A stretch of 64,000 bases of DNA, from positions 62,001 through 126,000 of IMG/VR virus record IMGVR_UViG_3300042350_004191; one strand, written 5' to 3'. Positions 1 through 64,000 of the stretch are shown here, piece by piece. Positions within the stretch are counted from its first letter, which is position 1, and the number at the start of each line of letters is the position of its first letter. The notes beneath the pieces were generated by a model, which saw only the letters and a program-made list of their open reading frames with translations, did not search any database and was not told the origin of the DNA. Made by a program: the position numbers and the translations under genes.

Positions 1-921
1 CTTGATGGTTCTTATTATTTTGATGCTCCTTGGACTAGGTGGTTTATAAATTTAGGCAACGGTCCTATATCTGGCACTAATTACGATAGTTTTTTTGAAA
101 TATATGTTTATCCGAATGAAATTAAAAAAATAAACTATAATGGAACTTCTTATTCTGTACTAGAATCATACAATTTAAGCAATTCCCAACAAATAGCTGT
201 AAAAGTTAATACACTTGAACAAAACTTAAGTTCATTGGCAGATCCTCCAAATTATATTCAACCAAGTGCTACATTAACTAATTTTAGTGGAACACCATTT
301 GAAGTTGGACAAACAGTTACACAAACATTAACTTTAGATTGGACTCAAGGAAGTGCTGGTAGTTTTACAACAGGCACATTTTCTAGAAATGGTTCGGTTA
401 TATTAACCAATACTGTTTTACCTTCAACATATAATGTTAATGAAATTACAGGAACATCCTCAATAACATATAGAAATACTGTCAATTATAATCAAGGTCC
501 TATATTGAACAATTCATTAGGATATCCCGATCCTACTGGAAGAATTGCTGCTGGTTCTAAATTTATTGAAGTATCTCATCGCGGTTATTATAAAATGTTT
601 TTTGGTAGTGTTCCAACTGGACAAATACCAGCAAACCTTAGAAATTTACCAAGTAATAAATTTGATTTAGCTGGTGCTTCTGGTTCAATAGCACCAACAG
701 AATTTGGGACGATAAGTGCAGTAAACATTGTATTTGTTTTACCAACACCAAGAGTATTAACTTCTGTAATAACAGATTCAAACGAGGATCTTACTTCAAG
801 TTTTACACTTTCACCAACATCCATAACCTTACCAAATGGATCTACATACTCCTATAATTATTACAGACTAACAACAGTTATTCCTTTGGGAATACCGTTT
901 AGAACAATTACCTACGCATGA
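1..921 (+). CDS. Virion structural protein, 5'-truncated (beta-rich, Thr/Ser-rich)
   Basis: Frame 1 reads without a stop from base 1 (LDGSYYFDAPW...) into the ORF-track protein 235..921, so the TTG at 235 is not the true start. Ends in an ATGA overlap with the next gene. Confidence 0.7.
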   Translation, partial: LDGSYYFDAPWTRWFINLGNGPISGTNYDSFFEIYVYPNEIKKINYNGTSYSVLESYNLSNSQQIAVKVNTLEQNLSSLADPPNYIQPSATLTNFSGTPFEVGQTVTQTLTLDWTQGSAGSFTTGTFSRNGSVILTNTVLPSTYNVNEITGTSSITYRNTVNYNQGPILNNSLGYPDPTGRIAAGSKFIEVSHRGYYKMFFGSVPTGQIPANLRNLPSNKFDLAGASGSIAPTEFGTISAVNIVFVLPTPRVLTSVITDSNEDLTSSFTLSPTSITLPNGSTYSYNYYRLTTVIPLGIPFRTITYA

Positions 922-1589
922 GTTATCCTTTTCCAACATTTCCATTAGTTAAAAGAGTTGGCTTAACCACAGCCGCATCTAATGTTGATGCGCGTTATGG
1001 TCCATGGTTATCTATTAATGATGCATTAACATCATTCAATGCTGGCCTTAGATCAAAAGGTTTGACTGTTGGTATATACACGCCAAATGATAACATAAAC
1101 AGTCCTGTAATAGAATACTGGTGGAAGAGTGGTATAACAGATAATGATTTAATCTTAAAACAGCCTGAAGAAACCAATCAAGGTAAGATTAAAATTTTAT
1201 CTAATAATGAATTTACATTAAGTGCCAGTTCTTTTTCTTCGTTTTTTAAATCAGTTACAAGTTCAAACGATTTTACTTTTTCAAATTTTTTATCAGGTGC
1301 TTCCATAACATTATATGTTTCTGCAAATCATGTAGGTTATTTTAGACATTATGTTCCACAAACGTCTTTTATAGGAAATGCGGGTGAAGGTAATACATTT
1401 TTTACATTTGAAAACAAAATTACAAAATTAACATTACAAAATGTTGGGGATTATTATATAGGTTTAGCTGATCCTGTTTCTTATGATGTTGTTCAAGTAA
1501 CCGCTCCTACGGGTGATAGTATACTTCTAGATGCTTATATTGGTTATCTTAAACTAGAAAATGGATACTATATACTTTTAGACCAGTAA
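918..1589 (+). CDS. Putative fibre/appendage adaptor protein
   Basis: N-terminal VDARYGPW...R.KGLTVGI...EYWW motif of the kind seen in phage fibre proteins; ends in YLKLENGYYILLDQ. Confidence 0.55.
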   Translation: MSYPFPTFPLVKRVGLTTAASNVDARYGPWLSINDALTSFNAGLRSKGLTVGIYTPNDNINSPVIEYWWKSGITDNDLILKQPEETNQGKIKILSNNEFTLSASSFSSFFKSVTSSNDFTFSNFLSGASITLYVSANHVGYFRHYVPQTSFIGNAGEGNTFFTFENKITKLTLQNVGDYYIGLADPVSYDVVQVTAPTGDSILLDAYIGYLKLENGYYILLDQ

Positions 1590-1601
1590 GTAATTAGATA
1601 T

Positions 1602-2294
1602 ATGGCTGATTTAAGAATATCGCAATTGAATCAAGTGGTAACACCCACTTTAAATGATATATTTCCTGTTGTAAATTCTGCGGAAACCAAAAGAATAACT
1701 TTTGGTAATATTAATAATTCATTGCCAACTACCACCTTTGTCAGGGCCAATTCTGGTATATGGAACAAAACTTTAGATTCAGCAAGAATGGAAATAAACG
1801 GAAATGTAGGTATAGGAAATACGCTTAATAATGTTGAATATATTGTTAATTGGAACAGTTTAACTTATCAAACTAATAGTGGTGTAATCGAAGCCGACAT
1901 AACAAATGATAATATGATCATAAAAGAAACTGGTAACTATTTGGTAAGTGCCAGATATTCCAGCTATGACCTAACAGATGATACCGACAGCTTAAGAATA
2001 AGAATAAGGGGAGCATTTAATTCTCCTATAACCACAATAAGCAGTGGAATTTTATTAGAAACATTACAAGAAAGTTTTATAAACATGGATTCGGGAATAT
2101 TTGGAACAAATGTTAATGGAAGAGCATCTGTCTGTGGAACTGTTGTTTTAAGAATTACACAAGTTCCTTATTATTTGGCTGCTACCATATTACATAGAGG
2201 AGGCTCTGCTATAGGCGGAACTACTGGTTATCCTGTATTTGAAAACTCTTTAGGTTCACAGCCATATTTTACTATACAAAGATTAACATACTAA
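1602..2294 (+). CDS. Short fibre protein with C1q/BclA-CTD-like head
   Basis: Starts MADLRISQL. C-terminal domain (IKETGNYLVSARYSSYDL...GYPVFEN...QPYFTIQRL) is clearly paralogous to the end of 3753..4547. Confidence 0.6.
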   Translation: MADLRISQLNQVVTPTLNDIFPVVNSAETKRITFGNINNSLPTTTFVRANSGIWNKTLDSARMEINGNVGIGNTLNNVEYIVNWNSLTYQTNSGVIEADITNDNMIIKETGNYLVSARYSSYDLTDDTDSLRIRIRGAFNSPITTISSGILLETLQESFINMDSGIFGTNVNGRASVCGTVVLRITQVPYYLAATILHRGGSAIGGTTGYPVFENSLGSQPYFTIQRLTY

Positions 2295-2295
2295 T

Positions 2296-2505
2296 ATGAA
2301 ATACTATATTTTAATAAATCCGTTTACATTTAAACCTATACAGTTTTCAACTTTTATAGACGAAGACTTTACCGTTGCGAATATACCTGAAGAAATTACT
2401 AGCAATACTGTAATTGAAAGTAAAAAAGCTTTATGTATCGAAAGTGAGTATGATCCTACTTTAATGGAAAAAACTTACGACCCTGAAACAGGAACATTTA
2501 ATTAA
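2296..2505 (+). CDS. Small putative fibre chaperone/accessory protein
   Basis: 69 aa, ends EYDPTLMEKTYDPETGTFN; paralogue of 43647..43856; both follow a C1q-like fibre gene. Confidence 0.5.
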   Translation: MKYYILINPFTFKPIQFSTFIDEDFTVANIPEEITSNTVIESKKALCIESEYDPTLMEKTYDPETGTFN

Positions 2506-2507
2506 AA

Positions 2508-3740
2508 ATGGCACTAGATTTCGAGATTTATGGCAAAACAATTCAGTCCAAAGACATTCGATATGAAAATGTCAATCTTTTGGAATCTGAAGATTTTGGA
2601 AATTTCGTAGATGTCAGTCAGTTTGATACATTAAGTGCTGATTTAAAAACGAATTATTTTCCAACTTCTGGTGGTAGATTAATTGGCGATTTAATAGTAA
2701 CAGGTAATTTAAGTTTATCTGGTAATTTTAATCATAGACTTAATAGAATAGATATTACAACACCAATAATAAACCTAGAATCAAATAGAATTTATAATGT
2801 TGATACGACAGTTAATTCAATAACCGGACTATTACCACAAAATCCTATAATAGGAGATGAAATAGAATTTTTAGATACCAGAGGAAAATGGGACACGAAT
2901 CCTTTTTATGTAAGAAGTGGAAATCTAAGAATAGAAAAACTTAGTTCAGAAGATTTAATATGTGAAATAAAATATGGAAACTTTAAATTGAATTATGTTG
3001 ATCCTTTGAATTATGGTTGGAAAATTACCACATTCACAAACACAGTCACATCTGGGTATACAACTACAGGTTCACAACTTATACCAGCCCCGTCTGATCC
3101 TTTTGCTAGTTTTGTTAATTTATTATTGCGTATGGAGGGATCTAACGGATCAACGACTTTTGCAGATTCTACTACAGCTAATAGAGTCATAACTACAAAC
3201 GGGTCTGCACAAATTAGCACAGCAGAAAAAAGATTTGGTGATAGTTCAGCACTATTTAATGGTACAAATTCATTTTTATCGACAAATATCCCTGCTTTTT
3301 TTAGTAATGATTTTACGATTGAAGGTTGGATTTATCCTTTAGTTGATCCTGTAGTCGCAACACCTATTTTTGCTAGTGGAACTTCTGACATACAAGGTAA
3401 TTTTATAGTATATATTGAAAATAATCGTTTAAAATTTTACGCAAGTAATCAGGTTGTATTTAATGGTGGTATTTCACCATTAATATTTAATAACCAATGG
3501 ACATATATAGCAGTCGTTAAAGAGTTTAGTTTATATAATTTTTATGTAAACAATGCATTTATAGGATCTGTAAATGGAATCTTTAATCATCTAAATAGTA
3601 CTTTTAAAGTTGGTGATGGTTATGGTGGAATAAGATTTTTTAATGGCTATATAGACGAAGTAAGAGTGACTAGAGCCGTGGCTAGATACTCTATTTCTAA
3701 TAACACTTTTCCTACTTTGATTCGCTTTCCTTATCCATAA
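2508..3740 (+). CDS. Virion protein with C-terminal LamG/ConA-like domain
   Basis: LLLRMEGSNGSTTFADS...DFTIEGWIYP...WTYIAVV...FNGYIDEVRVTRAVARY is a typical phage LamG domain. The middle module (YNVDTT..ITGLLP.NP.IGD...GWKI) is shared with 48213..49682 and 49689..50927. Confidence 0.75.
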   Translation: MALDFEIYGKTIQSKDIRYENVNLLESEDFGNFVDVSQFDTLSADLKTNYFPTSGGRLIGDLIVTGNLSLSGNFNHRLNRIDITTPIINLESNRIYNVDTTVNSITGLLPQNPIIGDEIEFLDTRGKWDTNPFYVRSGNLRIEKLSSEDLICEIKYGNFKLNYVDPLNYGWKITTFTNTVTSGYTTTGSQLIPAPSDPFASFVNLLLRMEGSNGSTTFADSTTANRVITTNGSAQISTAEKRFGDSSALFNGTNSFLSTNIPAFFSNDFTIEGWIYPLVDPVVATPIFASGTSDIQGNFIVYIENNRLKFYASNQVVFNGGISPLIFNNQWTYIAVVKEFSLYNFYVNNAFIGSVNGIFNHLNSTFKVGDGYGGIRFFNGYIDEVRVTRAVARYSISNNTFPTLIRFPYP

Positions 3741-3752
3741 AATTTTTTATAT

Positions 3753-4547
3753 ATGATTAATTTACGGGATTATTATTATACAACGCAATTCATGGGTGCA
3801 ACGGCTAATAGAGTCGGTGTAGCTGGTTTTGTTCCTACTGCTTATCCACAAGATGCATTAAAATTTTTAAGAGGAGATGGTACATGGCAAAATGCTGGTG
3901 GTGGTTCTACAGGAGCTACAGGTATAACTGGTGCTACAGGTCCGATTGGTGCTACGGGATTAACTGGTATGGGAGCTACTGGACAAACAGGAATAACTGG
4001 TCCAACAGGTCCAGCGGGTAGTGATGATCCTTATTTTGGATTAAGAATAAATGGAAATTTTGGACTAACAAACACTACAAACGGTATTGAATCTATAATT
4101 CAATGGAACAGTAGTTATATGAATAATTCGGTTAATGCTGTATTTGGCAGTATTAATACTAGAAATTTCGAGATATATCAAAGCGGTTTATATAACATAG
4201 AAGTTCGATATGCATCTTATAACTTAGTAGATGCTGGTGATTTTTTGAGAATACGTTTGTATGGAAGCACTAGTGTAATAACTAATGCTAATTTAAATAC
4301 AGCAACTTTGTTACACACACTAGATCATGGGTTTGTTGATACCACAGGACCTGGTGAATCTTTTAAACAGGGATCTGTTACCTTAACTCTTGGACCAGCT
4401 ATCGGTGGCCCTTATTATATAGTGGCAACATGTTTACATGGTGGAGCTAACGGTGGTAATGGAAATCAAGGATATCCAGTATTTGATAATGTTTGGGGAA
4501 ATCAACCTTATATGATTGTAAGAAGAGTGTCAGGTCCTTCTATTTAA
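3753..4547 (+). CDS. Short collagen-like fibre with C1q/BclA-CTD-like head
   Basis: GFVP...KFLRGDGTW motif, short G-X-T run ([16 protein letters not shown]), head domain paralogous to 1602..2294. Confidence 0.7.
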   Translation: MINLRDYYYTTQFMGATANRVGVAGFVPTAYPQDALKFLRGDGTWQNAGGGSTGATGITGATGPIGATGLTGMGATGQTGITGPTGPAGSDDPYFGLRINGNFGLTNTTNGIESIIQWNSSYMNNSVNAVFGSINTRNFEIYQSGLYNIEVRYASYNLVDAGDFLRIRLYGSTSVITNANLNTATLLHTLDHGFVDTTGPGESFKQGSVTLTLGPAIGGPYYIVATCLHGGANGGNGNQGYPVFDNVWGNQPYMIVRRVSGPSI

Positions 4548-4558
4548 CAAAATTAAAA

Positions 4559-4566
4559 GATAAATA
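4559..4566 (+). promoter_or_regulatory. T4-type late promoter (GATAAATA)
   Basis: Matches the TATAAATA late consensus at 7 of 8 positions; 7 nt before the gp13 ATG. Confidence 0.55.
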
Positions 4567-4573
4567 ATATACA

Positions 4574-5458
4574 ATGAATCCTGTTTTACCAAATCTATTT
4601 CATGGAAGCACAACTTTTAATTCTAAAATAAAAAGTTATGACCATTTAGCTCAAAGAGTTCGTAGAGCATTAGGAGAACCACTCGTAGAAGTCGAGGTTA
4701 GTAGTGAACAAATGTATGAAAATATAGATATTGCTTGTGAATATTTTACAAAATTCGGAGGTACTACTGAGGAATATCTAGTTTTTAGATCCGACCTTTA
4801 TGAACCAGGTATTGGTTTACGGATGGACAAGCTCTTTAGCGTTACACCTGAAATGTATAATGCTAACAGAAAAGACGAAACTACAAATGCTTCTTTAAGT
4901 GCTTCATATGATTTTGATATGGACGAATATCGTAAGGTCGTGGATGTGTTTTCTTTTGCTGAAGGTAACAATTCGGGGGTCAACACACTTTTTACAATCG
5001 AACATACAATTGCACAACAAGCATATTTTGGACATCTTCTAGGAAACGTAGGATATGATCTAATAACATGGCACGCTCTTAAAGAATGGTTAGATACAAG
5101 AGACAAACTTTTGGCACTCAGACCATATTTTAGATTTTCACCCGAATCACAATATTTAAAATTAATTCCTGAACCATCCAAACAACAAGTGTATTATGGA
5201 TTAATTGGTTGTCATGTCCAAAAACCAATCCGTGACATAGTAAGTCAATTGTGGGTTTATCGTTATACTTTAGCATTGGCTAAAATAACATTAGGTCATG
5301 TCAGAGGAAAATATGCTGGTACAAATTTATTTGGTAATCAAACAGTCAATTATACTGATATGATGAGTCAGGGTCTTGCTGAAAAAGAGAAGTTAGAACA
5401 AGAAATAACCACTGACCTTATTGATCGTGAGCCAATAACCGCATTTTTTGTTGGATGA
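4574..5458 (+). CDS. gp13: Neck protein, T4 gp13-like
   Basis: RALGEPLVEVEVS.EQ.YENID.A.EYF near the N-terminus and W..RY.LAL.K..LG..RGKY...FFVG at the C-terminus match gp13 signatures. Confidence 0.85.
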   Translation: MNPVLPNLFHGSTTFNSKIKSYDHLAQRVRRALGEPLVEVEVSSEQMYENIDIACEYFTKFGGTTEEYLVFRSDLYEPGIGLRMDKLFSVTPEMYNANRKDETTNASLSASYDFDMDEYRKVVDVFSFAEGNNSGVNTLFTIEHTIAQQAYFGHLLGNVGYDLITWHALKEWLDTRDKLLALRPYFRFSPESQYLKLIPEPSKQQVYYGLIGCHVQKPIRDIVSQLWVYRYTLALAKITLGHVRGKYAGTNLFGNQTVNYTDMMSQGLAEKEKLEQEITTDLIDREPITAFFVG

Positions 5459-5925
5459 TAAAACCTGTATTAGTTAAGAAAAATAAAAATTATAAACAAG
5501 GAAGATTCAATCCATTAAATCCTCACAAGTATAAAGGTACTCTTCCAATTTATTATCGTTCTAAATTAGAACTAAGTGCTATGAGAATGTTGGATAAAAA
5601 TCCTAATATTCTTACATGGGGATCTGAATCTGTTGTCATACCATACCTTTCTCCTCTAGATAATCGTATTCATAGATATTTTGTTGATCTTGTTGCGATG
5701 CTAAAAGAGTCGAATGGTAATATAAAAAAATTATTAATCGAAGTAAAACCATTTAAACAAACACAAAGACCTATGTTTAGTAATGCAAAGTCTCAAAAGA
5801 CTGTTTTATATGAAAATACACAGTATGCTATGAATATGGCAAAGTTTGATGCAGCCAAACAATGGTGTGCAAAAAAAAATTTTACATTTATTATACTAAC
5901 AGAGAAGGAAATTACATCAAAGTAG
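5455..5925 (+). CDS. gp4: Head completion protein, T4 gp4-like (TnsA-like nuclease fold)
   Basis: QGRFNPLNPHKYKG..IYYRS..E...WGSE..IPY.SPLDNRIHRYFVD..IEVKP..Q..N.AK..AA...C...F.ILTE. Confidence 0.9.
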   Translation: MIKPVLVKKNKNYKQGRFNPLNPHKYKGTLPIYYRSKLELSAMRMLDKNPNILTWGSESVVIPYLSPLDNRIHRYFVDLVAMLKESNGNIKKLLIEVKPFKQTQRPMFSNAKSQKTVLYENTQYAMNMAKFDAAKQWCAKKNFTFIILTEKEITSK

Positions 5926-5950
5926 TGTAAATAATATTATAACATAATAT

Positions 5951-6622
5951 ATGCAAAACCAAGCTTATCGCCTTCTTGTGGAAGAACCAACGTATGAAAT
6001 ACAATACTTGGTTGAAGAAAAGAATCGTAATTCACCTTCTAATCTTTATATTCATGGACCGTTCTTAATGGCAAATGAAGCAAACAAAAACAGACGCATA
6101 TATCCATTAGAAGAAATGGTTAAAGAAGTTGATAGATATTCTTCTGAGATGATCAAGGGTAATCGTGCTACAGGTGAATTAAACCATCCACAATCTCCTG
6201 AGATTAATCTTGAGAGAATCTGTCATATGGTGACAGAATTAAAACAAAACGGAAATATCTTTGAGGGTAAGTCAAGAATTCTTTCTACACCTATGGGTCA
6301 GATTGTTAGATCACTTATTCTCGATGGTGTTAAATTAGGCGTTTCTTCAAGAGCACTTGGTAGATTGGATGCTTCTGGTGAATATAATAAAGTTTCAGAT
6401 TTTAGATTAGTTGCTGTGGATGTTGTTGCTGATCCTTCTGTTCCTACAGCATTTGTAAATGGTATCCTTGAATCTAAACAATGGATTCTTTCCGAAAATG
6501 GCAACTTTGAACCATTATTTGATGCATTTGAGAAAAAGATAAGTAATCTTCCAAAAACAAATAAAGATCTATATTTAAAAGAACAAGTGATTGCATTCAT
6601 TAATGCACTCAAAAAAATGTAA
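5951..6622 (+). CDS. gp21: Prohead protease, T4 gp21-like
   Basis: N.NRRIYP, GELNHP, LGVSSRALG and DVVADPS motifs; TGTAAATA at 5926-5933 upstream. Confidence 0.93.
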   Translation: MQNQAYRLLVEEPTYEIQYLVEEKNRNSPSNLYIHGPFLMANEANKNRRIYPLEEMVKEVDRYSSEMIKGNRATGELNHPQSPEINLERICHMVTELKQNGNIFEGKSRILSTPMGQIVRSLILDGVKLGVSSRALGRLDASGEYNKVSDFRLVAVDVVADPSVPTAFVNGILESKQWILSENGNFEPLFDAFEKKISNLPKTNKDLYLKEQVIAFINALKKM

Positions 6623-6632
6623 ATAGTATTAT

Positions 6633-6854
6633 ATGAGAAACACAATTTCCAAATTTATCACAGCAATTTGCGAAAAGAATTATTCTTTGGCAGATTCTTT
6701 GTTAAAAGAAATTTTGACAGAAAAAATCAAAGCCAAAGTCAAGACAATAGCAGAAAAAAAAGAATATTGTTGCAACGATTGTAAACGCAAGAAAAAAAAT
6801 AATTCTTGTGGATGCAATAAAAATGATGAAACTGTATCTAGAAAGAGTAAATAG
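6633..6854 (+). CDS. Small prohead-associated protein with basic Cys-rich tail
   Basis: Lies between gp21 and gp22 with its own late motif TGTAAATA at 6618-6625; tail EYCCNDCKRKKKNNSCGC. Confidence 0.55.
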   Translation: MRNTISKFITAICEKNYSLADSLLKEILTEKIKAKVKTIAEKKEYCCNDCKRKKKNNSCGCNKNDETVSRKSK

Positions 6855-6865
6855 TTTTATAGCAT

Positions 6866-7753
6866 ATGGATATTTCATCAATTCTTAAAAACTTGGATCA
6901 AAACGTTTTAACAGAAGAAACAGCTTCAGCAATCGCAGAAGCATTTGAAACCGCTGTAAGTGAAAAAGTTACAGCCAAATTAACTTTAGAACTCGAAAGT
7001 GCTTTGTTGAATCAAGACAAAGAACACGCTGATAAATTAAAAAATTTAATCGAGGCTATTGATTTAGATCATACAAACAAACTTAAGGATGTTGTTGATG
7101 CAATCAATGAAAATCATACATTCAAATTAGAACAAATTGTTGAAATGTATAGAAAAGCATTAAATGAAAAAGCTGAAAATTTCAGCAATAAACTCATTAA
7201 TGAGATGAGCAATTATTTAGATCTTTATTTAGAAAAGAATCTTCCTACTACTCAACTCGAAGAGGCTGTTGCAAATACTTATGCAAAAGTTCAATTGGAA
7301 AGAATTAAAGGTCTTTTAAAATTTGATCCTGAAACTATCAATGAAGATGTTAAGAAAGTTCTTGAAACAGGCAATAGCCAAATCAAAGAACTTCAAGAAA
7401 AACTAAATGAATCTCATAATGCAAATAATCAACTTGCTTCTGAGATTGAAATTGCCAAGGCTGCTCTTGTCTTAGAAAAGAAAACCAGAGGGTTTTCTTC
7501 TGCTAAAAGAGAATACTTGACAAAGATCCTTTGTGATAAAACTCCTACGTATATTGAAGAAAATTTCAATTATGTAGTTGAGATGTTTGAAAAAAATGAC
7601 TCCGAAGAAAGGGAAGTTCTTGCTGAACAAGCTAAAAAGTCTTCTTTTTCCAAGGATGTGAAAGTTCCTACAGCAGTAATCAGTGAATCTGTTGTTGAGA
7701 GCAACGAGTTTAACCCAGTTACTGATTATTTAACTGAACTCAAAAGATCTTAA
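6866..7753 (+). CDS. gp22: Prohead core scaffold, T4 gp22-like
   Basis: Glu-rich coiled coil (I.EAFETAV.EKV, YLDLYLE) located between protease and major capsid gene. Confidence 0.85.
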   Translation: MDISSILKNLDQNVLTEETASAIAEAFETAVSEKVTAKLTLELESALLNQDKEHADKLKNLIEAIDLDHTNKLKDVVDAINENHTFKLEQIVEMYRKALNEKAENFSNKLINEMSNYLDLYLEKNLPTTQLEEAVANTYAKVQLERIKGLLKFDPETINEDVKKVLETGNSQIKELQEKLNESHNANNQLASEIEIAKAALVLEKKTRGFSSAKREYLTKILCDKTPTYIEENFNYVVEMFEKNDSEEREVLAEQAKKSSFSKDVKVPTAVISESVVESNEFNPVTDYLTELKRS

Positions 7754-7769
7754 TATAATTTTTAAGTTG

Positions 7770-7792
7770 TAGAAAAGAACGGTTCTTTTCTA
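7770..7792. promoter_or_regulatory. Inverted repeat/hairpin upstream of the major capsid gene
   Basis: TAGAAAAGAAC-G-GTTCTTTTCTA, perfect 11-bp arms. Confidence 0.6.
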
Positions 7793-7824
7793 GACGTTAT
7801 CCAAAATAGAAAGAAAAAGCATAT

Positions 7825-9261
7825 ATGAATTCAATCAAACCCTCAACAGGCTTCATTGACAAAGGCCGTGCTAGTACACTCTTGGAGAAATGGGCCCCGG
7901 TTCTGAACTACAGTTCAGATCGTGTTAAGCCAATCGAAGACGATCACAGTCGTCTCGCTACGGCTATCCTCATGGAAAACCAAGAACGCTGGTGCTTAGA
8001 AGAAGCTGGAAATTCCGCTGGTGTATCCGGTGGTGTTTACGGTGGTTCTGCTCCCGGTCAAACAGGTCTTTCAAACAGTGATAGTTACGCTTCAGGTGAT
8101 GCTCGCTTACCAAAGGTTTTAATCCCAATGGTTCGTCGTACATTCCCAGAGCTTATCACCAATGAAATTGTCGGTGTTCAGCCTATGGCTGGTCCAGTTG
8201 GTTTGGCATTCGCTATGCGCTACAAGTATGATACCGCAAGTCTCGGTGGTGCTGGAGTCGATGGTTATTCCAACGGCCCTCTCACTGTCGGTAATGATGG
8301 TGTTCCTCGTCAAAATGACGGTGCTGAACTCGGTTATCAAAGACTTGACACTCGCTTCACTGGTACAAGTGCTACATTCTTAAGCGGAAGCAACGATTTC
8401 AAATACGTTGCCGAAGATAAGGGTGTTGCTCAATTACTCAGTCAGTTTGAGTTAACTGGAAACATTCCTCAAGTTACACTTGAGTTCGCAAAGACTGCTG
8501 TTGAAGCTAAAACTCGTCGTTTAGCTGCTCGCTGGTCTGTTGAACTTGAGCAAGACATGAAGAACATGAACGGCCTCGATGTCGATTCTGAATTAACAAA
8601 CGCCATGAGCTATGAAATTCAGGCCGAAATTGACCGTGAAATGATCATGAGAATGGTCCAGATTGCTCTCAATGCGGGTGCTCCTAATGGATATAGTTTC
8701 TGGTACGCTGCTTCAGCCGATGCCCGTTGGCTCGGTGAACGCAATCGTGACTTCTACAGCAAGATTATTATCGAAGCCAACCGCATCGCTATTCGTAACC
8801 GCCGTGGTTCTGCCAACTTCATTGTTGCCACACCTCGCGTTTGCACAATCTTGGAGATGTTACCTGAGTTCCAGTGGATGCCCGTAAACGGCAACGTCAA
8901 CACCCAACCTACAGGCATTGCCAAGGTTGGTACTGTTGGTGGTCGTTTCACCATCTACCGTGACACACGTACAGAAGCTCAATTATTAGGTGGTGTTAGA
9001 AGCGCAAGCGATGCTATTGAGTACGCTTTATTAGGCTATAAGGGTCCTGAATATTATGATACTGGTATTGTATACTGTCCTTACATCCCTGTTATGATTC
9101 AGCGCACAATCGGTCCTAACGACTTCGCTCCTCGCGTTGGTCTTATGACTCGTTATGGTGTTGTTGATCATATCTTCGGTGCAAGCTTGTACTACCATGT
9201 CATTATCGTCAAGGGTCTTGGCACTGATAATGTTAACTCCGCTGGTCGCCTCTATCTGTAA
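7825..9261 (+). CDS. gp23: Major capsid protein, T4 gp23-like
   Basis: LLEKWAPVL, LMENQE, VGVQPMAGPVGLAFAMR, VEAKTRRL.ARWS.ELEQD, EIQAEIDRE, YCPYIP, FAPRVGLMTRYG. Confidence 0.97.
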   Translation: MNSIKPSTGFIDKGRASTLLEKWAPVLNYSSDRVKPIEDDHSRLATAILMENQERWCLEEAGNSAGVSGGVYGGSAPGQTGLSNSDSYASGDARLPKVLIPMVRRTFPELITNEIVGVQPMAGPVGLAFAMRYKYDTASLGGAGVDGYSNGPLTVGNDGVPRQNDGAELGYQRLDTRFTGTSATFLSGSNDFKYVAEDKGVAQLLSQFELTGNIPQVTLEFAKTAVEAKTRRLAARWSVELEQDMKNMNGLDVDSELTNAMSYEIQAEIDREMIMRMVQIALNAGAPNGYSFWYAASADARWLGERNRDFYSKIIIEANRIAIRNRRGSANFIVATPRVCTILEMLPEFQWMPVNGNVNTQPTGIAKVGTVGGRFTIYRDTRTEAQLLGGVRSASDAIEYALLGYKGPEYYDTGIVYCPYIPVMIQRTIGPNDFAPRVGLMTRYGVVDHIFGASLYYHVIIVKGLGTDNVNSAGRLYL

Positions 9262-9273
9262 TTTGATAGACTC

Positions 9274-9310
9274 AAAAAAACCCTGTAGGAGAAATCCTAC
9301 AGGGTTTTTT
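9274..9310. terminator. Rho-independent terminator, probably bidirectional
   Basis: A7-CCCTGTAGGA-GAAA-TCCTACAGGG-T6: 10-bp stem with a GNRA loop directly after gp23. Confidence 0.92.
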
Positions 9311-9318
9311 ATTATACC

Positions 9319-9346
9319 TTGACTTTCATAGTATTAGTGAGATAAT
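9319..9346 (+). promoter_or_regulatory. sigma70-like promoter
   Basis: TTGACT-16 nt-GATAAT with TG upstream of the -10; 10 nt before the ATG at 9357. Confidence 0.5.
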
Positions 9347-9356
9347 TAAACATCAG

Positions 9357-9590
9357 ATGAAAAAGAAAAATTACTCTAAAATCAACAATCCTAAAGGTCC
9401 TTATAAAATGGATATTGAGTATTGGGGTATGGATATAAATGTAGTAATAGATAATGATGGTCCGTTTGACTTTAAGGTTAAAATTAAATCTAAAACAAAA
9501 TTAACCCAAGACTTTATTGATCATTTGAAAGAATATCTTGAAGCCGAAGGGTTTTATGAATCTGCACAAAGACACAATTTACACTGGTAG
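9357..9590 (+). CDS. Hypothetical protein
   Basis: 77-aa ORF with its own promoter candidate, filling the intergenic space. Confidence 0.6.
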   Translation: MKKKNYSKINNPKGPYKMDIEYWGMDINVVIDNDGPFDFKVKIKSKTKLTQDFIDHLKEYLEAEGFYESAQRHNLHW

Positions 9591-9606
9591 ATGATAAGTA
9601 TAAAAT

Positions 9607-10527
9607 ATGAGTTTGTTCAAAGATTTTTATACCAAAGTTATTCAAGAAGCTAGACAATCAACGGTTCCTTCAGTAGCAGAAGACCAGCCTTCTTATAGAA
9701 GAAGTAAGATAGAAGATGAAAAAGCAATTAAAGAAGCTTTAAAAAAATTAAATCTTGAAGAATTCAAAAAATTAAAAAAAGATCCAGATAATATAGAATT
9801 AGCAAAAGACGTTTTTAATATTATAAAAGGATTGGACGAAGAAAGTTTAAATAAAACTAATCAAAGTAAGGGTGAATTGTTAGAAACATTATTAAACGTA
9901 ACCAGAACACCTTACCATGATAGTAAAAATATGGAAAGTAAAGATGGTAAAGGTGTTAATATATCAGGGTTTAGACAAGTAGCACAACAATTTTTTATTA
10001 ATAGTAACATGTCAATGAACGATCAGGTAAGATTATTTTCACAAGTATCTGATTGGCACAATCTTTACAAAAATATTCTCCAAGAAAAGGAAGGTAAAGA
10101 AACAAAAAAATTCAGAGAAAAATTTACTGAATACACCAAAAGAGACGTATCAGTAGACCCAAGAGATGTTAAAAAGGTAGAAAAATCTGAAGTGTATTAT
10201 TTTGATCGTGATCCCTCGGATCCTGATGCAAAGCCTTTTAGAACAACTATTATAATTCCACCAGATGAATCTTATTTATATGAGACTCTCGAAGAAAAAG
10301 AAAAGAATGTTCCAATTAAAAAATCATTTTGGAACGAACCAAGACCTAATAAGGCTTATGGTATAAAATTACCTCCTCCATGGCCTTTTGGTGTTTATAC
10401 ACCGAAACAATTAAGAAACAAAACTATAGAACAGATTCGGGATGCTGTTAATAGTTCTGATGCAGAGCTTGCACATAAAGCCATGTATCCACCAAACAAA
10501 CATCCTGAGATGTATACTATGAAATAG
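9607..10527 (+). CDS. Hypothetical protein, possible internal head protein
   Basis: Late motif GATAAGTA at 9593-9600; N-terminus MSLFKDFYTKVIQE-A resembles a T4 capsid-targeting propeptide. Confidence 0.55.
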   Translation: MSLFKDFYTKVIQEARQSTVPSVAEDQPSYRRSKIEDEKAIKEALKKLNLEEFKKLKKDPDNIELAKDVFNIIKGLDEESLNKTNQSKGELLETLLNVTRTPYHDSKNMESKDGKGVNISGFRQVAQQFFINSNMSMNDQVRLFSQVSDWHNLYKNILQEKEGKETKKFREKFTEYTKRDVSVDPRDVKKVEKSEVYYFDRDPSDPDAKPFRTTIIIPPDESYLYETLEEKEKNVPIKKSFWNEPRPNKAYGIKLPPPWPFGVYTPKQLRNKTIEQIRDAVNSSDAELAHKAMYPPNKHPEMYTMK

Positions 10528-10531
10528 TATA

Positions 10532-11017
10532 TTAATCTTCTTCTACAATCGTAGCTTCGATCAATTCAATTTTTTCAGGCTTTTGGGGTTTATCAAAAAG
10601 CTTTTTCATTACATCTTCTCTTGTAGCTATAGCCACAACATTTGTTGTGTTGTTTTGAAGTTTTTTAATACCATCATTTTCAAGCTTCGCCACTTCGATA
10701 TTGTTTTTATGTTGTTTGATCTGAAGATTGATTTTGTTTAAGCCATCGATGGCCTTTGTTGTTGCTCCTATGAGTTGAGCTAATGCAGAGATTTCTTTTG
10801 GATCTTGGCCTGTCATTACAGAGTCTTTTAATGTATTGATTGCCTCTAAACCAGACTGTATCACTTCTGCTGTTTTATTATAAACGAATTCATTTACATT
10901 ATCATCATTTAAAGAGTTTGAATCGGTTTCTGTTTTTTTATTTGTTCGACTGCTATTATCAACCGCATCAGCAGTTAATTGATCGATAATCGCATCGATT
11001 TCACTGGAATTGTCCAT
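10532..11017 (-). CDS. Probable terminase small subunit, T4 gp16-like
   Basis: Helical pattern IQSGLEAI..L...DPKEISALAQLI...L...NNTTNVVAIATREDVMKKL resembles gp16 (PR.YEV...LI...N.TN..F.GST.EL). Confidence 0.55.
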   Translation of the reverse strand: MDNSSEIDAIIDQLTADAVDNSSRTNKKTETDSNSLNDDNVNEFVYNKTAEVIQSGLEAINTLKDSVMTGQDPKEISALAQLIGATTKAIDGLNKINLQIKQHKNNIEVAKLENDGIKKLQNNTTNVVAIATREDVMKKLFDKPQKPEKIELIEATIVEED

Positions 11018-11079
11018 ATTGGGAGTTTACTATACTTATTCCTGTAAAGCAATTTTTCTCTTATAAAGGAGAAATTTAG

Positions 11080-11108
11080 TAGACATCTAATAAGATCTGG
11101 TATATTAT
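11080..11108 (+). promoter_or_regulatory. sigma70-like promoter
   Basis: TAGACA-17 nt-TATTAT, 8 nt before the gp44 ATG. Confidence 0.5.
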
Positions 11109-11116
11109 TAATAAAG

Positions 11117-12061
11117 ATGAATGTATCACATTATGATGATCTTTGGGTAGAAAAGTATAGACCATCGAACCTTCAAGAAATTCTTTTATCAGAAGAAATA
11201 AAAACTTACTTTGAATCTATTACAGAAGATATTCCAAACATTTTGTTTCATGGTAATGCAGGGACAGGTAAAACTACTTTAGCAAAAGTTTTGGTCAAAG
11301 ACATCTTAAAATGTCAGTATTTGTATATTAATGCAAGTGACGAAAATGGTATTGATACTATAAGAAACAAAGTAACTTCTTTTGCACAGGTTCGTTCTTT
11401 TGATGGACAAAAGAAGGTGATTATTTTAGATGAGTTTTGTGGTATGACTGTGGATGCACAGCGGATTCTGCGAAACGTGATGGAAGAGTATCATGATACT
11501 ACTAGGTTTATTCTCACAGCAAACTATCTAAGTAAAATAATAGAACCAATTAAATCTAGGTGTATTCTTGTAGAATTAAAAACTAAGTTTGAAGATATTC
11601 TAAAGAGATGTATTTCTATTTTAATTAAAGAAAAGATAGAAATTACTGATGAAGAAAAGAAAAAAATTAATGCATTTGTTTCTAGTCGTTATCCAGACAT
11701 AAGAAGGATTATAAACGATTTGCAAAGATTCTCGATAAGCGGAACGTTGCGTATTTTAGAAACAGATAAAGTATTTGATTTTTCCAGAACCCTCTATGAA
11801 AAACTTTTGAATAGTGTGTCTGTGACGGACATTAGAAGATATGTAATAGAATCTGAAACGCAATTTAATAACAATTATCAGTCTTTATTAAAGTCTTTAT
11901 TTGAAATCTTTTATGAGTCAAACTTGTCTGACAACATTAAAAAACTAAGCTTATTGGATATTGGGGAACATATGTACAAAGATAATTTTGTACTAGACCA
12001 TGAAATTAATTTTTATTGTTGTTTGTTTTCTTTGGAAAACACATTAAAAATTAAGACTTAA
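11117..12061 (+). CDS. gp44: Sliding-clamp loader ATPase subunit, T4 gp44/RFC-like
   Basis: WVEKYRP, Walker A GNAGTGKTT, INASDENGID.IR, Walker B IILDE, SRC motif, PDIRRIIN.LQ. Confidence 0.93.
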   Translation: MNVSHYDDLWVEKYRPSNLQEILLSEEIKTYFESITEDIPNILFHGNAGTGKTTLAKVLVKDILKCQYLYINASDENGIDTIRNKVTSFAQVRSFDGQKKVIILDEFCGMTVDAQRILRNVMEEYHDTTRFILTANYLSKIIEPIKSRCILVELKTKFEDILKRCISILIKEKIEITDEEKKKINAFVSSRYPDIRRIINDLQRFSISGTLRILETDKVFDFSRTLYEKLLNSVSVTDIRRYVIESETQFNNNYQSLLKSLFEIFYESNLSDNIKKLSLLDIGEHMYKDNFVLDHEINFYCCLFSLENTLKIKT

Positions 12062-12581
12062 TTTTAGTATTTTTCTTTGGTAAAGAATTGTCCTTTGGTT
12101 GCTGATTAGCTATATTGATTGGTTTAGCTTCAACTGCTCTATAATCAGTCAATGGTTTTTCGTATTTGTTAGGTACGCCTTGAACAGGGGGTAAATTAGG
12201 ACCAAAATCTAAAACTTCTATGTATTTGAAGTCTGCTGGTACATTAAATTCATTAAATTCTGTTGGGAAAGATAATGACCTAGGATCGGTCTTTACTGTT
12301 AAAGTGAGACTTAATGAGCCAGCATAGTCTGTAACGTTATAAGAATCGCCTGTGGTGTCATTAGCATCGATTTTATGAATAAAGAAGAAAATACCCTGTT
12401 TAACAAGATTTTTTAACCATTCAGTAAATACAGCATCGCCACTATATCTAGCCTTAAAATATGGGCTAGAAAAATAAGATTCTTTTATTTTTATAGGAGT
12501 ATTTTCTCTGAAAGCACCGCCATTAGCGTATTTTGCAAAAGCTCTTTCGTAGATAACATTAAATGAATTAAATTTAGTCAT
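12051..12581 (-). CDS. Hypothetical late protein
   Basis: 176-aa ORF; minus-strand GATAAATA at 12604-12611. Confidence 0.6.
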   Translation of the reverse strand: MTKFNSFNVIYERAFAKYANGGAFRENTPIKIKESYFSSPYFKARYSGDAVFTEWLKNLVKQGIFFFIHKIDANDTTGDSYNVTDYAGSLSLTLTVKTDPRSLSFPTEFNEFNVPADFKYIEVLDFGPNLPPVQGVPNKYEKPLTDYRAVEAKPINIANQQPKDNSLPKKNTKIKS

Positions 12582-12616
12582 AGGTGTATTTTTTATATAA
12601 GTATATTTATCCTGAT

Positions 12617-13117
12617 ATGGCTACAGTTCGACTAGATAATTTAATAAAACCTAAACAGGTTAATACTCAGCAAACTAAAATATCTGAAGAAACTTATGAT
12701 GGTATTACTTATACCGACCTACATTTAGACTTAACGATGGCTGTTGCCATAGGAACAGAAACGAGAAGAGGGTTCGCAAACGATATTAAAGTCGATTTTG
12801 ATGAACAAGCAATAAGAAATTCTGTATATAATTGTGTTTATACGAAACCTGGTGAAAAAGTATTAAATCCAGATTTTGGGATAAATTTAGATCAATTTTT
12901 ATTTGAACCAGCAACAAAGTCTAGAGGAGAATACATAGGCAGATATATATTATCTAAATTGTCTTCTTTGGAAAGACGAATAATTATTAATAAGATTAAA
13001 GTAACCGTCAATGAAGATATTAATACATACAATATTTTACTAATGTATGAAATTCCTTCATTAAAGAAAAATACTTCTATGGATATATTACTAGAATCTA
13101 AGTTTAACTCTAAATAA
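12617..13117 (+). CDS. gp25: Baseplate wedge protein, T4 gp25-like
   Basis: YTDLHLD...DEQAIRNSV.N...T.PGEK.LNP.FG.NL..FLFEP...ERRI. Start moved to ATG 12617, downstream of TATAAGTA at 12596-12603. Confidence 0.85.
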   Translation: MATVRLDNLIKPKQVNTQQTKISEETYDGITYTDLHLDLTMAVAIGTETRRGFANDIKVDFDEQAIRNSVYNCVYTKPGEKVLNPDFGINLDQFLFEPATKSRGEYIGRYILSKLSSLERRIIINKIKVTVNEDINTYNILLMYEIPSLKKNTSMDILLESKFNSK

Positions 13118-13126
13118 TACTAATAT

Positions 13127-14935
13127 ATGACCGAATTATATCTAGAAAAAAATTCTTACTTAAACTTTGATGCATTAAGTTTAAAGTCTTTGATTGTTGA
13201 TCGTTTAAATAAAGGTAAAGTTTTTACAGATCAAAATTATCAAGGCTCTAATTTATCTGCTATCATAGATGTTGTCAGTTTAGTTTTTGGTAATTTATTA
13301 TTTTACTTAAATAAAACTTCATCAGAGAGCATGTTTACTGAAGCACAGCTTTATGAAAACATGAATAGAATTGTAAAATTATTGAGTTATAAACCTGTCG
13401 GAAAAACCGCAGCAGTCCTACCAATAAGACTAACAGCAAAATCAGATTTAAGTCAAAACAATTATACTATTCCTAGATATAGCTATATAAACGCAAACGG
13501 AACTTATTTTTCTTTTCCTGATGATGTATCATTTTCAAAACTAACAAATGGAAACGAAAATATAAATGCATTAAATGATAAAATATTATTAAAGCAAGGA
13601 TTATACCAACAGTTTCCTATATACACTGCAATAGGTTCTGATAATGAGGTAATGTATCTGACATTAGACCAAAAAACTGAAGTAGATCATTATAGTATAG
13701 ATGTTTATGTTAAAGAAAGAAATTCTAATAAATGGGTAAAATACACTCCCGTAAACGAACTTTTTTTACATACTGCTGAAGATACTGTATACGAAGTTCG
13801 TTTCAATGAAAATAAACGATATGAAATAACTTTTGGAAATAGTATTAATGGTAAAAAATTAAATAACGGAGATGAGGTTTTAGTTTATTACCTAGCCATA
13901 GATTCTGATGGCTCGACTATCGGTGCTGGTGCAATAACACAAGCTTTTATAGTCAAGTTTAATTCACCACAATTTTCACAGGTTATTGATGACACAAATA
14001 CTTTAAACGCAAATTATTTAACAATAAACCAAGCAAGAAACGTCTTAATATCTAATGCATTCCCTTCTACAGAAAAACAAAACGAAGAAACTGTCGATCA
14101 GATTCGTTTAAATGCTCCACAAGCATTTAGATCACAATATCGTTTGGCTACAAAAGAAGATTTTGAGTCTTTTATAAGAACAAGACATTCGAATATTATT
14201 CAAGATGTTAAAATAATGAATAATAACGAATACTTGATGAAATATATGAAATATCTTTATGATATTGGTTTAAAAGATCCTCATAAGGAAACAAACTTAT
14301 TATTCAATCAGGTTAAATTTTCAAATGCTTGTAATTTTAATAACATATACTTTTGTGGAATACCTAAAACAGCAGCAATAAATCAAGCATTTTTAAATCC
14401 TCCTCAAAAAGAGATAATAATAAACAGTTTAGAAAAATGGAAAATTATAACAACCGAAGTTGTGCCATTAGACCCTGTTTATATGATATATGATTTTTAT
14501 GTACCACCAAGCGCAGGTACTCAGATTACATTAAATGATTTAGTGCCAACATTTTTAAGAGTTCATAAATCTCGAAACTCAACAATGTCTGATTCACAAA
14601 TCGTTCTTCAAATAAAAGATATTTTTAATACTGTATTTGGTCCAGAAAATACAAGGTTAGGTCAATATATAGATATTAATAAAATTACATCAACTATATT
14701 AGCAATGGACGATGTTGAAAAAATAGAAACTTATAATTCTCGTACTAGACTTTCTGTTGACGGCATTTCTTTACTTGGTTGGAATTACTATTATCCAGAT
14801 AATGATAAAAAAGTATATACACAAAACATAATGTTGGAAGATTTTAAATATCCAGTTTTTAACAACTTTGCAAATATACAATCCCAAATACAAATATACA
14901 AAGAAACAACTACACAAGATGCTACACAATTTTAA
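13127..14935 (+). CDS. gp6: Baseplate wedge protein, T4 gp6-like
   Basis: FTDQNYQGSNLS.IID, ESMF..AQ..EN...IVKLLSYKP, YEITFGN...GK, ETVDQIRLNAP..F.SQ.R..T..D; directly follows gp25. Confidence 0.9.
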   Translation: MTELYLEKNSYLNFDALSLKSLIVDRLNKGKVFTDQNYQGSNLSAIIDVVSLVFGNLLFYLNKTSSESMFTEAQLYENMNRIVKLLSYKPVGKTAAVLPIRLTAKSDLSQNNYTIPRYSYINANGTYFSFPDDVSFSKLTNGNENINALNDKILLKQGLYQQFPIYTAIGSDNEVMYLTLDQKTEVDHYSIDVYVKERNSNKWVKYTPVNELFLHTAEDTVYEVRFNENKRYEITFGNSINGKKLNNGDEVLVYYLAIDSDGSTIGAGAITQAFIVKFNSPQFSQVIDDTNTLNANYLTINQARNVLISNAFPSTEKQNEETVDQIRLNAPQAFRSQYRLATKEDFESFIRTRHSNIIQDVKIMNNNEYLMKYMKYLYDIGLKDPHKETNLLFNQVKFSNACNFNNIYFCGIPKTAAINQAFLNPPQKEIIINSLEKWKIITTEVVPLDPVYMIYDFYVPPSAGTQITLNDLVPTFLRVHKSRNSTMSDSQIVLQIKDIFNTVFGPENTRLGQYIDINKITSTILAMDDVEKIETYNSRTRLSVDGISLLGWNYYYPDNDKKVYTQNIMLEDFKYPVFNNFANIQSQIQIYKETTTQDATQF

Positions 14936-14940
14936 GATAT

Positions 14941-17900
14941 ATGATTATCCTAACATCAGACCATATTTTAAATACAGAGGGATATGTTAATACAACTGAT
15001 TTTACAGTAACTGTTGGCAATCTTCCAGCCAACACATTTATAAACTATATAGAATATATATGGGGAGATAATACAAAAAAAAGATATACACCAACAGGTG
15101 GTTCAATTTTATTTACAACACCCATAATAGAAGTTAAAAAATATAATGGAACTGGTGTTTTTAATTTAAAAGTTATAGTAAGCTATACTCGCAACAATAA
15201 AAGAGATACTTTAACAGCAAATTATAATATAAGAATAAAACCTATACCAAATGAAATATATCTTACAACTACAACCACAAGAAGTTCTGCTTCTAAACTT
15301 TATGCAAGAATTACAAGATTTAATTTCATCCCCAATCCTGAAATATTTGGACAAAATTTAGAAAATTTAAAATATGTTCAATGGGATTTAGGTAATGGTG
15401 TTTTATCAAACCGACCACGACTTATAGGAGCTACGTTCAATGAACCGGGTGTGTTTGTTGTGAGAATGTTAGCATATACAAAAGGAAACGACAAATATGT
15501 ATATGAAAGGACCTTTACAATTCAAGAATATTTAAATGATTCTATAAGATTTTCAAAAGTACCTCCTCCAACATATGCTGGACATTTAAATCGTTTTCCT
15601 TTTGAAATAGAGATTACATCACCAATAAACGAACCACATATTGTTGATTTGTATGCACAATTTTCACGGTCCTATCCCACTTTAGACAATCCAACAAAAT
15701 ATTCATTTTTAAGACCTGAATGGAGATTTTTAGATTTGAGATTGAATGTTATAAAAAGCGTTCAAACAGTAAACAATAGACCTATAAGAGTAAACGAATT
15801 TGGTGAAGAAGTTCCAGAAGGTGGTATAATTGCGGGATATAGAGGTACTGCACAGTTTTACTTTGTAGATGATTGGTTTAATCAAGATCAGGTTCTTACA
15901 AAAGAACAATATACTACTTTATGGGTTACTTTAAGAAGTAATAATATAAGAAATAATAAAACCACAGACAATATTGATGGATTACATCCCGGTCATGCAA
16001 ACAATACTGCACAAGCATGGTGTCCATATGTAACTCTTTGGAGAAAACCAGATACAATTAAATTTACAAGAAACGGTGCCAATCCTTTACCTGTTGTACA
16101 GTTTGTGGGATCAGACGTTCCTATAACATTTACCATAGGTTATAACAATCCTACTGTCCCAGATATTCACAACAGACAAGCAAGACTAACGTTAGCAGAT
16201 ACAATAGGTGGGTTTGCTCATTATGTACCACATTATGATACAAGCTTATTGTTGGATGTTAATACCAATTCATTTAATAATAATTTAAGTTCATTTTTAA
16301 AACCAAGACAACAACCTTATATTAGCTACAGAAATTCAGATAACTTGTTGTCTGGTGGTTATTATAAAACAACATATGAGAGATTGAATTCTACTACATT
16401 AACTATGTCTGCAAACATTGTTGTACCGGAACCAGACTTGAGAGCTAACAATTTCAATCCTCATATATGGTTACTGAATCCAAGTAATGCAGAAATAAAT
16501 GTGGCCCAATACATTTATACTACAAATAATATAATAAACAGTCCACAATATTTTAAAACAGATTCAATTACAAATTATAATGAATTGTTCAAAAAAGACA
16601 GAATGCCTATACCTACAGTTAGGAAAAATCCAAATATGGACACTGTATTTTTATATAAATTTACAAGTGAAAGAAAAATAAATCCACACATATCTAGTCC
16701 ATTAGATGAAAAATCTCATTTGAGCGGTTTACATACAGTAGCTGCATTAAATGCACCGACATATCATGCTTGGGTTAGTGATATAGAAAATAATAAAATT
16801 TACAGAGTAACTAGTGATGGTAGAATTTATTTAACTATAGATTTAAAAAATTTAAATTATAATTTTGGAACAGTTGAAAAGTTAATTCCATTAACAATGG
16901 TTGTTGATAAGGACTTAAATCTGTTTGTTGGGTTAGCAGGATCGAATCAAATTTTAAAATTTGATGATAGTGCTAATTTAAGAGCGGTTTTAAATTTAAA
17001 CAACGTAATCCCTATATCTTTAGATGTAGATAAAAATAACAACCTTTATATAAGTGGAATAAGAAAAAACCAAACTCAAGAAAGTATTTTATTAAAATAT
17101 AACAATTCTCTTTCAAATTTGCTTTTATCAAAAACATATTCAAATATTTTCTTAGGTAATATTTTAGTAAGCCCATTTGATACAATATTTGTAATAAATA
17201 ACGGTCATTTAGATAAAAACCTAAAAGAAGTTTATAGTATAAATTCTTTTATAGAAGAACTTAATATCAACAATTTTAATTTGATTAAAAATTATAGTTC
17301 TCAACCATTTATAAAATATATGACCTTAGATAGAGGTGGGTCTTTATATTACAATTTTTCCTTTAATAGTATATGTAAAATAAAAAGAGACGGAAGAAGC
17401 CAAGTTACTAGTTTATTGTCAGATAATTCTTCTGATAATGACAGTAGTAACAGAGTTATAGAAGGTTTGGGTTATAATATCAATGACAAGATCTACGTAA
17501 TTAATTCATTAGATAATAAAGTAACAATTTTAGATTTAAATTTAAATGTTGAGCGTTTCTTTTACATAAATCCATCAAAAATCGAATATGAACTCGACAC
17601 TTTTGGCCAAATAAAAGATCCTTTAGTCAGAATTAAATCTAAAAAAAGATCATTAAAAGCCAACGGAGATTTCACTGGTTGGTTATGGAATTATAAATTT
17701 GGAGTTAAAAATAACCGAGAAAGTTTTTCAATAACTAATAGATCTAATACTTTGTCCTTTAAACAACACAATCAGTTTAAATTTTTTGGAAAAAATGAAG
17801 TTTTTGATATTGGAAAATATATGTATGATTTTAGTTTTATGAAATCATTAAAGGAAAGTCCATTTCTTTATAATAATAAATTTTATGATACTGAAGTTCA

Positions 17901-19176
17901 GCAAGAAGTTGTTAGAAATAGTATTGAACAACTACAACCATTACAGAGGCAATTAAATACATTATTAAATAATAACGATTTTTCTAATCCAGAGCTAATA
18001 GATGCTTTACAGCGTGAAATTGATAAATTTACTGATGACCTAAGAGAAGTTGAGTTAACAACTACTAATAAAAAAGGTTTTTTTGGATCAATATTTGGAA
18101 CATTTCCATACCAACCAGACGATTTAGGCGTTTCCACCTTTTCAAAAATAGCCAATTTTACAGAAAAGACCGCAGACCCCGATACATGTGATGTTCCACA
18201 CTTATATGATATCATGAAAAAAATTGATTTTAATGATGAAAGTTATCGTATAAGATTTCCAAACGGAATAAACAGAATAATAGATTATACATCTATTTCT
18301 CCATACAAATTAATGGGTACAAAGTGTGGTTGTGGAAATGATAATTTTAAATTAAATGAGTATCAAATAGGCACTTGTTCTTTTTGTGGGCGAGAAATTA
18401 TTTCTAATAGAGGCGATGAAATTAAAAATCCCGAAGAAATAATTTATTCAGGAAATTTTGTAGTATTAAAAAATAAAACAAATGATAAATTTAGAAAAGT
18501 TCAAACAGGACCTCTTGATGGAGAAAATTCATATACTATTACAAAATTAGCTACATCTATAGGACTACCTACAGGCTGGATGGTTAATTATGCTTTTTAC
18601 AAATACCAAGAAAAACCAAACGATTTTATTGAAACTGGTTTAATAAACATTAACACATTTAATTTAAATCAAGCCAATACTATTAAAAATATAGCTTCTT
18701 ATTTTAATTTAAATAATACTTTTGTGTCTCCAGTTTCAACATATGTCTATGCTTTAACTACAAACATCAATATAGGAACTACTAATACAAATGAATGGTC
18801 GAACAATTTAAATTTATTACCAAACAGAACAATATTAAACTTTACCAGTTCTTTAAATTTAACATTATCGTCTATGTCGTATGTTTGGGAAACTTCCTCA
18901 TTTGTTAACTTTAACGATTATGAATTTTTAACTTCAAATATATTTAATATACCAAATTATAAAAAAGGATTAACATTTACAAATACAACAAGTTCAATAT
19001 CTTATAAAAGATATATCGAATTAGATAAAAAATATAGAGTCGAAAATAATATAGATTGGGATCAAACACAAACCACAGTTCCATTAATGAAATCTGAAAA
19101 TGCATGGTATGGTCAAAATGGAATTTTAGAAACTATGATAAATTTTGAATTACAGAAAGGTTTGGGTTTAATTTAA
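14941..19176 (+). CDS. Large baseplate protein (PKD-like domains, beta-propeller, gp7-position C-terminus)
   Basis: WGD and WDLGNG PKD-like motifs, propeller-like repeats (LDVDKNNNLYIS, IYVINSLDNKV), CGCG...CSFCG; follows gp6. Confidence 0.6.
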   Translation: MIILTSDHILNTEGYVNTTDFTVTVGNLPANTFINYIEYIWGDNTKKRYTPTGGSILFTTPIIEVKKYNGTGVFNLKVIVSYTRNNKRDTLTANYNIRIKPIPNEIYLTTTTTRSSASKLYARITRFNFIPNPEIFGQNLENLKYVQWDLGNGVLSNRPRLIGATFNEPGVFVVRMLAYTKGNDKYVYERTFTIQEYLNDSIRFSKVPPPTYAGHLNRFPFEIEITSPINEPHIVDLYAQFSRSYPTLDNPTKYSFLRPEWRFLDLRLNVIKSVQTVNNRPIRVNEFGEEVPEGGIIAGYRGTAQFYFVDDWFNQDQVLTKEQYTTLWVTLRSNNIRNNKTTDNIDGLHPGHANNTAQAWCPYVTLWRKPDTIKFTRNGANPLPVVQFVGSDVPITFTIGYNNPTVPDIHNRQARLTLADTIGGFAHYVPHYDTSLLLDVNTNSFNNNLSSFLKPRQQPYISYRNSDNLLSGGYYKTTYERLNSTTLTMSANIVVPEPDLRANNFNPHIWLLNPSNAEINVAQYIYTTNNIINSPQYFKTDSITNYNELFKKDRMPIPTVRKNPNMDTVFLYKFTSERKINPHISSPLDEKSHLSGLHTVAALNAPTYHAWVSDIENNKIYRVTSDGRIYLTIDLKNLNYNFGTVEKLIPLTMVVDKDLNLFVGLAGSNQILKFDDSANLRAVLNLNNVIPISLDVDKNNNLYISGIRKNQTQESILLKYNNSLSNLLLSKTYSNIFLGNILVSPFDTIFVINNGHLDKNLKEVYSINSFIEELNINNFNLIKNYSSQPFIKYMTLDRGGSLYYNFSFNSICKIKRDGRSQVTSLLSDNSSDNDSSNRVIEGLGYNINDKIYVINSLDNKVTILDLNLNVERFFYINPSKIEYELDTFGQIKDPLVRIKSKKRSLKANGDFTGWLWNYKFGVKNNRESFSITNRSNTLSFKQHNQFKFFGKNEVFDIGKYMYDFSFMKSLKESPFLYNNKFYDTEVQQEVVRNSIEQLQPLQRQLNTLLNNNDFSNPELIDALQREIDKFTDDLREVELTTTNKKGFFGSIFGTFPYQPDDLGVSTFSKIANFTEKTADPDTCDVPHLYDIMKKIDFNDESYRIRFPNGINRIIDYTSISPYKLMGTKCGCGNDNFKLNEYQIGTCSFCGREIISNRGDEIKNPEEIIYSGNFVVLKNKTNDKFRKVQTGPLDGENSYTITKLATSIGLPTGWMVNYAFYKYQEKPNDFIETGLININTFNLNQANTIKNIASYFNLNNTFVSPVSTYVYALTTNINIGTTNTNEWSNNLNLLPNRTILNFTSSLNLTLSSMSYVWETSSFVNFNDYEFLTSNIFNIPNYKKGLTFTNTTSSISYKRYIELDKKYRVENNIDWDQTQTTVPLMKSENAWYGQNGILETMINFELQKGLGLI

Positions 19177-19205
19177 GATATATCTGAATAATTATATAGA
19201 ACTAA

Positions 19206-22200
19206 ATGAACCCATATAGTGTATCGGCAATAGGCATTTGGCCCAACGAAAAATATCTGTACAAAATAGATCCTTCTATTATTGATTTCAGATATGGCGT
19301 ATTGCCTATGACTGTATTTTCTTCTCCGCAATTATCAGAAGACAATAATTTTGCTGTAATAGACTACAATAAACCGGATTTTAACAGTAATTTAATCGGA
19401 ATAAGTTCGAATGCAGGATATATCTATACTGATAGTGATGGTTTTTTTAAATCTTTCTTAACACCTAATTTGACTTTTTCATGGACTCCTTCGGCATTAA
19501 GAACCGGAAACTATGGAAATATGTTAAATGCTATTTTATTAAATACTAGTGATTGGAAATATTTCACGGTAGTTTCATACCCTTCAGAGTTATTTTTATA
19601 CCCAGTCGAAATATCTAAAATAGATAATGTGGCAAGATATGAAACAGATATAACTTCTTTATCGGTTTATACAATATCCGAGCTATTATCTACCTATTCT
19701 AATATAGAAACCATGAGTTCAGCAGGTTTAACTGCTACCGAACTTCAAACGCCGCTTATTTCGTCTATCAATTATGCTATTAGTTCTTTAAACAGTTTAG
19801 AAACAACTTTAGACATCGTATGGTATAATGCGGTTTCTTCTGGAGAAGTCACTACTAATTTTAAATTTATTAGTTCTGTAACAACAGATTTTTTTGGACA
19901 GTCTTTATCAACATTTTCTTATGTTACATTAGAGAATGTAATATGTTCTTATTATATAAACATAGATAATTTTATTGTAGATTACAATACCATAACTACA
20001 TTAGAAAATTATGTATCTAGTGTAACATTTTTAGATAAAATAACAGCAATAGATTATAAAACTTTTTTTGAAATAGCTACTTCCAGAAGTTATGCTTTAC
20101 AAACTTCTTCTATATTATTAAAACCTTACGATTTTCAATTTCTTTCCAAAAACGAGTACGCCACAACAATAAAAACTAAACACAGTGATTATTTGTCAAG
20201 AATTCCAGAAGCATTACCACTAAATGACAATAATCTCAAAACTATTTCTTATACTTTATCGGGGGCATTAGTTAATTGTAATAAAAGTTTAATAAATTTC
20301 ACAGAAACTAATAATCCTATTTATGGAAACTTTATATTAGAAGACGAAGGCGCAAATATAAGACCAGAAACAGTAAAAATTGCATATAAAATTCATTATG
20401 CAAATATGAACTCAACAAGAGAACCTAAAGAAATAACAAGTTTAGGTGATTTGTATGATGATATGTTTTTAGATTCAGATAGGTCTATCGAATCTTCTTA
20501 TATTGTTAGTAAAAATAATAATAAACTAACATTTCAATTATTACAATCAGCATTGAATTTAATCTTACCATTAGAACACCCAACAAACTGTGTATTGAGT
20601 GCTATTTTAGATTTAGACAAATGTACATTAGAATATGTAAACCAAAGATTTCCCACTTTCAATGCAATATATAATGATTTTACTCCGATATCAGGGTTTC
20701 CCGGCACTGACTTGTCTGTTCGTTACATAGCCGATAGTCCCGTTGATAACCAAAAGAAATCATTAGAAACGACTGTTTTGAACATATCCAGTAATTACGG
20801 AAATTTTTCATTAAATTCAGCAGTATCTTGTAAATCTGACAATCATGTTATTAATTGGACATTAGAATATCCACCATATTATTATAGTTTTAAAAATACA
20901 TTTGTAGACAAAAATAACAGAACATATTCAAATGTAAATTCTTTGGGCTTTTATCTATCTTCAGAAGTATTTTTTAATGAAATAATAAAACCCAACCCTA
21001 ATGATTTCACAGAAGACTATGCAAGAATAGATTTATACACAAGCGTTTATTCCGATTTTGATATTATTCAACTCCCTCTGTCACTATATGCAATTGATGA
21101 TTATATCAAATATGAATTAGTATATAGAGATCAAACTTTATTTTTAAACAACTTGTCAGCATTTTTAGTTTTACAAGAAGACAGAAGCGAAGTTTTGTCG
21201 TTTTCTTCTACTTTAATTCCTAATAGTAATTTTGTACCATATGATATAATCAATTCACCATATGTTCCTGCGGTTTCTGGTGTTTTTCTAAGACTAATTT
21301 ATAACTTAGACAATGGTGGCGCAGTATTTTCTGTTAAACCTTCTTTGTCAACAAAGATCGGTGCATTCGATGCTTTTTGGGGTACTACATTTTCAAGTGG
21401 TATAACATATAAACCAAGAAACTTTGTTAAAAATCCTCCTTTAGACACTATTGCTAAAACTATTACCAGTGCTACATTTTCTGTAGAATCTTTAACAGGT
21501 ATAGATATTTTTGGTCCAGATCTAAGGAATACAAACGTAAGATGGGATTATAAAAGTAATGGATCGAATCATTTAAAATTAATTAATAGAACCAAAGGAG
21601 ATATAGGAATTTTTACAGAAATTGTACCAAACAGTTCTTACCTTTTTAATGTGGCTAATGTCGTAGAACTAACTGGACTGAGTAATGAAACTGTAGATGT
21701 AACTTTTTATTCTGAAGAATATAATGTCAGTTCTACCAGAATAGTCTTGCCAGAATTGTTTGATTTGTATTATGAAAACAGAGTAAACATAAATTTTGAA
21801 CCTATAACCTTAAAAGAAAAAATCAAAATATTAAAATGCGATATAAGTGTGCCATTTTTCGGCAAAAATTTTAATATAACTGGCTCAGAGAGGATAAAAT
21901 GGAATTGGATATATGATAATATTACAAACCCAGATCTAGCTCCAGTAACAGCGTTTTATTTGAATAACAATAATCTAGTAACTTATGATATAGATACTAT
22001 AGGTCTAGCAACACTTAGTACATTATATTTTTATATAGACACAAACTACACAATAGTAGAAGAGTTAAATCCTTTAAGTGCTTTTGTCGAAGTCTATAGT
22101 TTAGGCGAAGTTTATTCTGGTAAAAATGTTTTTGATGTTAATTCATATCCAGATCCAACTATTTTTAGTACAGATTTTTATGTAACATATCCTAACTTTC

Positions 22201-24266
22201 CTTCATATCAATTGATCAATACAGATAGTAATATTAAATCTTTAACAAGACCACCCAACGGAACTAATATATACAACATCACTCCTTTTGAACTTAAAAC
22301 CAGAAATGTTTCAATTAGTGGAATGAATTGGAAAATTAAAAGAACAGTTTTAAATTCGTTTAGCAATACTCTTTCAACAAACGAAGAAGAATTGTCCTTA
22401 ACTCCGAATGCTTCTGGTTTTTATGATGATATTATCTTAAACAGAGATTATAATTTATACAACATAACTTCTAAAAAATATTATAATAATGAAATTTTTA
22501 CAAGTAATTCTCCATTAGTATTTTCGTCCTTACCAATTACTAATATTACTGATCTTTTAAACTTAAGTTCATATTTAATTTTACCAGATTTAATAACCAA
22601 TAATGTTTTTGTAACAAATATAACTGCTACAGAAAATATCTCACCATTAGCTACATCTATAAATTTTATAACAACATCGTATTATATAACATCGTTTGAT
22701 GTTGTAGATAGTATTGATATAGTTAAAAATTTAAACAATCTTTATACATATTCATTTTATACTTCCACCAATTTTATTAATATAAATAATCAACCTGTTG
22801 AATATACTATTTTTAATGTAAACTATTGGTTATCAGCAAATTATACTATAAAAACTGATAAACAAACTGAAATTGATGCTTTTAGTTCTTTGTACATAAA
22901 TCCCAACTTAAATAATTTTCTTTCATATAATTCAGTTATCAATCCAACTACAACAGTCGAATATGATGTTACTAAAAAAGAAATAGAAAAAAATTTATAT
23001 GCAATATATGATATTTCTTTAAATGCCGAAAGTGTTAGTATTCCTAACTGGACAAACTTATACGACTTTTCAAAGTCTGGACAGATTATTGTAGCAACCG
23101 ACACAGAATTTATTACTTTACCAAAATTAATTTTGACACCAAATTTTGTTTGGGTTCCTCAATGGAAATCACCTAATTTTTCTAAATTATCAAATAAGTT
23201 TGTCACTGTACTTTCTGGCTACAATCCCAATAACATTTTTCAGTTTTTGACAGGAAAAACTTATGGAAACAGGAAAGATAATTTTCAAGAATATAATGTG
23301 ATTGTTCAAGATGTTCAAGAATTCAAAATAAACAAATTACAAGATTCTATAACAATATTTTTAGGCGCAGGTTCTAATAATGAATTTATACAAGATCAAA
23401 TAATTGATCGACCAGAAGAATATCGTTTTACTGATAATGGAGAAAAAACTATATTAATTGAAAATTTCAGAATTCCAATAAAACCAGAAATATATAGCAC
23501 TGATGGTATGGTTGTTTATCTAACAGCATATAATAAATTTTTTCCCACTACTGGCGGTTTACAATATTATGGGTTGAATTCATTAACCGCAACAGAATTA
23601 ACACTTTTTAACTATCCTATAACAGCAAGAACTTTAAACAAAGACATAGCTTGGGATAATGAAAAACCAACTGAGTTTGAAATAGACAATTTCTTATTCG
23701 ATGCTGTATATCATAATCCAAAACTTTTTGAGTATGAAAAAGCAAAATTGTTATTCTATCCTAATATTATAAACATTAATTTGGATACTGAAAGATTGAT
23801 TCAAGTCAAACAAATTCTGGAAATAAATCCTTTAGAATCTCCTAATGAGATTGAGGTAGATAAAAGTACAGTTACATATGAATTAAAATCTGATTACTGG
23901 TCTGTTTCATCTGTTGTTCCTGCTGTATCAAATAGATACTTTGATTTGTTTAGATTAACTGTGGGGGATTCTACAATTCCATTAACTGTTTCAAACTTTG
24001 AAAGAAGTACATTATTTTTAAGTGCTACTGCAAATATAGCTACTAAAATACCTCCAATGACTTTTAATAGAACAGCCTCAAGTCAATATACAGGACCAAC
24101 CGATTTATGGAATACAGTATATCAAAAAGCAATAGGAAATGAAGAAACACCGTCTGAACAGTATAAAATCTTATTTTCAGAGGTAAATAGTCTTAGTACT
24201 TCAACCGGAACGGTCAGTACATATAATACACTTGCTATTAATGATAATTTAATTTTGACAACATGA
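19206..24266 (+). CDS. Very large beta-rich virion structural protein (1,686 aa)
   Basis: Long ORF in the baseplate operon, Asn/Ser/Thr/Ile-rich; no family recognised. Confidence 0.6.
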   Translation: MNPYSVSAIGIWPNEKYLYKIDPSIIDFRYGVLPMTVFSSPQLSEDNNFAVIDYNKPDFNSNLIGISSNAGYIYTDSDGFFKSFLTPNLTFSWTPSALRTGNYGNMLNAILLNTSDWKYFTVVSYPSELFLYPVEISKIDNVARYETDITSLSVYTISELLSTYSNIETMSSAGLTATELQTPLISSINYAISSLNSLETTLDIVWYNAVSSGEVTTNFKFISSVTTDFFGQSLSTFSYVTLENVICSYYINIDNFIVDYNTITTLENYVSSVTFLDKITAIDYKTFFEIATSRSYALQTSSILLKPYDFQFLSKNEYATTIKTKHSDYLSRIPEALPLNDNNLKTISYTLSGALVNCNKSLINFTETNNPIYGNFILEDEGANIRPETVKIAYKIHYANMNSTREPKEITSLGDLYDDMFLDSDRSIESSYIVSKNNNKLTFQLLQSALNLILPLEHPTNCVLSAILDLDKCTLEYVNQRFPTFNAIYNDFTPISGFPGTDLSVRYIADSPVDNQKKSLETTVLNISSNYGNFSLNSAVSCKSDNHVINWTLEYPPYYYSFKNTFVDKNNRTYSNVNSLGFYLSSEVFFNEIIKPNPNDFTEDYARIDLYTSVYSDFDIIQLPLSLYAIDDYIKYELVYRDQTLFLNNLSAFLVLQEDRSEVLSFSSTLIPNSNFVPYDIINSPYVPAVSGVFLRLIYNLDNGGAVFSVKPSLSTKIGAFDAFWGTTFSSGITYKPRNFVKNPPLDTIAKTITSATFSVESLTGIDIFGPDLRNTNVRWDYKSNGSNHLKLINRTKGDIGIFTEIVPNSSYLFNVANVVELTGLSNETVDVTFYSEEYNVSSTRIVLPELFDLYYENRVNINFEPITLKEKIKILKCDISVPFFGKNFNITGSERIKWNWIYDNITNPDLAPVTAFYLNNNNLVTYDIDTIGLATLSTLYFYIDTNYTIVEELNPLSAFVEVYSLGEVYSGKNVFDVNSYPDPTIFSTDFYVTYPNFPSYQLINTDSNIKSLTRPPNGTNIYNITPFELKTRNVSISGMNWKIKRTVLNSFSNTLSTNEEELSLTPNASGFYDDIILNRDYNLYNITSKKYYNNEIFTSNSPLVFSSLPITNITDLLNLSSYLILPDLITNNVFVTNITATENISPLATSINFITTSYYITSFDVVDSIDIVKNLNNLYTYSFYTSTNFININNQPVEYTIFNVNYWLSANYTIKTDKQTEIDAFSSLYINPNLNNFLSYNSVINPTTTVEYDVTKKEIEKNLYAIYDISLNAESVSIPNWTNLYDFSKSGQIIVATDTEFITLPKLILTPNFVWVPQWKSPNFSKLSNKFVTVLSGYNPNNIFQFLTGKTYGNRKDNFQEYNVIVQDVQEFKINKLQDSITIFLGAGSNNEFIQDQIIDRPEEYRFTDNGEKTILIENFRIPIKPEIYSTDGMVVYLTAYNKFFPTTGGLQYYGLNSLTATELTLFNYPITARTLNKDIAWDNEKPTEFEIDNFLFDAVYHNPKLFEYEKAKLLFYPNIININLDTERLIQVKQILEINPLESPNEIEVDKSTVTYELKSDYWSVSSVVPAVSNRYFDLFRLTVGDSTIPLTVSNFERSTLFLSATANIATKIPPMTFNRTASSQYTGPTDLWNTVYQKAIGNEETPSEQYKILFSEVNSLSTSTGTVSTYNTLAINDNLILTT

Positions 24267-27136
24267 GCGATTTTTTTCCCATACAAATTAGACACTTAGA
24301 AAGTTTATCAGAACCTATTTGTAGTTCTGATGTTTTTCCTTTACAAATAGGAAATTTAATTGATGGCTTTGAAACCAGAGCATCTAAAATGTCTGATGTT
24401 CTTAGTTATGTAAATTTACAAAATCAAAATACTAATATTTCCAATTTAAATGTTTCAAATTCTGCTGTTGTCAGTAATCTTTTATATATCGGAAACGTAA
24501 ACGAAATAAATGGTGTTAAATTTTACGTAGACGGAAATGCGATTATTAGTGGAACATTAAGTGCTCTTAGTGGTATTACATATTTCAACACAAATATTGC
24601 ACAAACTACTGCTTTGTTTTTATCAGGTGCTTCTGGTGTAGGATTGAAAGTTACGCAAGATTTTGAATTTCCGATTGCTCAATTTTATGATTCTAACAAC
24701 ATAGCTTTGCATGTTGATGGTACGTCTGAACGCGCAGGGAACGTAGGTATTAAAACTGTTGTTCCAAATGAATCTTTAACCGTTATAGGTAATATAAGCT
24801 CTACAGGTACAGTTTTTGGGGAGGGATTGAGTGCCAATACTGGTTACGTTAATTATCTTAGCTCTTACAATTTACATGTAATTGGCAGTGCTATCCTTGA
24901 CTCTGAAACGAATTCTAGCCTTACTATAGGAAATCTAGTATCGTCAAAAACAACAATATACGGTGATGTTTTTATTAACGCAGTAACTGCGGCCAGTTCT
25001 TACAATACATACATAGGAAATGTTAATTCAGATGTTTACGTTAATGGTTATCTTTTTACAAAAAATTTATCATCTGGTGGAAACATTTTTATCAATAATA
25101 TTAATGGCGAAAATTCTCAGTTTAATTTAGGAAATCCTGATGCCGTAAACAATATAACTGGAACTACTATCTTGAGTGGTAATGTTTATATAGATGGTAA
25201 CATTGTTTTAAATGGTGGTGATAATGACAATACTTTTATAAATTCTAACGGTAATAAAGGAAAAGTTTATATAGGAAATCCTGAAAATTCTTCTGAAATA
25301 AATTCTAGTTTATTAACACATAACGCAAATTTAACAAGCGAATTATTTGTTTCAAATTACACTGATTTTGATGCTTTAACCTCTAATATAGATACTTTAT
25401 ATGATGATTTTTCAATTGTTTATTTAGTATCTGCTGTCAATTTATTAAATCCCAGTATAACTAGTGTACAATACAAATACGTTGAAAATGTAGAAGGTTT
25501 AAAAATAGATTTAAATAACAAAAATATTAATTTAGGAAAATCTAATTTTGCTACAAACATAAATGGTAATGTAATAAACTCAAAAGCTGGATTACTTTTA
25601 AATTTATATACTTTATCTGGAGGTCAGGTAAAGATAGGTGATCAAAATAACACTGTAGACTTACGTGGGTTTAATTTAAGAATTAATGATTCTGGTGATG
25701 GTGTTACTAAAAATACTTACATAAACACAGAGTTAGATTCTGGTAACATAGAAATTGGAAATCCTTTAAATTTTACAGGTATTAATGGTTTTAATACACA
25801 TATCAATACTCTTTCCGCTGGTGAAACTGTTATAGGGAATGTCAGTGGAAGTGTTAAAGTATATAACCTTACTATATTAAATTCATTATCATCTTTGGTC
25901 GATACATTTAACGTTTCTAACGTAAATTCTCAAAATATTATTGTATCAAACACATCGAGTCTTAATAATACAAACATAGGTGGAACATTAAATACAACAG
26001 GCGATGCTTTATTTGTAAATCGTGTCGGTGTTGGTGTTCCTCCGCAAGAAAAGCTAACTGTATCAGGGAATATATCTGCTTCTGGTTTTGTATCTGCAAA
26101 TACATTATCTTTAAATAACATTAACCAAAACACTTTGACTGTTACTGGAAACACCTCTAGTTATGGTTCAACAACAATATACAATGAAAGTAATAATCCT
26201 GCCTTAAAAATTACACACACTGGTTCTGGTAATGTATTAGAAATTGAAGACCAAACTGAGGATACAACAATCTTTAGGATTAAAGAAGATGGTAAAATTA
26301 TTGCAGGAACCGCTGCTTTAAGTTCATTGTTTAATGAAGGTCTTTTTAATTTGGTTTCAGATAATAGAGCAATTAATACATATAAATTTGGAAATAATAA
26401 TACATCAGGTTCTTTTTATAATTATAAAACCAGAGGCAATAATGAAAATGAACATGTAATTTTAAATGCTGGTGATTTTACATCAGTTTGGGAAGCTCAT
26501 GTTTCCAATGGTTTAACATATATAGCAAATTCCAGAATAGATGCACGAATCGATCCAAATTATCAAACAACAGCATCATCGATGCCGTCCAGAATTAATT
26601 TTTATACAACCTCACCCAATACAACAAGTAGAGATATAAAGTTTTTGATAGATAGCACCGGAAATGTTGGTATAGGAACAAACGTACAAACAGTAACAGC
26701 CGCTCCTAATGAAAAATTGACTGTTGTTGGTAATATTTCTGCTACAGGTAAAGTTTATTCTGATAACGGAAATTCAGATATATGGAATCAACCAAGCATA
26801 AATTTAGTATTACCTATAACACAAGATGCACAGGTTATATCATCTGGTGATGGTGTTTTTACATTATATTCACCACAAACCTTCAGATTAACCAAAGCCA
26901 AGGTAAGTCTAAATATTCCATCAGAGAATACAGTAACAGCCACATTAAGTTCTATTACAAACAACCAATCTATAACAACCTTAACTTTACCAGCAAATAC
27001 TGGTTTTGTTGCAACAGATTCAAATTTATCTTATTTAATAAACGAAGATGACAGAATTACTTTGAATATAAACAGTGTCGGAACCGGATTTAACGGGGCT
27101 GGTTTAAAGATATATTTAACAGGTCGGTACGTATAA
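24263..27136 (+). CDS. Tail fibre-like protein
   Basis: Three copies of [GN]xVG[IV]...P.E[SK]LTV.GNIS[SA].G plus INxxG-type beta repeats; ATGA-coupled to the upstream gene. Confidence 0.7.
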   Translation: MSDFFPIQIRHLESLSEPICSSDVFPLQIGNLIDGFETRASKMSDVLSYVNLQNQNTNISNLNVSNSAVVSNLLYIGNVNEINGVKFYVDGNAIISGTLSALSGITYFNTNIAQTTALFLSGASGVGLKVTQDFEFPIAQFYDSNNIALHVDGTSERAGNVGIKTVVPNESLTVIGNISSTGTVFGEGLSANTGYVNYLSSYNLHVIGSAILDSETNSSLTIGNLVSSKTTIYGDVFINAVTAASSYNTYIGNVNSDVYVNGYLFTKNLSSGGNIFINNINGENSQFNLGNPDAVNNITGTTILSGNVYIDGNIVLNGGDNDNTFINSNGNKGKVYIGNPENSSEINSSLLTHNANLTSELFVSNYTDFDALTSNIDTLYDDFSIVYLVSAVNLLNPSITSVQYKYVENVEGLKIDLNNKNINLGKSNFATNINGNVINSKAGLLLNLYTLSGGQVKIGDQNNTVDLRGFNLRINDSGDGVTKNTYINTELDSGNIEIGNPLNFTGINGFNTHINTLSAGETVIGNVSGSVKVYNLTILNSLSSLVDTFNVSNVNSQNIIVSNTSSLNNTNIGGTLNTTGDALFVNRVGVGVPPQEKLTVSGNISASGFVSANTLSLNNINQNTLTVTGNTSSYGSTTIYNESNNPALKITHTGSGNVLEIEDQTEDTTIFRIKEDGKIIAGTAALSSLFNEGLFNLVSDNRAINTYKFGNNNTSGSFYNYKTRGNNENEHVILNAGDFTSVWEAHVSNGLTYIANSRIDARIDPNYQTTASSMPSRINFYTTSPNTTSRDIKFLIDSTGNVGIGTNVQTVTAAPNEKLTVVGNISATGKVYSDNGNSDIWNQPSINLVLPITQDAQVISSGDGVFTLYSPQTFRLTKAKVSLNIPSENTVTATLSSITNNQSITTLTLPANTGFVATDSNLSYLINEDDRITLNINSVGTGFNGAGLKIYLTGRYV

Positions 27137-27182
27137 ACTTTATTGTTATACAAGTAATTCTTTATAATTATTATAAAGAACA

Positions 27183-29279
27183 ATGGCTACATTAATAACC
27201 AGTTCAGAATCACCAGAACCTAGATTATATATTTCTAGCTATTATGCCATTTTAGGTCAGTCAATTTTTTTCAAATTTGAAACTCCTAAACTTTTTAGAC
27301 AAAACATAATAAAAATTGTTTTAGATACTGGTGAAGAAAACCTATCTGAATCTGAAACTTCTAGATTAACATTAGACTTAGATCCTAACACTCCTATATT
27401 AGATAATTTAACTTACACTTATAAATCTACAGGGAAATATTTTATAAATTACACTGTAACATACCAATCTACAGTTAATAACAAAATTACAACTCAAACT
27501 TTCTTTATAGAAAATCCTATAACCGTTTTAAGAAATTGGCCGAGATTTAGACAACAAGATATAAGAATATTAGGAGAAAACATTCTTCGATTACCTTATA
27601 CTTTCGAACAAATACAGATAAATCCAAATGAATTTGGAACTAGCGGAGTTTATAATGCTTCATTAAGAAGACTGCACGAATGCTTGGAATATTTAAAATC
27701 AAATACTAGCATTTTAAATTCTAAAACTCCTTCTCTGTACTATGGTTGGTTTGGTTTAAATTCACTCGTAACATCAAATGGGTTTAGATGGCATACTCCA
27801 GATTATTTATCTGAATATTATAATAATGTTACCACTGGTTCTCATGGGTTTTCTGATATAAAAGACGTAGCAGAAACTAATAGTTTAATTTTTGTTTTAA
27901 ACAATAAAGATTTATCTATATATGTAAATTCTGAAAGACCTAGTAAATTATTTTTTAGAAACCAAGACGAACTATTAGAGACGTTAACTGACATAACTTC
28001 TTTCGATGTTACTACAGATGGAAGGCGAATGTTTATATTGGACGGTATTCAAAATAAAGTTTATAGGATAGATATAGATTTTGATGCAAATAATAGCATA
28101 TATCAAAGCTACAATCCAATCTTATCACTGACACATAACGTTGGTTCATATGGTGATGAAAGCGATCCTTTTACATTCAATAGTCCTACAAAAGTTTTAT
28201 GTATAAATGGTCTTGTTTATGTATTAGATTTTAATAACAAATGTATTAAAGTATATACTGAAAGATTAGAATGGGTTTATACTTATAATCCACCACAATT
28301 CCAAAATGATCAACCTATATCATTAGCTGTACAAAAAGACACTAATTTTGTTTATGTATTGACCAAAACAAAAGTATATGTTTTACCAAATCGTGTTAAT
28401 AGAGTAAATTCTACTTTTGATATAACAAATTTATCGAATTTGGAGCCTAAGACTATATTTTTTGATGAAGCTGGAGAGTTTTTTTATATTGTAACAAAAG
28501 AAAATGTATTTAAATACACCGCATTAGGTTTATACATGGATGTTTTAGACTTACCAAAAGGTTTTAATAATGAAAATTTAGAATTTATAACAGGAAAATC
28601 TGGAGTTAATAGAAACATTCTTTTAACAACTAAAACAGCAATCATAAAATGTCAAGAAGTAACAGAAATACTAACAACTGGACAAGGTTTAGATGTTGAT
28701 TATTGGTCTTTAAATCAAATTTTAATACAACCTGAAGAATTATCACAAGATTTTGTTATCAACAGAGCAATGTCTAGATTATGTTATAATTTAGTTAACT
28801 TTAGAAATTCTTTAGAGTCTAAACTAACTCTTTCAAGCGAATCAACAATAGCTGGTATCATAGAATATTTTAGACTATATCCTCTAAAAGCAGAATTAAG
28901 ACCAAAATTAGGCAATGACGTAGAAAGTAATAATGTAGCAGTTGGTGTAAATGAACTACACGTTCCTAGTGTTGTAAACCGCGAATTTAAAAAAATATAC
29001 GATGCTCTTTTGGTTATTAAGACTTTTTTGGATATAGAACCAGTACAAACTGAAAGTGAAATAGGTAGAAGTTTGAGTAGATGTCCTAATCTGTTTTGTT
29101 GGTCTTGGAAGGCTATGTCAACTTATGATGTTAAAAAGCCTATAATAAGGACATGTAATATCAATCCAATTACTTTTAGAGAATTGCAAGGCAAATTTTC
29201 AAATACAGATTATGTTCAGACAAAAACATGGGTCGAGGCTAGTAGTGAATGTTGTTACAATGTAAGAACCCCGATATAA
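27183..29279 (+). CDS. NHL/beta-propeller virion protein
   Basis: GSYG...FNSPTKV...VYVLDFNNKCIKVY NHL-like repeats, PKD-like N-terminus, Cys-containing C-terminus. Confidence 0.7.
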   Translation: MATLITSSESPEPRLYISSYYAILGQSIFFKFETPKLFRQNIIKIVLDTGEENLSESETSRLTLDLDPNTPILDNLTYTYKSTGKYFINYTVTYQSTVNNKITTQTFFIENPITVLRNWPRFRQQDIRILGENILRLPYTFEQIQINPNEFGTSGVYNASLRRLHECLEYLKSNTSILNSKTPSLYYGWFGLNSLVTSNGFRWHTPDYLSEYYNNVTTGSHGFSDIKDVAETNSLIFVLNNKDLSIYVNSERPSKLFFRNQDELLETLTDITSFDVTTDGRRMFILDGIQNKVYRIDIDFDANNSIYQSYNPILSLTHNVGSYGDESDPFTFNSPTKVLCINGLVYVLDFNNKCIKVYTERLEWVYTYNPPQFQNDQPISLAVQKDTNFVYVLTKTKVYVLPNRVNRVNSTFDITNLSNLEPKTIFFDEAGEFFYIVTKENVFKYTALGLYMDVLDLPKGFNNENLEFITGKSGVNRNILLTTKTAIIKCQEVTEILTTGQGLDVDYWSLNQILIQPEELSQDFVINRAMSRLCYNLVNFRNSLESKLTLSSESTIAGIIEYFRLYPLKAELRPKLGNDVESNNVAVGVNELHVPSVVNREFKKIYDALLVIKTFLDIEPVQTESEIGRSLSRCPNLFCWSWKAMSTYDVKKPIIRTCNINPITFRELQGKFSNTDYVQTKTWVEASSECCYNVRTPI

Positions 29280-29282
29280 TAT

Positions 29283-29894
29283 ATGGATATTCAACTATAC
29301 GAAACTACATTTAATTTAATAAGTTCAAGCAAAATTATCAACATAGATCAGTTTGCTCCAATGAGGCTTACTATAGATCCTTTTAATGCTCTGCCATCAG
29401 AAAGTTCTACACAATTTGATTTCCAGTCAAAAATTTATAAAATCGTATATGATTGGGGTGATGGGCAAGTAGAAACTGTAAAAATAAAACCACCAACTTT
29501 TAATGCTCCAGTGACTATAAATTATCCTGTTTCCAAGGACTCTGGAGATCCCAGACGAGTAACAAAACAGCATATATACACGTTAGACAACGAATTTAAA
29601 AAAGTGTTTTTATTATCTGTTAAGATATACATGTTTGGTATAAAAAATCCGATAGAATATAGAGCTATAATCAGATTAAGTGCTCCACAATTAGACGGAA
29701 CTATAAAAGGGTTTTTCAAAAATATGCATTTAATAGACGCTAAAATGTATGGTACAGACAACAAGATTTTATATATTTTTGAAGGAAAAGAACCGTCTTG
29801 GATTATGCCTGTTTTAGTAGATTGGAGAGTAAGAAGAAACGATGATACTGTAGATGAAGGAGAAGACTTTTTTACATATCAACTAAATATCTAA
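29283..29894 (+). CDS. PKD-like virion protein
   Basis: IYKIVYDWGDG...KQHIY motif; inside the structural operon. Confidence 0.55.
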   Translation: MDIQLYETTFNLISSSKIINIDQFAPMRLTIDPFNALPSESSTQFDFQSKIYKIVYDWGDGQVETVKIKPPTFNAPVTINYPVSKDSGDPRRVTKQHIYTLDNEFKKVFLLSVKIYMFGIKNPIEYRAIIRLSAPQLDGTIKGFFKNMHLIDAKMYGTDNKILYIFEGKEPSWIMPVLVDWRVRRNDDTVDEGEDFFTYQLNI

Positions 29895-29897
29895 ATT

Positions 29898-30857
29898 ATG
29901 GGAAAATATTTTACATTAACATTTTACGAAAAAAATCTCCAACCGGGTGAACTCTGGATCAGAACTCCGAATAATACAGTATTACCAGCACACGAAGCAT
30001 TGAAAAATGTCTTTTTGAAGTATAAAGATGTAGATCCTGATATAACAGGAGAACCGGGTTATCAGTCTTTTTATGATCAATTAAATACAGGAACAAATTA
30101 TTTAAGATTTGACATAATGGAAGATGTTATTTTTGTGGAAACATCGAGAGGTTGTATTTTTGATCAAATTGTTTATGAAAATAATATTATATATCCAAAA
30201 ACACAGGATAATAATTTTATGACTTCTTATAAAACTAAAAGGTTTGGGTTTCCTAGTTATTGGTTTGATGAGCATGAAAAAAAAATATATATAGCATCAA
30301 ACACTATTTCAGATTGGGCTGGTTCAGAATCATGGCAAGAGAATTATTCTGGAATTACAACAAAATATATGATAGAAGAATTTGATCTAGAAACTTCTAT
30401 TTTAGATTTAAAATGTCATTTTGATTTGGATATAAGATATGCAATTACAGAAGTTTATAAAGATTTACCAATAGTCGAACCTGTAAAATTATCTTATAAT
30501 AATGATACCAAAACATTTAATTTGTCTCATATTTGTAGAGGTCCAAAAAAACAATTTGGATTAATTAGTATTAACATTTCAAGAAATAAAGATTTAAAAG
30601 TAAAACAAGTAAATGCATTTTTACCATTACAGCCAAACATAGATTCCCCATATACTATGCCAGAATTCCCAGATCAACCACCCTTGTCTATACCAGTTAT
30701 ACCCCAAACTACTATTATCCCAACAGCAAGTCCTCCTACCCCTGTATCCACACCCATAACCACCCAAACACCCACAGTTATAACCAATCCACCAAAACAG
30801 GTACAAACACAGCCTACCACAAATATATCTGTAAGTGTTAAGCCAACAAAACCCTGA
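29898..30857 (+). CDS. Hypothetical structural protein with Pro/Thr-rich tail
   Basis: C-terminal low-complexity PTASPPTPVSTPITTQTPT; ACTAAATA at 29882-29889. Confidence 0.6.
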   Translation: MGKYFTLTFYEKNLQPGELWIRTPNNTVLPAHEALKNVFLKYKDVDPDITGEPGYQSFYDQLNTGTNYLRFDIMEDVIFVETSRGCIFDQIVYENNIIYPKTQDNNFMTSYKTKRFGFPSYWFDEHEKKIYIASNTISDWAGSESWQENYSGITTKYMIEEFDLETSILDLKCHFDLDIRYAITEVYKDLPIVEPVKLSYNNDTKTFNLSHICRGPKKQFGLISINISRNKDLKVKQVNAFLPLQPNIDSPYTMPEFPDQPPLSIPVIPQTTIIPTASPPTPVSTPITTQTPTVITNPPKQVQTQPTTNISVSVKPTKP

Positions 30858-30898
30858 ATTTCTTATATTTAAAAATAAGTAATATAAGAATATTTTAA

Positions 30899-33800
30899 AT
30901 GATTACTGTTTTTAATACAGCTTCTGCTTTTTTTTGGTATCCTGTGAAATTTAATTTTCAAGGAGGACAGGTGGAATCTTTGCATAGAAAGTACACCTTT
31001 AATAATGGTATGGTATTCAATGGTCATAACTTTTTATATCAAGCTATGGACTATGCAGATAATAATGATCAAACCATGTTTTTAACTGACATGTTATCAG
31101 CCAGTGAGCTTTTTACTATTAAAAGTAGACCACAAGAACAAAAGAATCTAATACAGATTATATCTACAATGACAGACTTTGAAGGATATATAGTAAAATA
31201 CGAAATTGAGAATATTCCAAATTTAACAAAAAAGAACAAATTAAAAAAAACAAACAGAACAACGCTATCAGATATAGATACTTTAAAATTTACGATAGAT
31301 GACACTGATGAAAATTATATTTTTATAGAAAATGATCAAGGACACGTTTTGACATGTGATTCTACGGGAGAAAATCAAACATATTTTACAACAAAAATAC
31401 AACCATACAACGATAAACAAAGATTTGAGTATTTTTTATCAGATAATGGTCAAATTAGCTTTTTCTTAGCAAATACGAATACAACTCTCGCATTAACAGT
31501 CTCGCCTTCTACAAGCAGTGTAATTTTAACTTCGGTAAACTTAAGTAATCAAATTTTTAGATTACCCAATCGTTTAATTTTTAATTTAAATTGTTATAAT
31601 AAAATTAACACACAACCAGATTATATTCCAAATAGTAAAATAGTAGAATATGAAAATAAACCAATAGACCCTATAGAAACTTTAAAAAAAGATGAAAATG
31701 TATTTAAAAACCAATATACACAAAATTATCTTTTCATGTTTCCTCCCAAAGCACCGAGAATTTTTGATGAAGAAGCTATTTTTGATGGTGAATTTTTAGG
31801 ATTAAAAAATTATCAAAATGCTGATTATGATTATGCTAAAGGTCCTTTTTTCATAGAAGATAATCCATATTTAAGAAGAATTTATTGGCAATTACACACA
31901 GGAACAAATCAAGAAGGTGGTTATGATAATATATATTTAAGCTATACTTCAAATAGTACTAAACTATTATTACAGCCTGATAGAGAAACGGAATTTCAAT
32001 TTTCACCAGTTTCTACTAGAATACCATTAACTGCGTCTAATTTAGTAGAATCCGGTGCTATTGCTGGAGAGCATCCCCTCACATCGGATAGAATATATGG
32101 TTTGGCTCAAAATTATAAAAACTCTTTACCAGCAACCTCACAGCCTGTCTCGTTTTTCCGAGAAACTGGTACTTGGTTGTGTTCTTGGTTAAAAGGAACG
32201 CAAAATGGTTCTAAAGTTTGGTATGATCGATATTATAATTCAGCTTATTATACTGCTGATGTAGCATTATCTTCACAATATTTAAATTACACTGATCGTT
32301 TAGACCCAACAAGACCTTATGTTTACGATGTTCCTACTACGCTAGTGTTAGAACCCGGTGCACGTTATAAATATTTCAGACAAGGCATACGAAGCTCGCA
32401 ACAGTTTTTACAATATCTAGATTTTACAAGCGAAACTAATTTAGGATCGAAGATTTTACACATAAATTCTTGGAATAATCCAAACGCAATTGATGTATCT
32501 CCATATAAAAATGACGGTATAATAATAAACCGAGGTATACAAAGAGACAGAAATTATCATGAATTTTATGGAAATGGACATATAATTTTTCCAGCAAAAT
32601 CAGATTTGTTAGAGACACAAAGAATAACGGTTTCTATGTGGTTATATGTAAAAGATTGGTCAGATATCGATGGTTGGCAAATATTCGGAAATTATTATAA
32701 TGGTGGTTGGGGTTTAATGAATGATGGTGGTCAAATAGCACCCTTATTAACTTTAACAGAAAACATAGACAAAAGAAGCTATACATTAAATTATAGACAA
32801 GGGTTGACAGATTCTTTTAGTTTATCATCATTTAAAAATTCATCTTTTGATTTTATAGTTAGATTACAAGATTATAACTATTGGTTAGTGGATACTTTTA
32901 ATATGAAAGTCTATAAGTTTGATAATAATGGAAAACTTATAGTAGATGATAGAAACCATCTAAGAGGTAGAATGGCTGGCGTAACTCAGGTAGAACTAGA
33001 TAGTAATTTTAACTTATATATTTATAATGGAAATCAAGGACAATTATTAGTACTAAATCAACTGGGGCAACTAGTTTCTTTCCAAGAAGGTTTACCTTAT
33101 GATAGAATAGATATCCGTTCCGATAATAAACTTGTATTGTGTGAATCAAATATCGGAATAATTGATAATGATGATAATTTATGGGAAATTGTCGGTGAAA
33201 GTTTATATAAACTAACAAATTACAACCAAAGTTTAAAACAATATACAAATAAAAATATAAAAGCGACTGTAGGTAAATGTCAAAACATTGCATGTGATAG
33301 TGAAAATAATCTTTGGTTTGTAACAAAGGATAATTTTTTAATTAAGTTTAATACTAAAACTGAAAGATTTGAATATAACAAAAAATTATTGGACGATGCT
33401 GTTGATTATTGTGATCCAAATCAACCACAATATTCTACAATAGGTATACTCAGAACACCTGCTCCTGATTTTTATAATGATTGCCCAGAACTAAAGAAAA
33501 AATTGTATGATATTATTACGGTTGTTGATAATGTTAATTTTAAAATTTATTATTTCCAAACAACAGGTCAATTAATTAAAAGAATAGATTTAAGGTCATA
33601 TATTTTAAATGAAGATGTAAGATTTAATGATAACTGGAAATTTAAATCATATGGTGATTTTACAGGATTTAATTTTATAAGAAAATTTGGAAAATCTACA
33701 AACAAAACAATTAGTTGGAAAATAGCTATAGCAGATCCACTTTTAACAGATTTTAGATATTTAACCTTAAGTTATAATGTTTCTTCTTTACCTAATGGTT

Positions 33801-34348
33801 GGCATAATTTTACTATGTCTTTCAATAATAGCCAAGGACCGTTTGGTGGAAATGCACAGGGTAGATTTGAGTATTATTTAGACTCGATTAAAGTTGGTAG
33901 TGTCGGTACACCTAAAGATTATAATATATTTTATGATTATACTTCACCTTTATTATTAGGAGCAACAACAATAAAAAATACAAGCTTAAATGATTTAGTT
34001 AAAATAGAAGACAATTATAAATTTATCGGAAGAGCTTCTGATCTTAGGATTTATAATAAATCTTTGAATTCTAGTGAAATAGAACAATTATACTTTGCAA
34101 ACCAATATTCTTTAAATAGAGGACCTTTAAATTGGAATATAATAATAGGAGAAAGAGATTACATAGAAAAAATAAACCACTTTTTCAAATACAAATTACC
34201 GGGTAGTAAAACTAATTACTATAACATAAATATACATAACTTTAATGTATCAAGGGAAATTAAAAATATCATAGAAAAAGCTATTAGAGATAATATCTAT
34301 AAAATTTCACCATATAACACGTATTTAAATAGAATTAATTGGATATGA
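30899..34348 (+). CDS. Large virion protein with LamG-like and beta-propeller domains
   Basis: ITVSMWLYVKDW and GWHNFTMSF...YYLD...F.GR.SDLRIYNKSL...EI LamG halves flank propeller repeats (IACDSENNLWF). Confidence 0.7.
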   Translation: MITVFNTASAFFWYPVKFNFQGGQVESLHRKYTFNNGMVFNGHNFLYQAMDYADNNDQTMFLTDMLSASELFTIKSRPQEQKNLIQIISTMTDFEGYIVKYEIENIPNLTKKNKLKKTNRTTLSDIDTLKFTIDDTDENYIFIENDQGHVLTCDSTGENQTYFTTKIQPYNDKQRFEYFLSDNGQISFFLANTNTTLALTVSPSTSSVILTSVNLSNQIFRLPNRLIFNLNCYNKINTQPDYIPNSKIVEYENKPIDPIETLKKDENVFKNQYTQNYLFMFPPKAPRIFDEEAIFDGEFLGLKNYQNADYDYAKGPFFIEDNPYLRRIYWQLHTGTNQEGGYDNIYLSYTSNSTKLLLQPDRETEFQFSPVSTRIPLTASNLVESGAIAGEHPLTSDRIYGLAQNYKNSLPATSQPVSFFRETGTWLCSWLKGTQNGSKVWYDRYYNSAYYTADVALSSQYLNYTDRLDPTRPYVYDVPTTLVLEPGARYKYFRQGIRSSQQFLQYLDFTSETNLGSKILHINSWNNPNAIDVSPYKNDGIIINRGIQRDRNYHEFYGNGHIIFPAKSDLLETQRITVSMWLYVKDWSDIDGWQIFGNYYNGGWGLMNDGGQIAPLLTLTENIDKRSYTLNYRQGLTDSFSLSSFKNSSFDFIVRLQDYNYWLVDTFNMKVYKFDNNGKLIVDDRNHLRGRMAGVTQVELDSNFNLYIYNGNQGQLLVLNQLGQLVSFQEGLPYDRIDIRSDNKLVLCESNIGIIDNDDNLWEIVGESLYKLTNYNQSLKQYTNKNIKATVGKCQNIACDSENNLWFVTKDNFLIKFNTKTERFEYNKKLLDDAVDYCDPNQPQYSTIGILRTPAPDFYNDCPELKKKLYDIITVVDNVNFKIYYFQTTGQLIKRIDLRSYILNEDVRFNDNWKFKSYGDFTGFNFIRKFGKSTNKTISWKIAIADPLLTDFRYLTLSYNVSSLPNGWHNFTMSFNNSQGPFGGNAQGRFEYYLDSIKVGSVGTPKDYNIFYDYTSPLLLGATTIKNTSLNDLVKIEDNYKFIGRASDLRIYNKSLNSSEIEQLYFANQYSLNRGPLNWNIIIGERDYIEKINHFFKYKLPGSKTNYYNINIHNFNVSREIKNIIEKAIRDNIYKISPYNTYLNRINWI

Positions 34349-35232
34349 GCAACTTCGACTTATTAAACAGACAATGTGATGATGTTATTTTAATATCAGA
34401 TAACTTTTGTCTTGATAAATCTTTTGAAATACTCGTAAAAAATTTTGAGTTTTTTGAAGACAAATTAAATTCAATTAATAAACAAGATGACAGAGTTGCT
34501 ATATTAAAAGATAGATACGATAAAAATAAACAAAAATATTATAAGCTTATAACTTTTGTAAACCAATTCAGCGCAAGTTTAGAAAACGTACATACAGTTT
34601 TTAACAGACAAAGGGATATATGGCAAACAAAAAACACACCTTTAGAAATTATTTATAATGAAATTATACCTATAACAAGGTGGGGGTTTTTTAATACAAG
34701 TAATGGAGAAATTACTAGAAACAACAACATTATTGCCTCTATAAAAAAACAAATAATAGATTGGGTTAATCAAACTTTTATAGAAGAACAATATGGTATA
34801 TATGAAAATCTTAAAGTAAAAATTTATTTAAGTGCTGACATTACCGACACATTTACCTTTAATGGCAGATATGACGAAACTTGTGATGCTGGTGGTGGTT
34901 CTAAAACTGTATGCTGTAATCCGTGTGGGGATCCTGGTAGACCCTCCAGAGGATGTAATAGAATGGGTGTTATATATGTTGATGGTAGAAGGTTTCAAGG
35001 TCCCGGTGGTTGTGGTAATTTAGGATCTTGGTGTCCAGCAGCAGTACACGATACTACTTGTGCTACAGGCACATGTAAGGGTTGGGGTGGAGGATATAGC
35101 CCCAATGCATGGAAATCTCATCGTTTAAAGGTTTCGAGGACTATACAATATAATGATAGATATTTAATAGGACATGATACTTTAAATCTAATAATGGATA
35201 AAACAAATTTTCTTTGGAAAGAAAATATTTAA
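34345..35232 (+). CDS. Coiled-coil virion protein with 9-Cys insert (paralogue family member 1)
   Basis: ATG at 34345 overlaps the upstream stop (ATGA); aligns by eye with 35236..36114 and 36975..38441. Confidence 0.65.
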   Translation: MSNFDLLNRQCDDVILISDNFCLDKSFEILVKNFEFFEDKLNSINKQDDRVAILKDRYDKNKQKYYKLITFVNQFSASLENVHTVFNRQRDIWQTKNTPLEIIYNEIIPITRWGFFNTSNGEITRNNNIIASIKKQIIDWVNQTFIEEQYGIYENLKVKIYLSADITDTFTFNGRYDETCDAGGGSKTVCCNPCGDPGRPSRGCNRMGVIYVDGRRFQGPGGCGNLGSWCPAAVHDTTCATGTCKGWGGGYSPNAWKSHRLKVSRTIQYNDRYLIGHDTLNLIMDKTNFLWKENI

Positions 35233-35235
35233 AAT

Positions 35236-36114
35236 ATGAAAAATATATCATTAAATCTTCCAAACGCATCTGATAATATCGGTGATTCTATTAATAAATT
35301 AAATAACATTTTTAATAATCTAAAAGGTTATATTGATGATTTAAATGATGTAAAAGGTGTATCTGAAAATTTTCAAGATTCTGTGAATGTCTGGTTAGGT
35401 GAATTACAATATAGCCTAGACTTCATGAATAAGAATAATAAGAAATATTTAAATCTTTTTGAAGAAGTTTTAAATAAAACAGATCTGTTGGTTAAACCTT
35501 TAATATTATTCTATCCTACAAAAATAAGGTCTGATGTTGCGGCATATGACAGATTATATACACAAAATCTCATTCATGATTGGATCAGTAAATACTATCC
35601 AATAAAAACACCAAATATAGAAAAGCCTAACTATGTTGAAGGTCAAAAGGCTGTAATTTATTTTTTAAGAAATGAAGAAATAAAAGCAGAAAGAAATGAA
35701 AATCAAAGTGATTTGATTCAATGTTTTACACAAGATAGACCCTTATATGTTGCCTGTGTTACGAGAAGAACTGGACAGGTCTGTGTACCAGGTTGTGGTT
35801 GTGTAGGATGTGCTGGACAAACATATTGTTCAAATTCGGCTTTTTTAGATTGTTATTTTCCTGATGGGGGTATTAGGAGAAATACTGTTTTAAGATATTT
35901 GGCATTATATATGAAATATACATATGAAGATTTTTCTGAAAAAAGATTCGATATTGTAAGATTTATAGTTGATGAGTGTGAATGGAAAATTGATAATACC
36001 CCTATAATTAGTACACCTAAAACTCCACCAAAAAATATAGAAAACGGTATTGAGACTTTTGTTGTAAAAGATCAAATACAAACTTTTACGAAAGATGATA
36101 TAGATCCGTTTTAA
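35236..36114 (+). CDS. Coiled-coil virion protein with 8-Cys insert (paralogue family member 2)
   Basis: DNIGDSINKLNNIFNNL N-terminus, PLILFYP, DWI.K.YP, Cys-rich insert. Confidence 0.65.
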   Translation: MKNISLNLPNASDNIGDSINKLNNIFNNLKGYIDDLNDVKGVSENFQDSVNVWLGELQYSLDFMNKNNKKYLNLFEEVLNKTDLLVKPLILFYPTKIRSDVAAYDRLYTQNLIHDWISKYYPIKTPNIEKPNYVEGQKAVIYFLRNEEIKAERNENQSDLIQCFTQDRPLYVACVTRRTGQVCVPGCGCVGCAGQTYCSNSAFLDCYFPDGGIRRNTVLRYLALYMKYTYEDFSEKRFDIVRFIVDECEWKIDNTPIISTPKTPPKNIENGIETFVVKDQIQTFTKDDIDPF

Positions 36115-36140
36115 AACAATTAAAAAGATAAATAATTAAT

Positions 36141-36962
36141 ATGCCTGTAAATTTTAACAATTTTTCTGACGGTGGTAGTAATATAGCACTTAATTCTTTT
36201 TTTGTTGGTTTTGATAGTACTCAAACGGGTGGTGAAAAAAAGTGGTCTTGGATCAATTTAAGAAGAGCAATAAGAGCACTTGTAGCTTCTTCTACTTATG
36301 TAGGAGTTGAAACAGTTATAGGTTGTACACAGACAGGTCTTGGTTACTTTAGTAAGGACACTCTAGCAATAGGTGCTTATAATCCAACACCAAGTGATTC
36401 GCGTTATTTGGCAGATTTTAACTGGCAAAAACAAAACGGAACTCAAGAAGTTCAAAGAATGGAAGCTACTGCTATAGCCACCTATAAGCCTTGGCAAAGT
36501 TTCTTCCCCTATAAACCAGAAAGTGGTTTAGCTGGTATAGATTTTCCCAATTACGCGATTAGTTCAACTAAAATGCAAGTACAACAAGGCACCATGGATA
36601 GCAGTACTAGCAATGAAAACATGAGATATACTCTTTATGTGGATTGGCAAAGAAGAAGAGCTTTTATAACTGGTATGTATATGTTGGCTAGTGGTAGTTA
36701 TAATACTGCGGTGTTTAATAGGGGTTGGACTTTTAATAATGATACAGGACCACAATCAATTCAAACAGATGGGTTTGGTGGAAATGTTTTAGGAGAAAGA
36801 AATATTATTAATGCTTATTATGCTAGTGGAGGTCAGGGTCCTTACATAGTTCATGTTAATAATGGAGGTATACATGCATTGCCTGTTTGGAATTTTGCTC
36901 CCGCTTTTAATGAAACAAGCAATGTTTCTATTTTTATAGAAAATACATATCTAGGTTCATAA
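36141..36962 (+). CDS. Putative fibre tip/receptor-binding protein
   Basis: N-terminal MPVNFNNF...FFVGFD...GEKK module; GATAAATA at 36127-36134. Confidence 0.5.
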   Translation: MPVNFNNFSDGGSNIALNSFFVGFDSTQTGGEKKWSWINLRRAIRALVASSTYVGVETVIGCTQTGLGYFSKDTLAIGAYNPTPSDSRYLADFNWQKQNGTQEVQRMEATAIATYKPWQSFFPYKPESGLAGIDFPNYAISSTKMQVQQGTMDSSTSNENMRYTLYVDWQRRRAFITGMYMLASGSYNTAVFNRGWTFNNDTGPQSIQTDGFGGNVLGERNIINAYYASGGQGPYIVHVNNGGIHALPVWNFAPAFNETSNVSIFIENTYLGS

Positions 36963-36974
36963 AAAATTTTTCCA

Positions 36975-38441
36975 ATGGAAGATAATTTATTAAGTTTAGA
37001 ATTAGATGATAATGTAGGTGATGGATTAGCAAAAATAAACTATAACCTTCTAAATATCAATCAAGAATGTTGTACGATAGATTCTTTTTATAAAGAAAAT
37101 ACTAGGTTTCTAAATGATTTAGAAAACTTAATGGACAGAATAGATGTGCTTTTACCTGATGTAAATTATGACTTTTTAGAAAAATTAGAAGCTACTGTAC
37201 AGGTTTTGAGTGGTTATTGGAATAATTTAGAAATGTCTGTACAGTACCCATTCAACCCTATTAATGGATATGTCAGTTCTATTGTTGCTGCTGGAGAATT
37301 AGGTTCTCTTGTTTCACGCACTACACAAAATGAACAGATTGATTTAATTGCTGATACATTGGTTAAACAGGGAGTTTATTCGTCAAGGTTTGAAGCTAAA
37401 GAAGGATTCGATGATTTAGATATGGTTATAGTTTTTCGAGACGATAATGGAAATTTTACTTATTGGCAGTATCTTTATAAAAGTCTTATTTTAAATTTTA
37501 CTGTAGATAATCAAAATAATTTATACTATAACGAAAGATTGGTAGACATATATAGATTACCTTATTTTAGTGTAATTGCACCTAGAAATATAGATCTTTC
37601 AATTCAGGGAACAACTGTGGATTTTAATGATAAAGTTATTTATGTTGGGAATAACATAATACAGGCCAGTAGAGAGACTTTAAATAATTCATTTATTCAA
37701 TATACAACAGTAACAAGAAGACAATTATCTCAAACAGAAGAAACCTTGGATGTGACAACGTACACTCCTACAATAAAAAATTTAAGTGAAATAATTCCAG
37801 TTAATAATCCAACATATAAAGCAAAAATTAAAAAATTTAATGATGATGTATTAGAAAGTGTATTACAAAATCCTTTATTGAACACTATATCTTTAAGGTT
37901 TTTAAATAAATCTTATGCACCGAATAAATTTACGGATGGAAACATAATTAATGTAGTATTTTTCTTATATAATACAATAGGTTTGAATACTTCAAAAGCA
38001 AACATAGCAACGTCTTATTATGGTTTAGATGTTACTACTCCGAGAAATAATGCTAAAGTTAGGACTTTTCAAAATGAAATAACCGAAGTCGCACCATCGT
38101 CAAATACAACATTTTCTGTAAATTTTTCAAAAACCGATGTTTATGTTGAAAGAATTGTTCTTGTAAAATATAAAAAAGTTTCTAAAGTAGAATTTATAAC
38201 AAACGAAAGTACGGGAAAAGTTACCCCTAGAACTATACACTATTGGGAATTTGTTAATGCAAACATAGGTCCCAAATATAGAAAAGGTAACAGAACCAAA
38301 GTTAATGTAGATAATGCTCCTGTTTATGTAAGAAGAGCACCTACAGTATCTGAAATTAAGTTATTCCCAACTCAAATCATAACCCAAACTGGGGATATCC
38401 TAAATGATAGAAAAGGAAATACTTTCTTAATAGAAACTTGA
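36975..38441 (+). CDS. Coiled-coil virion protein (paralogue family member 3)
   Basis: DDNVGDGLAKINYNLLNI, SVQYP, FLNKSYAP..F.DG.IINVVFFL; ends IITQTGDILNDRKGNTFLIET. Confidence 0.65.
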   Translation: MEDNLLSLELDDNVGDGLAKINYNLLNINQECCTIDSFYKENTRFLNDLENLMDRIDVLLPDVNYDFLEKLEATVQVLSGYWNNLEMSVQYPFNPINGYVSSIVAAGELGSLVSRTTQNEQIDLIADTLVKQGVYSSRFEAKEGFDDLDMVIVFRDDNGNFTYWQYLYKSLILNFTVDNQNNLYYNERLVDIYRLPYFSVIAPRNIDLSIQGTTVDFNDKVIYVGNNIIQASRETLNNSFIQYTTVTRRQLSQTEETLDVTTYTPTIKNLSEIIPVNNPTYKAKIKKFNDDVLESVLQNPLLNTISLRFLNKSYAPNKFTDGNIINVVFFLYNTIGLNTSKANIATSYYGLDVTTPRNNAKVRTFQNEITEVAPSSNTTFSVNFSKTDVYVERIVLVKYKKVSKVEFITNESTGKVTPRTIHYWEFVNANIGPKYRKGNRTKVNVDNAPVYVRRAPTVSEIKLFPTQIITQTGDILNDRKGNTFLIET

Positions 38442-38456
38442 TTTTTGGTTTCTTTA

Positions 38457-38464
38457 TATAAATA
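38457..38464 (+). promoter_or_regulatory. Perfect T4 late promoter TATAAATA
   Basis: Exact consensus, only 5 nt before the ATG at 38470. Confidence 0.7.
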
Positions 38465-38469
38465 TTTTT

Positions 38470-39066
38470 ATGGCTAATGTAACTTTTAATGACCTTCCTA
38501 ACAGAACAACCGTAGGAAATAATGATTTTTTTGTCATTAATAGTTCTGACAGAACTGTTTTGCCCGAAGGTAAAGTAGGATTTAATGTATTAAAAAATGC
38601 AATACAAAGTAATACATTAACATCAAATTATTTTAGAAGTACTACTAATAATGTACAAGTAAAAACTGCTGCTACAGGTGATAATTTAATTACTATCAAT
38701 GATTCAGGAAGATTATTCACTTTTCCTAAAAGAAATAGTAATGCATATGGAATATTTCAGTTAAGTTGTAAAAGAACAGGGCCTGTTGCGTTAACAAATG
38801 TATTAGCATTTTTTAATCTAAAATGGTATAATAGAAGTACACAAACAACTAATGCGGTTGGCTTACTTGGTAGTTTAGATCCATTAAGTTTACCTATAAA
38901 TAACGGTTCAGGTTCACCCTCTAGCTCCACTATTCACAATACATTTTTAAGTATTCCTGTTGGTGACGGTATAGGATATATGCAATTAGAAGTAAGTTTT
39001 TCTTTAAATTTACCAAATGCAAGGGCTGTAGTCGAAACTAGCAGTTGGTTATTTCAAACAACATAA
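38470..39066 (+). CDS. Short fibre/tip protein
   Basis: MANVTFNDLP...NDFFVIN...EGKV N-terminal module; followed by a tail-fibre chaperone. Confidence 0.55.
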   Translation: MANVTFNDLPNRTTVGNNDFFVINSSDRTVLPEGKVGFNVLKNAIQSNTLTSNYFRSTTNNVQVKTAATGDNLITINDSGRLFTFPKRNSNAYGIFQLSCKRTGPVALTNVLAFFNLKWYNRSTQTTNAVGLLGSLDPLSLPINNGSGSPSSSTIHNTFLSIPVGDGIGYMQLEVSFSLNLPNARAVVETSSWLFQTT

Positions 39067-39071
39067 ATATT

Positions 39072-39290
39072 ATGGCAAATCTATCATGGGCAAGCGTACA
39101 AGAAGCAAGAAATTATTTGCTTAAGCAATCTGATTGGACACAATTATTAGACGTTCCTTTATCAGAAGAAGAAAAAGAAAAGTGGGTTACATATAGACAA
39201 GAACTCCGTGATATTACCAAAACTTTCAGAGCACCGGAGCAGGTTATTTGGCCTGTACCACCAGACCTACAAAGTCTAAATGAATCCTAA
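39072..39290 (+). CDS. Phage tail fibre assembly chaperone
   Basis: RNYLLKQSDWTQLLDVPL...W..YRQELRDIT...WPVPP is the classic tail-assembly-chaperone motif; start moved to ATG 39072. Confidence 0.88.
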   Translation: MANLSWASVQEARNYLLKQSDWTQLLDVPLSEEEKEKWVTYRQELRDITKTFRAPEQVIWPVPPDLQSLNES

Positions 39291-39744
39291 TCCATTTTTA
39301 CAATATAGACATGCTTTAGGTTTAGGCGATCTTGTAGCATGTACTTTACATTCTAAATATTTAAATCCAATAACAACATTTGTAACTGGAAAAGATGGAA
39401 TGTGCATGGCTTGTGATGCTAGAAGACAAGCATTAAATATTTTATTTCCAATACCAATGTGGAAATTATTTTTTGATTCTAAAGAAGAACAAGAAAAGAG
39501 TATTCAAAAATATATAGTGTATGAAGATGTTCCTAAAGAAAAGCCATCAGAAGAAATAATAAATAACATTAAACAAAATGAAGTACAAAAACAAATCACA
39601 GAAGAGTTTATTGAAGAACCTATAATAGAAAAAATTAAAAATGTGCCTAATAACGAAGAAATAGAAGACTATAGGTTCTTAAATTCTTCAGATGTTCATC
39701 TAGATAATTATATAGTAAGAACTACCGTTTATAGAAAAATATGA
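39280..39744 (+). CDS. Hypothetical protein with GLGD...CxxC..RRQALN motif
   Basis: GLGDLVACTLH...CMACDARRQALN, a possible metal-binding motif. Confidence 0.6.
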   Translation: MNPNPFLQYRHALGLGDLVACTLHSKYLNPITTFVTGKDGMCMACDARRQALNILFPIPMWKLFFDSKEEQEKSIQKYIVYEDVPKEKPSEEIINNIKQNEVQKQITEEFIEEPIIEKIKNVPNNEEIEDYRFLNSSDVHLDNYIVRTTVYRKI

Positions 39745-40211
39745 ATATACAGCCAAATACATTTATAACCCAACCTATGACAAGTACATTAGATGGTACG
39801 CGAAAATTTGGTTTATTTTTAAATAAAATTTTAGCTGGTATAAAGATGTTTCATTGGTATTCTTTAAATTACAATTTTCATACTGTAACAGATGATTTAC
39901 ATAAAGGTTTATCAAAACTAGTTGATACATTAATCGAGGAGCTTATTGAAGTAGTCCGGTCACAAAACATACCTTTTGAATTGAATTTACCAGAAATTCA
40001 AAATTTTGAAAACTGTCAAACATACCAACCAGAACTCCAAAGTTTTTCATCAAAATATAATGAAATTTCTTATGCGCTTTTACAAGTATTAAACTCCCCA
40101 GAATTTACGGATTTTACTCAAAAAAGTATATCGGGTATTAATAATGTAAAAGAAGAAATTGTATCTCTCTTAAACAAAACATCTTATCTTTTAAATCAAA
40201 TTAGAGAATAA
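39741..40211 (+). CDS. Ferritin/Dps-like four-helix protein (DUF5856-like)
   Basis: IKMFHW.....FH...DDL...L..LVD.LIE...INNVKEEI...LNKTSYLL. Confidence 0.7.
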   Translation: MNIQPNTFITQPMTSTLDGTRKFGLFLNKILAGIKMFHWYSLNYNFHTVTDDLHKGLSKLVDTLIEELIEVVRSQNIPFELNLPEIQNFENCQTYQPELQSFSSKYNEISYALLQVLNSPEFTDFTQKSISGINNVKEEIVSLLNKTSYLLNQIRE

Positions 40212-40212
40212 T

Positions 40213-40240
40213 TTGATTTAAAATCTTTTAGAGATATAAT
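40213..40240 (+). promoter_or_regulatory. sigma70-like promoter of the glycosylation operon
   Basis: TTGATT-16 nt-TATAAT, 6 nt before the ATG at 40247. Confidence 0.6.
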
Positions 40241-40246
40241 AGATAG

Positions 40247-41140
40247 ATGGAAAAAGTAGCCATAATACGTCCCGGTGCAATTGGAGATGTATTAATGTCT
40301 TTTAATTTTTTAAAACAATTAAAAGAAAAATACGAAGTTCATTATTTCTGTCATTCGTCCATCCATTCAGTATTAAAAAGCTTTGTAAAAAATAACAACT
40401 TACTGGATCATTTTTATATATTAGAAAATTATAATTCAGAAAATTTTTTAAAAACCATAAACCTAGTAGCTTATCCCTTGCATGAAGGATATCCTCATAA
40501 AAAAATGCAAAATCATTTATTATATTATTTTGCAAAAGAAATGGATGTAAATTTTACCTTTGATGATTTTGAATTAGATTTACCACCTTTACCTAAAAAA
40601 ATAAAAAACCAAAATTATCCTCGATATATTACGTTTCAAAACAAAACAGGATGGTCTGTCTATAAAGAATGGTGGGGTTGGCAGCAGTTAGTTGATATGA
40701 TTAAAACAAATTATCCAGAAATTGAAATATATCAGATAGGTGGTCCAAATGATCCACAAATCAATAATATAGATGGTTCGTTTTGTGGTGATACTTTTGA
40801 AGATAATTTAGCAGCACAAGCATGGTCCATTGGTCATATTGGTTTAGATTCTGTATTCGAGGTAACAACAAACATCCAATGGAGAAATAAAGGAAGAAAT
40901 AAAGGAATAATACTATTTGGGTCTACCCAACATGACGCAACCGGATATCCTTTTAACACTAATATATGTTTAAATTTACCGTGTCAGCCGTGTTTTAGAG
41001 AAGATCCTAAGATAAGTCAGATGTCATTAGGGTCTTGTATAAATCCACCAAATCAAGAATATGATAATCCAAAACATGCTTGTATGATAGGAATTACGCC
41101 TGAAATGGTTTATCTAAACACCTTGAAATTGTTCAGTTAG
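40247..41140 (+). CDS. GT-B glycosyltransferase, GT9 (heptosyltransferase)-like
   Basis: RPGAIGDVLM, IYQIGG, HIGLDS, IILFGST, CQPCF...C...CM..ITPEMV. Confidence 0.82.
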   Translation: MEKVAIIRPGAIGDVLMSFNFLKQLKEKYEVHYFCHSSIHSVLKSFVKNNNLLDHFYILENYNSENFLKTINLVAYPLHEGYPHKKMQNHLLYYFAKEMDVNFTFDDFELDLPPLPKKIKNQNYPRYITFQNKTGWSVYKEWWGWQQLVDMIKTNYPEIEIYQIGGPNDPQINNIDGSFCGDTFEDNLAAQAWSIGHIGLDSVFEVTTNIQWRNKGRNKGIILFGSTQHDATGYPFNTNICLNLPCQPCFREDPKISQMSLGSCINPPNQEYDNPKHACMIGITPEMVYLNTLKLFS

Positions 41141-41151
41141 TATATTAGTAT
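41123..41151 (+). promoter_or_regulatory. sigma70-like promoter
   Basis: TTGAAA-17 nt-TAGTAT, 5 nt before the ATG at 41157. Confidence 0.45.
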
Positions 41152-41156
41152 ATAGT

Positions 41157-41786
41157 ATGAATATTAATAACTATCATGTTGATGACTTTGGGGTTATTCA
41201 TCAAAAAAAAATTTACCCAATAACATATGATAAAAAATATGTAAAGGAACGATACGACACTTATGGTGAAAAAGTTCGTCAAATGTCTTTTTTGCGTCTG
41301 GGTTATTTGTTAGGTGCTATAAATAAAACTCCTAAATCAATACTTGATGTTGGTTATGGAAATGGTGATTTTTTAAAAACTTGTGCATCTATCATCCCCG
41401 AATGCTTTGGAAATGATGTTACAGGTTATCCTTTACCTGAAAATATTAAGTTTATTGAAAATATTTTTGAAAACTATTATGAAGTAATATCTTTTTTTGA
41501 TGTTTTGGAACATTTTGAAAATATCAACATCATTCAACATTTAAAATGTGACTATATCATTATATCCGTTCCTTGGTGTTACGATTATGAAAATAAAGAA
41601 TGGTTTTTAAATTGGAAACATTTAAGACCAAATGAACATCTTCATCATTTTAACGAAAAATCTCTTATTAAGTTTTTTGAACATAATTCATTTCAATGTG
41701 TTTGTTATAGCAATGTTGAAGATGCTATTAGGAAAGATCCTAACAATAAAAAAAATATTTTAACTGCTGTCTTTAAAAAGATATAG
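41157..41786 (+). CDS. Class I SAM-dependent methyltransferase
   Basis: SILDVGYGNGDFL, FFDVLEHF, IISVP, EHLHHF..KSL. Confidence 0.88.
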   Translation: MNINNYHVDDFGVIHQKKIYPITYDKKYVKERYDTYGEKVRQMSFLRLGYLLGAINKTPKSILDVGYGNGDFLKTCASIIPECFGNDVTGYPLPENIKFIENIFENYYEVISFFDVLEHFENINIIQHLKCDYIIISVPWCYDYENKEWFLNWKHLRPNEHLHHFNEKSLIKFFEHNSFQCVCYSNVEDAIRKDPNNKKNILTAVFKKI

Positions 41787-41789
41787 TTT

Positions 41790-43661
41790 ATGAAAAAAGT
41801 AGGGACTGTATTATTAATAACTCGTTATGGTGGTTTGGGTGATCTCATAATGATGCTTCCGACCATCAAGGCTCTAAAAGAAAAACATAATAATTGTAAA
41901 ATAGTTCTTCGAACATACAAGGATTATGAAAATTTCATAAAAGAATCCCCATTAATTGATCAAGTAGTATTAGATGATAATGGCTATAATCTGTTTACTA
42001 CACACGAAGGAGTTTTTTCTTTAAAAGAAGATAACGCTTTTGCAAGTAAAGATCAAAAAGTCATTCATTACAATTTCCAAGGAGTTATAGAAAACCGTAA
42101 AGACGTTCATGGTGTAATTGCGTTTGCAGAACATGCTAAAGTAAATGTTGTTTTTGATGGAAGTTATGAAAAAAACCTTTTGAATTGGTATGATAGAAAT
42201 AGCGAAAGTCCGTCAATTGTGGTTCAATTAAGAAACGTGGGAGATGGGAGAGATTTAACTATAAAGGATTTACCTTACGAAGAACTTTTAAAAAATAATG
42301 CATATTTTATAGATAAAATTATACCAGATAAAGATTATTTGAACCTAATTGCAAATAGTAAAATTTTTGTTGGTACAAATTCTTCAGGTTTACCTATTGC
42401 TGCCGCAACTCATGTGCCTTGTATGTTTATTTTGTTTAATGAAGAATTTCCTCCTTCAATACGAAGTTACAATGGAGTTTATAATTATACAAATACAAAG
42501 GAACTATCCGCCGATTTATCAAAATATCTTTTAAAAGATTGTCATTACAAGAAGATTGGGTTGTCGATGATAGTTAAAAATGAATCCAGAGTCATTAAAA
42601 GATGTTTGGATAGTGTAAAACCATTGGTTGATTATGTTTGTATATCAGATACGGGTTCAACAGATAATACAATCGAAATAATTGAACAATGGTTAAAAGA
42701 AAACAGTATAAAAGGTGAAGTAAATCGAGAAAAATGGGAAAATTTTGCCTCTAATAGAAGTAAATCATTAGAAAATCTCAGAAAACATAAAGACATTGAC
42801 TATACATTGGTTATAGATGCAGATGAGATATTAAAATTTGATGATAATTTCGATTATTTTAAATTTAAAACTAGTTTAACAGCGGATTTATATAATATTA
42901 CTTGTAAATTTGGTAGTATTGAATATGCAAGGACAAATTTATTCAAAAATTCCAAAAATTTTTATTATAAATGTGTTTTACACGAATATCTGGAATGTTA
43001 TGAGCCTATTTTAAGTCGAGACACTGCAAAAGGCGTATATAATATCCCAATTCAAGATTCTGCCCGAAATACAGATGTTCAAAAATATCAAAATGATGCT
43101 AAATTATTAGAGGAAGCATTAAAAACGGAAAAAGATCCTTATTTAATTCAAAGATATACCTTTTATCTTGCTCAATCGTATAAAGATTGTGAGCAAAATG
43201 GTAAAGCGATCTATTGGTATAACAAAAGAGCCGAATTAGGTGGTTGGGATCAAGAAGTATATTGGTCTTTGTATCAGGTAGCTCGATTAAAAGAAATCAT
43301 GGGCTATCCCGAAGATGATATTGTCCAAAGTTATCTTCGTGCTTATGAAAAATGTACTTCCAGAATCGAAGCATTGCATAATGCTATTAAATTTTGCAGA
43401 ACACATGGTAGAGATCATCAAGCATATATGATTGGAAAATATGCCAAATCATTACCAGTTGATAAAACTGGACTATTTGTAGAAACTTGGATGATAGATT
43501 ATGCTTTAGATGATGAATTTTCTATTGCCTGTTATTGGTCAGGTCACTATGCAGAGGGATTAAAGGTTTCTGAAGAATTAATCAACAAAATACCAGAAGA
43601 TCAAAAACCTAGAATACAACAAAATATACAATTCTTTAAAGAAAAATTACTCGTAAAATGA
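41790..43661 (+). CDS. Fusion of GT9-like domain, GT2 glycosyltransferase and TPR repeats
   Basis: N-terminal RYGGLGDLIMMLP and FVGTNSSG; then LSMIVKNE..I.RCL.SV, DTGSTDNT, NF..NR, IDADE, LHEY; then FYLAQSYKD and related TPR helices. Confidence 0.88.
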   Translation: MKKVGTVLLITRYGGLGDLIMMLPTIKALKEKHNNCKIVLRTYKDYENFIKESPLIDQVVLDDNGYNLFTTHEGVFSLKEDNAFASKDQKVIHYNFQGVIENRKDVHGVIAFAEHAKVNVVFDGSYEKNLLNWYDRNSESPSIVVQLRNVGDGRDLTIKDLPYEELLKNNAYFIDKIIPDKDYLNLIANSKIFVGTNSSGLPIAAATHVPCMFILFNEEFPPSIRSYNGVYNYTNTKELSADLSKYLLKDCHYKKIGLSMIVKNESRVIKRCLDSVKPLVDYVCISDTGSTDNTIEIIEQWLKENSIKGEVNREKWENFASNRSKSLENLRKHKDIDYTLVIDADEILKFDDNFDYFKFKTSLTADLYNITCKFGSIEYARTNLFKNSKNFYYKCVLHEYLECYEPILSRDTAKGVYNIPIQDSARNTDVQKYQNDAKLLEEALKTEKDPYLIQRYTFYLAQSYKDCEQNGKAIYWYNKRAELGGWDQEVYWSLYQVARLKEIMGYPEDDIVQSYLRAYEKCTSRIEALHNAIKFCRTHGRDHQAYMIGKYAKSLPVDKTGLFVETWMIDYALDDEFSIACYWSGHYAEGLKVSEELINKIPEDQKPRIQQNIQFFKEKLLVK

Positions 43662-43856
43662 TTGTGATTCTAAATCATAAAACTTTCCAATGTTATCTGG
43701 AGAGTATTCGATGTCAGGTAAACATATTTCAACTACATTTGAATATGTTTTAGTTGGGTAATCAAATACTTGATAAGTTCTACCATCTTGTGGAGCATTA
43801 GAATATCTCAACAGCCTGTAGTTATCATCTTGATTAAATATACCGTAATATGTCAT
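43647..43856 (-). CDS. Small putative fibre chaperone/accessory protein
   Basis: 69 aa, EYSPDNIGKFYDLESQSF; paralogue of 2296..2505. Confidence 0.55.
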   Translation of the reverse strand: MTYYGIFNQDDNYRLLRYSNAPQDGRTYQVFDYPTKTYSNVVEICLPDIEYSPDNIGKFYDLESQSFYE

Positions 43857-43857
43857 A

Positions 43858-45925
<2,068 letters not shown>

Positions 45926-45945
45926 TAAATATTTATCATTTTTTC

Positions 45946-46284
45946 TTATAAATTATCTTTAATATAGATAACTCTATTAAGATGTTCTCCGTCTGAAAAT
46001 TTTATAAGAATTTCAGCATAGCCTTTGTCTAAATTGATACTAAAGTCTTCATAAGATTCACCTAGATTTTTTGATTCTAAATAAAGACTTTTTACTAAAT
46101 TAATGGCATCTTCGGTATGTAAATTTTCCGCTTTAATTGAGGTAAACCCTGAACTAGGATAAACTAGAGTATATCTTGAATTATCTAATTCTTCATTGTA
46201 ATTTAAATTTAATAAAGTTAAAGAATCTGTTTGTTTATCAAGATAAACATTTAAATACTGATCATATATTTCGACATTTTTCAT
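45946..46284 (-). CDS. Hypothetical protein
   Basis: ORF abuts the protease stop; likely start ATG 46284 (MKNVEIY). Confidence 0.55.
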   Translation of the reverse strand: MKNVEIYDQYLNVYLDKQTDSLTLLNLNYNEELDNSRYTLVYPSSGFTSIKAENLHTEDAINLVKSLYLESKNLGESYEDFSINLDKGYAEILIKFSDGEHLNRVIYIKDNL

Positions 46285-46286
46285 AA

Positions 46287-47510
46287 TTAAATTACTGTTA
46301 AACCAGTTTGCCAATATCTTTTATTTCCTTCGTCAACATATGGCAAATCTGATTTTCCTTCTACATACTTAACTCTTTCTTTCCCTAAATCAGTCAAAGC
46401 TGTAGTTTGTCCATCCCACGACGATAATTGTAATGTTGAACAAATATTATCGATTCTACAAGCATATGATGGACTATTATCTCCTAAATCTGAACCAGCA
46501 AAAGTTAAACCAACCACTTTCCATGCGCTTAAAGATTGGCTTTCTGGATTTATTAAAGCACAAACAGCACTTCCAGAATCTCCACCGCTACTAGCAACAG
46601 TAAATGTTCCTCTATAAGTTAAACATGATGTAAAATTTAAAATATTTCCACTAAAATTAACACCTACAGAAACTCCGACTTGAGTAGCAGTAAGAGAACA
46701 CGATTCAGAACCCCAAGGTATAGAACCTGGCCATCCCACAGGACCAGTTGTTGCACCTGATTTAAAAATTGGATTTTTATTTATGACCAAATTATCAATT
46801 TCAGAGGTAGTGGCAAATTCAAGATTTCCATAATTTAAATTTAATTGTTTAAAAGATGTAAGTGTGTTTACTCTACTTGAATTTGTTATTGCTACAACGG
46901 CTGCATCAATTGTGTTCCCACTTGCTAAAAGCGGAACATACCTTTTTAATTTCATTGTAGATTGATTTGACCAAGGGAAAGCTTGGTATACTGTTGTTTG
47001 TCTATTGCTAAAACTTGAAGACAATAAAGATGCGTCTCTTTCTGTATAAGCAGCAACGTGTGCATTTGTTAATGCAACAAGAGTATTGTCGGTGAGATCT
47101 TTACAGATAAGTCCCATAGTTCCTGTAAATGCACTGTTTCCTAAATTTAATGGATTATCTATTGATATTCTTGTTCCACCGATATATGTTGTTCGAGATG
47201 ATCTATGTAATGAAACGGGTTCAACTGAATCACTAATTTCATAGCAAGATGGGTATGCAACAGCTTGTGGTATTTGAATAACATCAGTAGTAAAAATACT
47301 ACCATCTTCTGTTGTTATTGTTGATGGTAAAATTTCATTTTGTGGAATAGATGATAATGGTTTTTTTTCTGTAACACCAAAAACTATAGAAAGTTCGTTT
47401 GTTAATTTTCCATCAACTTCTTTAAATCCATAACCAACCGAATGAACATATTCTGGAGTTTCTTGTAAAAGCTTTTGTGTAAGCTTTTCTATATTTTCAA
47501 TATTATTCAT
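46287..47510 (-). CDS. Nal1-like trypsin-fold serine protease
   Basis: Triad motifs GTMG...LTNAHV, DAAVV, KSGATTG, GGDSGSAV and VVGLTFAG; N-terminal VGYGFK..G..T....I...V..KKP...L...EILP....TDVI as in Nal1-type proteins. Confidence 0.82.
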   Translation of the reverse strand: MNNIENIEKLTQKLLQETPEYVHSVGYGFKEVDGKLTNELSIVFGVTEKKPLSSIPQNEILPSTITTEDGSIFTTDVIQIPQAVAYPSCYEISDSVEPVSLHRSSRTTYIGGTRISIDNPLNLGNSAFTGTMGLICKDLTDNTLVALTNAHVAAYTERDASLLSSSFSNRQTTVYQAFPWSNQSTMKLKRYVPLLASGNTIDAAVVAITNSSRVNTLTSFKQLNLNYGNLEFATTSEIDNLVINKNPIFKSGATTGPVGWPGSIPWGSESCSLTATQVGVSVGVNFSGNILNFTSCLTYRGTFTVASSGGDSGSAVCALINPESQSLSAWKVVGLTFAGSDLGDNSPSYACRIDNICSTLQLSSWDGQTTALTDLGKERVKYVEGKSDLPYVDEGNKRYWQTGLTVI

Positions 47511-48212
47511 ACGATACAAATGTTGTATATGTTGAAGATGGTATTGTGCTTACAGGTTCATCTATTCTATAAACTTTTATGCCATTAAAATATAAATCAT
47601 TAACAGTTGCTGGTGTTGGATCTGTTCCAGAAATATAAAATTTAAAACCTCTAATATTACTATAACCGTTACGTGTTATATCATTTTCAGTATAAGTTGT
47701 TGAATTTAAAGTTACTGAATAACTATAAGAATTTAAATTAGTTTTTTTCAAAACTATTCTTGCTACCATTGTTGGTGAATAATCTTGTCCTGTGCTTATT
47801 CCATTTATAATATAATTTCCTGCTCCTCCACCACCAACATTAAAATTAAAAACTTCTTGGGACCATTCTGTATCACTGTAAGCACTAAACCCCTTATTTC
47901 CGTTTCTAAAATTTACAGATATTGCTGCGGATAATGCATAACCTACCGACAAACTTGATGGTAAGTTTCTTTTTAAATCTATAAAACTTCCCGCTGGATT
48001 TCCATATGCCCCAAAAGATACTCCATTTGTATCTATTAAATTACCGAATGATTGCCCTATAAATGCACCAGCCGTACCGTTTGATGTAAAATCCCATGCA
48101 TTGAAACCATAACCAAAATTAGATGCTCCAATAAAAGATCCTCCATAGTTATTGGCTCTATCTTCACCAATAACAGAATTCGATCCTGCTAAAGATCCTA
48201 AAAATGTTCTCA

Positions 48213-48213
<1 letters not shown>
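47503..48213 (-). CDS. Beta-sandwich (lectin-like) hypothetical protein
   Basis: Likely start ATG 48213 (MRTFLGSL), TAATG-coupled to the upstream collagen; Gly/aromatic-rich, ends NDLYFNGIKV... Confidence 0.5.
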
Positions 48214-50933
<2,720 letters not shown>

Positions 50934-52220
50934 TTACATTATATTTATCAACAATTCACCATCAATAGTATAAAGCGGTAAACCGTTTATTGAATAAAGT
51001 GCAAGATTGTCAATATAACTAGTAGTTATTTGATTAATTTTTATTCCACTAATTCCTCTAAAAAATGTTGAATCTTTAGATTGTGGAAAAAGATTATTTA
51101 TCTTGTTTTTTATATCTTTAGTCATTCTCCCATAACCTGCTTCATTTTGTACTATAAGATCTAATGTTACTGGATAATCATATGGAAATAAATCTGTATT
51201 TAATTGAGGCAATTCAAAATAAATCAAACCAGAATCATAAGAAAATGCTGAAACAGGAACTGCATTAAATGAAGGATAAATTTGTTCCATATAGGTTCCT
51301 GAAAATGGATTAAAATACGAAACAGGTGTTGTAAAAATGTTTGGATTATCGGCACTTAAGTATAAGTTTGTTAAATTTGAAAAACTTTCACCAAAAACAG
51401 CAACACTTTTATGATCAGTTGTTTGACCAGAAAGAAAATAAAAACTTGTAGGACTTACATATCTAATCTGAGGTCTAGCTGATATGGCTGTGCTAAAAGT
51501 TTCATATTGATCTAGGTCTGTTATTAAATCGTCAGATATTAAATCTTGTTCATTGACCGGAACATAATCTGTATTGATTACATATATCTTTTTATAAGTT
51601 TCTATATAATCTGTACTCTTAAATAACCATCCTTTTATAGTAAAAGAAGTATCTGCTGTCACTCTAAACGATTGGTTTGCCCCTAAATCTGTTGGATATT
51701 GTACGTTTATATTACCAGACCATAATACTTCTGTTCTTATTTCATAATCTTTTCCATAAGACACAGGTAATTTCCAAGATATAACTATATAAGGGTCGCA
51801 ATAAGGAACAAAGTTAGATATAATTTGATCCATATCGGTCTGATATTTGGTTATAATAGTCATATTAATACCAATATTAATCGGAACAGGTTGTCTGATT
51901 CCTTTTATAAATTCTCTTTCATCACCCGCTATAGACAATGCATCAATATTAAAACCACTGTTTTTATTAAAAACTCTAGATTGATCTCTTTGAATCGAAC
52001 CGATGTTTATAGCTACGGCGGGTACAGTTAGACCACCGGGTGCTGGCTTTTTAAGCGTTTCTACAACCCTTTGTTTAGGTGCATATACAAAATTAACTTT
52101 AAATTGACTCTGTGGAATATTACTGTCTTTAGCAAATCTTTTTACTATAATATCATTGAATGCAGAGGTAAATTGCTCAATTAATGTTTGTATTTCTTTA
52201 TTATAAGTCCATTTCTTCAC
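50934..52220 (-). CDS. gp15: Tail terminator/sheath stabiliser, T4 gp15-like, with C-terminal IPT/Ig-like extension
   Basis: F...FNDI.V.R, YAPKQR, D.SR..N, PVPINI...M.I.TK...DMDQII..F.PY, FTIKGWLF; followed by PQIRYVSP...V.GESF. GTG start. Confidence 0.85.
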   Translation of the reverse strand: MKKWTYNKEIQTLIEQFTSAFNDIIVKRFAKDSNIPQSQFKVNFVYAPKQRVVETLKKPAPGGLTVPAVAINIGSIQRDQSRVFNKNSGFNIDALSIAGDEREFIKGIRQPVPINIGINMTIITKYQTDMDQIISNFVPYCDPYIVISWKLPVSYGKDYEIRTEVLWSGNINVQYPTDLGANQSFRVTADTSFTIKGWLFKSTDYIETYKKIYVINTDYVPVNEQDLISDDLITDLDQYETFSTAISARPQIRYVSPTSFYFLSGQTTDHKSVAVFGESFSNLTNLYLSADNPNIFTTPVSYFNPFSGTYMEQIYPSFNAVPVSAFSYDSGLIYFELPQLNTDLFPYDYPVTLDLIVQNEAGYGRMTKDIKNKINNLFPQSKDSTFFRGISGIKINQITTSYIDNLALYSINGLPLYTIDGELLINIM

Positions 52221-52229
52221 TTATAATAT

Positions 52230-53888
52230 TTAGTGTATTCTATTTAAAAAATGCTTTGGTAATATATCTTTATTTTCTGTAATCGCTCTAGTGGCGTTTC
52301 CATCAAGGATATAAGTTATAGAATAATCGTCTTTGGATCTAGTACATCTACCAGCCATTTGAACCAGATTATTAAGCATCGAGTATGCATATTGATTAGA
52401 GTCTGAATCAAATTTTTTCTTAATTCTTTTAGAACTTAATGGAAGATAAGGTGCTTTTACAATAATCTGAAATCTACCTAAATCGCCATCTAAGCTAATT
52501 CCCGTATCTAAAGAAGGACTGATCAATACCGTTGGATGTAATGCTCTTTTATGTTGTTCCAAAATTTCCTCGTTAGTTATACCTTCTTGTCTAAAAAGAA
52601 ACCTAGAATCATTCTTTAAATACTTGTAAAATTCCTGTGTAATTGAATTGGTGTGTGTATGGATTACACCCTTATAGTCTTTGTGTTTTTTACACAACTC
52701 TATACAAGCATTAATAATATTATCTAAATCTTTATTTTTGGAGCTATAAGATAGATTATATTTTGTGGTACAATAAATTGGTGATTTTTCAGAATTGAAT
52801 GGGGAAAGTAGTTCTATATATTCGTATTCATTTTCAGATATACCCATACTTTTAGCAAAATGTTTGTGATTACTCAATGTGGCTGACATTAACAAAACTT
52901 TATCAGCAACATTGAATATTTCTTTAAACAAGGGCCTTATATCATAAGGAACAAAGATAACTCTCTTTGCGCTTTTTTCTTCAATTAAAAAATTACATTC
53001 GTCCCAGTATTCAATAGCTTTGGACATAGAACCTTGCAATCTAGAAAGCTTATTAAGCTTCTGCATCAATTTAGAATATTGTGCATCAGCAGAAGTTATT
53101 TTTGATATTTTCAATGCCTGTTTTTTTAAATCTTTTATCTGATCAAGAACTTGATTGTATATATCAAATAACCAACTTCTAGCTTCAGTTATATTATCAG
53201 TAATTAATTTTTTATGAGCTATATCACAAGATTTTAATAAAGAATAGTTTATTTCTATAGTGAAATGACCAACAAGCTCGTCTTCGATACCATCTGCTTC
53301 ATCACAAACAAACATTTCACGTTTTTGAAGAAAAGGTCTTAGATTAAAAAAACTTCTATAGTTTAAAATAGATGTTTTAGAATATATACTTTTGTTTTTC
53401 GCTTCATAATAAGGACATATACAAGAAGAAAAACAATTAGTTTTAATCTTTTTATCAAAAATACATGGCGCATTGTCTGTTGTCTGGTTCAAATCCACCT
53501 GACACTGATAATTGTTTTTACCTTTAAAGGTATGATGTTCTGGAAACAAACTTAAATATTGATCTTGTAATGCTTTGGTCATCGTTAGTATAAAACTACC
53601 ATATTTTGGTTTGTTAATATGGTCCATGTCATATAGATAATCTCCCATGGCACTTTTCCGATAAAGTTGATAAGCAAGAATGTCCCTTTTTCTTTCTGAA
53701 TCAATTTCTGTAGTGCTTTCAGAAGCAGCTAAAGCAATATGACTCTTTCCTATGCCTGTTGGCATACAGGCAATAACGTATTTTTTTCCACTAGCCCAAA
53801 TTTGTTCTATTTTTTCAAGAGCTTCAATTTGTGATGGTCTAGGTTCATATTGTTTAGGAAAAAAATCAATTAGGTTGAAGTTTTGCAA
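52230..53888 (-). CDS. DinG/XPD-family SF2 helicase with Fe-S cysteines
   Basis: Q motif PRPSQ, MPTGIGKS, KGKNNYQC...APC...C...CPYY, DEADG, LMSATL, GISL, QMAGRCTRSKDDY. Confidence 0.9.
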   Translation of the reverse strand: MQNFNLIDFFPKQYEPRPSQIEALEKIEQIWASGKKYVIACMPTGIGKSHIALAASESTTEIDSERKRDILAYQLYRKSAMGDYLYDMDHINKPKYGSFILTMTKALQDQYLSLFPEHHTFKGKNNYQCQVDLNQTTDNAPCIFDKKIKTNCFSSCICPYYEAKNKSIYSKTSILNYRSFFNLRPFLQKREMFVCDEADGIEDELVGHFTIEINYSLLKSCDIAHKKLITDNITEARSWLFDIYNQVLDQIKDLKKQALKISKITSADAQYSKLMQKLNKLSRLQGSMSKAIEYWDECNFLIEEKSAKRVIFVPYDIRPLFKEIFNVADKVLLMSATLSNHKHFAKSMGISENEYEYIELLSPFNSEKSPIYCTTKYNLSYSSKNKDLDNIINACIELCKKHKDYKGVIHTHTNSITQEFYKYLKNDSRFLFRQEGITNEEILEQHKRALHPTVLISPSLDTGISLDGDLGRFQIIVKAPYLPLSSKRIKKKFDSDSNQYAYSMLNNLVQMAGRCTRSKDDYSITYILDGNATRAITENKDILPKHFLNRIH

Positions 53889-54138
53889 GTTCTTCCTCCT
53901 TCAATAATTGTTTAAAAATATCCAAATCTACTTGTTTTCTTAAACATAGACATGGTGTATATGTAAAATCGGTCAAAGATTTATCAATGTATCCCCTACC
54001 ATAGCACTTTTTACAGCTTTGACTGGGTTTTTTCTTTAGTGGAAACTGGCCTTGACTTAATAAGCCGACATCTTCTTTTAATACTTGAAAATATTTTCCG
54101 GTAAAAATATTATAGCAATTTATAGTTTGATCATTCAT
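53866..54138 (-). CDS. Small Zn-finger protein
   Basis: CKKCYGRG...PCLC. Confidence 0.65.
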   Translation of the reverse strand: MNDQTINCYNIFTGKYFQVLKEDVGLLSQGQFPLKKKPSQSCKKCYGRGYIDKSLTDFTYTPCLCLRKQVDLDIFKQLLKEEELAKLQPN

Positions 54139-54496
54139 TTGTTATTTCCTCTATCACTAATATAGTATCACCGAACTTATTATTCCTTTTTGATTTATTA
54201 AATGTACCTCTAAGGACTATTTCAGATTCGGGACAATATCTTGATAAAGATTTTAACCTATAATCAAAATAAATCAAGCCGTCTTCTTTATGTTCTTCGT
54301 GAGAAAATGGTATAGGCAATTCCAGTTTTTCTTTTTTATTTTTACTAGTTAAAATATGAAAAACCAAATAAAAATTTCTTTGAACAAACAATTCAATTTT
54401 ACCTTTTTTTAATATTTTATTTTTAATTTGAAAAGAAACAGTTTTCTGCAATAAAGACTTACACAGTTCTTCCAAGGCTGACGAAGTTATATTCAT
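54131..54496 (-). CDS. Hypothetical protein
   Basis: Overlap-coupled ORF within the operon. Confidence 0.65.
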   Translation of the reverse strand: MNITSSALEELCKSLLQKTVSFQIKNKILKKGKIELFVQRNFYLVFHILTSKNKKEKLELPIPFSHEEHKEDGLIYFDYRLKSLSRYCPESEIVLRGTFNKSKRNNKFGDTILVIEEITNE

Positions 54497-54873
54497 TTAT
54501 TTATAAAATTATATTTTTGTTGTTTTGTCATATTTCTTATTTTTTTATCGAAATACTCCCAAAATTTTTCTTGAGGAAACGTTGGTACGGCTGTAATAAA
54601 ATTAACACCATTAGCTGGAATCATTCTCCAGTCTTGTTTTAAAATATCAAATGCTACAACTAAACCATATTTAATAGCATCGTATGGTAAACTTCCTGTA
54701 GGTGTTGTATAATGAAATGTTGTTCTGCCTAATGCAGAACTCAACAATCTTCGATCATTTGTACATAACATACGTCTTATAGGTTTAGGATTTGGTTTTC
54801 CTCTTCTATTAAAAACTAGTTCTACTAAATGATTATTACAAAGTTGTTGTAACTCATTTCGTGTTAAAATCAT
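54493..54873 (-). CDS. SH3-like (DUF2693/WYL_2-type) protein
   Basis: VELVF.RR...R.MLCT...LVVAFDI.KQDWR pattern. Confidence 0.6.
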   Translation of the reverse strand: MILTRNELQQLCNNHLVELVFNRRGKPNPKPIRRMLCTNDRRLLSSALGRTTFHYTTPTGSLPYDAIKYGLVVAFDILKQDWRMIPANGVNFITAVPTFPQEKFWEYFDKKIRNMTKQQKYNFINK

Positions 54874-55262
54874 TATTTTTTAAATTTAACTTCACAAACA
54901 CCAAATATTCTATTTTCACTAAGAAAAACAATATTTTTGAGGTCATTTATATTTGCTGCTTGAATACCTTTGTCATTAGGGAAAACGATATGGTCGCCCA
55001 CTTTTACAGTTTTACAGTTAGGTCCTGCTAATACAACTTTTCCAACTCTCCAAACAAAGTTTACAGTATTAATTGGGACCCATATGCTTCCTCTTTTAAT
55101 CTCGGTTCCTTCTTCGTTTACATCAACATATTGTACCATTAAAATATCATCCAACACTTTAGTCAGATTCCAGCCGTCGAGTTCTAATGCATGTCCTTGA
55201 TATTGTTCTAGTTGAACTTTACCACCAATTCTATCTTCTAGGTTTTTAGGTCTTTCTATCAT
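54873..55262 (-). CDS. GroES-like co-chaperonin (gp31 analogue)
   Basis: VLDDILMV...GSIWVP...GKVVLAGP.CK.VKVGD.IVFP...FLSE.RIFG. Confidence 0.85.
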   Translation of the reverse strand: MIERPKNLEDRIGGKVQLEQYQGHALELDGWNLTKVLDDILMVQYVDVNEEGTEIKRGSIWVPINTVNFVWRVGKVVLAGPNCKTVKVGDHIVFPNDKGIQAANINDLKNIVFLSENRIFGVCEVKFKK

Positions 55263-55268
55263 ATATGT

Positions 55269-55667
55269 TTATTTAGATATTTGTTTTAATTCTTCAAGTA
55301 TCTGTTTTTGGTTTTTAATTTCTCTTTTAGAGCATTCTCTAAAGATGTGTTCTTGTATTTCGTCCTCATCCTTTGTTTTAGGTTTTTTAATTGTTTTCTT
55401 TTTTAAATATAATAATTTTTTTGTGTATTTTTGTAATAAAACATTTAAAAATTTTGTAATCAATGTTGTATTACCATATAAATCATAATTTAAATACCAT
55501 CTATTAACTGTTTGATTTATAATTTTACAATTTTCTTGATTGGACATAGATAACCATCTCAATAACATAAATGTTGATGGTTTTTCTTCAACTGAAGAAA
55601 TATCTATTTTTGTCTTTTTTAAGATAAAATTTAAAAAACAAAAGATGTCACAGGCTTGATTGTTCAT
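55269..55667 (-). CDS. Probable clamp loader small subunit, T4 gp62-like
   Basis: FMLLRWLSM...IIN..VN followed by a Lys-rich segment and SKREI resembles gp62. Confidence 0.55.
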   Translation of the reverse strand: MNNQACDIFCFLNFILKKTKIDISSVEEKPSTFMLLRWLSMSNQENCKIINQTVNRWYLNYDLYGNTTLITKFLNVLLQKYTKKLLYLKKKTIKKPKTKDEDEIQEHIFRECSKREIKNQKQILEELKQISK

Positions 55668-56188
55668 GTGGTTTTAATTGTATCAATAAACGATACATTT
55701 AACAATTCGTAAAATGTTTTTTCAATTTGTTCACTAAAAGTTTTTTTTGTTTTTTCTACCAAATTAAAAGTTTTATTATCTAGTCCCAAATATCCTAAAA
55801 CAATATTTGATTCTGTTTCTTTATTAATATTGACAGATAAAAGATTGTCTTCATTTTTTTTAACTACTAAATTAAAATCTTTTGTTATCTTTAAATCTTT
55901 AATATCAGTAATTTTTTTTAATTCTTCATATACTTTAGTTATAAAAATTTGTTTAAAAAACGAATTTCCTTTTAAATTTAAGTTAGGTATCTCCCAACAT
56001 ATATGAATTGTGTCTTCAAAAGAAGGATATTCATTTAAAAAATAAGTCGAGTCATAGCCTATGTTTAAAGGTCCATATGCTATGATAATAACTCCGTTTG
56101 GGTTATATTTTTCTTTATAGAAATCAAAACCAAACTTTTGTTTTAATAATAAACCATCATAATTTATAGGGCCGTTTGTGTGTATCAT
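55664..56188 (-). CDS. DUF366-like protein (degenerate)
   Basis: YDG..L....F......G.II..YGP...IHI.WEIP...LSVNI...LG.LGL resembles the DUF366 pattern. Confidence 0.45.
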   Translation of the reverse strand: MIHTNGPINYDGLLLKQKFGFDFYKEKYNPNGVIIIAYGPLNIGYDSTYFLNEYPSFEDTIHICWEIPNLNLKGNSFFKQIFITKVYEELKKITDIKDLKITKDFNLVVKKNEDNLLSVNINKETESNIVLGYLGLDNKTFNLVEKTKKTFSEQIEKTFYELLNVSFIDTIKTT

Positions 56189-56865
56189 AATTTTTTATAT
56201 TCTTTTTTAAAAATTTCATTACTTTTGTTCCAATTTTCTGAAATCATACTATCTCCCATGCCATGATGAACAGTATATATAGGTAATACTCCTACAGGAA
56301 CTTTATATTTGTTACATTCTAAGCAAAATGCCATATCATAATGATGAAATGCAAATTTTTCATTAAATCTAGCAGGAGTATTTTTAATTTTTTCTACGTT
56401 TACTGCTATGAATAGACCATCTATAATCAAACTTCTACTTTTTGTAGGACCAAAAACCGTTGTCCAAATATGATCATCTTTCTTATGAGACACTTCTCCT
56501 ACCATATCTTCTCTTTTTGTTGCTAGATGCCATGCCAACTTGTCTGAATTTAAATCGCAAGATTTAGTTCCAGCCAAACCAGTCACTACATAAGGAGAAT
56601 TATTTAATTTTTCATATAAAAAGATATCGTTCAATTCAACATCATCATGAACAAATAATAAAATTTTATCAGAAAACTCTTCATGGTTTATAAAAGTATT
56701 GTATACTTCTGAAAGACCTTTCTGATTGTCTTTTGCAATTCTAAAATCAAAATTTTCCACACCATGAAGATTGTGGTGCTTTTCTAGAGATTTAAATATG
56801 GGTCTTTTTTGGAACTCTTCTATTGTTTTAGATAAAGTACATATAACCGCAATAACTTGTTTCAT
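56185..56865 (-). CDS. GT-A (GT2-like) glycosyltransferase
   Basis: GLSEVYN, LFVHDDV (DxD-type), GLAG, IDGLFIAV, FHHYDM.FCL, HHG.G. Confidence 0.85.
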   Translation of the reverse strand: MKQVIAVICTLSKTIEEFQKRPIFKSLEKHHNLHGVENFDFRIAKDNQKGLSEVYNTFINHEEFSDKILLFVHDDVELNDIFLYEKLNNSPYVVTGLAGTKSCDLNSDKLAWHLATKREDMVGEVSHKKDDHIWTTVFGPTKSRSLIIDGLFIAVNVEKIKNTPARFNEKFAFHHYDMAFCLECNKYKVPVGVLPIYTVHHGMGDSMISENWNKSNEIFKKEYKKL

Positions 56866-56873
56866 CGACTACT

Positions 56874-56902
56874 ATTTTACACTACATATTTATAATTTTC
56901 AA
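56874..56902 (-). promoter_or_regulatory. sigma70 promoter with a perfect late promoter nested in its spacer
   Basis: Minus strand TTGAAA-17 nt-TAAAAT with TG; TATAAATA at 56887-56894. Confidence 0.65.
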
Positions 56903-56919
56903 GTTTTTGACTTTTTAAA

Positions 56920-56935
56920 GATAAATATAAATAAT
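56920..56935 (+). promoter_or_regulatory. Tandem late promoter GATAAATATAAATAAT
   Basis: Two overlapping TAAATA cores; identical 16-mer at 60730-60745. Confidence 0.65.
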
Positions 56936-56944
56936 ATCATTAAA

Positions 56945-57493
56945 ATGAAAAAATGTAAAAATAAGAAAGAAGTTAATAGAATTCTAAAAAGAAATATAAA
57001 ATCTGATTTATTCGAATCAGACAATATTTTTGCTAAAAGAGTGTTATTTTCTCTAATAGGCGAACAAGAAGAAGCCTCAAAAGCTATTCCAGAAATTGAT
57101 GTAAAGGCTGAACCTGAGAATTTTACTCCTGAACAGAATCAAACTGACTTTGAAAAGTCTTTAGAACCAGAAACACCACAAGATCAATTCGATGTTGAGG
57201 GTGTTTCTACTAAGGTTCACATCGAAAATATCAAAAAAATTAAAAATTTTTCTGATAAATTGGATGAATTCGCTTCTTTCTTGAATGATCCTAACAGTAC
57301 AGAGAGTTTACATAAAATTTTATCAGATAATGATAAAGCTGGCTCTTTGTTGAGAGGTATTACAAGAAAAACTTCTGATGGTATCACCAGAGTAGCTGGT
57401 GAAATCGAAAAACTTAAGGAAGTCTTAAATTCATTCATTATCTTAGCTCCTAAAAAGCTTAGAGATACTGAACAAGTTTCTGTTGGTGGTTAA
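56945..57493 (+). CDS. Hypothetical late protein
   Basis: Start moved to ATG 56945 after the late promoter; acidic linker plus helical C-terminus. Confidence 0.65.
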   Translation: MKKCKNKKEVNRILKRNIKSDLFESDNIFAKRVLFSLIGEQEEASKAIPEIDVKAEPENFTPEQNQTDFEKSLEPETPQDQFDVEGVSTKVHIENIKKIKNFSDKLDEFASFLNDPNSTESLHKILSDNDKAGSLLRGITRKTSDGITRVAGEIEKLKEVLNSFIILAPKKLRDTEQVSVGG

Positions 57494-58446
57494 TTGATAG
57501 TCGAATTGACTATAACGTTATAGTCAATTCCATTTATCCCTTCTTTAACACACCATTCGTTTAGATCCTTATATTCACACCCCACATTCCAGCGAAAAAC
57601 GGCTTCCCCTTTTAATAATAATTGCTTCATTTTTTCTTTGGCTGTTGCATCTAATTTAGGGTTGTCTAATATCCATATCTTTTTATGAAAAGGATATTTG
57701 GATAGTTGTTTCTTTTGGAGATCGGTCAAATTTAAGCCAGCAATTCCTACTCCGTTTTTTATAAACATAGAGTCTATTGGTCCCTCTGTTAAAAATATAT
57801 ATTCAAAATCAGAATCTATGTTGTTTAAATTAAAAATAGGCTTTTCACCACCGGATTTACTCAAATATTTAGGATCTGAGCCATCTAAACATCTTGTTTG
57901 GTAAAATTGTATTTTCTTTTCTACATAAAAAGGTATGCATAACCTATTTTTATGGGTAAAATCTTTCAAACTTATAAAATAATTAGAGCATTTGTTTATT
58001 GCTATGTCTAAACGCCTTTCTTTAATGTAAGAAAGGCTATTTTGTATAATTTTATTTGATTTATAGTAAGACAATTGGACAAGATCACTTAAATTTATAC
58101 TATCATACGGTAAATCTAAATTTTTTCTTTTATAATTGTTTATATTTTCTTTTTTTACAAGTATTTCTTCAGAATCTGAATCACCTAATGCTTCTTGCTT
58201 TATCTCTTCTAATGAAGAATTAGACACTTCGGCTATCCAGTATAGTGCGCTCCATGAACGAGAGCAGTTAAAACAATAAAAAGATTGAGTTTTTGGATAA
58301 AAAAATAATCTTTTCTTTTTACCTAAACTTTTACCTTCTTTACAAATAGGACAACCAGCATTATAAACACCATCTATTCTCTTATAAGAGGGATTATAGC
58401 TATAGGTATAGAACTTCTTAAGTATAAAAGAGTCTGTTAACTTCAT
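57490..58446 (-). CDS. gp61: DNA primase, T4 gp61-like
   Basis: Zn motif CPICKEG...FYCFNC, RLCIPF, QTR, PKYLS, TOPRIM EGPIDSMF, WILDN, KDLNE. Confidence 0.92.
   Translation of the reverse strand: MKLTDSFILKKFYTYSYNPSYKRIDGVYNAGCPICKEGKSLGKKKRLFFYPKTQSFYCFNCSRSWSALYWIAEVSNSSLEEIKQEALGDSDSEEILVKKENINNYKRKNLDLPYDSINLSDLVQLSYYKSNKIIQNSLSYIKERRLDIAINKCSNYFISLKDFTHKNRLCIPFYVEKKIQFYQTRCLDGSDPKYLSKSGGEKPIFNLNNIDSDFEYIFLTEGPIDSMFIKNGVGIAGLNLTDLQKKQLSKYPFHKKIWILDNPKLDATAKEKMKQLLLKGEAVFRWNVGCEYKDLNEWCVKEGINGIDYNVIVNSTIN
57503..57530. repeat. Perfect 28-bp palindrome
   Basis: GAATTGACTATAAC|GTTATAGTCAATTC. Confidence 0.9.
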
Positions 58447-58456
58447 CCTAGCTTAT

Positions 58457-58485
58457 AGGATATAGTATTTTTAACAGAAAATCAA
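58457..58485 (-). promoter_or_regulatory. sigma70-like promoter of primase
   Basis: Minus strand TTGATT-17 nt-TATCCT. Confidence 0.45.
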
Positions 58486-58487
58486 AC

Positions 58488-59363
58488 TTAATATTTGGAA
58501 GATGAGTAAAAATCTTCGTCGCTATCTCTCATAGAAGAGATTCTATCAGCAACTTCAGGGTCTTCCTCTTCAATATCGAATCCTCTTGATGGTATTTCGT
58601 CCTCATCATCAAATTCATCTTTTTCAACTTCAGCAAAAGGCTCTATTACTCCAGATGCTTTGTTAATTTCTAAATGACCGATTTCATTTTCAACTAATTC
58701 GCCTTTAGAAAGTAAATTAGATATAATTTGTTCAGCTACTTCAGGCTCTCTGCCCATTTTTCTGACCAAATATTGAACTACTTCTTCTTTAGACACAGAA
58801 TCCACACCTTGAACCATTCCTAAAACAGCATCTTCGATACTAGATCCTGTTTTTTGTGTAGGTGCTGAATCTAAATCATCCATATCAGACATTTCTGAGT
58901 TTTCATCTGGTTCCATCGTAGGTTCCACACTAGATGCTGTATGAGTTTCTTTCATTTTTTCAAAGAAACTCTTAACAATATTACTCCAACGTCTAGCTAA
59001 TGTAGACATGCCATCTTTATGTCCTTTAAATCTGGTTCTATAAACATCATTTATAATAGAACTTAATTCTGCATAAGGGATAGTTTCAATTTCATCGTTT
59101 AGTAAATTTTCAAATTTACTAACAGTTAAGCGGAGGACCGAATTAACGTCTTCGGGTGAAAGACTTCCCAAATAACTTTTGTTTGACCAATTTTTGATGA
59201 AAGGTACTACGTTATTTTTATAATAATCTGAACTTTGATCACCGATCAAATCTACAATTTTAGACAAATCAAAAGATACGTTTCCATATCTCTGTTCTTT
59301 TGAATGTGTTCCTTCTTGCAATAAAATGTTTTCTACTAAAGTATCGAATCTTAATTTTTTCAT
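58488..59363 (-). CDS. Hypothetical late protein with winged-helix-like C-terminal domain and acidic tail
   Basis: Likely start ATG 59363 (MKKLRFDTL) after GATAAATA at 59378-59385; SKEEVVQYL...VAEQIISNLLSKGELVE. Confidence 0.55.
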   Translation of the reverse strand: MKKLRFDTLVENILLQEGTHSKEQRYGNVSFDLSKIVDLIGDQSSDYYKNNVVPFIKNWSNKSYLGSLSPEDVNSVLRLTVSKFENLLNDEIETIPYAELSSIINDVYRTRFKGHKDGMSTLARRWSNIVKSFFEKMKETHTASSVEPTMEPDENSEMSDMDDLDSAPTQKTGSSIEDAVLGMVQGVDSVSKEEVVQYLVRKMGREPEVAEQIISNLLSKGELVENEIGHLEINKASGVIEPFAEVEKDEFDDEDEIPSRGFDIEEEDPEVADRISSMRDSDEDFYSSSKY

Positions 59364-59385
59364 ATAACTGTTTATATTATTTATC

Positions 59386-60018
59386 TCAAACAATTCCAGT
59401 TAATAAACTTTGATCTTCACCATACGGTTGTCCTTCTTCAGTTAGATAAAGCTGTGTCATTTTAACTCTTTCTTGTGGTGAGCCAAAAATCTCAATTACC
59501 GCTGGACAATCTTCTGCGGGGAAAACTTTTCCTTCAGACTTGTGATAAGAGGCAACAAAAGATTTAAAAATATTATCAATTTCTTCTCTATATTCAGAAT
59601 CAGTCTCACGCATCTCTTTTTCGTTAAGTTCTATAGGAGAAACTTTGGTTAAAGGTATAAAGAAAATAATATCGTATAGTTTTAAGGTTTCTCTTACAAG
59701 TGTTCTGGTTTCTTCTAAAAATTTTTCAGACACTTTCTCTTTTAAAAAGAGCCAAGATGTGTAAACCATATTATCTAATACACATCTATCAAATATTACA
59801 TTGTCTTTTTTAGAAAATTCTATAGCCTGATCCACTAAACTATTAAGAATGGCTCTTTGTGATTCTTCTGTACCATGAGAAGAATGTGGTAAATTTTGTT
59901 CTTTAATAAGAGAACGATAACATTTTTCTGGACAGTGATAGTTTTTCCAAGTCTTTAAAAAGTCTTGAATGTATGTACTTTTACCAGTACAAGATGTTCC
60001 GCATACTGCTATTTTCAT
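59386..60018 (-). CDS. P-loop nucleotide kinase-like ATPase (AAA_28/NadR-like)
   Basis: MKIAVCGTSCTGKST, VIFDRCVLD..VY, YDIIFFIP, R..D..YR..ID. Confidence 0.82.
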   Translation of the reverse strand: MKIAVCGTSCTGKSTYIQDFLKTWKNYHCPEKCYRSLIKEQNLPHSSHGTEESQRAILNSLVDQAIEFSKKDNVIFDRCVLDNMVYTSWLFLKEKVSEKFLEETRTLVRETLKLYDIIFFIPLTKVSPIELNEKEMRETDSEYREEIDNIFKSFVASYHKSEGKVFPAEDCPAVIEIFGSPQERVKMTQLYLTEEGQPYGEDQSLLTGIV

Positions 60019-60293
60019 AAATTTGTTTCCTCTTTCAAGATTTCAGGAAATGTTGATACAATCTTAGGTGTCATTTCATCTAGATATTGTATTTCTTCTT
60101 CCAAATAAGGATTGTGAATATAAACGTTTTTTGGAGAAACTTGTGGGTTTTGTTTTTTTAGTTTATATGCTAATTCAAAAATTGATTCAACGTCTTTTTT
60201 GTCCCATTCAGCACAAACATCACACCCAGACGCAAACAATAAAGCCTCTGTGAGGTATTGAGCATCTTTTTCAGAAACTTTTATGTTTACCAT
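60015..60293 (-). CDS. Hypothetical protein
   Basis: Follows a near-consensus sigma70 promoter; ATGA-type overlap with the kinase gene. Confidence 0.65.
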   Translation of the reverse strand: MVNIKVSEKDAQYLTEALLFASGCDVCAEWDKKDVESIFELAYKLKKQNPQVSPKNVYIHNPYLEEEIQYLDEMTPKIVSTFPEILKEETNL

Positions 60294-60300
60294 ATACTAG

Positions 60301-60329
60301 AGTTTAGTATATGTTACTAAGAATGTCAA
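60301..60329 (-). promoter_or_regulatory. sigma70 promoter
   Basis: Minus strand TTGACA-17 nt-TAAACT, 7 nt before the ATG at 60293. Confidence 0.75.
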
Positions 60330-60694
60330 ATATTTTTTTCAGTAGGAATAGATCTTAACAATTCTTCGATTTGTTTTTCTTTTTCTTGTAAAGTGTCAGC
60401 ATTAACACTACCAGAACTTAAATCTGAAATAATTCTATCAACATTTTCATCTTCTCGATTTAATAAAGATAATAAACGAATTATTTTTTTAACCCAATCT
60501 ACTTTAATACTATCTTCTTCTACTTCGTCTAGTGCTGATGGTTTATTGATGTTTAATTCTTGAGTAGTATCATTAGCATCACCAATATTGGTATCTGGAG
60601 TCATTTCAGGCATAACATCAACATTCTGTTGTTGATCTTGTTCAGCCAAATAATCTTTTGCAATAGTTTTGTATAAATCAGAAAATTGTCCCAT
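60326..60694 (-). CDS. Acidic hypothetical late protein
   Basis: TGTAAATA on the minus strand at 60701-60708; N-terminus MGQFSDLYKTIAKDYLAE. Confidence 0.65.
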   Translation of the reverse strand: MGQFSDLYKTIAKDYLAEQDQQQNVDVMPEMTPDTNIGDANDTTQELNINKPSALDEVEEDSIKVDWVKKIIRLLSLLNREDENVDRIISDLSSGSVNADTLQEKEKQIEELLRSIPTEKNI

Positions 60695-60729
60695 ATGATA
60701 TATTTACAACGTATATGAAATAATTTAAG

Positions 60730-60745
60730 GATAAATATAAATAAT
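60730..60745 (+). promoter_or_regulatory. Tandem late promoter GATAAATATAAATAAT
   Basis: Contains perfect TATAAATA at 60736-60743, 11 nt before the ATG at 60755. Confidence 0.7.
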
Positions 60746-60754
60746 CTATCCAAT

Positions 60755-63700
60755 ATGCAATATATAAGTACCGAAGGTTTATTAATCGATACAGTAAACA
60801 AAGAAGCAAGAATTTTAGGAGTTACTAATACTGTTAGTTCAAATTCTGTTGCTTTTTTAGGAGATAACAATAATACATCTTTTTCTAGTATATCTTTCGG
60901 CGGAACTAGTAATAGCTCTAATAACAATGCTTTAACGGTTGCTGGTTCAAACAACGTTGTGGATGGTTCTTTATCATTTGATAGTACTAGCAGTCAAATA
61001 TCTTCTGATTCAGTTGATTTTAAAAGTATAAACTTAAAATCTCAGGACGGTTCGGTTTCTTTTAAAACAAATTCTAGCAGTTTGACTGCAAGTTTAGGTA
61101 TACAAAGTTCAAACGATGCTATAAACAACAATTCTGCTGCAATTTTAAGTAGGAATAACAATATCAATAACTCTTCTGTTGCAATAAACAGCATTAATAA
61201 CACATTAAATTTAAGTTCTTTTAATGTTTTAACAACCAACAGCAATACAAGAGATAGATCTGCATTGTTTAATTCTCTTTCTACAACAGCATCTCTTTCA
61301 TCTGTTGGTATTTTAGCAAATTTTTCAAATATTCAAAATTCATCTGTTGTATTAAACTCTTTAAGCAGTAATACAAACAACAAATCTATAGAATTTTTAG
61401 GTAATAACAACACAGTTACACAAAATTCTTTAGGAATAAATTCAACAAATACTAATATAAACAACAATTCTGTTAGTATAGGGGGAACCAATAATTTTGT
61501 TTCCGTTAATTCATTAAACATCAATTCTTCAGCATCAAATATTACAAATCAATCAGAAGGATTGTTTTTAGATAGAACCACATTAGATAATAATTCTTTT
61601 AGTATTGGTGGTAGTGGAAATAACATAAGAAATTCTTCGATTGGTATCAATCCTTTAAGTTCTAACATACTTGAAAGCTCAGTAGGAATTTATACTGTAA
61701 GAAATACAGTAAACAATAAATCTTTTGCTGTAAATGCGGACACAACTACGGTCAACCTTAGTTCTTTAGGTATAAATGTATCTGAATCTAATATTAATAA
61801 TCAATCAGAAGGCATTTACTTAAACAAGACTAATGTAAACAATAATTCTATTGCTATAGGAAGTGATAGTATAAATGTTTCAGATCGTTCTTTTGTTTTA
61901 AATACAACAAATTCTAATGTATCTAGCAATTCTTATGGAGCTTTTACTAATAATACCAACCTAAACCTCAGTTCATTTGCGATTGGTGGTTTTAATAATA
62001 CGCTGGCAAACAGATCTTTCGGTATTAATTCAAATACATCCAACATATCTAGTAATTCTGTTGGGATTTATACTACAAATACAAATGTAAACCTTAGTTC
62101 ATTCGCAGTCGGTGGTCGGAATAATACTGTGGTGAATAATTCTTTTGGTTTGAATTCTTTAAATTCAAACATATCTGGTAATTCTGTAGGGATAAATGTA
62201 AATTCATCTAATTTACTATTGAGTTCATTAGGTATAAACTCTTTAAACAGTTCTATAACTTCAGGCTTTGCTCACAATTCAATTAGCGTACAATCCATAA
62301 GCTCTATAGCATTAAACACGACAAATTCTCAATTGAGCAGTTCTGTTATTGTAATAGGTAACAATAATGCAGTGAACAATTCAGTATTGTTTAATGGTAA
62401 TAACAATCTTACACAGGACAATTCGGTTGCGATTTCTTCTAATTCAAACAATCTAAGTGCAAATGCATTTTCTACATTATCAAATACTGTAACAGCAAGA
62501 AGAAATGCTACTGTTTTTAATTCTACAAACAGCGTAGTATCTTCGAATGCAATACAAATAAATGGTATTAATAACAATGTTGATAATAATAGTATTTCTA
62601 TTTTAGGAAGCACAAATACTATAACCTTAACCTCTGTTGGTATTGTTTCTGATGTTAGTAGAATCATTAACAACTCAACAAACATTAACAGTTTAAGAAA
62701 TATTGTTTCTGCAAGATCTGTTTCAATAAACACAGGTTCTACAACTTTGATAGATAAAGGAATTGCAATCGGTTCTTTAAATTCAAACGTATCTACTGGT
62801 TCTATAAGTTTTAATAGTAATAGCGTAATTTTACAATTAAGTGGTATAGATATATCTGGACGCAGTAATACTGTCCAAAATAGATCCACAAATATAAACG
62901 GAAGTAATAACACGGTCCAAAATGACAGTGCTACATTTAATACTATAAACAGTACAGCCTCTGCAAATTCACTAATCTTTGGTGGTGGCTTAAACAGATC
63001 AGTTATCAATTCACTTGTAATGAATTCAAGTGGTAGTAGAGCATCTGATGGTAGTTCTGTCATAGGTGGAAGATCTACTACCGCAAATTTAAGTTCTGCT
63101 GCAATTAATACATTCAATTCTCAAATAAATGGCATTAACTCTTTAGTTTTGGGTGGTAGTGGTCATAATTTTAGATCAGGAAATTCTGTATATTTAGGCG
63201 GTAAAGATAACGAAGCTGCTTCTACATACGGAGGAACTACCATTGGTGATAAATCTATAATTTTAGGTGGTGAAAAGGTTAGAATAGGATCTAATAGTAT
63301 TGCAGTTGGAGGACTAAACAACAATTTACAAAATGGTTCTATTACACTCGGTGGTAGTGGAAATGATACAGCATCTTTCAGTAATGTTGTTATTATAGGA
63401 AGAAACAACGTGACAGCAAACAGGGGTGACATAGTTTATCTTCCTGAAATTAATGCTTTGGGTAACTTAACAATCACAGGTAACGTATCCGCTTCTGGTA
63501 CATTTACAAATGTCAGTACTACCACAGGCACAGTTTCTTCTTTGGAATTAAATAACCTTTTATATCCTTTACATACTCTGGTTGTTAATCAAAACACACA
63601 AGCAGGAAATACTTTTGAAACTGCATTGTTTAGTTTTTACAACAACCCAAGAATGTCTGTTAACAACACTGGCGTTGCAATTAATACATTTGAAAGAACA

Positions 63701-64000
63701 ACCAATCCAAATCAAGCATTAACTGTTAAAGGTAATGTGTCTGCATCTGGAGGAATGAACCTTGAAGGAACATTAAATTTGGGTTTTGATACAAACTTGT
63801 ATCGTTCTGATACCAATGTTCTCAAAACAGATGACAATTTAAATGTTGGAATATTAGCAACAGGAAACACAGACAACGTAATAACACACAGTTCAAATAC
63901 ATTACAACAAAGAAATATAAATCCTAGAGCATGGGATACTACAGCGACTTTCTTGAGTGGTAGTCCAACAGTAAATCGTGTTGTTAAACTCACAAATACA
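60755..64000 (+). CDS. Long Asn/Ser-rich beta-solenoid fibre (14-aa YadA-head-like repeats), 3'-truncated; absent from the ORF track
   Basis: Manual translation from ATG 60755 (MQYISTEGLLIDTVNKEARILG...) stayed open to base 64000 (1,082 codons) wherever checked. Repeats such as NNSVSIGGTNNFVS; C-terminal QALTVKGNVSASG and DTNLYRSDTNVLKTDD fibre motifs. Confidence 0.85.
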   Translation, partial: MQYISTEGLLIDTVNKEARILGVTNTVSSNSVAFLGDNNNTSFSSISFGGTSNSSNNNALTVAGSNNVVDGSLSFDSTSSQISSDSVDFKSINLKSQDGSVSFKTNSSSLTASLGIQSSNDAINNNSAAILSRNNNINNSSVAINSINNTLNLSSFNVLTTNSNTRDRSALFNSLSTTASLSSVGILANFSNIQNSSVVLNSLSSNTNNKSIEFLGNNNTVTQNSLGINSTNTNINNNSVSIGGTNNFVSVNSLNINSSASNITNQSEGLFLDRTTLDNNSFSIGGSGNNIRNSSIGINPLSSNILESSVGIYTVRNTVNNKSFAVNADTTTVNLSSLGINVSESNINNQSEGIYLNKTNVNNNSIAIGSDSINVSDRSFVLNTTNSNVSSNSYGAFTNNTNLNLSSFAIGGFNNTLANRSFGINSNTSNISSNSVGIYTTNTNVNLSSFAVGGRNNTVVNNSFGLNSLNSNISGNSVGINVNSSNLLLSSLGINSLNSSITSGFAHNSISVQSISSIALNTTNSQLSSSVIVIGNNNAVNNSVLFNGNNNLTQDNSVAISSNSNNLSANAFSTLSNTVTARRNATVFNSTNSVVSSNAIQINGINNNVDNNSISILGSTNTITLTSVGIVSDVSRIINNSTNINSLRNIVSARSVSINTGSTTLIDKGIAIGSLNSNVSTGSISFNSNSVILQLSGIDISGRSNTVQNRSTNINGSNNTVQNDSATFNTINSTASANSLIFGGGLNRSVINSLVMNSSGSRASDGSSVIGGRSTTANLSSAAINTFNSQINGINSLVLGGSGHNFRSGNSVYLGGKDNEAASTYGGTTIGDKSIILGGEKVRIGSNSIAVGGLNNNLQNGSITLGGSGNDTASFSNVVIIGRNNVTANRGDIVYLPEINALGNLTITGNVSASGTFTNVSTTTGTVSSLELNNLLYPLHTLVVNQNTQAGNTFETALFSFYNNPRMSVNNTGVAINTFERTTNPNQALTVKGNVSASGGMNLEGTLNLGFDTNLYRSDTNVLKTDDNLNVGILATGNTDNVITHSSNTLQQRNINPRAWDTTATFLSGSPTVNRVVKLTNT

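What the first reader, a model, noticed from the sequence alone, without database searches (positions are those of the whole stretch)
1513..1720. Recurrent plug-and-socket gene pairs: a C-terminal peptide followed by a gene with a shared N-terminal module (five junctions)
Seen in sequence: five otherwise dissimilar structural genes end in a short beta-hairpin-like peptide, and each next gene starts with a similar ~40-aa module, roughly M..[IF].[QNDH][LF]....[ND][DS].F[PV]....E.[KR]. The pairs are: 918..1589 (YLKLENGYYILLDQ) then 1602 (MADLRISQL..NDIFPV..ETKR); 19206..24266 (TLAINDNLILTT) then 24263 (IQIRHL..SDVFPL..ETRA); 35236..36114 (IQTFTKDDIDPF) then 36141 (VNFNNF..NSFFVG..GEKK); 36975..38441 (IITQTGDILNDRKGNTFLIET) then 38470 (VTFNDL..NDFFVI..EGKV); and gp15 (LYSINGLPLYTIDGELLINIM) then 50927 (NFTQF..NDYFVG..EIKG). 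Inference: the tail peptide is a docking plug that binds the N-terminal socket of the adjacent fibre. That would be a reusable connector for bolting swappable fibres onto baseplate, neck and other parts. I know of no named system for it.
Basis: partly seen in the sequence, partly recalled or inferred. Interest (0 to 1): 0.8.

Follow-up and report, generated by a model that had tools for sequence, protein, structure and literature searches.

The report
Peptide-and-module connector for phage fibres
In this marine T4-like phage and many other tailed phages, a structural protein ends in a roughly 20-residue peptide and the fibre gene right after it starts with a roughly 45-residue module; this looks like a reusable snap-fit for mounting swappable fibres, but binding has not been shown.

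Summary
Four of the five N-terminal modules (genes at 1602, 36141, 38470, 50927-) belong to a large family that Pfam does not cover. It sits almost only at residue 1 of phage fibre-like proteins with unrelated bodies. The fifth (24263) is not supported.

The C-terminal peptides are also real. In viral contigs chosen by the module, 39 of 46 distinct upstream proteins end in a conserved peptide (LLQE[ND]G..ILQE[ND]...I.L), against 0 of 1262 other ORFs. In contigs chosen by the peptide, 56 of 72 are followed at once by a module gene.

Peptide subtypes track module subtypes across non-homologous carriers: gp15, tiny Cys-rich proteins, and proteins of 150-860 aa. In relatives of this phage, the peptide and the following fibre gene are present or absent together.

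Third codon positions vary most, and stop-to-start spacing varies in all three frames. So this is protein-level selection, not a read-through fusion.

Binding itself is untested, and the structure models were poor for the module and the peptide.

The closest known case is the branching-domain/conserved-peptide docking of Klebsiella phage receptor-binding proteins. This is a new variant of that kind.

Cultured T4-like phages (Cronobacter S13, Citrobacter Ci1, Aeromonas PX29) carry the pair between wac and gp13, so it can be tested.

The parts
918..1589 (+). Carrier 1: 223-aa fibre-like protein that ends in the connector peptide
   Evidence: ORF. No Pfam or PHROG hit. Its Atlas neighbours are phage tail-fibre-like clusters, which is a lead only.
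1521..1586 (+). Connector peptide 1 (last 22 residues; canonical LLxE.G..ILL type)
   Evidence: Top window hit of the peptide profile built from unrelated podovirus-like contigs: E 0.077, 3 residues from the C-terminus. Translation checked.
1602..1739 (+). N-terminal module 1 (46 aa) of the fibre gene 1602-2294
   Evidence: Independent profile E 8e-18. Canonical-subgroup profile E 4e-22. AF2 gives a hairpin at 20-33 and a helix at 34-40, with low confidence.
1602..2294 (+). Fibre 1 (230 aa). Its C-terminal domain is shared with 3753-4547.
35236..36114 (+). Carrier 3 (292 aa)
   Evidence: Orthologues in L005, L007, L009 and L011.
36001..36111 (+). 37-aa C-terminal extension of carrier 3: a Pro/Thr/Lys linker plus connector peptide 3 (ends DPF)
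   Evidence: Absent from orthologues that also lack the next fibre gene. Top hit of the subtype profile from L156/L158, E 5e-4, at the exact C-terminus. It is the only part shared with the L156 carrier.
36141..36278 (+). N-terminal module 3 of the fibre gene 36141-36962
   Evidence: Independent profile E 2e-5. It shares only its first ~56 aa with the L156 and L158 fibres.
36975..38441 (+). Carrier 4 (488 aa)
   Evidence: Orthologues at 46% identity in L005-L011.
38367..38438 (+). Connector peptide 4 (last 24 residues)
   Evidence: Profile from four relatives: E 9e-6, 3 residues from the C-terminus. Conserved next to the module gene in L005, L007, L010 and L011.
38470..38607 (+). N-terminal module 4 of the fibre gene 38470-39066
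   Evidence: Independent profile E 7e-15. Orthologues detected at E 1e-5 to 1e-10.
50934..52220 (-). Carrier 5: gp15 (tail sheath stabiliser), followed by an all-beta, Ig-like-looking domain, a linker and the connector peptide
   Evidence: PF16724 E 4e-21 over residues 5-220. AF2: residues ~250-365 all-beta with pLDDT 63-86; residues 368-391 pLDDT below 50. Alignment A9.
50937..51020 (-). Connector peptide 5 (last 28 residues of gp15)
   Evidence: Present in the gp15 of L151-L153, where a module gene follows. Absent in L005 and L009, where none follows. Carried on a separate protein in L147, L149 and L150. Subtype profile E 0.033, top hit.
50790..50927 (-). N-terminal module 5 of the collagen-like fibre gene 49689-50927
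   Evidence: Independent profile E 9e-7. Collagen repeats. Same subtype in L143-L153.
24228..24421 (+).
   Evidence: Independent profile E 0.4. Not recovered in the leave-one-out test. Only near-identical relatives are available.

Best explanation
This is a two-part connector made of protein. A virion protein (the carrier) ends in a tethered peptide of 20-28 residues. The peptide has two to three units of about eight residues: hydrophobic pair, polar residues, then a Gly/Asn/Asp turn. The fibre gene directly downstream starts with a module of about 45 residues (consensus MA.kKIs.L, D.fPiV, ETKKIT, L).

I propose that the peptide and the module assemble into one small joint, and that this joint fixes the trimeric fibre to the carrier. 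In the window this would mount fibres on gp15 at the neck and on three other structural proteins. Connector subtypes would keep the joints cognate.

The unit seems to move as a cassette of linker, peptide, stop codon and fibre gene, added to the 3' end of a structural gene.

Shown here: both motifs are real; they are tightly adjacent in both directions; subtypes co-vary; they are gained and lost together; selection acts on the protein.

Inferred, not shown: physical contact, stoichiometry, and the shape of the joint.
For: Module family:
- 163 cluster representatives at E<=1e-3 among 1.84 billion.
- 137 of the 151 listed start at residues 1-8.
- The bodies are unrelated (collagen, beta-helix, Collar, Gp10_C, BppL_N), and no Pfam family covers the module.

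Adjacency:
- 80 of 82 module genes have a same-strand ORF ending within 400 nt upstream, in nearly all cases within 0-14 nt.
- 45 of 52 distinct upstream proteins end in the peptide.
- In module-selected contigs, 39 of 46 upstream segments carry the peptide against 0 of 1262 others. In peptide-selected contigs, 56 of 72 are followed by a module against 36 of 4285 (Fisher 5e-68 and 3e-88; sequences dereplicated by identity only).
- The same holds in bacterial genome bins. Chance out-of-frame matches are never followed by a module.

Carriers are non-homologous: a Cys-rich 68-aa protein, proteins with a Pro/Thr linker, proteins of 151, 192, 288 and 516-858 aa, and gp15.

Natural experiments:
- Only the third of three paralogues in L061, the one next to the fibre gene, has the peptide.
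- Carrier 3 has the extension only where the fibre gene is present.
- The gp15 family shows the same pattern, and shows fused versus separate adaptors.
- Window pair 3 and the L156/L158 pairs share only the peptide and the module.

Subtype pairing.

Protein-level selection: differences per site at codon positions 1/2/3 are 0.24/0.13/0.32 for the peptide and 0.21/0.14/0.38 for the module. Stop-to-start distance runs from -4 to +54 nt in all frames, with -1 the most common.

A flexible tether precedes the peptide: AF2 pLDDT below 50 for gp15 residues 368-391, and Pro/Thr linkers in several carriers.
Against: - No binding or interface was tested. Co-folding was not available.
- AF2 monomer models give low confidence for the module (pLDDT 42-55) and only about 60 for the peptide.
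- The four peptide subtypes cannot be joined by one profile. Calling them one system rests on a shared periodic pattern and on context.
- About 15-20% of module genes lack the peptide upstream. Examples are the Klebsiella phage phiKp24 fibres and Halomonas phage QHHSV-1.
- About 20% of peptide carriers lack a module gene downstream.
- The loci are related to each other, so the Fisher p-values overstate independence.
- Genetic linkage within a cassette could produce subtype co-variation without any contact.
- Junction 2 of the window fails.
Confidence: 0.7

Rival explanations
1. The two motifs travel together but do not touch. The C-terminal peptide would be an oligomerisation or termination element of the carrier. 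The module would anchor the fibre to a third component, such as a T4gp10-like docking domain or the neck. Adjacency would then only reflect co-expression and cassette linkage.
For: Module-bearing fibres exist without any upstream peptide (phiKp24 gp101 and gp103-107; QHHSV-1; about 20 pairs). The phiKp24 paper models such N-terminal parts docking on T4gp10-like domains (PMC9700779). Some peptide carriers have no module gene after them.
Against: The peptide appears exactly when the fibre gene is present in otherwise orthologous carriers. It is added to only one of three paralogues, the one next to the fibre. Subtypes pair one to one on unrelated carriers. It is hard to see why a carrier-intrinsic element would do all this.
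Confidence: 0.17
2. The conservation is at the nucleic-acid level. The junction would be a translational-coupling, recoding or recombination site, and the peptide motifs a by-product.
For: Stop and start overlap (distance -1) in 45 of 93 canonical pairs, which suggests coupled translation. Conserved fibre 5' ends are a classic recombination site (general knowledge).
Against: Third codon positions vary most and second positions least in both motifs. Spacing runs from -4 to +54 nt in all three frames. Only one plug-module fusion ORF was found among 212 module-bearing and 184 plug-bearing open segments, out of 20,620 screened (L133). Subtypes keep their protein pattern with unrelated DNA.
Confidence: 0.05
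3. Chance resemblance of short low-complexity termini in an AT-rich genome.
For: Within the window alone, leave-one-out detection is weak (E 0.03-0.8). Junction 2 fails.
Against: Independent profiles detect four modules at E 2e-5 to 8e-18. Each of the four peptides is the top-ranked ORF at its exact C-terminus. The association holds in collections far outside this genome.
Confidence: 0.02

Closest known systems
Branching domain (T4gp10-like) plus conserved N-terminal docking peptide of secondary receptor-binding proteins: Klebsiella phages KP32, K11 and KP34; E. coli phages G7C, K1-5 and K1E; SP6; CBA120 (PMC6872550, PMC13352976)
   Same: A fibre or spike is mounted on the product of a neighbouring gene through a short conserved N-terminal element. 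The body is freely swappable. Different phage groups use different versions.
   Different: In those phages the partner is a folded T4gp10-like domain inside another receptor-binding protein. Here the partner is a 20-28-residue peptide at the extreme C-terminus of unrelated carriers, including gp15 and 60-70-aa proteins. Profile comparison of two window carriers with T4 gp10 found nothing. The module is longer (about 45 aa) and forms one sequence family across myo-, podo- and sipho-like contigs.
Hyperbranched tail fibres of Klebsiella jumbo phage phiKp24 (PMC9700779)
   Same: Six neighbouring fibre genes start with module-like N-termini that my profile detects (E 5e-9 to 2e-3 in a 9-protein set). 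The paper assigns such N-terminal parts to attachment at a docking site.
   Different: The genes upstream carry no C-terminal peptide. Docking there is modelled on T4gp10-like domains.
T4 fibre joints that follow gene order: gp10 with gp11/gp12, and gp34-35-36-37 (textbook knowledge, not tested here)
   Same: The product of the upstream gene holds the N-terminus of the product of the downstream gene.
   Different: No sequence relation was found. T4 gp10, gp11, gp12, gp13, gp14 and gp15 do not match the module profile. I did not run the peptide profile on them; by eye the printed C-termini show no peptide-like tail.
T4 fibritin (wac) N-terminal virion-binding domain
   Same: A neck-attached trimeric fibre whose N-terminus binds the virion. 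The first ten residues look alike. Pair 1 and the pairs in phages S13, Ci1 and PX29 lie next to gp13.
   Different: The module profile does not match T4 wac (1.8 bits for the whole protein, both aligned stretches negative). S13 and PX29 have wac as well as the pair, so the pair is a separate component.

Membership tests
Anchor-branch docking of receptor-binding proteins (T4gp10-like branching domain plus conserved N-terminal peptide) | The secondary fibre carries a conserved N-terminal docking element in front of a variable body | tested here: met
   Module at residues 1-8 in 137 of 151 hits, with unrelated bodies.
Anchor-branch docking of receptor-binding proteins (T4gp10-like branching domain plus conserved N-terminal peptide) | The partner protein contains a T4gp10-like branching domain | tested here: not met
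   hhalign of the carrier 3 and carrier 4 families against T4 gp10: probability 0.1. No Pfam hit in carriers 1, 3 and 4. Many carriers are only 61-77 aa long.
Anchor-branch docking of receptor-binding proteins (T4gp10-like branching domain plus conserved N-terminal peptide) | Loss of either element abolishes incorporation of the secondary fibre | not testable with these tools
   Needs phage genetics. It has been done for KP32, K11 and KP34 (PMC13352976).
T4 fibritin N-terminal domain | Sequence similarity to the wac N-terminus | tested here: not met
   Module profile against T4 wac: 1.8 bits for the whole protein, with both aligned stretches negative (-3.4 and -1.7 bits).
T4 gp15 tail sheath stabiliser (carrier 5) | Match to PF16724 above the curated cut-off | tested here: met
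   75.8 bits against a cut-off of 25, residues 5-220. PHROG 227.
Programmed read-through or frameshift fusion of two ORFs | Fixed frame relation and spacing between the two ORFs, or common fused forms | tested here: not met
   Distances from -4 to +54 nt in all three frames. One fused ORF only, among 212 module-bearing and 184 plug-bearing segments.
Lactococcal phage BppU-BppL baseplate joint | The C-terminal domain of the upstream BppU holds the N-terminus of the BppL trimer | not tested
   Only one module-bearing protein has a weak BppL_N hit in its body. The resemblance is from general knowledge.

The most novel reading that the evidence does not exclude
A general, portable tag-and-catcher system of tailed phages. 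A short C-terminal peptide and a matching N-terminal module, in several orthogonal subtypes, would let any virion protein (neck, baseplate, possibly head) acquire a fibre in one step, by in-frame insertion of a peptide-stop-fibre cassette. This would explain how accessory fibres spread across myo-, podo- and sipho-like phages. It would also give a natural parts kit for mounting chosen fibres.
Probability: 0.45. Interest if true: 0.8.

Novelty: new variant of a known kind. Interest (0 to 1): 0.68.

Why it matters
How accessory fibres are attached is unknown for most uncultured phages, and attachment modules limit the rational exchange of receptor-binding proteins. This pair:
- is recognisable from sequence alone;
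- occurs on unrelated carriers and fibre bodies, in phages linked to several bacterial phyla;
- marks which protein holds which fibre, for example fibres on gp15 at the neck of T4-like marine phages.

If the contact is confirmed, it gives an annotation rule for thousands of hypothetical proteins. It also explains how fibre cassettes are gained, and it provides small cognate docking parts.

Neither motif has a Pfam family. No solved structure matches either motif by sequence. The motif strings gave no relevant hit, only unrelated non-phage papers, in the literature searched.

Tried and rejected
- A near-identity search of window 1-12000 against GenBank phages found nothing.
- A word-based homologue search with the module region found only the phage itself.
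Subgroup alignments worked.
- My lead that the module is the T4 fibritin N-terminus was rejected.
- My lead that carriers 3 and 4 have a T4 gp10-like N-terminus was rejected.
- The podovirus-type peptide profile does not detect the T4-like subtypes, so there is no single profile for all peptides.
- Relatives of junction 2 were all near-identical, so that junction was not testable.
- The one natural fusion ORF (L133) could not be given a sound alignment, because MAFFT misplaced the carrier rows.
- Both AF2 models had low mean confidence (54 and 60), so I ran no fold search on them.
- PDB sequence searches with the module, the peptide and a 288-aa carrier found nothing.
- PHROG annotation of ten carriers gave almost no function.
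- I first read the C-terminus of the 930-aa L009 variant as intein-like. I did not follow this up, and it may be another peptide variant.

Full report
**Setting**

The window has 30.5% G+C. It comes from a 210.6-kb uncultured marine myovirus contig. No GenBank phage is close to it.

It encodes T4-type neck proteins (4574-5925), prohead protease, scaffold and major capsid protein (5951-9261), clamp loader, gp25 and gp6 (12584-14935), a run of large unannotated structural genes, and gp15 on the minus strand (50934-52220).

Between the end of the plus-strand structural block and gp15 lies an island that the closest relatives lack. It holds a methyltransferase, a GT2 glycosyltransferase and collagen-like fibre genes.

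**Observation**

Inside the window alone the N-terminal resemblance is only marginal. A leave-one-out profile recovers the omitted copy at E 0.03-0.8 at best. External data settle the matter.

A profile of the five copies plus six copies from related contigs was run against 1.84 billion cluster representatives. It found 163 proteins at E<=1e-3. In 137 of the 151 listed, the match starts within the first eight residues.

These proteins are 45 to 1427 aa long. Their bodies are unrelated: collagen, beta-helix, Collar, Gp10_C, BppL_N, lectin-like, and mostly unannotated. No Pfam family covers the N-terminus.

I then built a profile from 92 members that are each under 40% identical to any window copy. 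It detects the genes at 1602, 38470, 50927(-) and 36141 at E 8e-18, 7e-15, 9e-7 and 2e-5. It does not detect 24263 (E 0.4), and it finds no other copy. So four modules are real members of a large family, and the fifth is unsupported.

**The C-terminal peptide**

I expected this half of the claim to fail. It did not.

Eighty viral contigs were fetched using only the canonical module subgroup. In them, 80 of 82 module genes have a same-strand ORF ending within 400 nt upstream, in nearly all cases within 0-14 nt. Of 52 distinct upstream proteins, 45 end in one conserved peptide of the form LLQE[ND]G..ILQE[ND]...I.L, or a close variant.

The carriers are not related to each other. They include:
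- a Cys-rich protein of about 68 aa;
- proteins of about 70 aa that are little more than a Pro/Thr linker and the peptide;
- proteins of 151, 178-192, 288 and 516-858 aa.

The reciprocal test scanned viral contigs for a degenerate DNA pattern of the peptide only. It gave 123 in-frame matches, 92 of them within 12 residues of a stop codon.

Counting distinct sequences:
- In module-selected contigs, 39 of 46 segments that end just before a module gene carry the peptide, against 0 of 1262 other segments.
- In peptide-selected contigs, 56 of 72 peptide-ending segments are followed by a module, against 36 of 4285 others.
- Fisher p-values are 5e-68 and 3e-88. They are overstated, because the contigs are related to each other.

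The same pattern scan of 596 Gb of bacterial and archaeal genomes gave mostly chance out-of-frame matches, and none of those is followed by a module. It also gave about a dozen genuine C-terminal peptides, nine of them followed by a module gene. These come from bins of Bacteroidota, Patescibacteria, Gammaproteobacteria and others.

**Subtypes, and the window's own junctions**

The window uses four peptide/module subtypes.

Pair 1 (918-1589, then 1602) is the canonical type. The peptide profile built from unrelated contigs ranks this carrier first of 137 window ORFs, three residues from its end.

Pair 5 (gp15, then 50927-). In T4-like relatives with the same module subtype, there are two arrangements:
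- gp15 of about 245 aa is followed by a separate protein of 161-178 aa (or by two proteins of 138 and 77 aa) that ends in the same kind of peptide, and then by the module gene; or
- gp15 is a fusion of 415-439 aa that ends in the peptide.

The closest relatives have no module gene after gp15. Their gp15 has the extra all-beta domain but stops exactly before the peptide.

Pair 4 (36975-38441, then 38470). The peptide and module are conserved together in four relatives.

Pair 3 (35236-36114, then 36141). The window protein carries a 37-residue extension, made of a Pro/Thr/Lys linker plus the peptide. Its orthologues lack this extension, and those phages also lack the fibre gene. Two other contigs have the same peptide subtype and the same module subtype on carriers and fibre bodies that are otherwise unrelated. 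The only similar stretches are the last ~44 and the first ~56 residues.

Profiles of subtypes B, C and D, built from relatives only, each rank the expected window carrier first, at its very C-terminus (E 0.033, 9e-6 and 5e-4).

One further natural experiment: in contig L061, three tandem paralogues precede the fibre gene, and only the last one has the added peptide.

**Level of selection**

In moderately diverged pairs, differences per site at codon positions 1/2/3 are 0.24/0.13/0.32 in the peptide and 0.21/0.14/0.38 in the module. This is the signature of protein-level constraint.

The distance from stop to start ranges from -4 to +54 nt in all three frames. The most common value is -1, an overlapping stop and start, which suggests coupled translation.

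Only one ORF containing both motifs was found among 20,620 open segments, and it looks like a frameshifted variant. Read-through or frameshift fusion is therefore not the mechanism.

**Structure**

Neither motif matches any PDB sequence.

The AF2 monomer model of gp15 gives an all-beta domain at residues ~250-365 (pLDDT 63-86). A stretch with pLDDT below 50 follows at 368-391, and the peptide itself scores about 60.

The model of the 1602 protein gives a low-confidence hairpin (residues 20-33) and a short helix for the module.

This fits a tethered peptide and a module that need a partner, but it proves nothing. Co-folding was not possible with the tools.

The eight-residue periodicity of the peptide, and internal repeats of the second half of the module in some long fibre proteins, suggest an intertwined beta joint. 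That is inference only.

**Comparison with known systems**

[quoted passage not shown] It has been modelled for many others (PMC6872550). In those phages the partner is a T4gp10-like domain.

Here the partner is a terminal peptide on arbitrary carriers, and two window carriers show no gp10 similarity.

Six fibres of the jumbo phage phiKp24 start with module-like N-termini, but no peptide lies upstream of them. The paper on that phage models such N-terminal parts docking on T4gp10-like domains (PMC9700779). So the module may have more than one kind of partner.

T4 fibritin does not match the module profile.

The motif strings gave no relevant hit in the paper library.

I therefore class this as a new variant of a known kind.

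**Testable systems**

Cultured T4-like phages carry the pair between wac and gp13:
- Cronobacter phage S13 (gp094 and gp093);
- Citrobacter phage Ci1;
- Aeromonas phage PX29 (gp276 and gp275).

In all three, the carrier ends in a peptide of the expected pattern. The next gene, annotated as hypothetical or as a tail fibre repeat protein, starts with the module.

**Limits**

- Binding, stoichiometry and the geometry of the joint are untested.
- About one fifth of module genes, and about one fifth of peptide carriers, lack the expected neighbour.
- The four peptide subtypes are joined by pattern and context, not by a single profile.
- Genetic linkage could account for part of the subtype co-variation.
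- Junction 2 of the window is not supported.

Noticed in passing
window 48213-49682 (-) and 43858-45921 (-): Two collagen-like fibre genes share a different short N-terminal motif (M.LLSE[IL]YP[IL]) directly before the collagen repeats. This may be a second kind of attachment element.
   Followed up: no
window 1602-2294 and 3753-4547: The two fibre proteins share a homologous C-terminal domain (GYPVF.N..G.QPY ...) but have different N-termini: the module in one, a collagen-type start in the other.
   Followed up: partly
window 40247-50927: An island absent from the closest relatives lies between the structural block and gp15. It holds a methyltransferase (41157-41786), a GT2 glycosyltransferase (41790-43661) and several collagen-like fibre genes. 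This may be fibre modification.
   Followed up: partly
L077:281-487 and many loci in L063-L140: The most common carrier in podovirus-like marine contigs is a ~68-aa protein with a four-Cys motif (GCLC.DGTYS.KCCDG) in front of the peptide. It is encoded in the head-gene cluster, just upstream of the scaffold-like and capsid genes, so some of these fibres may sit on the head.
   Followed up: partly
L009:6842-9634 (-): In one relative the orthologue of carrier 4 is 930 aa instead of 486 aa and ends differently (...YYANNILVGN), yet the module gene still follows. This is either another peptide variant or an exception.
   Followed up: no
P0005, P0007, P0012, P0137: Some long proteins contain several internal copies of the second half of the module (D..v.sD.s....KKItf.n.k). 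The module may derive from a fibre shaft repeat.
   Followed up: no
L133:4788-5270: The only ORF that joins a carrier, most of its peptide and the module protein in one frame. It is probably a frameshift variant of the L116-type pair. It could serve as a single-chain model of the joint.
   Followed up: partly
L171, L200, L248, L288: A family of 593-858-aa proteins ends in a perfect canonical peptide, but no module gene follows. The partner may be encoded elsewhere.
   Followed up: no
window 60755-64000 (+): A long plus-strand ORF runs off the window end inside a minus-strand gene block. It has homologues at the same place in relatives (L005, L007) and looks like a large repetitive structural protein.
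   Followed up: no

Follow-up and report, generated by a model that had tools for sequence, protein, structure and literature searches.

In the freshwater T4-like phage analysed here, the -10-type element of the promoter ends approximately 6 nt upstream of the start codon of the first gene in transcription units. The best explanation for this arrangement, which we hold with reasonable rather than high confidence, is that promoters abut start codons and would give rise to leaderless or near-leaderless promoter-proximal mRNAs whose translation is initiated independently of a Shine-Dalgarno (SD) sequence. The window, i.e. the whole stretch of 64,000 nucleotides under analysis, corresponds to bases 62001-126000 of a 210,586-bp genome with 32% GC, and its phage is a member of a clade of distant T4-like phages that is widespread in fresh water and comprises at least 467 IMG/VR contigs.

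One of the two promoter classes carries a late-type motif. On the plus strand, TAAGTA at 1587..1592 ends 9 nt before the ATG at 1602, and (GA)TAAATA at 4561..4566 ends 7 nt before ATG 4574 of a gp13 neck homologue, where motif and spacing are kept in about 20 diverged relatives. TAAATA at 6620..6625, the TAA of which also ends the reading frame of the gp21 protease homologue, lies 7 nt before ATG 6633; further sites are TAAGTA at 9595..9600 (6 nt before ATG 9607), TAAATA at 13111..13116 (10 nt before ATG 13127 of a gp6 baseplate homologue), TAAATA at 29884..29889 (8 nt before ATG 29898) and (GA)TAAATA at 36129..36134 (6 nt before ATG 36141). The full T4 octamer, TATAAATA, is found at 38459..38464, 5 nt before ATG 38470, where T4 geometry predicts a transcription start exactly on the A of the ATG. 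On the minus strand, TAAATA precedes the ATG at 45921 of a collagen-repeat tail fibre (45930..45935, 8 nt), the GTG start at 52220 of a gp15 homologue (52227..52232, 6 nt), and the ATGs at 55262 (55270..55275, 7 nt) and 60694 (60701..60706, 6 nt). The last of these motifs shares a 60-nt divergent region with ATAAATATAAATA, 11 nt before ATG 60755 on the plus strand. All ten late-type sites named in an earlier sequence-only reading are present, with TAAATA or TAAGTA ending 5-9 nt before the starts, and two more were found, before 13127 and 55262. That reading described TAA[AG]TA octamers; motif and spacing stand, but the conserved core is only the 6-7-mer (A)TAA[A/G]TA. The first T of the T4-type octamer is weakly conserved, as also in other T4-like phages (PMC1524935).

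Of the 220 genes in the genome, 41 have a TAARTA that ends 4-10 nt ahead of the start, against 8.3±2.9 under a first-order Markov null for which the AT-rich proximal 30 nt served as training sequence, so that the expected enrichment by position over an AT-rich background was borne out. At 3,195 internal decoy ATGs the rate is 0.34%, which real starts exceed 54-fold, and the reverse complement of the motif occurs 7 times in the same start-proximal test. In both promoter classes, and in four complete genomes, a spacer of 6 nt is the most frequent. Inside genes, TAARTA is depleted about two-fold on both strands, which fits a signal at the DNA level, and among 15 hexamers of the same composition depletion is strongest for TAAATA (ratio 0.54, the next being 0.80). 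The hexamer is present 395 times in the genome and therefore cannot alone suffice as a promoter. In line with a pyrimidine(-1)/purine(+1) start site at the ATG, 68% of late-class genes have a T at position -1, compared with a background of 33%.

The second class consists of sigma70-type pairs with the consensus TTGAnn-N16-17-TAtAAT. Those on the plus strand comprise TTGACT-N16-GATAAT at 9319..9346 (-10 ending 10 nt before ATG 9357), TAGACA-N17-TATTAT at 11080..11108 (8 nt before ATG 11117 of a gp44 clamp-loader homologue), TTGATT-N16-TATAAT at 40213..40240 (6 nt before ATG 40247, with a predicted leader of 0 nt) and TTGAAA-N17-TAGTAT at 41123..41151 (5 nt before ATG 41157). On the minus strand, TTGAAA-N17-TAAAAT at 56874..56902 ends 8 nt before ATG 56865, TTGATT-N17-TATCCT at 58457..58485 ends 10 nt before ATG 58446 of a gp61 primase homologue, whose orthologues in two relatives (G002 and G003) retain a sigma70-type pair, and TTGACA-N17-TAAACT at 60301..60329 ends 7 nt before ATG 60293, where the promoter class is retained in all three complete relatives. 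These are the seven sites proposed previously; each is present with its -10 ending 5-10 nt before the start, a -35 of TTGAnn (TAGACA at 11117) and a spacing of N16-17. The promoter class is ambiguous for a further pair on the minus strand, TTGATG-N16-TATAAT at 50938..50965 and 10 nt before ATG 50927, because a TAAATA with its end 14 nt from the start overlaps it. Raw sigma70-like matches in the window are not above shuffles (106 against 111±10.5; 84 against 108±10.8), and the information therefore lies solely in where they fall with respect to start codons. By this measure, 34 of 58 TTGnnn-N16-18-TAnnnT pairs fall at spacers of 5-11, which represent 7 of 66 positions (p=7e-19), and the pair rate is 13.6% at real starts versus 1.0% at decoys.

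The two classes divide by gene function. The late motif lies 5-10 nt before homologues of gp13, gp6, gp15, gp17 and gp19 and 12-17 nt before those of gp18, gp25 and gp21, while sigma70-type pairs precede the replication-gene homologues gp44, gp61, gp43, gp41, gp32 and uvsY. There are no crossovers between the structural/late and the replication/sigma70 classes, the late motif being found before none of the replication-gene homologues. A homologue of the late sigma factor gp55 is encoded by the ORF at genome positions 135198-135977 (phmmer against T4 gp55, E=8e-13); it shares 39% over 114 aa and 38% over 100 aa with the annotated late sigma factors of HTVC008M and P-SSM2, respectively, and a Pfam search of this ORF gave no match. 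For the gp45 clamp, phmmer with T4 gp45 and the Pfam models PF09116 and PF02916 gave no match in the genome, which counts against the preferred explanation, and a divergent homologue may be present. The same promoter architecture exists in three complete relatives, in which orthologues retain the promoter class while the flanks diverge (late, 41/59 against a background of 29/245; sigma70, 23/61 against 24/245). Taken together, the sequence comparisons support the view that both classes of motif have the behaviour expected of genuine promoters, early in one case and late in the other.

As regards the SD signal, anti-SD duplexes of -4.5 kcal or stronger precede 10% of starts, compared with 10-11% of intragenic controls, whereas the same pipeline recovers 60% in T4 (controls, 6-9%), 53% in HTVC008M and 49% in phiYS40. 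No G-rich peak is present upstream of starts, G amounting to 4-16% at -14..-5, and among genes that are spaced from their upstream neighbour, 5% display SD-like pairing, fewer than the roughly 10% of intragenic controls that do. The absence of SD sequences that had been noted by eye thus survives the anti-SD check in that the signal at starts equals the intragenic control, but a few individual SD sites do exist. The strongest, AAGGAGG (-11.7 kcal) at 53889..53902 on the minus strand, lies 6 nt before the TTG start 53888 of a Dda-like helicase and is not conserved in relatives; weaker ones precede 54138, 60018 and 43856, all on the minus strand.

The -10 element of sigma70 promoters usually occupies positions -12 to -7. 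The T4 late motif occupies -13 to -6 (PMC1524935). Under these geometries, leaders of 0-5 nt are predicted, most often of 0-2 nt; the approximately 0-4 nt proposed before does not extend to gp23, with its leader of at least 47 nt in a relative. In the mechanism that we propose, early and replication genes would be served by host sigma70-type promoters and virion genes by the gp55-type late motif (A)TAA[A/G]TA; RNA polymerase would start on, or 0-5 nt from, the A of the ATG, and the resulting leaderless or near-leaderless promoter-proximal mRNAs would be initiated via their 5'-terminal start codon rather than by SD pairing. Downstream cistrons lack an SD, and most of them start on or right beside the stop codon before them (ATGA and similar); they would presumably rely on termination-reinitiation coupling or on ribosome entry at A/U-rich RNA that needs no SD. 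A minority of genes, namely gp23 and those with a motif 11-17 nt away, would be leadered, with only sporadic use of SD sequences. A spacer of 7-11 nt would leave a leader of 1-5 nt, which counts against strict leaderlessness; in E. coli, leaders of 1-5 nt weaken 5'-terminal initiation. A GTG, as used by the gene at 52220, is not the start codon one would expect on a strictly leaderless mRNA; the orthologues of this gene start with GTG in G002 and G004 and with ATG in G003, and the late motif is found in all three.

The extent of this arrangement is limited, and the earlier description of leaderless expression as window-wide was overstated. An abutting promoter is found in only 21 of the 59 window genes, another 21 are internal cistrons at most 3 nt from the upstream gene, and 17 belong to neither class, several of which carry a motif 11-17 nt off. 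Across the genome, an abutting promoter is limited to about 32% of genes, and judging from these positions about one third of messages are probably made with little or no leader. The major departure is gp23, whose leader (7771..7824, plus strand) consists of a 10-bp hairpin (7771-7791) and, downstream of it, an A-rich tract that contains TAGAAAGAAAAAG, with no promoter adjoining the leader. The public runs in which this phage occurs are of DNA or are assemblies of RNA. Among the assembled gp23 contigs from relatives that constitute the RNA evidence, a contig from an RNA library, of a relative with about 92% identity, begins 47 nt upstream of the ATG, so that the leader measures at least 47 nt and gp23 is ruled out as a leaderless gene. 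In many relatives this leader combines a conserved hairpin with ATCCATAGGAGAA, in which AGGAG is present; the host ribosome is therefore probably able to use SD sequences. A hairpin that resembles an intrinsic terminator and has a T-run, at 9275..9310 (plus strand), which was read by eye and is absent from the consensus scan, follows gp23 and separates its transcript from the next sigma70-type promoter, at 9319..9346.

Since read-through polycistronic transcripts could carry most of the translation, we weighed an account in which the promoters are real but protein is mostly made from long polycistronic mRNAs, the starts being internal and reached by SD-less, A/U-rich, S1-type entry, with leaderless messages as a minor by-product of compact packing. 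Such an account would accommodate the 85 of 220 genes that abut their upstream gene, which likewise lack an SD and must be translated as internal cistrons, the leadered state of the most expressed gene, gp23, the small number of convincing terminators revealed by a scan of the window, and the example of P-SSM2, which is SD-poor yet leadered and thereby indicates that SD-independent internal initiation exists in T4-like phages. Compaction alone, however, leaves unexplained why the modal spacer of 6 nt recurs with two unrelated promoter types in four genomes, and why orthologues hold this distance although the bases within it change. Genes do not abut tightly any more often here than in T4 (0.47 versus 0.42), a result that also weighs against the preferred explanation, and P-SSM2 and T4 are equally compact, yet their spacers measure 21-31 nt. 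We consequently regard this account as unlikely. We give still less credence, and consider it rather improbable, to a broader proposal in which the clade has abandoned SD-led initiation and reprogrammes host translation, relying on 5'-terminal starts and reinitiation. If it were true, the reprogramming could act, for example, via the balance of initiation factors, as reported for phiYS40 with its altered IF2/IF3 levels, or via disabled SD-dependent initiation, and phage mRNAs would be selectively translated while host mRNAs are shut off.

Two further explanations deny that the motifs are promoters at all. The A/T-rich hexamers sit roughly at the position of a ribosome-binding site in a genome without SD sequences, and could thus be translation-initiation enhancers, i.e. 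ribosome or S1 sites that replace the SD. This is very unlikely, given that sigma70-class sites are paired with a -35 TTGA at N16-18, that the motif types divide by early and late gene function in the presence of a gp55 homologue, and that TAARTA is avoided on the antisense strand of genes too, which is not required of a translational signal; moreover, the analogous -10 motif of Deinococcus cannot be replaced by a ribosome-binding site (PMC12340547). The pattern could also be an artefact of chance matches at 32% GC, of upstream TAA stops, or of mis-called starts with SD-led starts downstream. The failure of raw sigma70-like matches to exceed shuffles, the TAA contained in TAAATA and the calling of gene starts by our own simple rule would all permit this. 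Against it stand the excess of TAARTA over both the null and the decoy ATGs and the positional lock of the sigma70 pairs; only 4 of the 41 TAARTA motifs reuse an upstream stop codon and 37 are independent of stops, it is the first ATG of each ORF to which the position is locked, 57-58% of orthologue pairs have alignments that begin at one of the first three residues, and no G-rich signal appears anywhere upstream. We find an artefact scarcely credible.

The preferred reading, with promoters that abut start codons, also bears on the host. The claim that the host has promoters of the TTGACA/TATAAT type and not of the TAnnTTTG type agrees with our results, but the hoped-for narrowing of the host stops at a canonical sigma70 and probably not Bacteroidota, the phage being in this respect unlike the SD-using SAR11 phage HTVC008M. 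Flavobacterium lacks SD sequences and has a TAnnTTTG -7 box, a TTTG -33 box, a median leader of 24 nt and 5.5% leaderless mRNAs (PMC9723704). The phage resembles such SD-less Bacteroidota in having little or no SD enrichment, but their box gives no signal: TAnnTTTG occurs 18 times across all upstream regions with no positional peak. Both this lack of enrichment and the leader statistics of Flavobacterium make a Bacteroidota host unlikely.

Among T4-like phages, the late transcription system of T4 (gp55/gp33/gp45, with TATAAATA at -13 to -6) shares with the present phage the gp55 homologue and the (A)TAA[A/G]TA motif before late-gene homologues. The contrast drawn with the SD leaders of T4 is upheld by the common pipeline: the T4 late motif lies 24-31 nt from starts that have an SD in 60% of cases, while here the corresponding values are 5-8 nt and 10%. 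The marine cyanomyophage P-SSM2 is SD-poor as well, with no enrichment (28% versus 35% in controls), but its late motif lies 21-26 nt from starts.

The closest precedents are the Thermus phage phiYS40 and those Deinococcus genes in which a -10 box is adjacent to the ORF. In Deinococcus, a TAnnnT-type -10 a few bp upstream of the ORF yields leaderless mRNA for about one third of genes (PMC12340547), a share similar to the approximately 32% of genes with an abutting promoter in this phage. Deinococcus genomes are cellular and of high GC, their remaining genes use a ribosome-binding motif, and the -35 is often dispensable, whereas the phage conserves a clear TTGA -35; no link was found between this phage and Deinococcus-type hosts. 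phiYS40, which infects Thermus thermophilus, is likewise a large myophage of roughly 32% GC, and its middle and late mRNAs are reported to be mostly leaderless (PMC3594737). According to the same pipeline, its -10 boxes also end approximately 6 nt before promoter-proximal starts. It retains a strong GGAGG on about half of its genes (49%), mostly internal cistrons, where the present phage has essentially none; and while no gp55-type late motif was seen in phiYS40, the present phage applies this geometry to both the sigma70 and the T4-late promoter classes.

The phage record, a single IMG/VR virus record of 210,586 bp that is estimated to be 99% complete and has 32.3% GC, belongs to a distant T4-like myophage; the window covers its bases 62001-126000. 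The genome encodes homologues of T4 gp4, gp6, gp13, gp15, gp17-21, gp25, gp41, gp43, gp44, gp46/47, gp61, uvsW/X/Y and the late sigma factor gp55, and its gp23 (window 7825-9261) shares at most ~34% identity with the major capsid protein of any cultured phage. Relatives of gp23 are encoded on 467 IMG/VR contigs, the best 80 of which are at least 74% identical; the DNA runs containing the phage sequence are lake or freshwater metagenomes. A simple procedure combining open reading frames with a codon score yielded 220 confident genes, and all control phages were treated identically.

The sequence-only reading had located T4-late-like and sigma70-like elements immediately before start codons, and every coordinate it listed was correct on checking. 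Genome-wide, 41 of 220 genes have a late-type TAARTA motif whose end lies 4-10 nt upstream of the start, with spacers (the nucleotides between motif end and start codon) of 5 nt in 8 genes, 6 nt in 10, 7 nt in 11, 8 nt in 6, and 9 and 10 nt in 3 each. This is a positional enrichment over the AT-rich background, as a Markov model built from the 30 AT-rich nucleotides nearest the starts gave 8.3±2.9 such placements with a maximum of 21 over 1,000 runs. The rate at internal decoy ATGs is 0.34% (n=3,195), the reverse complement occurs 7 times, and only 4 of the 41 motifs reuse an upstream stop codon. Conservation is limited to the core (A)TAA[A/G]TA; as has been reported for other T4-like phages (PMC1524935), it does not extend to the T that opens the T4 octamer.

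Two arrangements of the late-type motif can be added. The divergent 60-nt intergenic region at window 60695-60754 carries back-to-back motifs, one for the gene at 60694 (minus strand) and one for the plus-strand gene at 60755, which encodes a 2,209-aa protein. The gp15 homologue (window 52218-52232, minus strand) has a GTG start 6 nt downstream of its late motif, which is unusual in an mRNA presumed to lack a leader; among the three complete relatives used for comparison, the GTG is kept in two and the motif in all three.

For the sigma70-type elements, position is the evidence, since in AT-rich DNA their presence alone is uninformative: a generic promoter scan found sigma70-like sites not in excess of shuffles. 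Raw site counts were thus rejected as evidence, and the positional lock alone was counted. TTGA accumulates at -40 to -31 relative to the ATG, and 34 of 58 TTGnnn-N16-18-TAnnnT pairs lie at a spacer of 5-11 nt (p=7e-19). Such pairs precede 13.6% of real starts vs 1.0% of decoys.

Several observations argue that both motifs are promoters. The genome encodes the gp55 late-sigma homologue, and the gene classes are cleanly split: virion-gene homologues follow late motifs, replication-gene homologues follow sigma70-type pairs, and no gene crosses over. In the three complete relatives (gp55 identity ~60%), the spacer again peaks at 6 nt for both classes. Among reciprocal-best orthologues, the late class is retained in 41 of 59 (background 29/245) and the sigma70 class in 23 of 61 (background 24/245), and the flanking sequence is unalignable. 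On either strand, coding regions carry about half as many TAARTA copies as codon-shuffled genes do (129 vs 256±16 and 133 vs 296±18). Among all 15 hexamers with its base composition, TAAATA shows the strongest depletion, a pattern consistent with genes avoiding spurious promoters whichever way these would face.

The sigma70 -10 hexamer spans -12 to -7 relative to the transcription start. The T4 late motif spans -13 to -6 (PMC1524935). From this promoter geometry, leaders of 0-5 nt are predicted; 29 of the 41 late-class genes would have 0-2 nt, and 18 of the 30 sigma70-class genes -1 to 2 nt. A T at -1, present in 68% of late-class genes, is consistent with a Y(-1)R(+1) transcription start on the A of the ATG. 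The spacer from TAAATA to the start codon is 24-31 nt in T4 and 21-26 nt in the Prochlorococcus phage P-SSM2, so that this clade would do without ~20 nt of leader. Near-leaderless expression had been proposed for the entire window, which overstates its reach: 12 of the 59 genes there are late-abutted (the motif directly precedes the start), 9 are sigma70-abutted, 21 lie at most 3 nt from the upstream gene, 17 fall into none of these groups and none has a Shine-Dalgarno (SD) sequence only. The corresponding numbers for all 220 genes are 41, 30, 85, 62 and 2. Several of the remaining genes have a motif 11-17 nt away (e.g., 5951, 6866, 12617, 59363 and 60755). Unusually common gene coupling was rejected, as the abutting fraction of 0.47 is like that of T4 (0.42) and ordinary for phages. 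The observation is confirmed, and its interpretation is supported only in part.

SD usage was measured with one script for all phages as the percentage of starts whose anti-SD duplex is at or below -4.5 kcal. This percentage is 10% in the present phage vs 10-11% in the intragenic control, 60% vs 6-9% in T4, 53% vs 8% in the Pelagibacter phage HTVC008M and 28% vs 35% in P-SSM2; for starts of the Thermus phage phiYS40 it is 49%. No G peak is found upstream of starts. The claimed absence of SD sequences thus holds at the level of the genome, where starts do not differ from control, but a few real sites exist. The clearest is AAGGAGG upstream of the TTG start of a Dda-like helicase (53888, minus strand); a conserved SD role was rejected because neither this site nor that at 60018 is conserved in relatives. 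SD-like pairing is slightly commoner in abutting internal genes (17%) vs spaced genes (5%).

A clear exception to the near-leaderless pattern is gp23, which has no adjacent motif. The gp22-gp23 intergenic region (window 7751-7824; compared across loci L005-L083) contains a 5' hairpin at 7771-7791 followed by an A-rich stretch, and the order of hairpin and then ATCCATAGGAGAA or TAGAAAGAAA is conserved across the clade. The region may be involved in processing or stabilising the mRNA of the major capsid protein. RNA runs gave only assembled gp23 contigs from ~90-93% relatives; as contigs cannot define 5' ends, the start of one of them (from a ~92% relative) 47 nt before the ATG is a lower bound for the leader. 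In some 90-92% relatives, a GTAAATA has arisen 9 nt upstream of the ATG of gp23.

Since ATCCATAGGAGAA is present in the gp23 leader of many relatives, the host ribosome is probably SD-competent, and SD avoidance probably reflects how the phage is built and does not prove that the host is SD-blind. Nor can the pattern be put down simply to life in streamlined hosts, as the SAR11 phage HTVC008M uses SD. The narrowing of the host stands in one respect: promoters are of the canonical TTGACA/TATAAT type, no TAnnTTTG signal was found upstream of genes, and Flavobacterium mRNAs are leadered (median 24 nt, 5.5% leaderless; PMC9723704), which together make a Bacteroidota host unlikely. The single GTDB match to gp23, on one 3.2-kb contig of the MAG 'Proteobacteria bacterium LLD_334', was rejected as host evidence. 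This bin is chimeric, with contigs of 1-3 kb ranging from 27% to 64% GC. Two short contigs in it (L095, L096) are of the phage clade, one with a gp23 fragment and one with a tmRNA and tRNA-Asp, and represent phage contamination of a species-representative genome. Three consecutive tail-fibre-like genes with collagen triple-helix repeats lie at window 43858-50927 (minus strand). Residues 333-489 of the 48213-49682 protein match Gordonia phage minor tail proteins (tblastn); these matches were not taken as a host clue, as Pfam gave only a collagen repeat (residues 239-284).

T4-like phages have so far been textbook cases of SD-led, RegA-type translational control, and no description of leaderless expression in one was found in the literature searched. 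The closest functional precedents are phiYS40, whose middle and late mRNAs are mostly leaderless, with altered IF2/IF3 (PMC3594737), and which showed the identical 6-nt spacing in our pipeline, and the Deinococcus-Thermus pattern of a -10 element adjacent to the ORF (PMC12340547). What is new is that a T4-type late promoter shares this start-adjacent geometry with sigma70-type promoters, that SD is virtually missing even at internal cistrons, and that the trait is conserved throughout a large, abundant environmental clade. Confirmation would mean that early/late transcription of the T4 type can be coupled to leaderless translation throughout an abundant environmental phage lineage. The pattern also offers a natural system for studying how leaderless and reinitiation-based translation can sustain very high virion-gene expression. 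Gene finders with ribosome-binding-site models will misplace start codons in these genomes, for which promoter-to-ATG spacing could serve as predictor instead. Canonical sigma70 promoters with leaderless-mRNA tolerance, not Bacteroidota-like, also offer a sequence-level feature for host prediction.

Further features lie outside the window, which itself carries no tRNA or tmRNA genes (G000:C1 denotes coordinates on the whole record). A complete one-piece tmRNA (G000:C1:683-1144, minus strand, locus L084; Rfam RF00023, 143 bits) has the predicted tag ADEEMLLAA. Together with the phage's 14 tRNA genes, most of which serve A/U-ending codons and one of which is a tRNA-Ile (anticodon TAT), it hints at a higher-GC host. 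A compositional island at G000:C1:~14600-39400 (L084, L085) has ~42% GC vs ~31% elsewhere and codon usage that fits the genome's poorly. It holds an rIIA-like gene (27502-29499), many small minus-strand ORFs and a repeated early-promoter family, TTGACC..ACAAGTAAT..TAGTA, 12-13 nt upstream of ATGs; leaders of several of its genes are G-poor and CA-rich. A homologue of ribosomal protein S21 was not found by tblastn against the HTVC008M stretch with its S21 gene. A short adenylosuccinate-synthetase-like gene (345 aa; G000:C1:204453-205490, minus strand, L091:18453-19490) is nearer cellular PurA (E=2e-55) than phage PurZ (E=2e-21), and a PurZ (Z-genome) reading was dropped. Elsewhere, the genome encodes a GMP reductase/IMPDH-like protein, class II ribonucleotide reductase, ThyX and FolE2. 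A sugar-modification cluster at G000:C1:137750-143707 (L088:11750-17707), with methyltransferases, an NAD-dependent epimerase/dehydratase and glycosyltransferases of families 2/7C, 11 and 6, may target DNA or surface glycans.

What the first reader, a model, noticed from the sequence alone, without database searches (positions are those of the whole stretch)
34345..38441. Paralogue family with swappable Cys-rich knobs on a predicted beta-ribbon stalk
Three genes share an N-terminal anchor (D.[IV]GD...K[LI]N-like), a coiled coil, a P/S-x-x-x-Y-[PN] motif, and a D/R-W/F-[IVL]-N/S..Y/F..[VI].[IF]Y/FL core. At the equivalent position, between long beta-strand-like arms, member 1 has a 9-Cys Gly-rich insert (34882-35076), member 2 has a different 8-Cys insert (35722-35853), and member 3 has a Cys-free insert. 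Inference: a stalk-and-knob display scaffold, loosely like ultralong bovine CDR-H3, whose variable disulphide- or metal-stapled knob may bind receptors. This Cys density is unusual for a protein assembled in the cytoplasm.
Basis: partly seen in the sequence, partly recalled or inferred. Interest (0 to 1): 0.65.

Follow-up and report, generated by a model that had tools for sequence, protein, structure and literature searches.

The report
Paralogous phage proteins with cysteine knobs
Three neighbouring genes in the tail-baseplate region of an uncultured lake-water T4-like phage are ancient copies of one previously undescribed protein: two copies carry their own strictly conserved cysteine-rich tip and the third carries a variable, cysteine-free tip, so the gene family is real, but the cysteine tips are fixed parts rather than swappable binding loops.

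Summary
M1 (34345-35232), M2 (35236-36114) and M3 (36975-38441) are paralogues. Pairwise BLAST and shallow profiles show nothing. Deep profiles give M1-M2 Prob 99.3%, E 1e-20 over 236 columns. M2 and M1 match compact M3 relatives at 97.5% and 96.3%. Reversed-profile controls give E >= 0.02.

AlphaFold2 gives M1 a confident core with two long strands (155-178, 259-285) flanking a low-confidence Cys tip. The M2 model failed.

Each Cys tip is a conserved module of its own orthologue family. In 90 diverse M2 relatives seven Cys are 84-98% conserved and tip length is fixed (median 44). Extra Cys appear only as strict pairs. The M1 and M2 tips are not detectably alike.

Variability sits in M3, in its tip and its C-terminal add-ons.

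The order LamG giant, M1, M2, M3 is kept in all 15 relatives' loci examined. There is no Pfam, PHROG, PDB or GenBank-phage relative.

Best reading: a new family of peripheral baseplate or fibre-adaptor virion proteins. M1 and M2 would be conserved adaptors with Cys-stapled tips, and M3 the host-specific member. The virion role is inferred, not shown.

The parts
30899..34348 (+). Upstream 1149-aa gene with a C-terminal LamG/ConA-like domain. Its stop overlaps the M1 start codon. It is always the gene immediately before M1 in relatives.
   Evidence: Pfam Laminin_G_3 E 3.8e-5. A gene of about 1100-1180 aa, with LamG hits in most, precedes M1 in L002, L004, L008, L009, L012, L014-L016 and L018-L021.
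34345..35232 (+). M1, 295 aa: paralogue 1
   Evidence: Seven orthologues at 38-86% identity, plus syntenic ones. M1deep vs M2deep: Prob 99.3%, E 1e-20.
34345..34635 (+). M1 N-terminal helical domain (aa 1-97). It holds the invariant C11 and C22 and the motif C-L-D-K-S-F-x-I-L-x-x-N-F.
   Evidence: AF2 helices 23-42, 47-60 and 62-97. Aligns to the M2 N-terminal domain at Prob 96.8%, E 2.6e-10. Invariant columns.
34639..34881 (+). M1 core (aa 99-179): P-x4-Y-N strand, small alpha/beta unit, W140 helix, then the long strand called arm 1 (155-178).
   Evidence: AF2 pLDDT blocks 79-91. Core vs M2 core: Prob 96.7%, E 3.3e-10.
34882..35076 (+). M1 Cys-rich tip (aa 180-244), 9 Cys. C180, C204, C230 and C244 are invariant. 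C191, C194 and C223 are 86-95% conserved. C190 and C239 occur in 62-67% of members.
   Evidence: AF2 pLDDT < 50. Pairwise identity 0.42, the highest of the M1 segments.
35119..35223 (+). M1 arm 2 (aa 259-293): a long strand pairing with arm 1, ending at the invariant W291.
   Evidence: AF2 strands 259-285 and 290-293, pLDDT about 85. Weak collinear match to the M2 C-terminal arm, E 9e-4 against 0.18 for the reversed control.
35236..36114 (+). M2, 292 aa: paralogue 2. It starts 3 nt after the M1 stop.
   Evidence: 93 cluster representatives at E <= 1e-3 among 1.84 billion proteins.
35272..35313 (+). M2 N-terminal motif D-N-I-G-D-S-I-N-K-L-N-N-I-F (aa 13-26). I15 is 92%, G16 86% and N23 92% conserved across the family.
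   Evidence: The strict motif D.[IV]GD...K[LI]N occurs only in M2 and M3 among the 650 ORFs of the genome.
35497..35673 (+). M2 P-x4-Y-P strand and core (aa 88-146). P88 is 96%, Y93 90%, P94 89%, W116 87% and Q137 94% conserved. Includes the V-I-Y-F-L strand.
35722..35853 (+). M2 Cys-rich tip (aa 163-206), 8 Cys. Family-wide core Cys are 163, 174, 187, 192, 198 and 206. C183 and C189 form a clade-specific pair.
   Evidence: Segment length median 44, IQR 43-45. The pairs 171+201 (32 of 32) and 183+189 (14 of 14) always co-occur.
35854..35991 (+). M2 C-terminal arm (aa 207-252) ending in C248-x-W250 (96% and 98% conserved).
36141..36962 (+). 273-aa gene lying between M2 and M3. It is not a family member and is a lineage-specific insertion.
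   Evidence: No Pfam or PHROG hit. Absent at this position in most relatives. L012 has a 168-aa relative judged by its N-terminus.
36975..38441 (+). M3, 488 aa: paralogue 3, without a Cys-rich tip.
   Evidence: 22 homologues.
36975..37259 (+). M3 N-terminal helical domain through Y-P-F-N-P (aa 1-95). Holds the motif D-N-V-G-D-G-L-A-K-I-N-Y-N.
   Evidence: M2deep vs M3: Prob 96.3%, E 1.9e-9, 93 columns.
37260..37874 (+). M3 clade-specific inserted block (aa 96-300), absent from compact M3 orthologues.
   Evidence: No match to M1 or M2.
37878..37982 (+). M3 core helix and arm 1 (aa 302-336): L-R-F-L-N-K-S-Y...V-V-F-F-L-Y-N.
   Evidence: The compact L014 M3 core hits this segment at Prob 86.6%, E 4.4e-6. 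The same L014 protein aligns with M2 residues 13-152 at Prob 87.5%.
37983..38123 (+). M3 Cys-free tip (aa 337-383), the least conserved and length-variable part.
   Evidence: Pairwise identity 0.35 against 0.59-0.61 for its flanks; length 49-77. About 25-75 aa in compact M3s.
38124..38438 (+). M3 arm 2 (aa 384-430, invariant W424) and C-terminal tail (431-488).
   Evidence: Equivalence with the M1 and M2 arm 2 rests on pattern and collinearity only.

Best explanation
M1, M2 and M3 are ancient paralogues of one previously undescribed protein family. They are encoded as a tightly packed block at the end of the baseplate gene module of a 211-kb T4-like myovirus from lake water.

Each protein has the same build: an N-terminal helical domain of about 90 aa opening with a D-x-[SG]-[LIF]-x-x-[IL]-N-x-N-[FY] motif; a P-x4-Y-[PN] strand; a small alpha/beta core with a W/F helix; and a long two-stranded beta arm whose distal tip is the site of divergence.

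M1 and M2 each carry their own conserved, Cys-framed mini-domain at the tip. M3 carries a Cys-free tip of variable length. In different phages M3 also carries different C-terminal add-ons.

Inferred function: all three are virion proteins at the baseplate periphery or at the fibre attachment site. M1 and M2 would be conserved adaptors whose tips are rigidified by disulfides (formed in or after release into oxic water) and/or bound metal, and would serve as fixed docking or contact modules. M3 would be the host-specific, exchangeable member.

The three may co-assemble through the shared helical domain and arms, but support for this is weak.

Shown: paralogy, architecture, conservation pattern, synteny. 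Inferred: virion location, redox or metal state, docking role, oligomeric state.
For: Paralogy: with reversed-profile controls.

Structure: AF2 gives M1 a confident core and a long hairpin.

Conservation of the tips. Extra Cys are gained only as strict pairs, which is a disulfide-like signature. The family-wide core Cys spacing lacks paired CxxC knuckles.

Context: gp23 capsid protein at 7825-9261 and gp6-like wedge protein at 13127-14935 lie upstream. Collagen-repeat fibre genes lie downstream.

Synteny: the order LamG giant, M1, M2, M3 is kept in all 15 relatives' loci examined. Genes overlap or sit 1-4 nt apart in several.

Fibre-type add-ons in relatives:
- Gly_rich_2 on the M3 of L015 and on the M2-family member P0049 (E 9e-18).
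- A PT-rich linker on the L014 M3.
- A module shared with a Gly_rich_2 protein, inserted in the L014 M1 tip.
- M3 length ranges from 226 to 930 aa.

Precedent: functional disulfides and cysteine-rich docking regions occur in the baseplate of freshwater cyanophage Pam3 (PMC9942802).

Complex prediction for M1+M2: weak support. ipSAE was 0.50 (runs 0.20, 0.50, 0.51) against a best control of 0.00. The mark was reached by 58 of 80 solved complexes and 2 of 110 mismatched pairs. At 0.60 or under, however, it was reached by only 7 of those 80 and by both mismatches. Runs agree in at least 16% of contacts and the partner pLDDT is at least 56.
Against: There is no direct evidence that any of the three proteins is in the virion: no proteomics and no RNA run.

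There is no match to any known baseplate or fibre family. Pfam, PHROGs, PDB sequence searches, BFVD and PDB fold searches were all negative. T4_gp9_10_N is absent from the genome.

The M2 model failed (pLDDT 38.5), and the M1 tip is unmodelled. The stalk and knob therefore rest on one medium-quality monomer model.

The conserved Cys count is odd in both families, and total Cys is even in only 52 of 90 M2 members. An all-disulfide tip is therefore not established.

Co-occurrence of Cys pairs is inflated by shared ancestry.

The complex score is in the weak band, and close paralogues can pass such a test without binding each other.
Confidence: 0.55

Rival explanations
1. One reading: the Cys knobs are the receptor-binding, diversity-bearing elements, displayed on a stalk like the knob of an ultralong bovine CDR-H3.
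For: The M1 hairpin and tip topology. Non-Cys positions of the M2 tip are more variable than the scaffold, 0.18 against 0.24-0.30. The tip accepts a large foreign domain in L014. The M1 and M2 tips are not alike.
Against: The Cys framework and tip length are conserved across 90 M2 representatives and 20 M1 sequences. The M1 tip is its most conserved segment. Receptor-binding tips of phages normally vary fastest, and here that behaviour is shown by M3. Four lake runs carry the stretch with zero differences.
Confidence: 0.15
2. The Cys-rich tips are covalent docking platforms. Their cysteines would form intermolecular disulfides with other tail components, for example the conserved N-terminal Cys of M1 or M3, or fibres. 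This is what the cysteine-rich wedge regions of cyanophage Pam3 do.
For: Pam3: fibres are linked to cysteine-rich wedge loops by disulfides, and DTT detaches the fibres (PMC9942802). The number of conserved Cys is odd in both tips. Invariant Cys lie in the N-terminal helical domains of M1 (C11, C22) and M3 (C33). High conservation fits an interface.
Against: There is no sequence relation to Pam3 proteins in the PDB searches. Extra Cys come in intramolecular-looking pairs. No structure is available to show proximity.
Confidence: 0.2
3. The tips are metal-binding modules (Zn or Fe) that fold in the reducing cytoplasm, and no disulfides are involved.
For: The proteins are made in the cytoplasm. 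No Erv1/ALR-type sulfhydryl oxidase was detected in the genome. Distant M1 orthologues have G-C-N-H-H-G with added His. The window's M2 has C-x-C-x-x-C. There is a very weak profile match to the Zn2Cys6 protein PUT3 (E 0.16).
Against: The family-wide core Cys spacings lack the paired CxxC knuckles of common zinc modules. The His residues are not conserved. The strict pairwise gain and loss of extra Cys is more typical of cystines.
Confidence: 0.2
4. The three are not virion components. They would be assembly chaperones or intracellular factors that happen to be encoded in the tail module.
For: No known structural domain was detected. The N-terminal helical bundle resembles many non-structural proteins only generically.
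Against: Strict synteny inside the baseplate and fibre module. Fusions to Gly_rich_2 domains, PT-rich linkers and fibre-type modules in orthologues.
Confidence: 0.1
5. The similarity is chance or compositional, and the three genes are unrelated.
For: BLASTP, shallow hhalign and hmmsearch were all non-significant.
Against: Deep profile comparisons give E 1e-20 to 2e-9 against 0.02-0.7 for reversed controls. They are significant separately for the helical and the core parts, with the Cys segment excluded.
Confidence: 0.02

Closest known systems
Cysteine-rich wedge regions and disulfide-linked fibres of freshwater cyanophage Pam3 (PMC9942802)
   Same: An aquatic myovirus with Cys-rich segments in baseplate-periphery proteins. 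[quoted passage not shown] It shows that functional disulfides occur in a virion assembled in the cytoplasm.
   Different: No detectable sequence relation. The Pam3 Cys regions are loops of the wedge proteins gp22 and gp23, not tips of a hairpin in a three-paralogue set. Disulfides are not demonstrated here.
T4 gp9 / gp10 (Pfam T4_gp9_10_N), trimeric baseplate proteins that attach fibres
   Same: Similar size (gp9 is 288 aa, from my own knowledge). Similar position at the end of the baseplate gene block. By my recollection, a G-D...K-I-N-x-N-F-like N-terminal motif, which is a lead and not a test.
   Different: PF07880 finds nothing in the genome or in the proteins. gp9 and gp10 have no Cys-rich tip.
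Ultralong bovine antibody CDR-H3 (beta-ribbon stalk plus disulfide-rich knob)
   Same: Shape only: a long two-stranded arm with a small Cys-rich tip (M1 model).
   Different: Unrelated origin. The antibody knobs are hypervariable in sequence and in Cys pattern, whereas the M1 and M2 tips have fixed frameworks and lengths.
Glycine-rich adhesin-type domains of phage fibres (Pfam Gly_rich_2; Pam3 gp24 and Salmonella phage S16 gp38, as described in PMC9942802)
   Same: Some M3 orthologues (L015; L020 judged by its sequence) and the M2-family member P0049 end in such a domain. This links the family to fibres.
   Different: The window's own M1, M2 and M3 have no such domain.

Membership tests
T4 gp9/gp10 family (Pfam PF07880 T4_gp9_10_N) | Match to the PF07880 profile at or above its cut-off of 25 bits | tested here: not met
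   No hit for M1, M2 or M3 at E <= 0.1. No hit in six frames of the whole 210.6-kb genome at E <= 10.
T4 gp9/gp10 family | Homotrimer with an N-terminal coiled coil that docks on the wedge protein | not testable with these tools
   Only a hetero-pair prediction was run, and its support was weak. There is no virion structure.
PHROG 20658 ('head decoration') | Family-wide match to the PHROG profile | tested here: not met
   Only 1 of 66 M2-family members matches (E 2.4e-4, 54 residues) and 0 of 16 M3 members do.
Disulfide-rich mini-domains (knottin-like Cys frameworks) | Conserved Cys framework, with Cys gained and lost in pairs | tested here: met
   M2: 6 tip Cys plus C248 are 84-98% conserved. 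The pairs 171+201 (32/32) and 183+189 (14/14) co-occur strictly. M1: C190 and C239 occur in 62-67% of members.
Disulfide-rich mini-domains | Even number of Cys, all oxidised; known knot topology | tested here: inconclusive
   The conserved count is odd. Total Cys is even in 52 of 90 members. The tip is not modelled (pLDDT < 50). Oxidation state cannot be tested in silico.
Zinc-binding modules (zinc ribbon, treble clef, Zn2Cys6) | Paired CxxC/CxxH knuckles, or a match to a known Zn-domain profile | tested here: not met
   No Pfam Zn domain. The family-wide core Cys spacing has at most one CxxC, in M1. The PUT3 match is E 0.16.
Phage fibres with a Gly-rich domain (Pfam PF21722 Gly_rich_2) | Match to PF21722 | tested here: not met
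   The window's M1-M3 have no hit. The domain is present only in relatives: P0049 (E 9e-18) and the L015 M3.
The M1/M2/M3 paralogue family itself (undescribed) | N-terminal D-x-[SG]-[LIF]..[IL]N.N[FY] helical domain, P-x4-Y-[PN], W/F helix with Y.[ED]G and a V.[VI][YF][FL] strand, and a C-terminal arm ending in W | tested here: met
   Profile-profile alignments pair these elements in all three. For the C-terminal arm the evidence is weak (E 9e-4), and for M3 it rests on pattern only.

The most novel reading that the evidence does not exclude
M1, M2 and M3 assemble 1:1:1 through their homologous helical domains and beta arms into one heteromeric stalk at the baseplate periphery. That stalk would present three different tips side by side: two ancient, fixed Cys-framework knobs and one fast-evolving, exchangeable tip that also accepts whole domains. 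This would be a natural modular display scaffold of a fold not yet seen in any solved structure.
Probability: 0.12. Interest if true: 0.75.

Novelty: new variant of a known kind. Interest (0 to 1): 0.55.

Why it matters
T4-like phages outside the enterobacterial group lack recognisable gp9-gp12 homologues. How their fibres are attached, and how host specificity is encoded, is therefore largely unknown.

This work defines a widespread family: 93 clusters at 50% identity for M2 alone. All members are unnamed and none occurs in a GenBank phage record. The family sits where those functions are expected.

The family separates cleanly into two conserved members and one variable member. That gives a concrete target for host-range studies in uncultured freshwater phages.

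The conserved Cys frameworks in a protein made in the cytoplasm add a second candidate case, after Pam3, for redox- or metal-dependent tail architecture in aquatic phages.

The result also shows that a motif-level reading of raw sequence detected a real homology that BLAST and shallow profiles missed.

Tried and rejected
- BLASTP between the three proteins gave nothing.
- hhalign with 8-16-sequence profiles gave Prob <= 7.6%.
- hmmsearch of each profile against all 650 ORFs of the genome: M3 came only third for the M2 profile, at E 0.14.
- Pfam and PHROGs on the proteins and on family members gave no supported family.
- PADLOC and NCBIfam were not tried.
- blastn of the stretch and tblastn of M1, M2, M3 and two remote M2 relatives against 50,697 phage records found no match.
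- PDB sequence searches with four profiles and one protein found only designed helical bundles and noise.
- The ESM Atlas look-alike search gave no usable hit.
- AlphaFold2 of M2 with 10 sequences failed (pLDDT 38.5).
- Fold searches with the M1 model found nothing: BFVD, PDB by Foldseek, and 48,161 PDB representatives by VIA-align gave no match at E <= 0.001 or Z >= 5. The core was barely tested, because the helical part filled the lists.
- MAFFT placed the compact L014 M3 core against the wrong part of the window-type M3. This was corrected by a separate hhalign.
- A direct comparison of window M3 residues 96-488 with the C-terminal halves of M1 and M2 was not significant (E 0.08-0.19). Its best local hits did fall on the predicted core segment.
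- The T4 late-promoter core TATAAATA is not enriched in the window (13 found, 18 expected).
- The sigma-70 and terminator scans were uninformative.
- Laying four lake runs on the stretch showed zero differences, so it gave no information on population variability.
- P0004 against the 198-aa downstream gene: a guessed N-terminal likeness was not supported by BLAST.
- Pfam did not detect a Hint domain in the L004 M3 C-terminus.
- No other genetic code was used.

Full report
**What the window is**

The window is bases 62001-126000 of a 210,586-bp virus record judged 99% complete. It encodes a gp23-type major capsid protein (7825-9261; Pfam Gp23, E 5e-90) and a gp6-like baseplate wedge protein (13127-14935; phrog_219, E 4e-39). 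After these come very large unannotated genes, and then collagen-repeat fibre genes on the other strand.

The capsid protein is only about 34% identical to that of any GenBank phage. The 4.1-kb stretch occurs in lake-water metagenomes. Four runs from different studies carry it without a single difference. The phage is therefore an uncultured, deep-branching T4-like myovirus from fresh water, with about 30% G+C.

**The observation**

The three genes are M1 (34345-35232, 295 aa), M2 (35236-36114, 292 aa) and M3 (36975-38441, 488 aa).
- The M1 start codon overlaps the stop of an upstream 1149-aa gene with a LamG domain.
- M2 starts 3 nt after the M1 stop.
- An unrelated 273-aa gene (36141-36962) lies between M2 and M3.

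Segment 34882-35076 is M1 residues 180-244 with 9 Cys. Segment 35722-35853 is M2 residues 163-206 with 8 Cys.

In a proteome with 1.0% Cys, M1 and M2 rank first and second of 196 gene-like ORFs for Cys density. The binomial chance is about 2e-8 per window over about 6e4 windows.

**Homology**

Simple tests failed:
- BLASTP gave E >= 0.035.
- hhalign of 8-16-sequence orthologue alignments gave Prob <= 7.6%.
- hmmsearch inside the genome gave E 0.14 at best.

I then deepened the profiles in two ways.
- **By synteny.** IMG/VR and metagenome loci L002-L021 all carry the block LamG giant (about 1100-1180 aa), M1-like, M2-like, M3-like.
- **By exhaustive search.** An HMM search with the M2 profile found 93 cluster representatives at E <= 1e-3, 50 of them at <= 1e-10.

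With these profiles the results were:

| Comparison | Prob | E-value | Columns |
|---|---|---|---|
| M1 vs M2 | 99.3% | 1e-20 | 236 |
| M2 vs seven compact M3 orthologues | 97.5% | 7e-12 | 141 |
| M1 vs the same M3 set | 96.3% | 2e-9 | 141 |
| M2 vs window-type M3 (N-terminus to YPFNP) | 96.3% | 1.9e-9 | 93 |
| All reversed-profile controls | <= 2.7% | 0.02-0.7 | - |

Split by parts, M1 against M2 gives:
- N-terminal helical domain: 96.8%, E 2.6e-10.
- Core: 96.7%, E 3.3e-10.
- C-terminal arm: E 9e-4, against 0.18 for the reversed control.
- Cys segments alone: E 0.16, the same as the reversed control.

The signal is therefore not a Cys-composition artefact. The tips themselves are not detectably alike.

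For the window's M3 the core helix and strand lie at residues 302-336. This is shown through a bridge. The compact M3 of L014 (315 aa) aligns with M2 residues 13-152 (87.5%, E 3.6e-6), and its core aligns with window-type M3 residues 302-336 (86.6%, E 4.4e-6). Residues 96-300 of the window M3 are thus a clade-specific inserted block.

**Structure**

AlphaFold2 with 10 sequences gave M1 a mean pLDDT of 58.5:
- a confident core (blocks 79-91 for residues 101-170 and 271-295);
- helices at 23-97;
- two very long strands, 155-178 and 259-285, which bracket the Cys segment;
- the Cys segment (178-251) itself below pLDDT 50.

This fits the 'arms plus tip' picture for M1, but it rests on one monomer model.

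M2 failed (pLDDT 38.5).

No solved or predicted viral structure resembles the M1 model. No PDB sequence matches any of the profiles.

**Are the knobs variable?**

No. Across 90 M2-family sequences that are mostly under 50% identical to one another:
- Cys 163, 174, 187, 192, 198, 206 and 248 are present in 84-98%.
- Tip length has median 44 and IQR 43-45.
- Pairwise identity of the tip (0.29-0.30) equals that of the scaffold.
- Non-Cys positions are somewhat more variable, 0.18 against 0.24-0.30.
- Additional Cys occur only as strict pairs: 171+201 in 32 of 32 carriers and 183+189 in 14 of 14, never together.

That pairing is the pattern expected for cystines, although shared ancestry inflates its significance.

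In M1 (20 sequences) the Cys segment is the most conserved part (0.42; non-Cys 0.34). Seven core Cys are conserved, and C190 and C239 occur in 62-67% of members.

M3 behaves differently:
- Its tip (337-383) is the least conserved part (0.35 against about 0.6 for its flanks).
- The tip varies from 49 to 77 aa within the clade and from about 25 to 75 aa among compact M3s.
- The protein as a whole ranges from 226 to 930 aa.
- Its C-terminal add-ons differ between phages: Gly_rich_2, a PT-rich linker, and a K/E-rich linker followed by an extra domain.

One M1 orthologue (L014, 627 aa) has about 370 residues inserted inside its Cys tip. These include a module that is 27% identical (E 2e-10) to part of the neighbouring 1258-aa Gly_rich_2 protein. 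The tip is therefore a permissive site and probably exposed.

**What it most likely is**

The following all point to virion proteins of the baseplate periphery or the fibre attachment zone:
- the position at the end of the baseplate block;
- the strict synteny with a LamG giant;
- the near-abutting reading frames;
- the fibre-type fusions in orthologues.

In this reading M1 and M2 are conserved adaptors and M3 is the host-specific member.

The conserved Cys tips fit rigid docking or contact modules better than diversity-bearing receptor loops. Cyanophage Pam3 offers a precedent. In Pam3, cysteine-rich wedge regions hold fibres by disulfides, and reduction detaches them (PMC9942802).

Whether the tips hold cystines, metal or both is open:
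- The family-wide core Cys spacings lack paired CxxC knuckles.
- No sulfhydryl oxidase was detected in the genome.
- The conserved Cys count is odd.

A complex prediction for M1+M2 gave weak support only. ipSAE was 0.50 (runs 0.20, 0.50, 0.51) against a best control of 0.00. The mark was reached by 58 of 80 solved complexes and 2 of 110 mismatches. At 0.60 or under, however, it was reached by only 7 of those 80 and by both mismatches. Runs agree in at least 16% of contacts and the partner pLDDT is at least 56. Paralogues can also pass such a test without binding each other.

**Comparison with the known**

The family has:
- no Pfam family;
- no PHROG family;
- no named member;
- no member in GenBank phages.

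It is not a member of T4 gp9/gp10. My recollection of a similar N-terminal motif there is a lead only.

The bovine CDR-H3 analogy holds for shape only.

**Verdict**

The shared scaffold with different tips is real. The claim of swappable or variable receptor knobs is not.
- This is an undescribed family within a known kind of system (phage tail accessory proteins), with an unusual conserved Cys-framework tip.
- Interest is 0.55.

Noticed in passing
window 36141-36962: A 273-aa gene with no family match sits between M2 and M3. It is absent at this position in most relatives. L012:6038-6544 holds a 168-aa relative judged by its N-terminus. It looks like a lineage-specific insertion into the conserved block.
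   Followed up: partly
L004:6816-9608: The M3 orthologue here is 930 aa. The family part is followed by about 330 aa of K/E-rich low-complexity sequence, a poly-Gly run, and a domain of about 130 aa beginning CFVSGTTV. That domain looks Hint-like by eye, but Pfam gives only a sub-threshold AXH hit.
   Followed up: partly
L014:4322-6205 and L014:7936-11712: The M1 orthologue (627 aa) has about 370 aa inserted inside its Cys-rich tip. About 110 aa of the insert is 27% identical (E 2e-10) to a module of the adjacent 1258-aa protein, which has two Gly_rich_2 regions, long PT repeats and 28 Cys.
   Followed up: yes
window 38457-38464: TATAAATA, the core of T4 late promoters, lies in the 28-nt gap between the M3 stop and the next gene (38470). 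Another copy lies at 60736, just before the gene at 60755. The overall count in the window is not above chance (13 against 18 expected).
   Followed up: partly
window 38470-40211 and relatives: The genes after M3 (198 aa, 81 aa, 154 aa with a G-L-G-D...C...C-x-x-C motif, and 156 aa matching DUF5856 below its cut-off) are also conserved in order in relatives. In distant relatives a 1800-2040-aa VWA-domain gene follows on the opposite strand, where this phage has glycosyltransferase and collagen-repeat genes.
   Followed up: partly
window 40247-43661: A methyltransferase (Methyltransf_23) and a 623-aa protein with a family-2 glycosyltransferase domain lie inside the structural region. This may hint at modification of virion proteins or of host surface glycans.
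   Followed up: no
window 43858-50927 (minus strand): Three genes with collagen triple-helix repeats (687, 489 and 412 aa) match tail-fibre PHROGs strongly. They are the recognisable fibres of this phage.
   Followed up: partly
window 14941-29279: Four very large genes after the gp6-like gene (1411, 1686, 957 and 698 aa). The 1411-, 957- and 698-aa genes have no Pfam or PHROG match. The 1686-aa gene has no Pfam match and was not scanned against PHROGs. The baseplate of this lineage is largely uncharted.
   Followed up: no
whole record (G000) and runs X1-X6: The phage is from lake water, and the same 4.1-kb sequence is found without differences in runs of several studies. Its capsid protein is only about 34% identical to any GenBank phage. 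The host is unknown; the low G+C (about 30%) suggests a low-GC freshwater bacterium.
   Followed up: partly

What the first reader, a model, noticed from the sequence alone, without database searches (positions are those of the whole stretch)
46287..47510. Nal1-type serine protease embedded in the collagen fibre operon
The protein has intact trypsin-fold triad motifs (TNAHV, DAAVV, GGDSGS) and the N-terminal domain pattern of plant NARROW LEAF1-like and related bacterial proteases. It overlaps the lectin-like gene upstream and sits between collagen genes, separate from the head protease gp21. Inference: either a fibre-maturation protease or a virion-displayed enzyme that cuts a proteinaceous host layer such as an S-layer or matrix.
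Basis: partly seen in the sequence, partly recalled or inferred. Interest (0 to 1): 0.62.

Follow-up and report, generated by a model that had tools for sequence, protein, structure and literature searches.

The report
Phage NAL1-like protease with docking partner
A tailed phage carries a plant-NAL1-like serine protease inside its fibre genes, and the gene just upstream ends in a short conserved tail that seems to plug into the protease, which suggests phages can hang a protein-cutting enzyme on their fibres.

Summary
On the minus strand, 46287-47510 encodes a 407-aa protein with an intact His151/Asp202/Ser312 triad. A profile of its family hits rice NAL1 (E 6e-10). The AF2 model (pLDDT 85.5) aligns to NAL1 residues 91-457 at Z about 30. 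So it equals the NAL1 ATP-binding domain plus protease domain, lacks the hexamer-forming N-terminus, and adds a 35-residue C-terminal mini-domain. The family is large: at least 221 IMG/VR contigs carry it. No match was found in 50,697 GenBank phage records. Collagen neighbours occur in only three of 43 clades. The conserved feature is different. The gene immediately upstream ends in a flexible, often Pro/Thr-rich linker followed by a short strand motif (here TYTTFVSYE). Its tail resembles the tails of other clades in 33 of 42 clades, above the 99th percentile of 542 control tails. Proteases carry the motif themselves mainly when another protease gene follows. A controlled complex prediction passed (0.73 against best control 0.48). 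It put only that tail into the protease's C-terminal mini-domain. Best reading, about 45%: a fibre-tethered virion protease. Main rival: a dedicated processing protease for the upstream protein. No experiment exists.

The parts
46287..47510 (-). NAL1-like serine protease gene, 407 aa plus stop
   Evidence: ORF and translation. 121 homologues. Profile hit to NAL1 structures at E 6e-10. AF2 pLDDT 85.5, pTM 0.89. NAL1 Z 26-31.
47211..47510 (-). N-terminal domain (about res 1-100), the counterpart of the NAL1 ATP-binding domain
   Evidence: Aligned to NAL1 residues 91 onwards. The HMM alignment places phage K30, K49, D76 and V77 on the NAL1 ATP/Mg ligands R120, K139, D166 and V167 (PMC12012508). 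These are the (near-)invariant residues of the phage domain. 12 of 36 members hit Pfam NAL1_N.
46410..47192 (-). Chymotrypsin-fold protease domain (res 107-367) with triad His151 (47058-47060), Asp202 (46905-46907) and Ser312 (46575-46577)
   Evidence: VIA-align to SGPB and alpha-lytic protease: Z 18-19, rmsd 1.9-2.2 A, 184-188 residues. Triad invariant. Codons checked.
46290..46394 (-). C-terminal mini-domain (res 373-407, ...RVKYVEGK...GNKRYWQTGLTVI), the predicted socket for the partner's tail
   Evidence: Conserved GKxYWQxG block. Model residues beyond about 373-379 fall outside the aligned NAL1 ranges. Residues 373-387, 391-392 and 397-407 form the predicted interface.
47503..48213 (-). 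Upstream partner gene, 236 aa from ATG 48213 (ORF opens at TTG 48240). Beta-rich, family unknown.
   Evidence: ORF. Start fits the orthologues and the JGI gene calls. The domain recurs inside 1074- and 1263-aa proteins next to the protease in L084.
47506..47544 (-). C-terminal docking tail of the partner (res 224-236, IPSSTYTTFVSYE)
   Evidence: The same tail type ends the gene upstream of the protease in most clades. It is the only part of the partner in the predicted interface.
45946..46284 (-). Small acidic protein, 112 aa from ATG 46284, unknown function, co-conserved with the module
   Evidence: Orthologues in L001-L009 and a 49.5%-identical homologue in L084, which also holds the 236-aa-like domain and a protease. 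No family.
43858..45921 (-). Collagen-like fibre protein, 687 aa
   Evidence: Pfam Collagen E 2.1e-34; PHROG tail-fibre families.
48213..49682 (-). Collagen-like fibre protein, 489 aa
   Evidence: Pfam Collagen E 2.6e-21; PHROG tail-fibre families.
49689..50927 (-). Collagen-like fibre protein, 412 aa
   Evidence: Pfam Collagen E 4.8e-11. Shares a C-terminal domain with the 687-aa collagen.
50934..52220 (-). T4 gp15-type tail sheath stabiliser, heading the fibre gene run
   Evidence: Pfam T4-gp15_tss E 3.8e-21; phrog_227 E 2.2e-20.

Best explanation
The gene encodes a probably active serine protease of the NAL1 type: an ATP-binding-like N-domain plus a chymotrypsin-fold domain. It belongs to a large family known only from uncultured tailed phages. 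My reading is that it is a late, virion-borne enzyme held on a fibre without a covalent link. The protein encoded immediately upstream (236 aa here) ends in a short linker and a beta-strand tail (TYTTFVSYE). That tail inserts into a socket formed by the protease's extra C-terminal mini-domain (res 373-407) and nearby basic residues (K189, R190). The protease would then sit at the outer end of the fibre or adaptor and cut a protein on the host surface during adsorption. Shown: the fold, the invariant triad, the family range, the gene pairing and the tail motif. Predicted by a model: the docking. Inferred: the place in the virion, trimer formation as in NAL1, and the substrate.
For: Identity: a profile of 36 members hits nine NAL1 entries at E 6e-10 to 3e-9. 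The model has pLDDT 85.5. NAL1 scores Z 26-31 over model 1-373 against NAL1 91-457, while other S1 proteases score Z 19. Triad and GDSGS are invariant. Context: at least 221 viral contigs carry the family. Neighbours within two genes are 93% co-directional. 33% of them are 600 aa or longer, against 7.9% of ORFs more than four genes away. 33 of 43 clades have such a neighbour. Named neighbours include a baseplate wedge protein, gp15 and Phage_tail_C, and collagen. Pairing: a post hoc motif hits the last 14 residues of 49 of 86 upstream neighbours, against 2 of 1208 other non-protease ORFs. A regex-free test across 42 clades gives median similarity 25.0 against 12.2 for 542 control tails (p 1.5e-20). 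33 of 42 lie above the control 99th percentile, and the window tail (24.6) exceeds every control. Grammar: proteases followed by another protease carry the tail in 4 of 6 cases, against 1 of 49 otherwise. L061 reads X-tail, then P-tail, P-tail, P-tail, then P without a tail, and this happens twice. Docking: complex prediction scored 0.73 (runs 0.57, 0.73, 0.75) against a best control of 0.48. That mark was reached by 58 of 80 solved complexes and 2 of 110 mismatched pairs, though these counts hold only roughly because my own alignments were used. Contact agreement was at least 80% and partner pLDDT at least 76. The interface is partner residues 224-236 only, against protease 373-387, 391-392 and 397-407 plus 140-141, 160, 168, 170, 189-190 and 207. 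The triad residues are not in it. Surface location: when the protease is fused, it is always N-terminal, and the C-terminal extensions are binding-type domains: BNR/sortilin propeller, PEBP, fn3 plus cadherin, and FGE-sulfatase (lectin-like fold).
Against: There is no proteomic, biochemical or genetic evidence, and no cultured phage carries the gene. The complex is a model. The partner alignment has 5 close sequences, and one control reached 0.48. A docking tail fits a substrate-recognition tag equally well. In rice, the NAL1 construct that lacks the N-terminus, which is the part this protein matches, is a trimer with a misaligned triad and impaired activity (PMC12012508). Triad geometry could not be measured because no coordinates were available. 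How the 236-aa partner is fixed to the virion is unknown, and its fold could not be predicted. Tail similarity tracks the whole protease, not the mini-domain in particular. The host and any surface protein layer are unknown.
Confidence: 0.45

Rival explanations
1. A dedicated maturation or assembly protease. The C-terminal mini-domain reads the tail of the upstream fibre or adaptor protein as a recognition tag, as tail-specific proteases read C-termini. The enzyme then trims or releases that protein, or chaperones its folding, and is not part of the finished virion.
For: The gene sits directly downstream of its partner, where fibre chaperones such as Tfa and gp38 are usually encoded (established knowledge). 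The predicted contact is with the partner's extreme C-terminus. The pairing is strict. HtrA/DegS-type proteases appear among the fold matches at Z about 14, including DegS entries solved with bound C-terminal peptides.
Against: One protease gene per tail-bearing gene, including chains of up to four protease genes in a row, fits stoichiometric binding better than catalysis. Long Pro/Thr linkers before the tail serve no purpose for a tag but suit a tether. Binding-type domains lie C-terminal to the protease in fused members. The tail is not modelled in the active site.
Confidence: 0.25
2. An intracellular protease that degrades host or phage regulators during infection, like plant NAL1. Its place among fibre genes would be incidental.
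For: NAL1 itself degrades transcription factors inside a cage (PMC12012508). There is no signal peptide.
Against: Linkage to large co-directional structural-type genes holds in 33 of 43 clades. The tail pairing is conserved. The NAL1 N-terminus needed for the cage is absent. The fused extensions are of extracellular type.
Confidence: 0.08
3. A virion-associated cell-wall endopeptidase that cuts peptidoglycan peptide bridges, like the bacteriolytic alpha-lytic-type proteases of Lysobacter.
For: After NAL1, the closest catalytic domains are alpha-lytic protease, Lysobacter L1 and L5, and SGPB (Z 18-19).
Against: An enzyme tethered to fibres or the neck would not reach the wall before the envelope is pierced. 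In T4-type phages the wall enzyme sits on the tail tip (established knowledge). No wall-binding domain was found.
Confidence: 0.07
4. A structural or adhesin module that keeps the protease fold but works by binding, not cutting.
For: It is encoded like a fibre segment, and it can be chained and fused to binding domains.
Against: His, Asp, Ser and the GDSGS oxyanion motif are invariant across members that share only about 30% identity. That is not expected without catalysis.
Confidence: 0.08

Closest known systems
Rice NARROW LEAF 1 (NAL1; PDB 7Y77, 8PMM, 8PN2, 8HAU)
   Same: Same two-domain core: a small ATP-binding-type domain followed by a chymotrypsin-fold domain with a His-Asp-Ser triad. 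Z 26-31, 304-324 residues aligned. The TN(A/H)HV and GDSGS motifs align. Four NAL1 ATP/Mg ligand positions are conserved.
   Different: Only 15-17% identity. It lacks NAL1 residues 1-90, which build the hexameric cage needed for activity (PMC12012508). It adds a 35-residue C-terminal mini-domain. It is viral, encoded among fibre genes, and paired with a tail-bearing partner.
Alpha-lytic protease / Streptomyces griseus protease B group of secreted bacterial S1 proteases
   Same: The catalytic domain superposes at rmsd 1.9-2.2 A over 184-188 residues, Z 18-19.
   Different: These have no N-terminal ATP-binding-type domain and no C-terminal socket. They are made with a pro-region and secreted.
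HtrA/DegS proteases with PDZ domains
   Same: A chymotrypsin-fold protease whose accessory C-terminal domain binds the C-terminal strand of another protein. Fold matches at Z about 14 include DegS entries solved with bound peptides. This is a likeness in how it may work.
   Different: No PDZ fold was shown here and the mini-domain is much smaller. DegS is a membrane stress sensor. Membership was neither tested nor claimed.
Phage tail fibre plus downstream tip protein or chaperone (T4 gp37/gp38, lambda Stf/Tfa, Mu S/U)
   Same: Same gene order: the fibre gene is followed by a protein that binds the fibre's C-terminal end (established knowledge).
   Different: Here the downstream protein is a protease with an intact triad. 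The binding element is a short terminal strand after a flexible linker.
Cohesin-dockerin assembly of cellulosomes
   Same: An analogy only: enzymes joined to scaffolds by a small terminal docking element that follows a Pro/Thr-rich linker, which allows chains.
   Different: Unrelated sequences and folds. Bacterial, not viral.
Peptidase_S74 intramolecular chaperone of endosialidase-type tailspikes and fibres
   Same: A serine protease tied to phage fibre biogenesis.
   Different: S74 is a C-terminal domain in the same chain that cuts itself off with a Ser-Lys dyad. Here the protease is a separate gene, or N-terminal when fused, with a His-Asp-Ser triad.

Membership tests
NAL1-like serine proteases (Pfam NAL1_N plus chymotrypsin-fold domain) | N-terminal ATP-binding-type domain homologous to NAL1 89-172 | tested here: met
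   The window protein alone is below the Pfam threshold (14 bits against 27, E 0.043). The 36-member profile hits NAL1 chains at E 6e-10 over this domain. 12 of 36 members hit NAL1_N. The fold aligns from NAL1 residue 91.
NAL1-like serine proteases (Pfam NAL1_N plus chymotrypsin-fold domain) | His-Asp-Ser triad in a two-barrel protease domain | tested here: met
   H151, D202 and S312 are invariant. TNAHV aligns with the NAL1 TN(R/H)HV motif and GDSGS with the NAL1 GDSGS motif. The triad distances in the model could not be measured.
NAL1-like serine proteases (Pfam NAL1_N plus chymotrypsin-fold domain) | ATP/Mg-binding residues (R120, R122, K123, K139, D166, V167) | tested here: inconclusive
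   K30, K49, D76 and V77 match R120, K139, D166 and V167 and are (near-)invariant. R122 and K123 correspond to V32 and D33. Binding was not tested.
NAL1-like serine proteases (Pfam NAL1_N plus chymotrypsin-fold domain) | N-terminal region (1-88) that joins two trimers into the active hexameric cage | tested here: not met
   The protein starts at the position equivalent to NAL1 residue 91. So it is a relative with the same core, not a NAL1-type cage protease. The oligomeric state was not tested.
Clan PA / S1 chymotrypsin-fold serine proteases | Double beta-barrel fold with catalytic residues in the order His, Asp, Ser and a GDSG oxyanion motif | tested here: met
   Z 18-19 and rmsd about 2 A to SGPB and alpha-lytic protease over their whole length. 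Motifs present.
Clan PA / S1 chymotrypsin-fold serine proteases | Proteolytic activity | not testable with these tools
   Needs an enzyme assay with an S312A control.
Phage virion (tail or fibre) proteins | Encoded within the tail, baseplate or fibre gene module | tested here: met
   In the window the order is gp15, three collagen genes, partner and protease. Elsewhere the neighbours include a baseplate wedge protein, gp25, Phage_tail_C and very large proteins.
Phage virion (tail or fibre) proteins | Physically present in purified particles | not testable with these tools
   No cultured phage carries it. A homologue occurs in a Tara <0.22 um fraction metagenome, which shows DNA only.

The most novel reading that the evidence does not exclude
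Uncultured aquatic phages have a plug-and-socket system. A short C-terminal strand after a flexible linker plugs into a mini-domain on a NAL1-like serine protease. Fibres could then carry one protease or daisy-chains of several, some tipped with binding domains. That would be a new class of virion-borne proteolytic 'depolymerases' aimed at host surface proteins. It would also be the viral counterpart of a protease known so far from plant development.
Probability: 0.35. Interest if true: 0.75.

Novelty: new variant of a known kind. Interest (0 to 1): 0.6.

Why it matters
Phage enzymes that clear a path to the cell are nearly all glycan- or wall-degrading. Proteases displayed on virions are rare and poorly documented. 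A widespread, modular and chainable protease module on fibres would add a new tool to the known adsorption repertoire. It would point to protein surface layers as targets in aquatic hosts. It would also offer a simple docking pair (tail peptide and socket) for engineering. Finally, it gives plant NAL1 its first well-defined viral relatives, whose conserved ATP-ligand positions can be tested directly.

Tried and rejected
1. tblastn of the window protease and two distant members (P0051, P0034) against 50,697 GenBank phage records found nothing. No cultured example or virion proteome could be used.
2. phmmer of the single protein against PDB gave only chance hits. The family profile was needed.
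3. NCBIfam gave nothing.
4. The search for related loci in genome contigs with A1 failed because it found no sufficiently conserved stretch. Occurrence in cellular genomes is therefore untested.
5. The AF2 model of the 236-aa partner was unusable (pLDDT 38), and the Atlas feature search gave no reliable family. 'Lectin-like' is left open.
6. The Atlas search for the 112-aa protein gave only TM below 0.5 on a poor model.
7. The 122-aa genes downstream of the protease in another clade are unrelated to the window's small protein (hhalign probability 0.1%).
8. The first 'conserved C-terminal domain' cluster of upstream proteins turned out to be low-complexity Pro/Thr linker. Only the terminal strand is a true motif.
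9. A partial Mantel test gave no co-variation specific to the mini-domain. Tails co-diverge with the whole protease.
10. T4 late-promoter (TATAAATA), sigma-70 and terminator scans were at or below chance and say nothing about timing.
11. Literature searches found no paper on NAL1-like proteases in phages.
12. Collagens as the family's conserved partner: rejected, because collagen neighbours occur in only 3 of 43 clades.
Not used: the large representative search (costly and not needed), reads tools, and other genetic codes.

Full report
**What is there.** The finding's coordinates hold a real gene, on the minus strand. The frame is open from 47519 (TTG). The ATG at 47510 gives a 407-aa protein whose N-terminus matches its homologues. 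They mark His151, Asp202 and Ser312 (codons checked). The start overlaps the end of the upstream gene by 8 nt. The record behind the window is a 210.6-kb virus genome, estimated 99% complete, with 32% G+C and one copy of this gene. It is a distant T4-like myovirus (gp15 and gp21 homologues). The minus-strand run is tightly packed:
- helicase
- gp15
- collagen-like, 412 aa
- collagen-like, 489 aa
- 236-aa protein
- protease
- 112-aa protein
- collagen-like, 687 aa

**What the protein is.** Single-sequence tools say little:
- Pfam NAL1_N at 14 bits, below the 27-bit cut-off
- a PHROG 'protease' family at E 1.5e-7, covering the N-terminus only
- nothing in NCBIfam, PDB or GenBank phages

The word-index search found 121 relatives, mostly 400-430 aa and full length. 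In an alignment of 36 of them (A1), the triad and the GDSGS motif are invariant at 30-35% identity. The A1 profile hits nine rice NAL1 entries at E 6e-10 to 3e-9. It aligns the N-domain, the TN-x-HV motif and the GDSGS motif. The AF2 model is confident (pLDDT 85.5, pTM 0.89). Foldseek ranks NAL1 first (E 2.5e-15). VIA-align gives NAL1 Z 26-31 (rmsd 3.0-3.5 A, 304-324 residues), mapping model 1-373 onto NAL1 91-457. The next group, SGPB and alpha-lytic protease, scores Z 18-19 and covers only model 107-367.

So the protein equals the NAL1 ATP-binding domain plus its protease domain. It lacks NAL1 residues 1-90. In rice, those residues join two trimers into the hexameric cage that activity requires (PMC12012508). 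The invariant residues of the phage N-domain (K30, K49, D76, V77) fall on the NAL1 ATP/Mg ligands R120, K139, D166 and V167, while R122 and K123 are not kept. Residues 374-407 have no NAL1 counterpart. They carry a family-wide GKxYWQxG block.

**Where the family lives.** A scan of IMG/VR found 221 viral contigs that encode a relative, and 80 loci were fetched. One homologue comes from a Tara <0.22 um sample. I called ORFs in all loci and grouped the proteases into 43 clades at 60% identity. Neighbours within two genes are 93% co-directional. 33% of them are 600 aa or longer, against 7.9% of ORFs more than four genes away. 33 of 43 clades have such a neighbour. The nameable neighbours are baseplate wedge protein, gp25, gp15, Phage_tail_C, Gly_rich_2, FG-GAP and BNR. 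Collagen neighbours occur only in the window's own clade and in L021, L072 and L074. Collagen is therefore not the conserved partner.

**The unexpected regularity.** The gene directly upstream of the protease varies from about 100 to 3100 aa. It nearly always ends the same way: a flexible stretch, often tens of Pro/Thr residues, followed by a short alternating strand and then 0-4 residues. Examples are NTIYVHTP, NTVFVSYTIL, NQIYVSYE and NTLFIHIPTI. In the window it is STYTTFVSYE.
- A post hoc pattern hits 49 of 86 upstream neighbours, against 2 of 1208 other non-protease ORFs.
- A pattern-free test compared each clade's 12-residue tail with the tails of other clades. The median score is 25.0, against 12.2 for 542 control tails (Mann-Whitney p 1.5e-20).
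- 33 of 42 clades lie above the control 99th percentile. The window's tail (24.6) exceeds every control.

The rule extends to the proteases themselves. Those followed by another protease gene carry the tail (4 of 6), and those not followed do not (1 of 49). Locus L061 reads 171 aa, then 861P-tail, 895PP-tail, 438P-tail and 421P. A second chain reads 920-tail, 434P-tail and 401P. Each chain ends in a protease without a tail. When the protease is fused to something else, it is always N-terminal. The added C-terminal parts are binding-type domains: BNR/sortilin propeller, PEBP, fn3 plus cadherin, and FGE-sulfatase.

**Docking test.** I recorded the hypothesis that the tail docks on the protease before running the test (note).
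- It passed: score 0.73 (runs 0.57, 0.73, 0.75) against a best control of 0.48.
- That mark was reached by 58 of 80 solved complexes and 2 of 110 mismatched pairs. These counts hold only roughly, because my own alignments were used.
- Contact agreement was at least 80% and partner pLDDT at least 76.
- The confident interface uses only partner residues 224-236, which is the tail. On the protease it uses residues 373-387, 391-392 and 397-407, which is the extra mini-domain, plus a few residues that include the conserved K189 and R190.
- The triad residues are not in the interface.

Two features that had no explanation are thus predicted to be each other's ligands. This is a model's confidence, not a measurement.

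**Mechanism.** My best reading (about 0.45) is a tether. The protease is a late virion component plugged onto the C-terminal tail of a fibre or adaptor protein, probably as a trimer like NAL1 (inferred). It cuts a host surface protein during adsorption. Four points favour this reading over the alternatives:
- The gene pairing is one-to-one.
- Proteases form chains of paralogues.
- Long linkers precede the tail.
- Distal binding domains follow the protease in fused members.

The main rival (0.25) is that the socket reads the tail as a tag and the enzyme processes or chaperones the upstream protein. This fits the gene order, which resembles fibre-chaperone pairs, and it fits the docking equally well. 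Minor rivals are an intracellular regulator-degrading protease, a wall endopeptidase, and a non-catalytic adhesin. The invariant triad argues against the last.

**Limits.**
- There is no virion proteomics and no cultured phage with the gene.
- The host is unknown, so the S-layer idea is open.
- Triad geometry could not be measured because no coordinates were available.
- The partner's fold and its own attachment to the virion are unknown.
- Tail similarity tracks the whole protease rather than the socket in particular.
- In rice, the N-terminally truncated NAL1 trimer is poorly active. The phage enzyme may need its partner or another contact to become active. This is speculation.

**Comparison and novelty.** It shares the NAL1 core but fails the cage-forming feature. 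I therefore file it as a viral relative of NAL1, not as a NAL1-type cage protease. In how it may work, it resembles HtrA/DegS (a C-terminal strand bound by an accessory domain), fibre and tip-protein pairs, and, by analogy, cohesin-dockerin assembly. No paper in the searched library links NAL1-like proteases to phages. I rate it a new variant of a known kind, interest 0.6.

**Housekeeping.** No reads tool, no other genetic code and no large representative search were used. 

Noticed in passing
L061:4169-17852 (IMGVR_UViG_3300016472_000307): Six adjacent or near-adjacent genes carry seven NAL1-like protease modules, and one 895-aa protein holds two. They form two chains, and every member except the last in each chain ends in the docking-type tail.
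   Followed up: partly
window 43858-45921 (res 536-666) and 49689-50927 (res 258-390); L030, L032 and L035 gene at L035:11276-11866: Two of the collagen-like proteins share a C-terminal globular domain. A 196-aa protein with the same domain is encoded directly downstream of the protease homologue in a distant phage group with about 32% protease identity.
   Followed up: partly
G000 54349-62921 and 65753-66547 (partly before the window; window 1-921 and 3753-4547), plus the three collagen genes near the protease: The genome encodes seven collagen-repeat proteins, of up to 1398 aa. That is an unusually heavy use of collagen-like fibres for a T4-like phage.
   Followed up: no
window 41790-43661 (+): A 623-aa glycosyltransferase (phrog_13126, beta-1,4-glycosyltransferase, E 4e-27) converges on the end of the fibre operon. 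Relatives keep a Glycos_transf_2 gene at the same spot (L001, L002). It may glycosylate the collagen or Pro/Thr-rich fibre proteins.
   Followed up: no
L084:306-9034: A distant phage keeps all three window gene families together: a 1263-aa and a 1074-aa protein each holding the 236-aa-like domain, a 112-aa protein 49.5% identical to the window's small protein, and the protease. Here the upstream protein ends in a different tail class (GIISILDY) after a well-conserved 110-aa C-terminal domain, which is shared with L005, L014, L049 and L054.
   Followed up: partly
window 45524-45928 (+), 49534-49869 (+), 50478-50888 (+): These long antisense ORFs (Pro-Val or Cys/Ser/Thr-rich) are mirror images of the collagen GXY repeats. 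They are artefacts, not genes.
   Followed up: yes
alignment A1; window protease Cys89 and Cys351: Cys89 is invariant, and the Cys of the ACRID motif is kept in most members. Many members also pair a Cys before the YWQ block with a Cys at their own C-terminus (...NNPC). These could be disulfides, which would fit an extracellular enzyme. Distances could not be checked.
   Followed up: no
window 54873-55262 (-): A GroES-like co-chaperonin (phrog_3188, E 1.4e-6) lies upstream in the same minus-strand gene run.
   Followed up: no
window 5957-6478 (+): The T4 gp21-type prohead protease (Peptidase_S77, E 3.2e-30) is present. The fibre-module protease is therefore a second, unrelated protease.
   Followed up: yes
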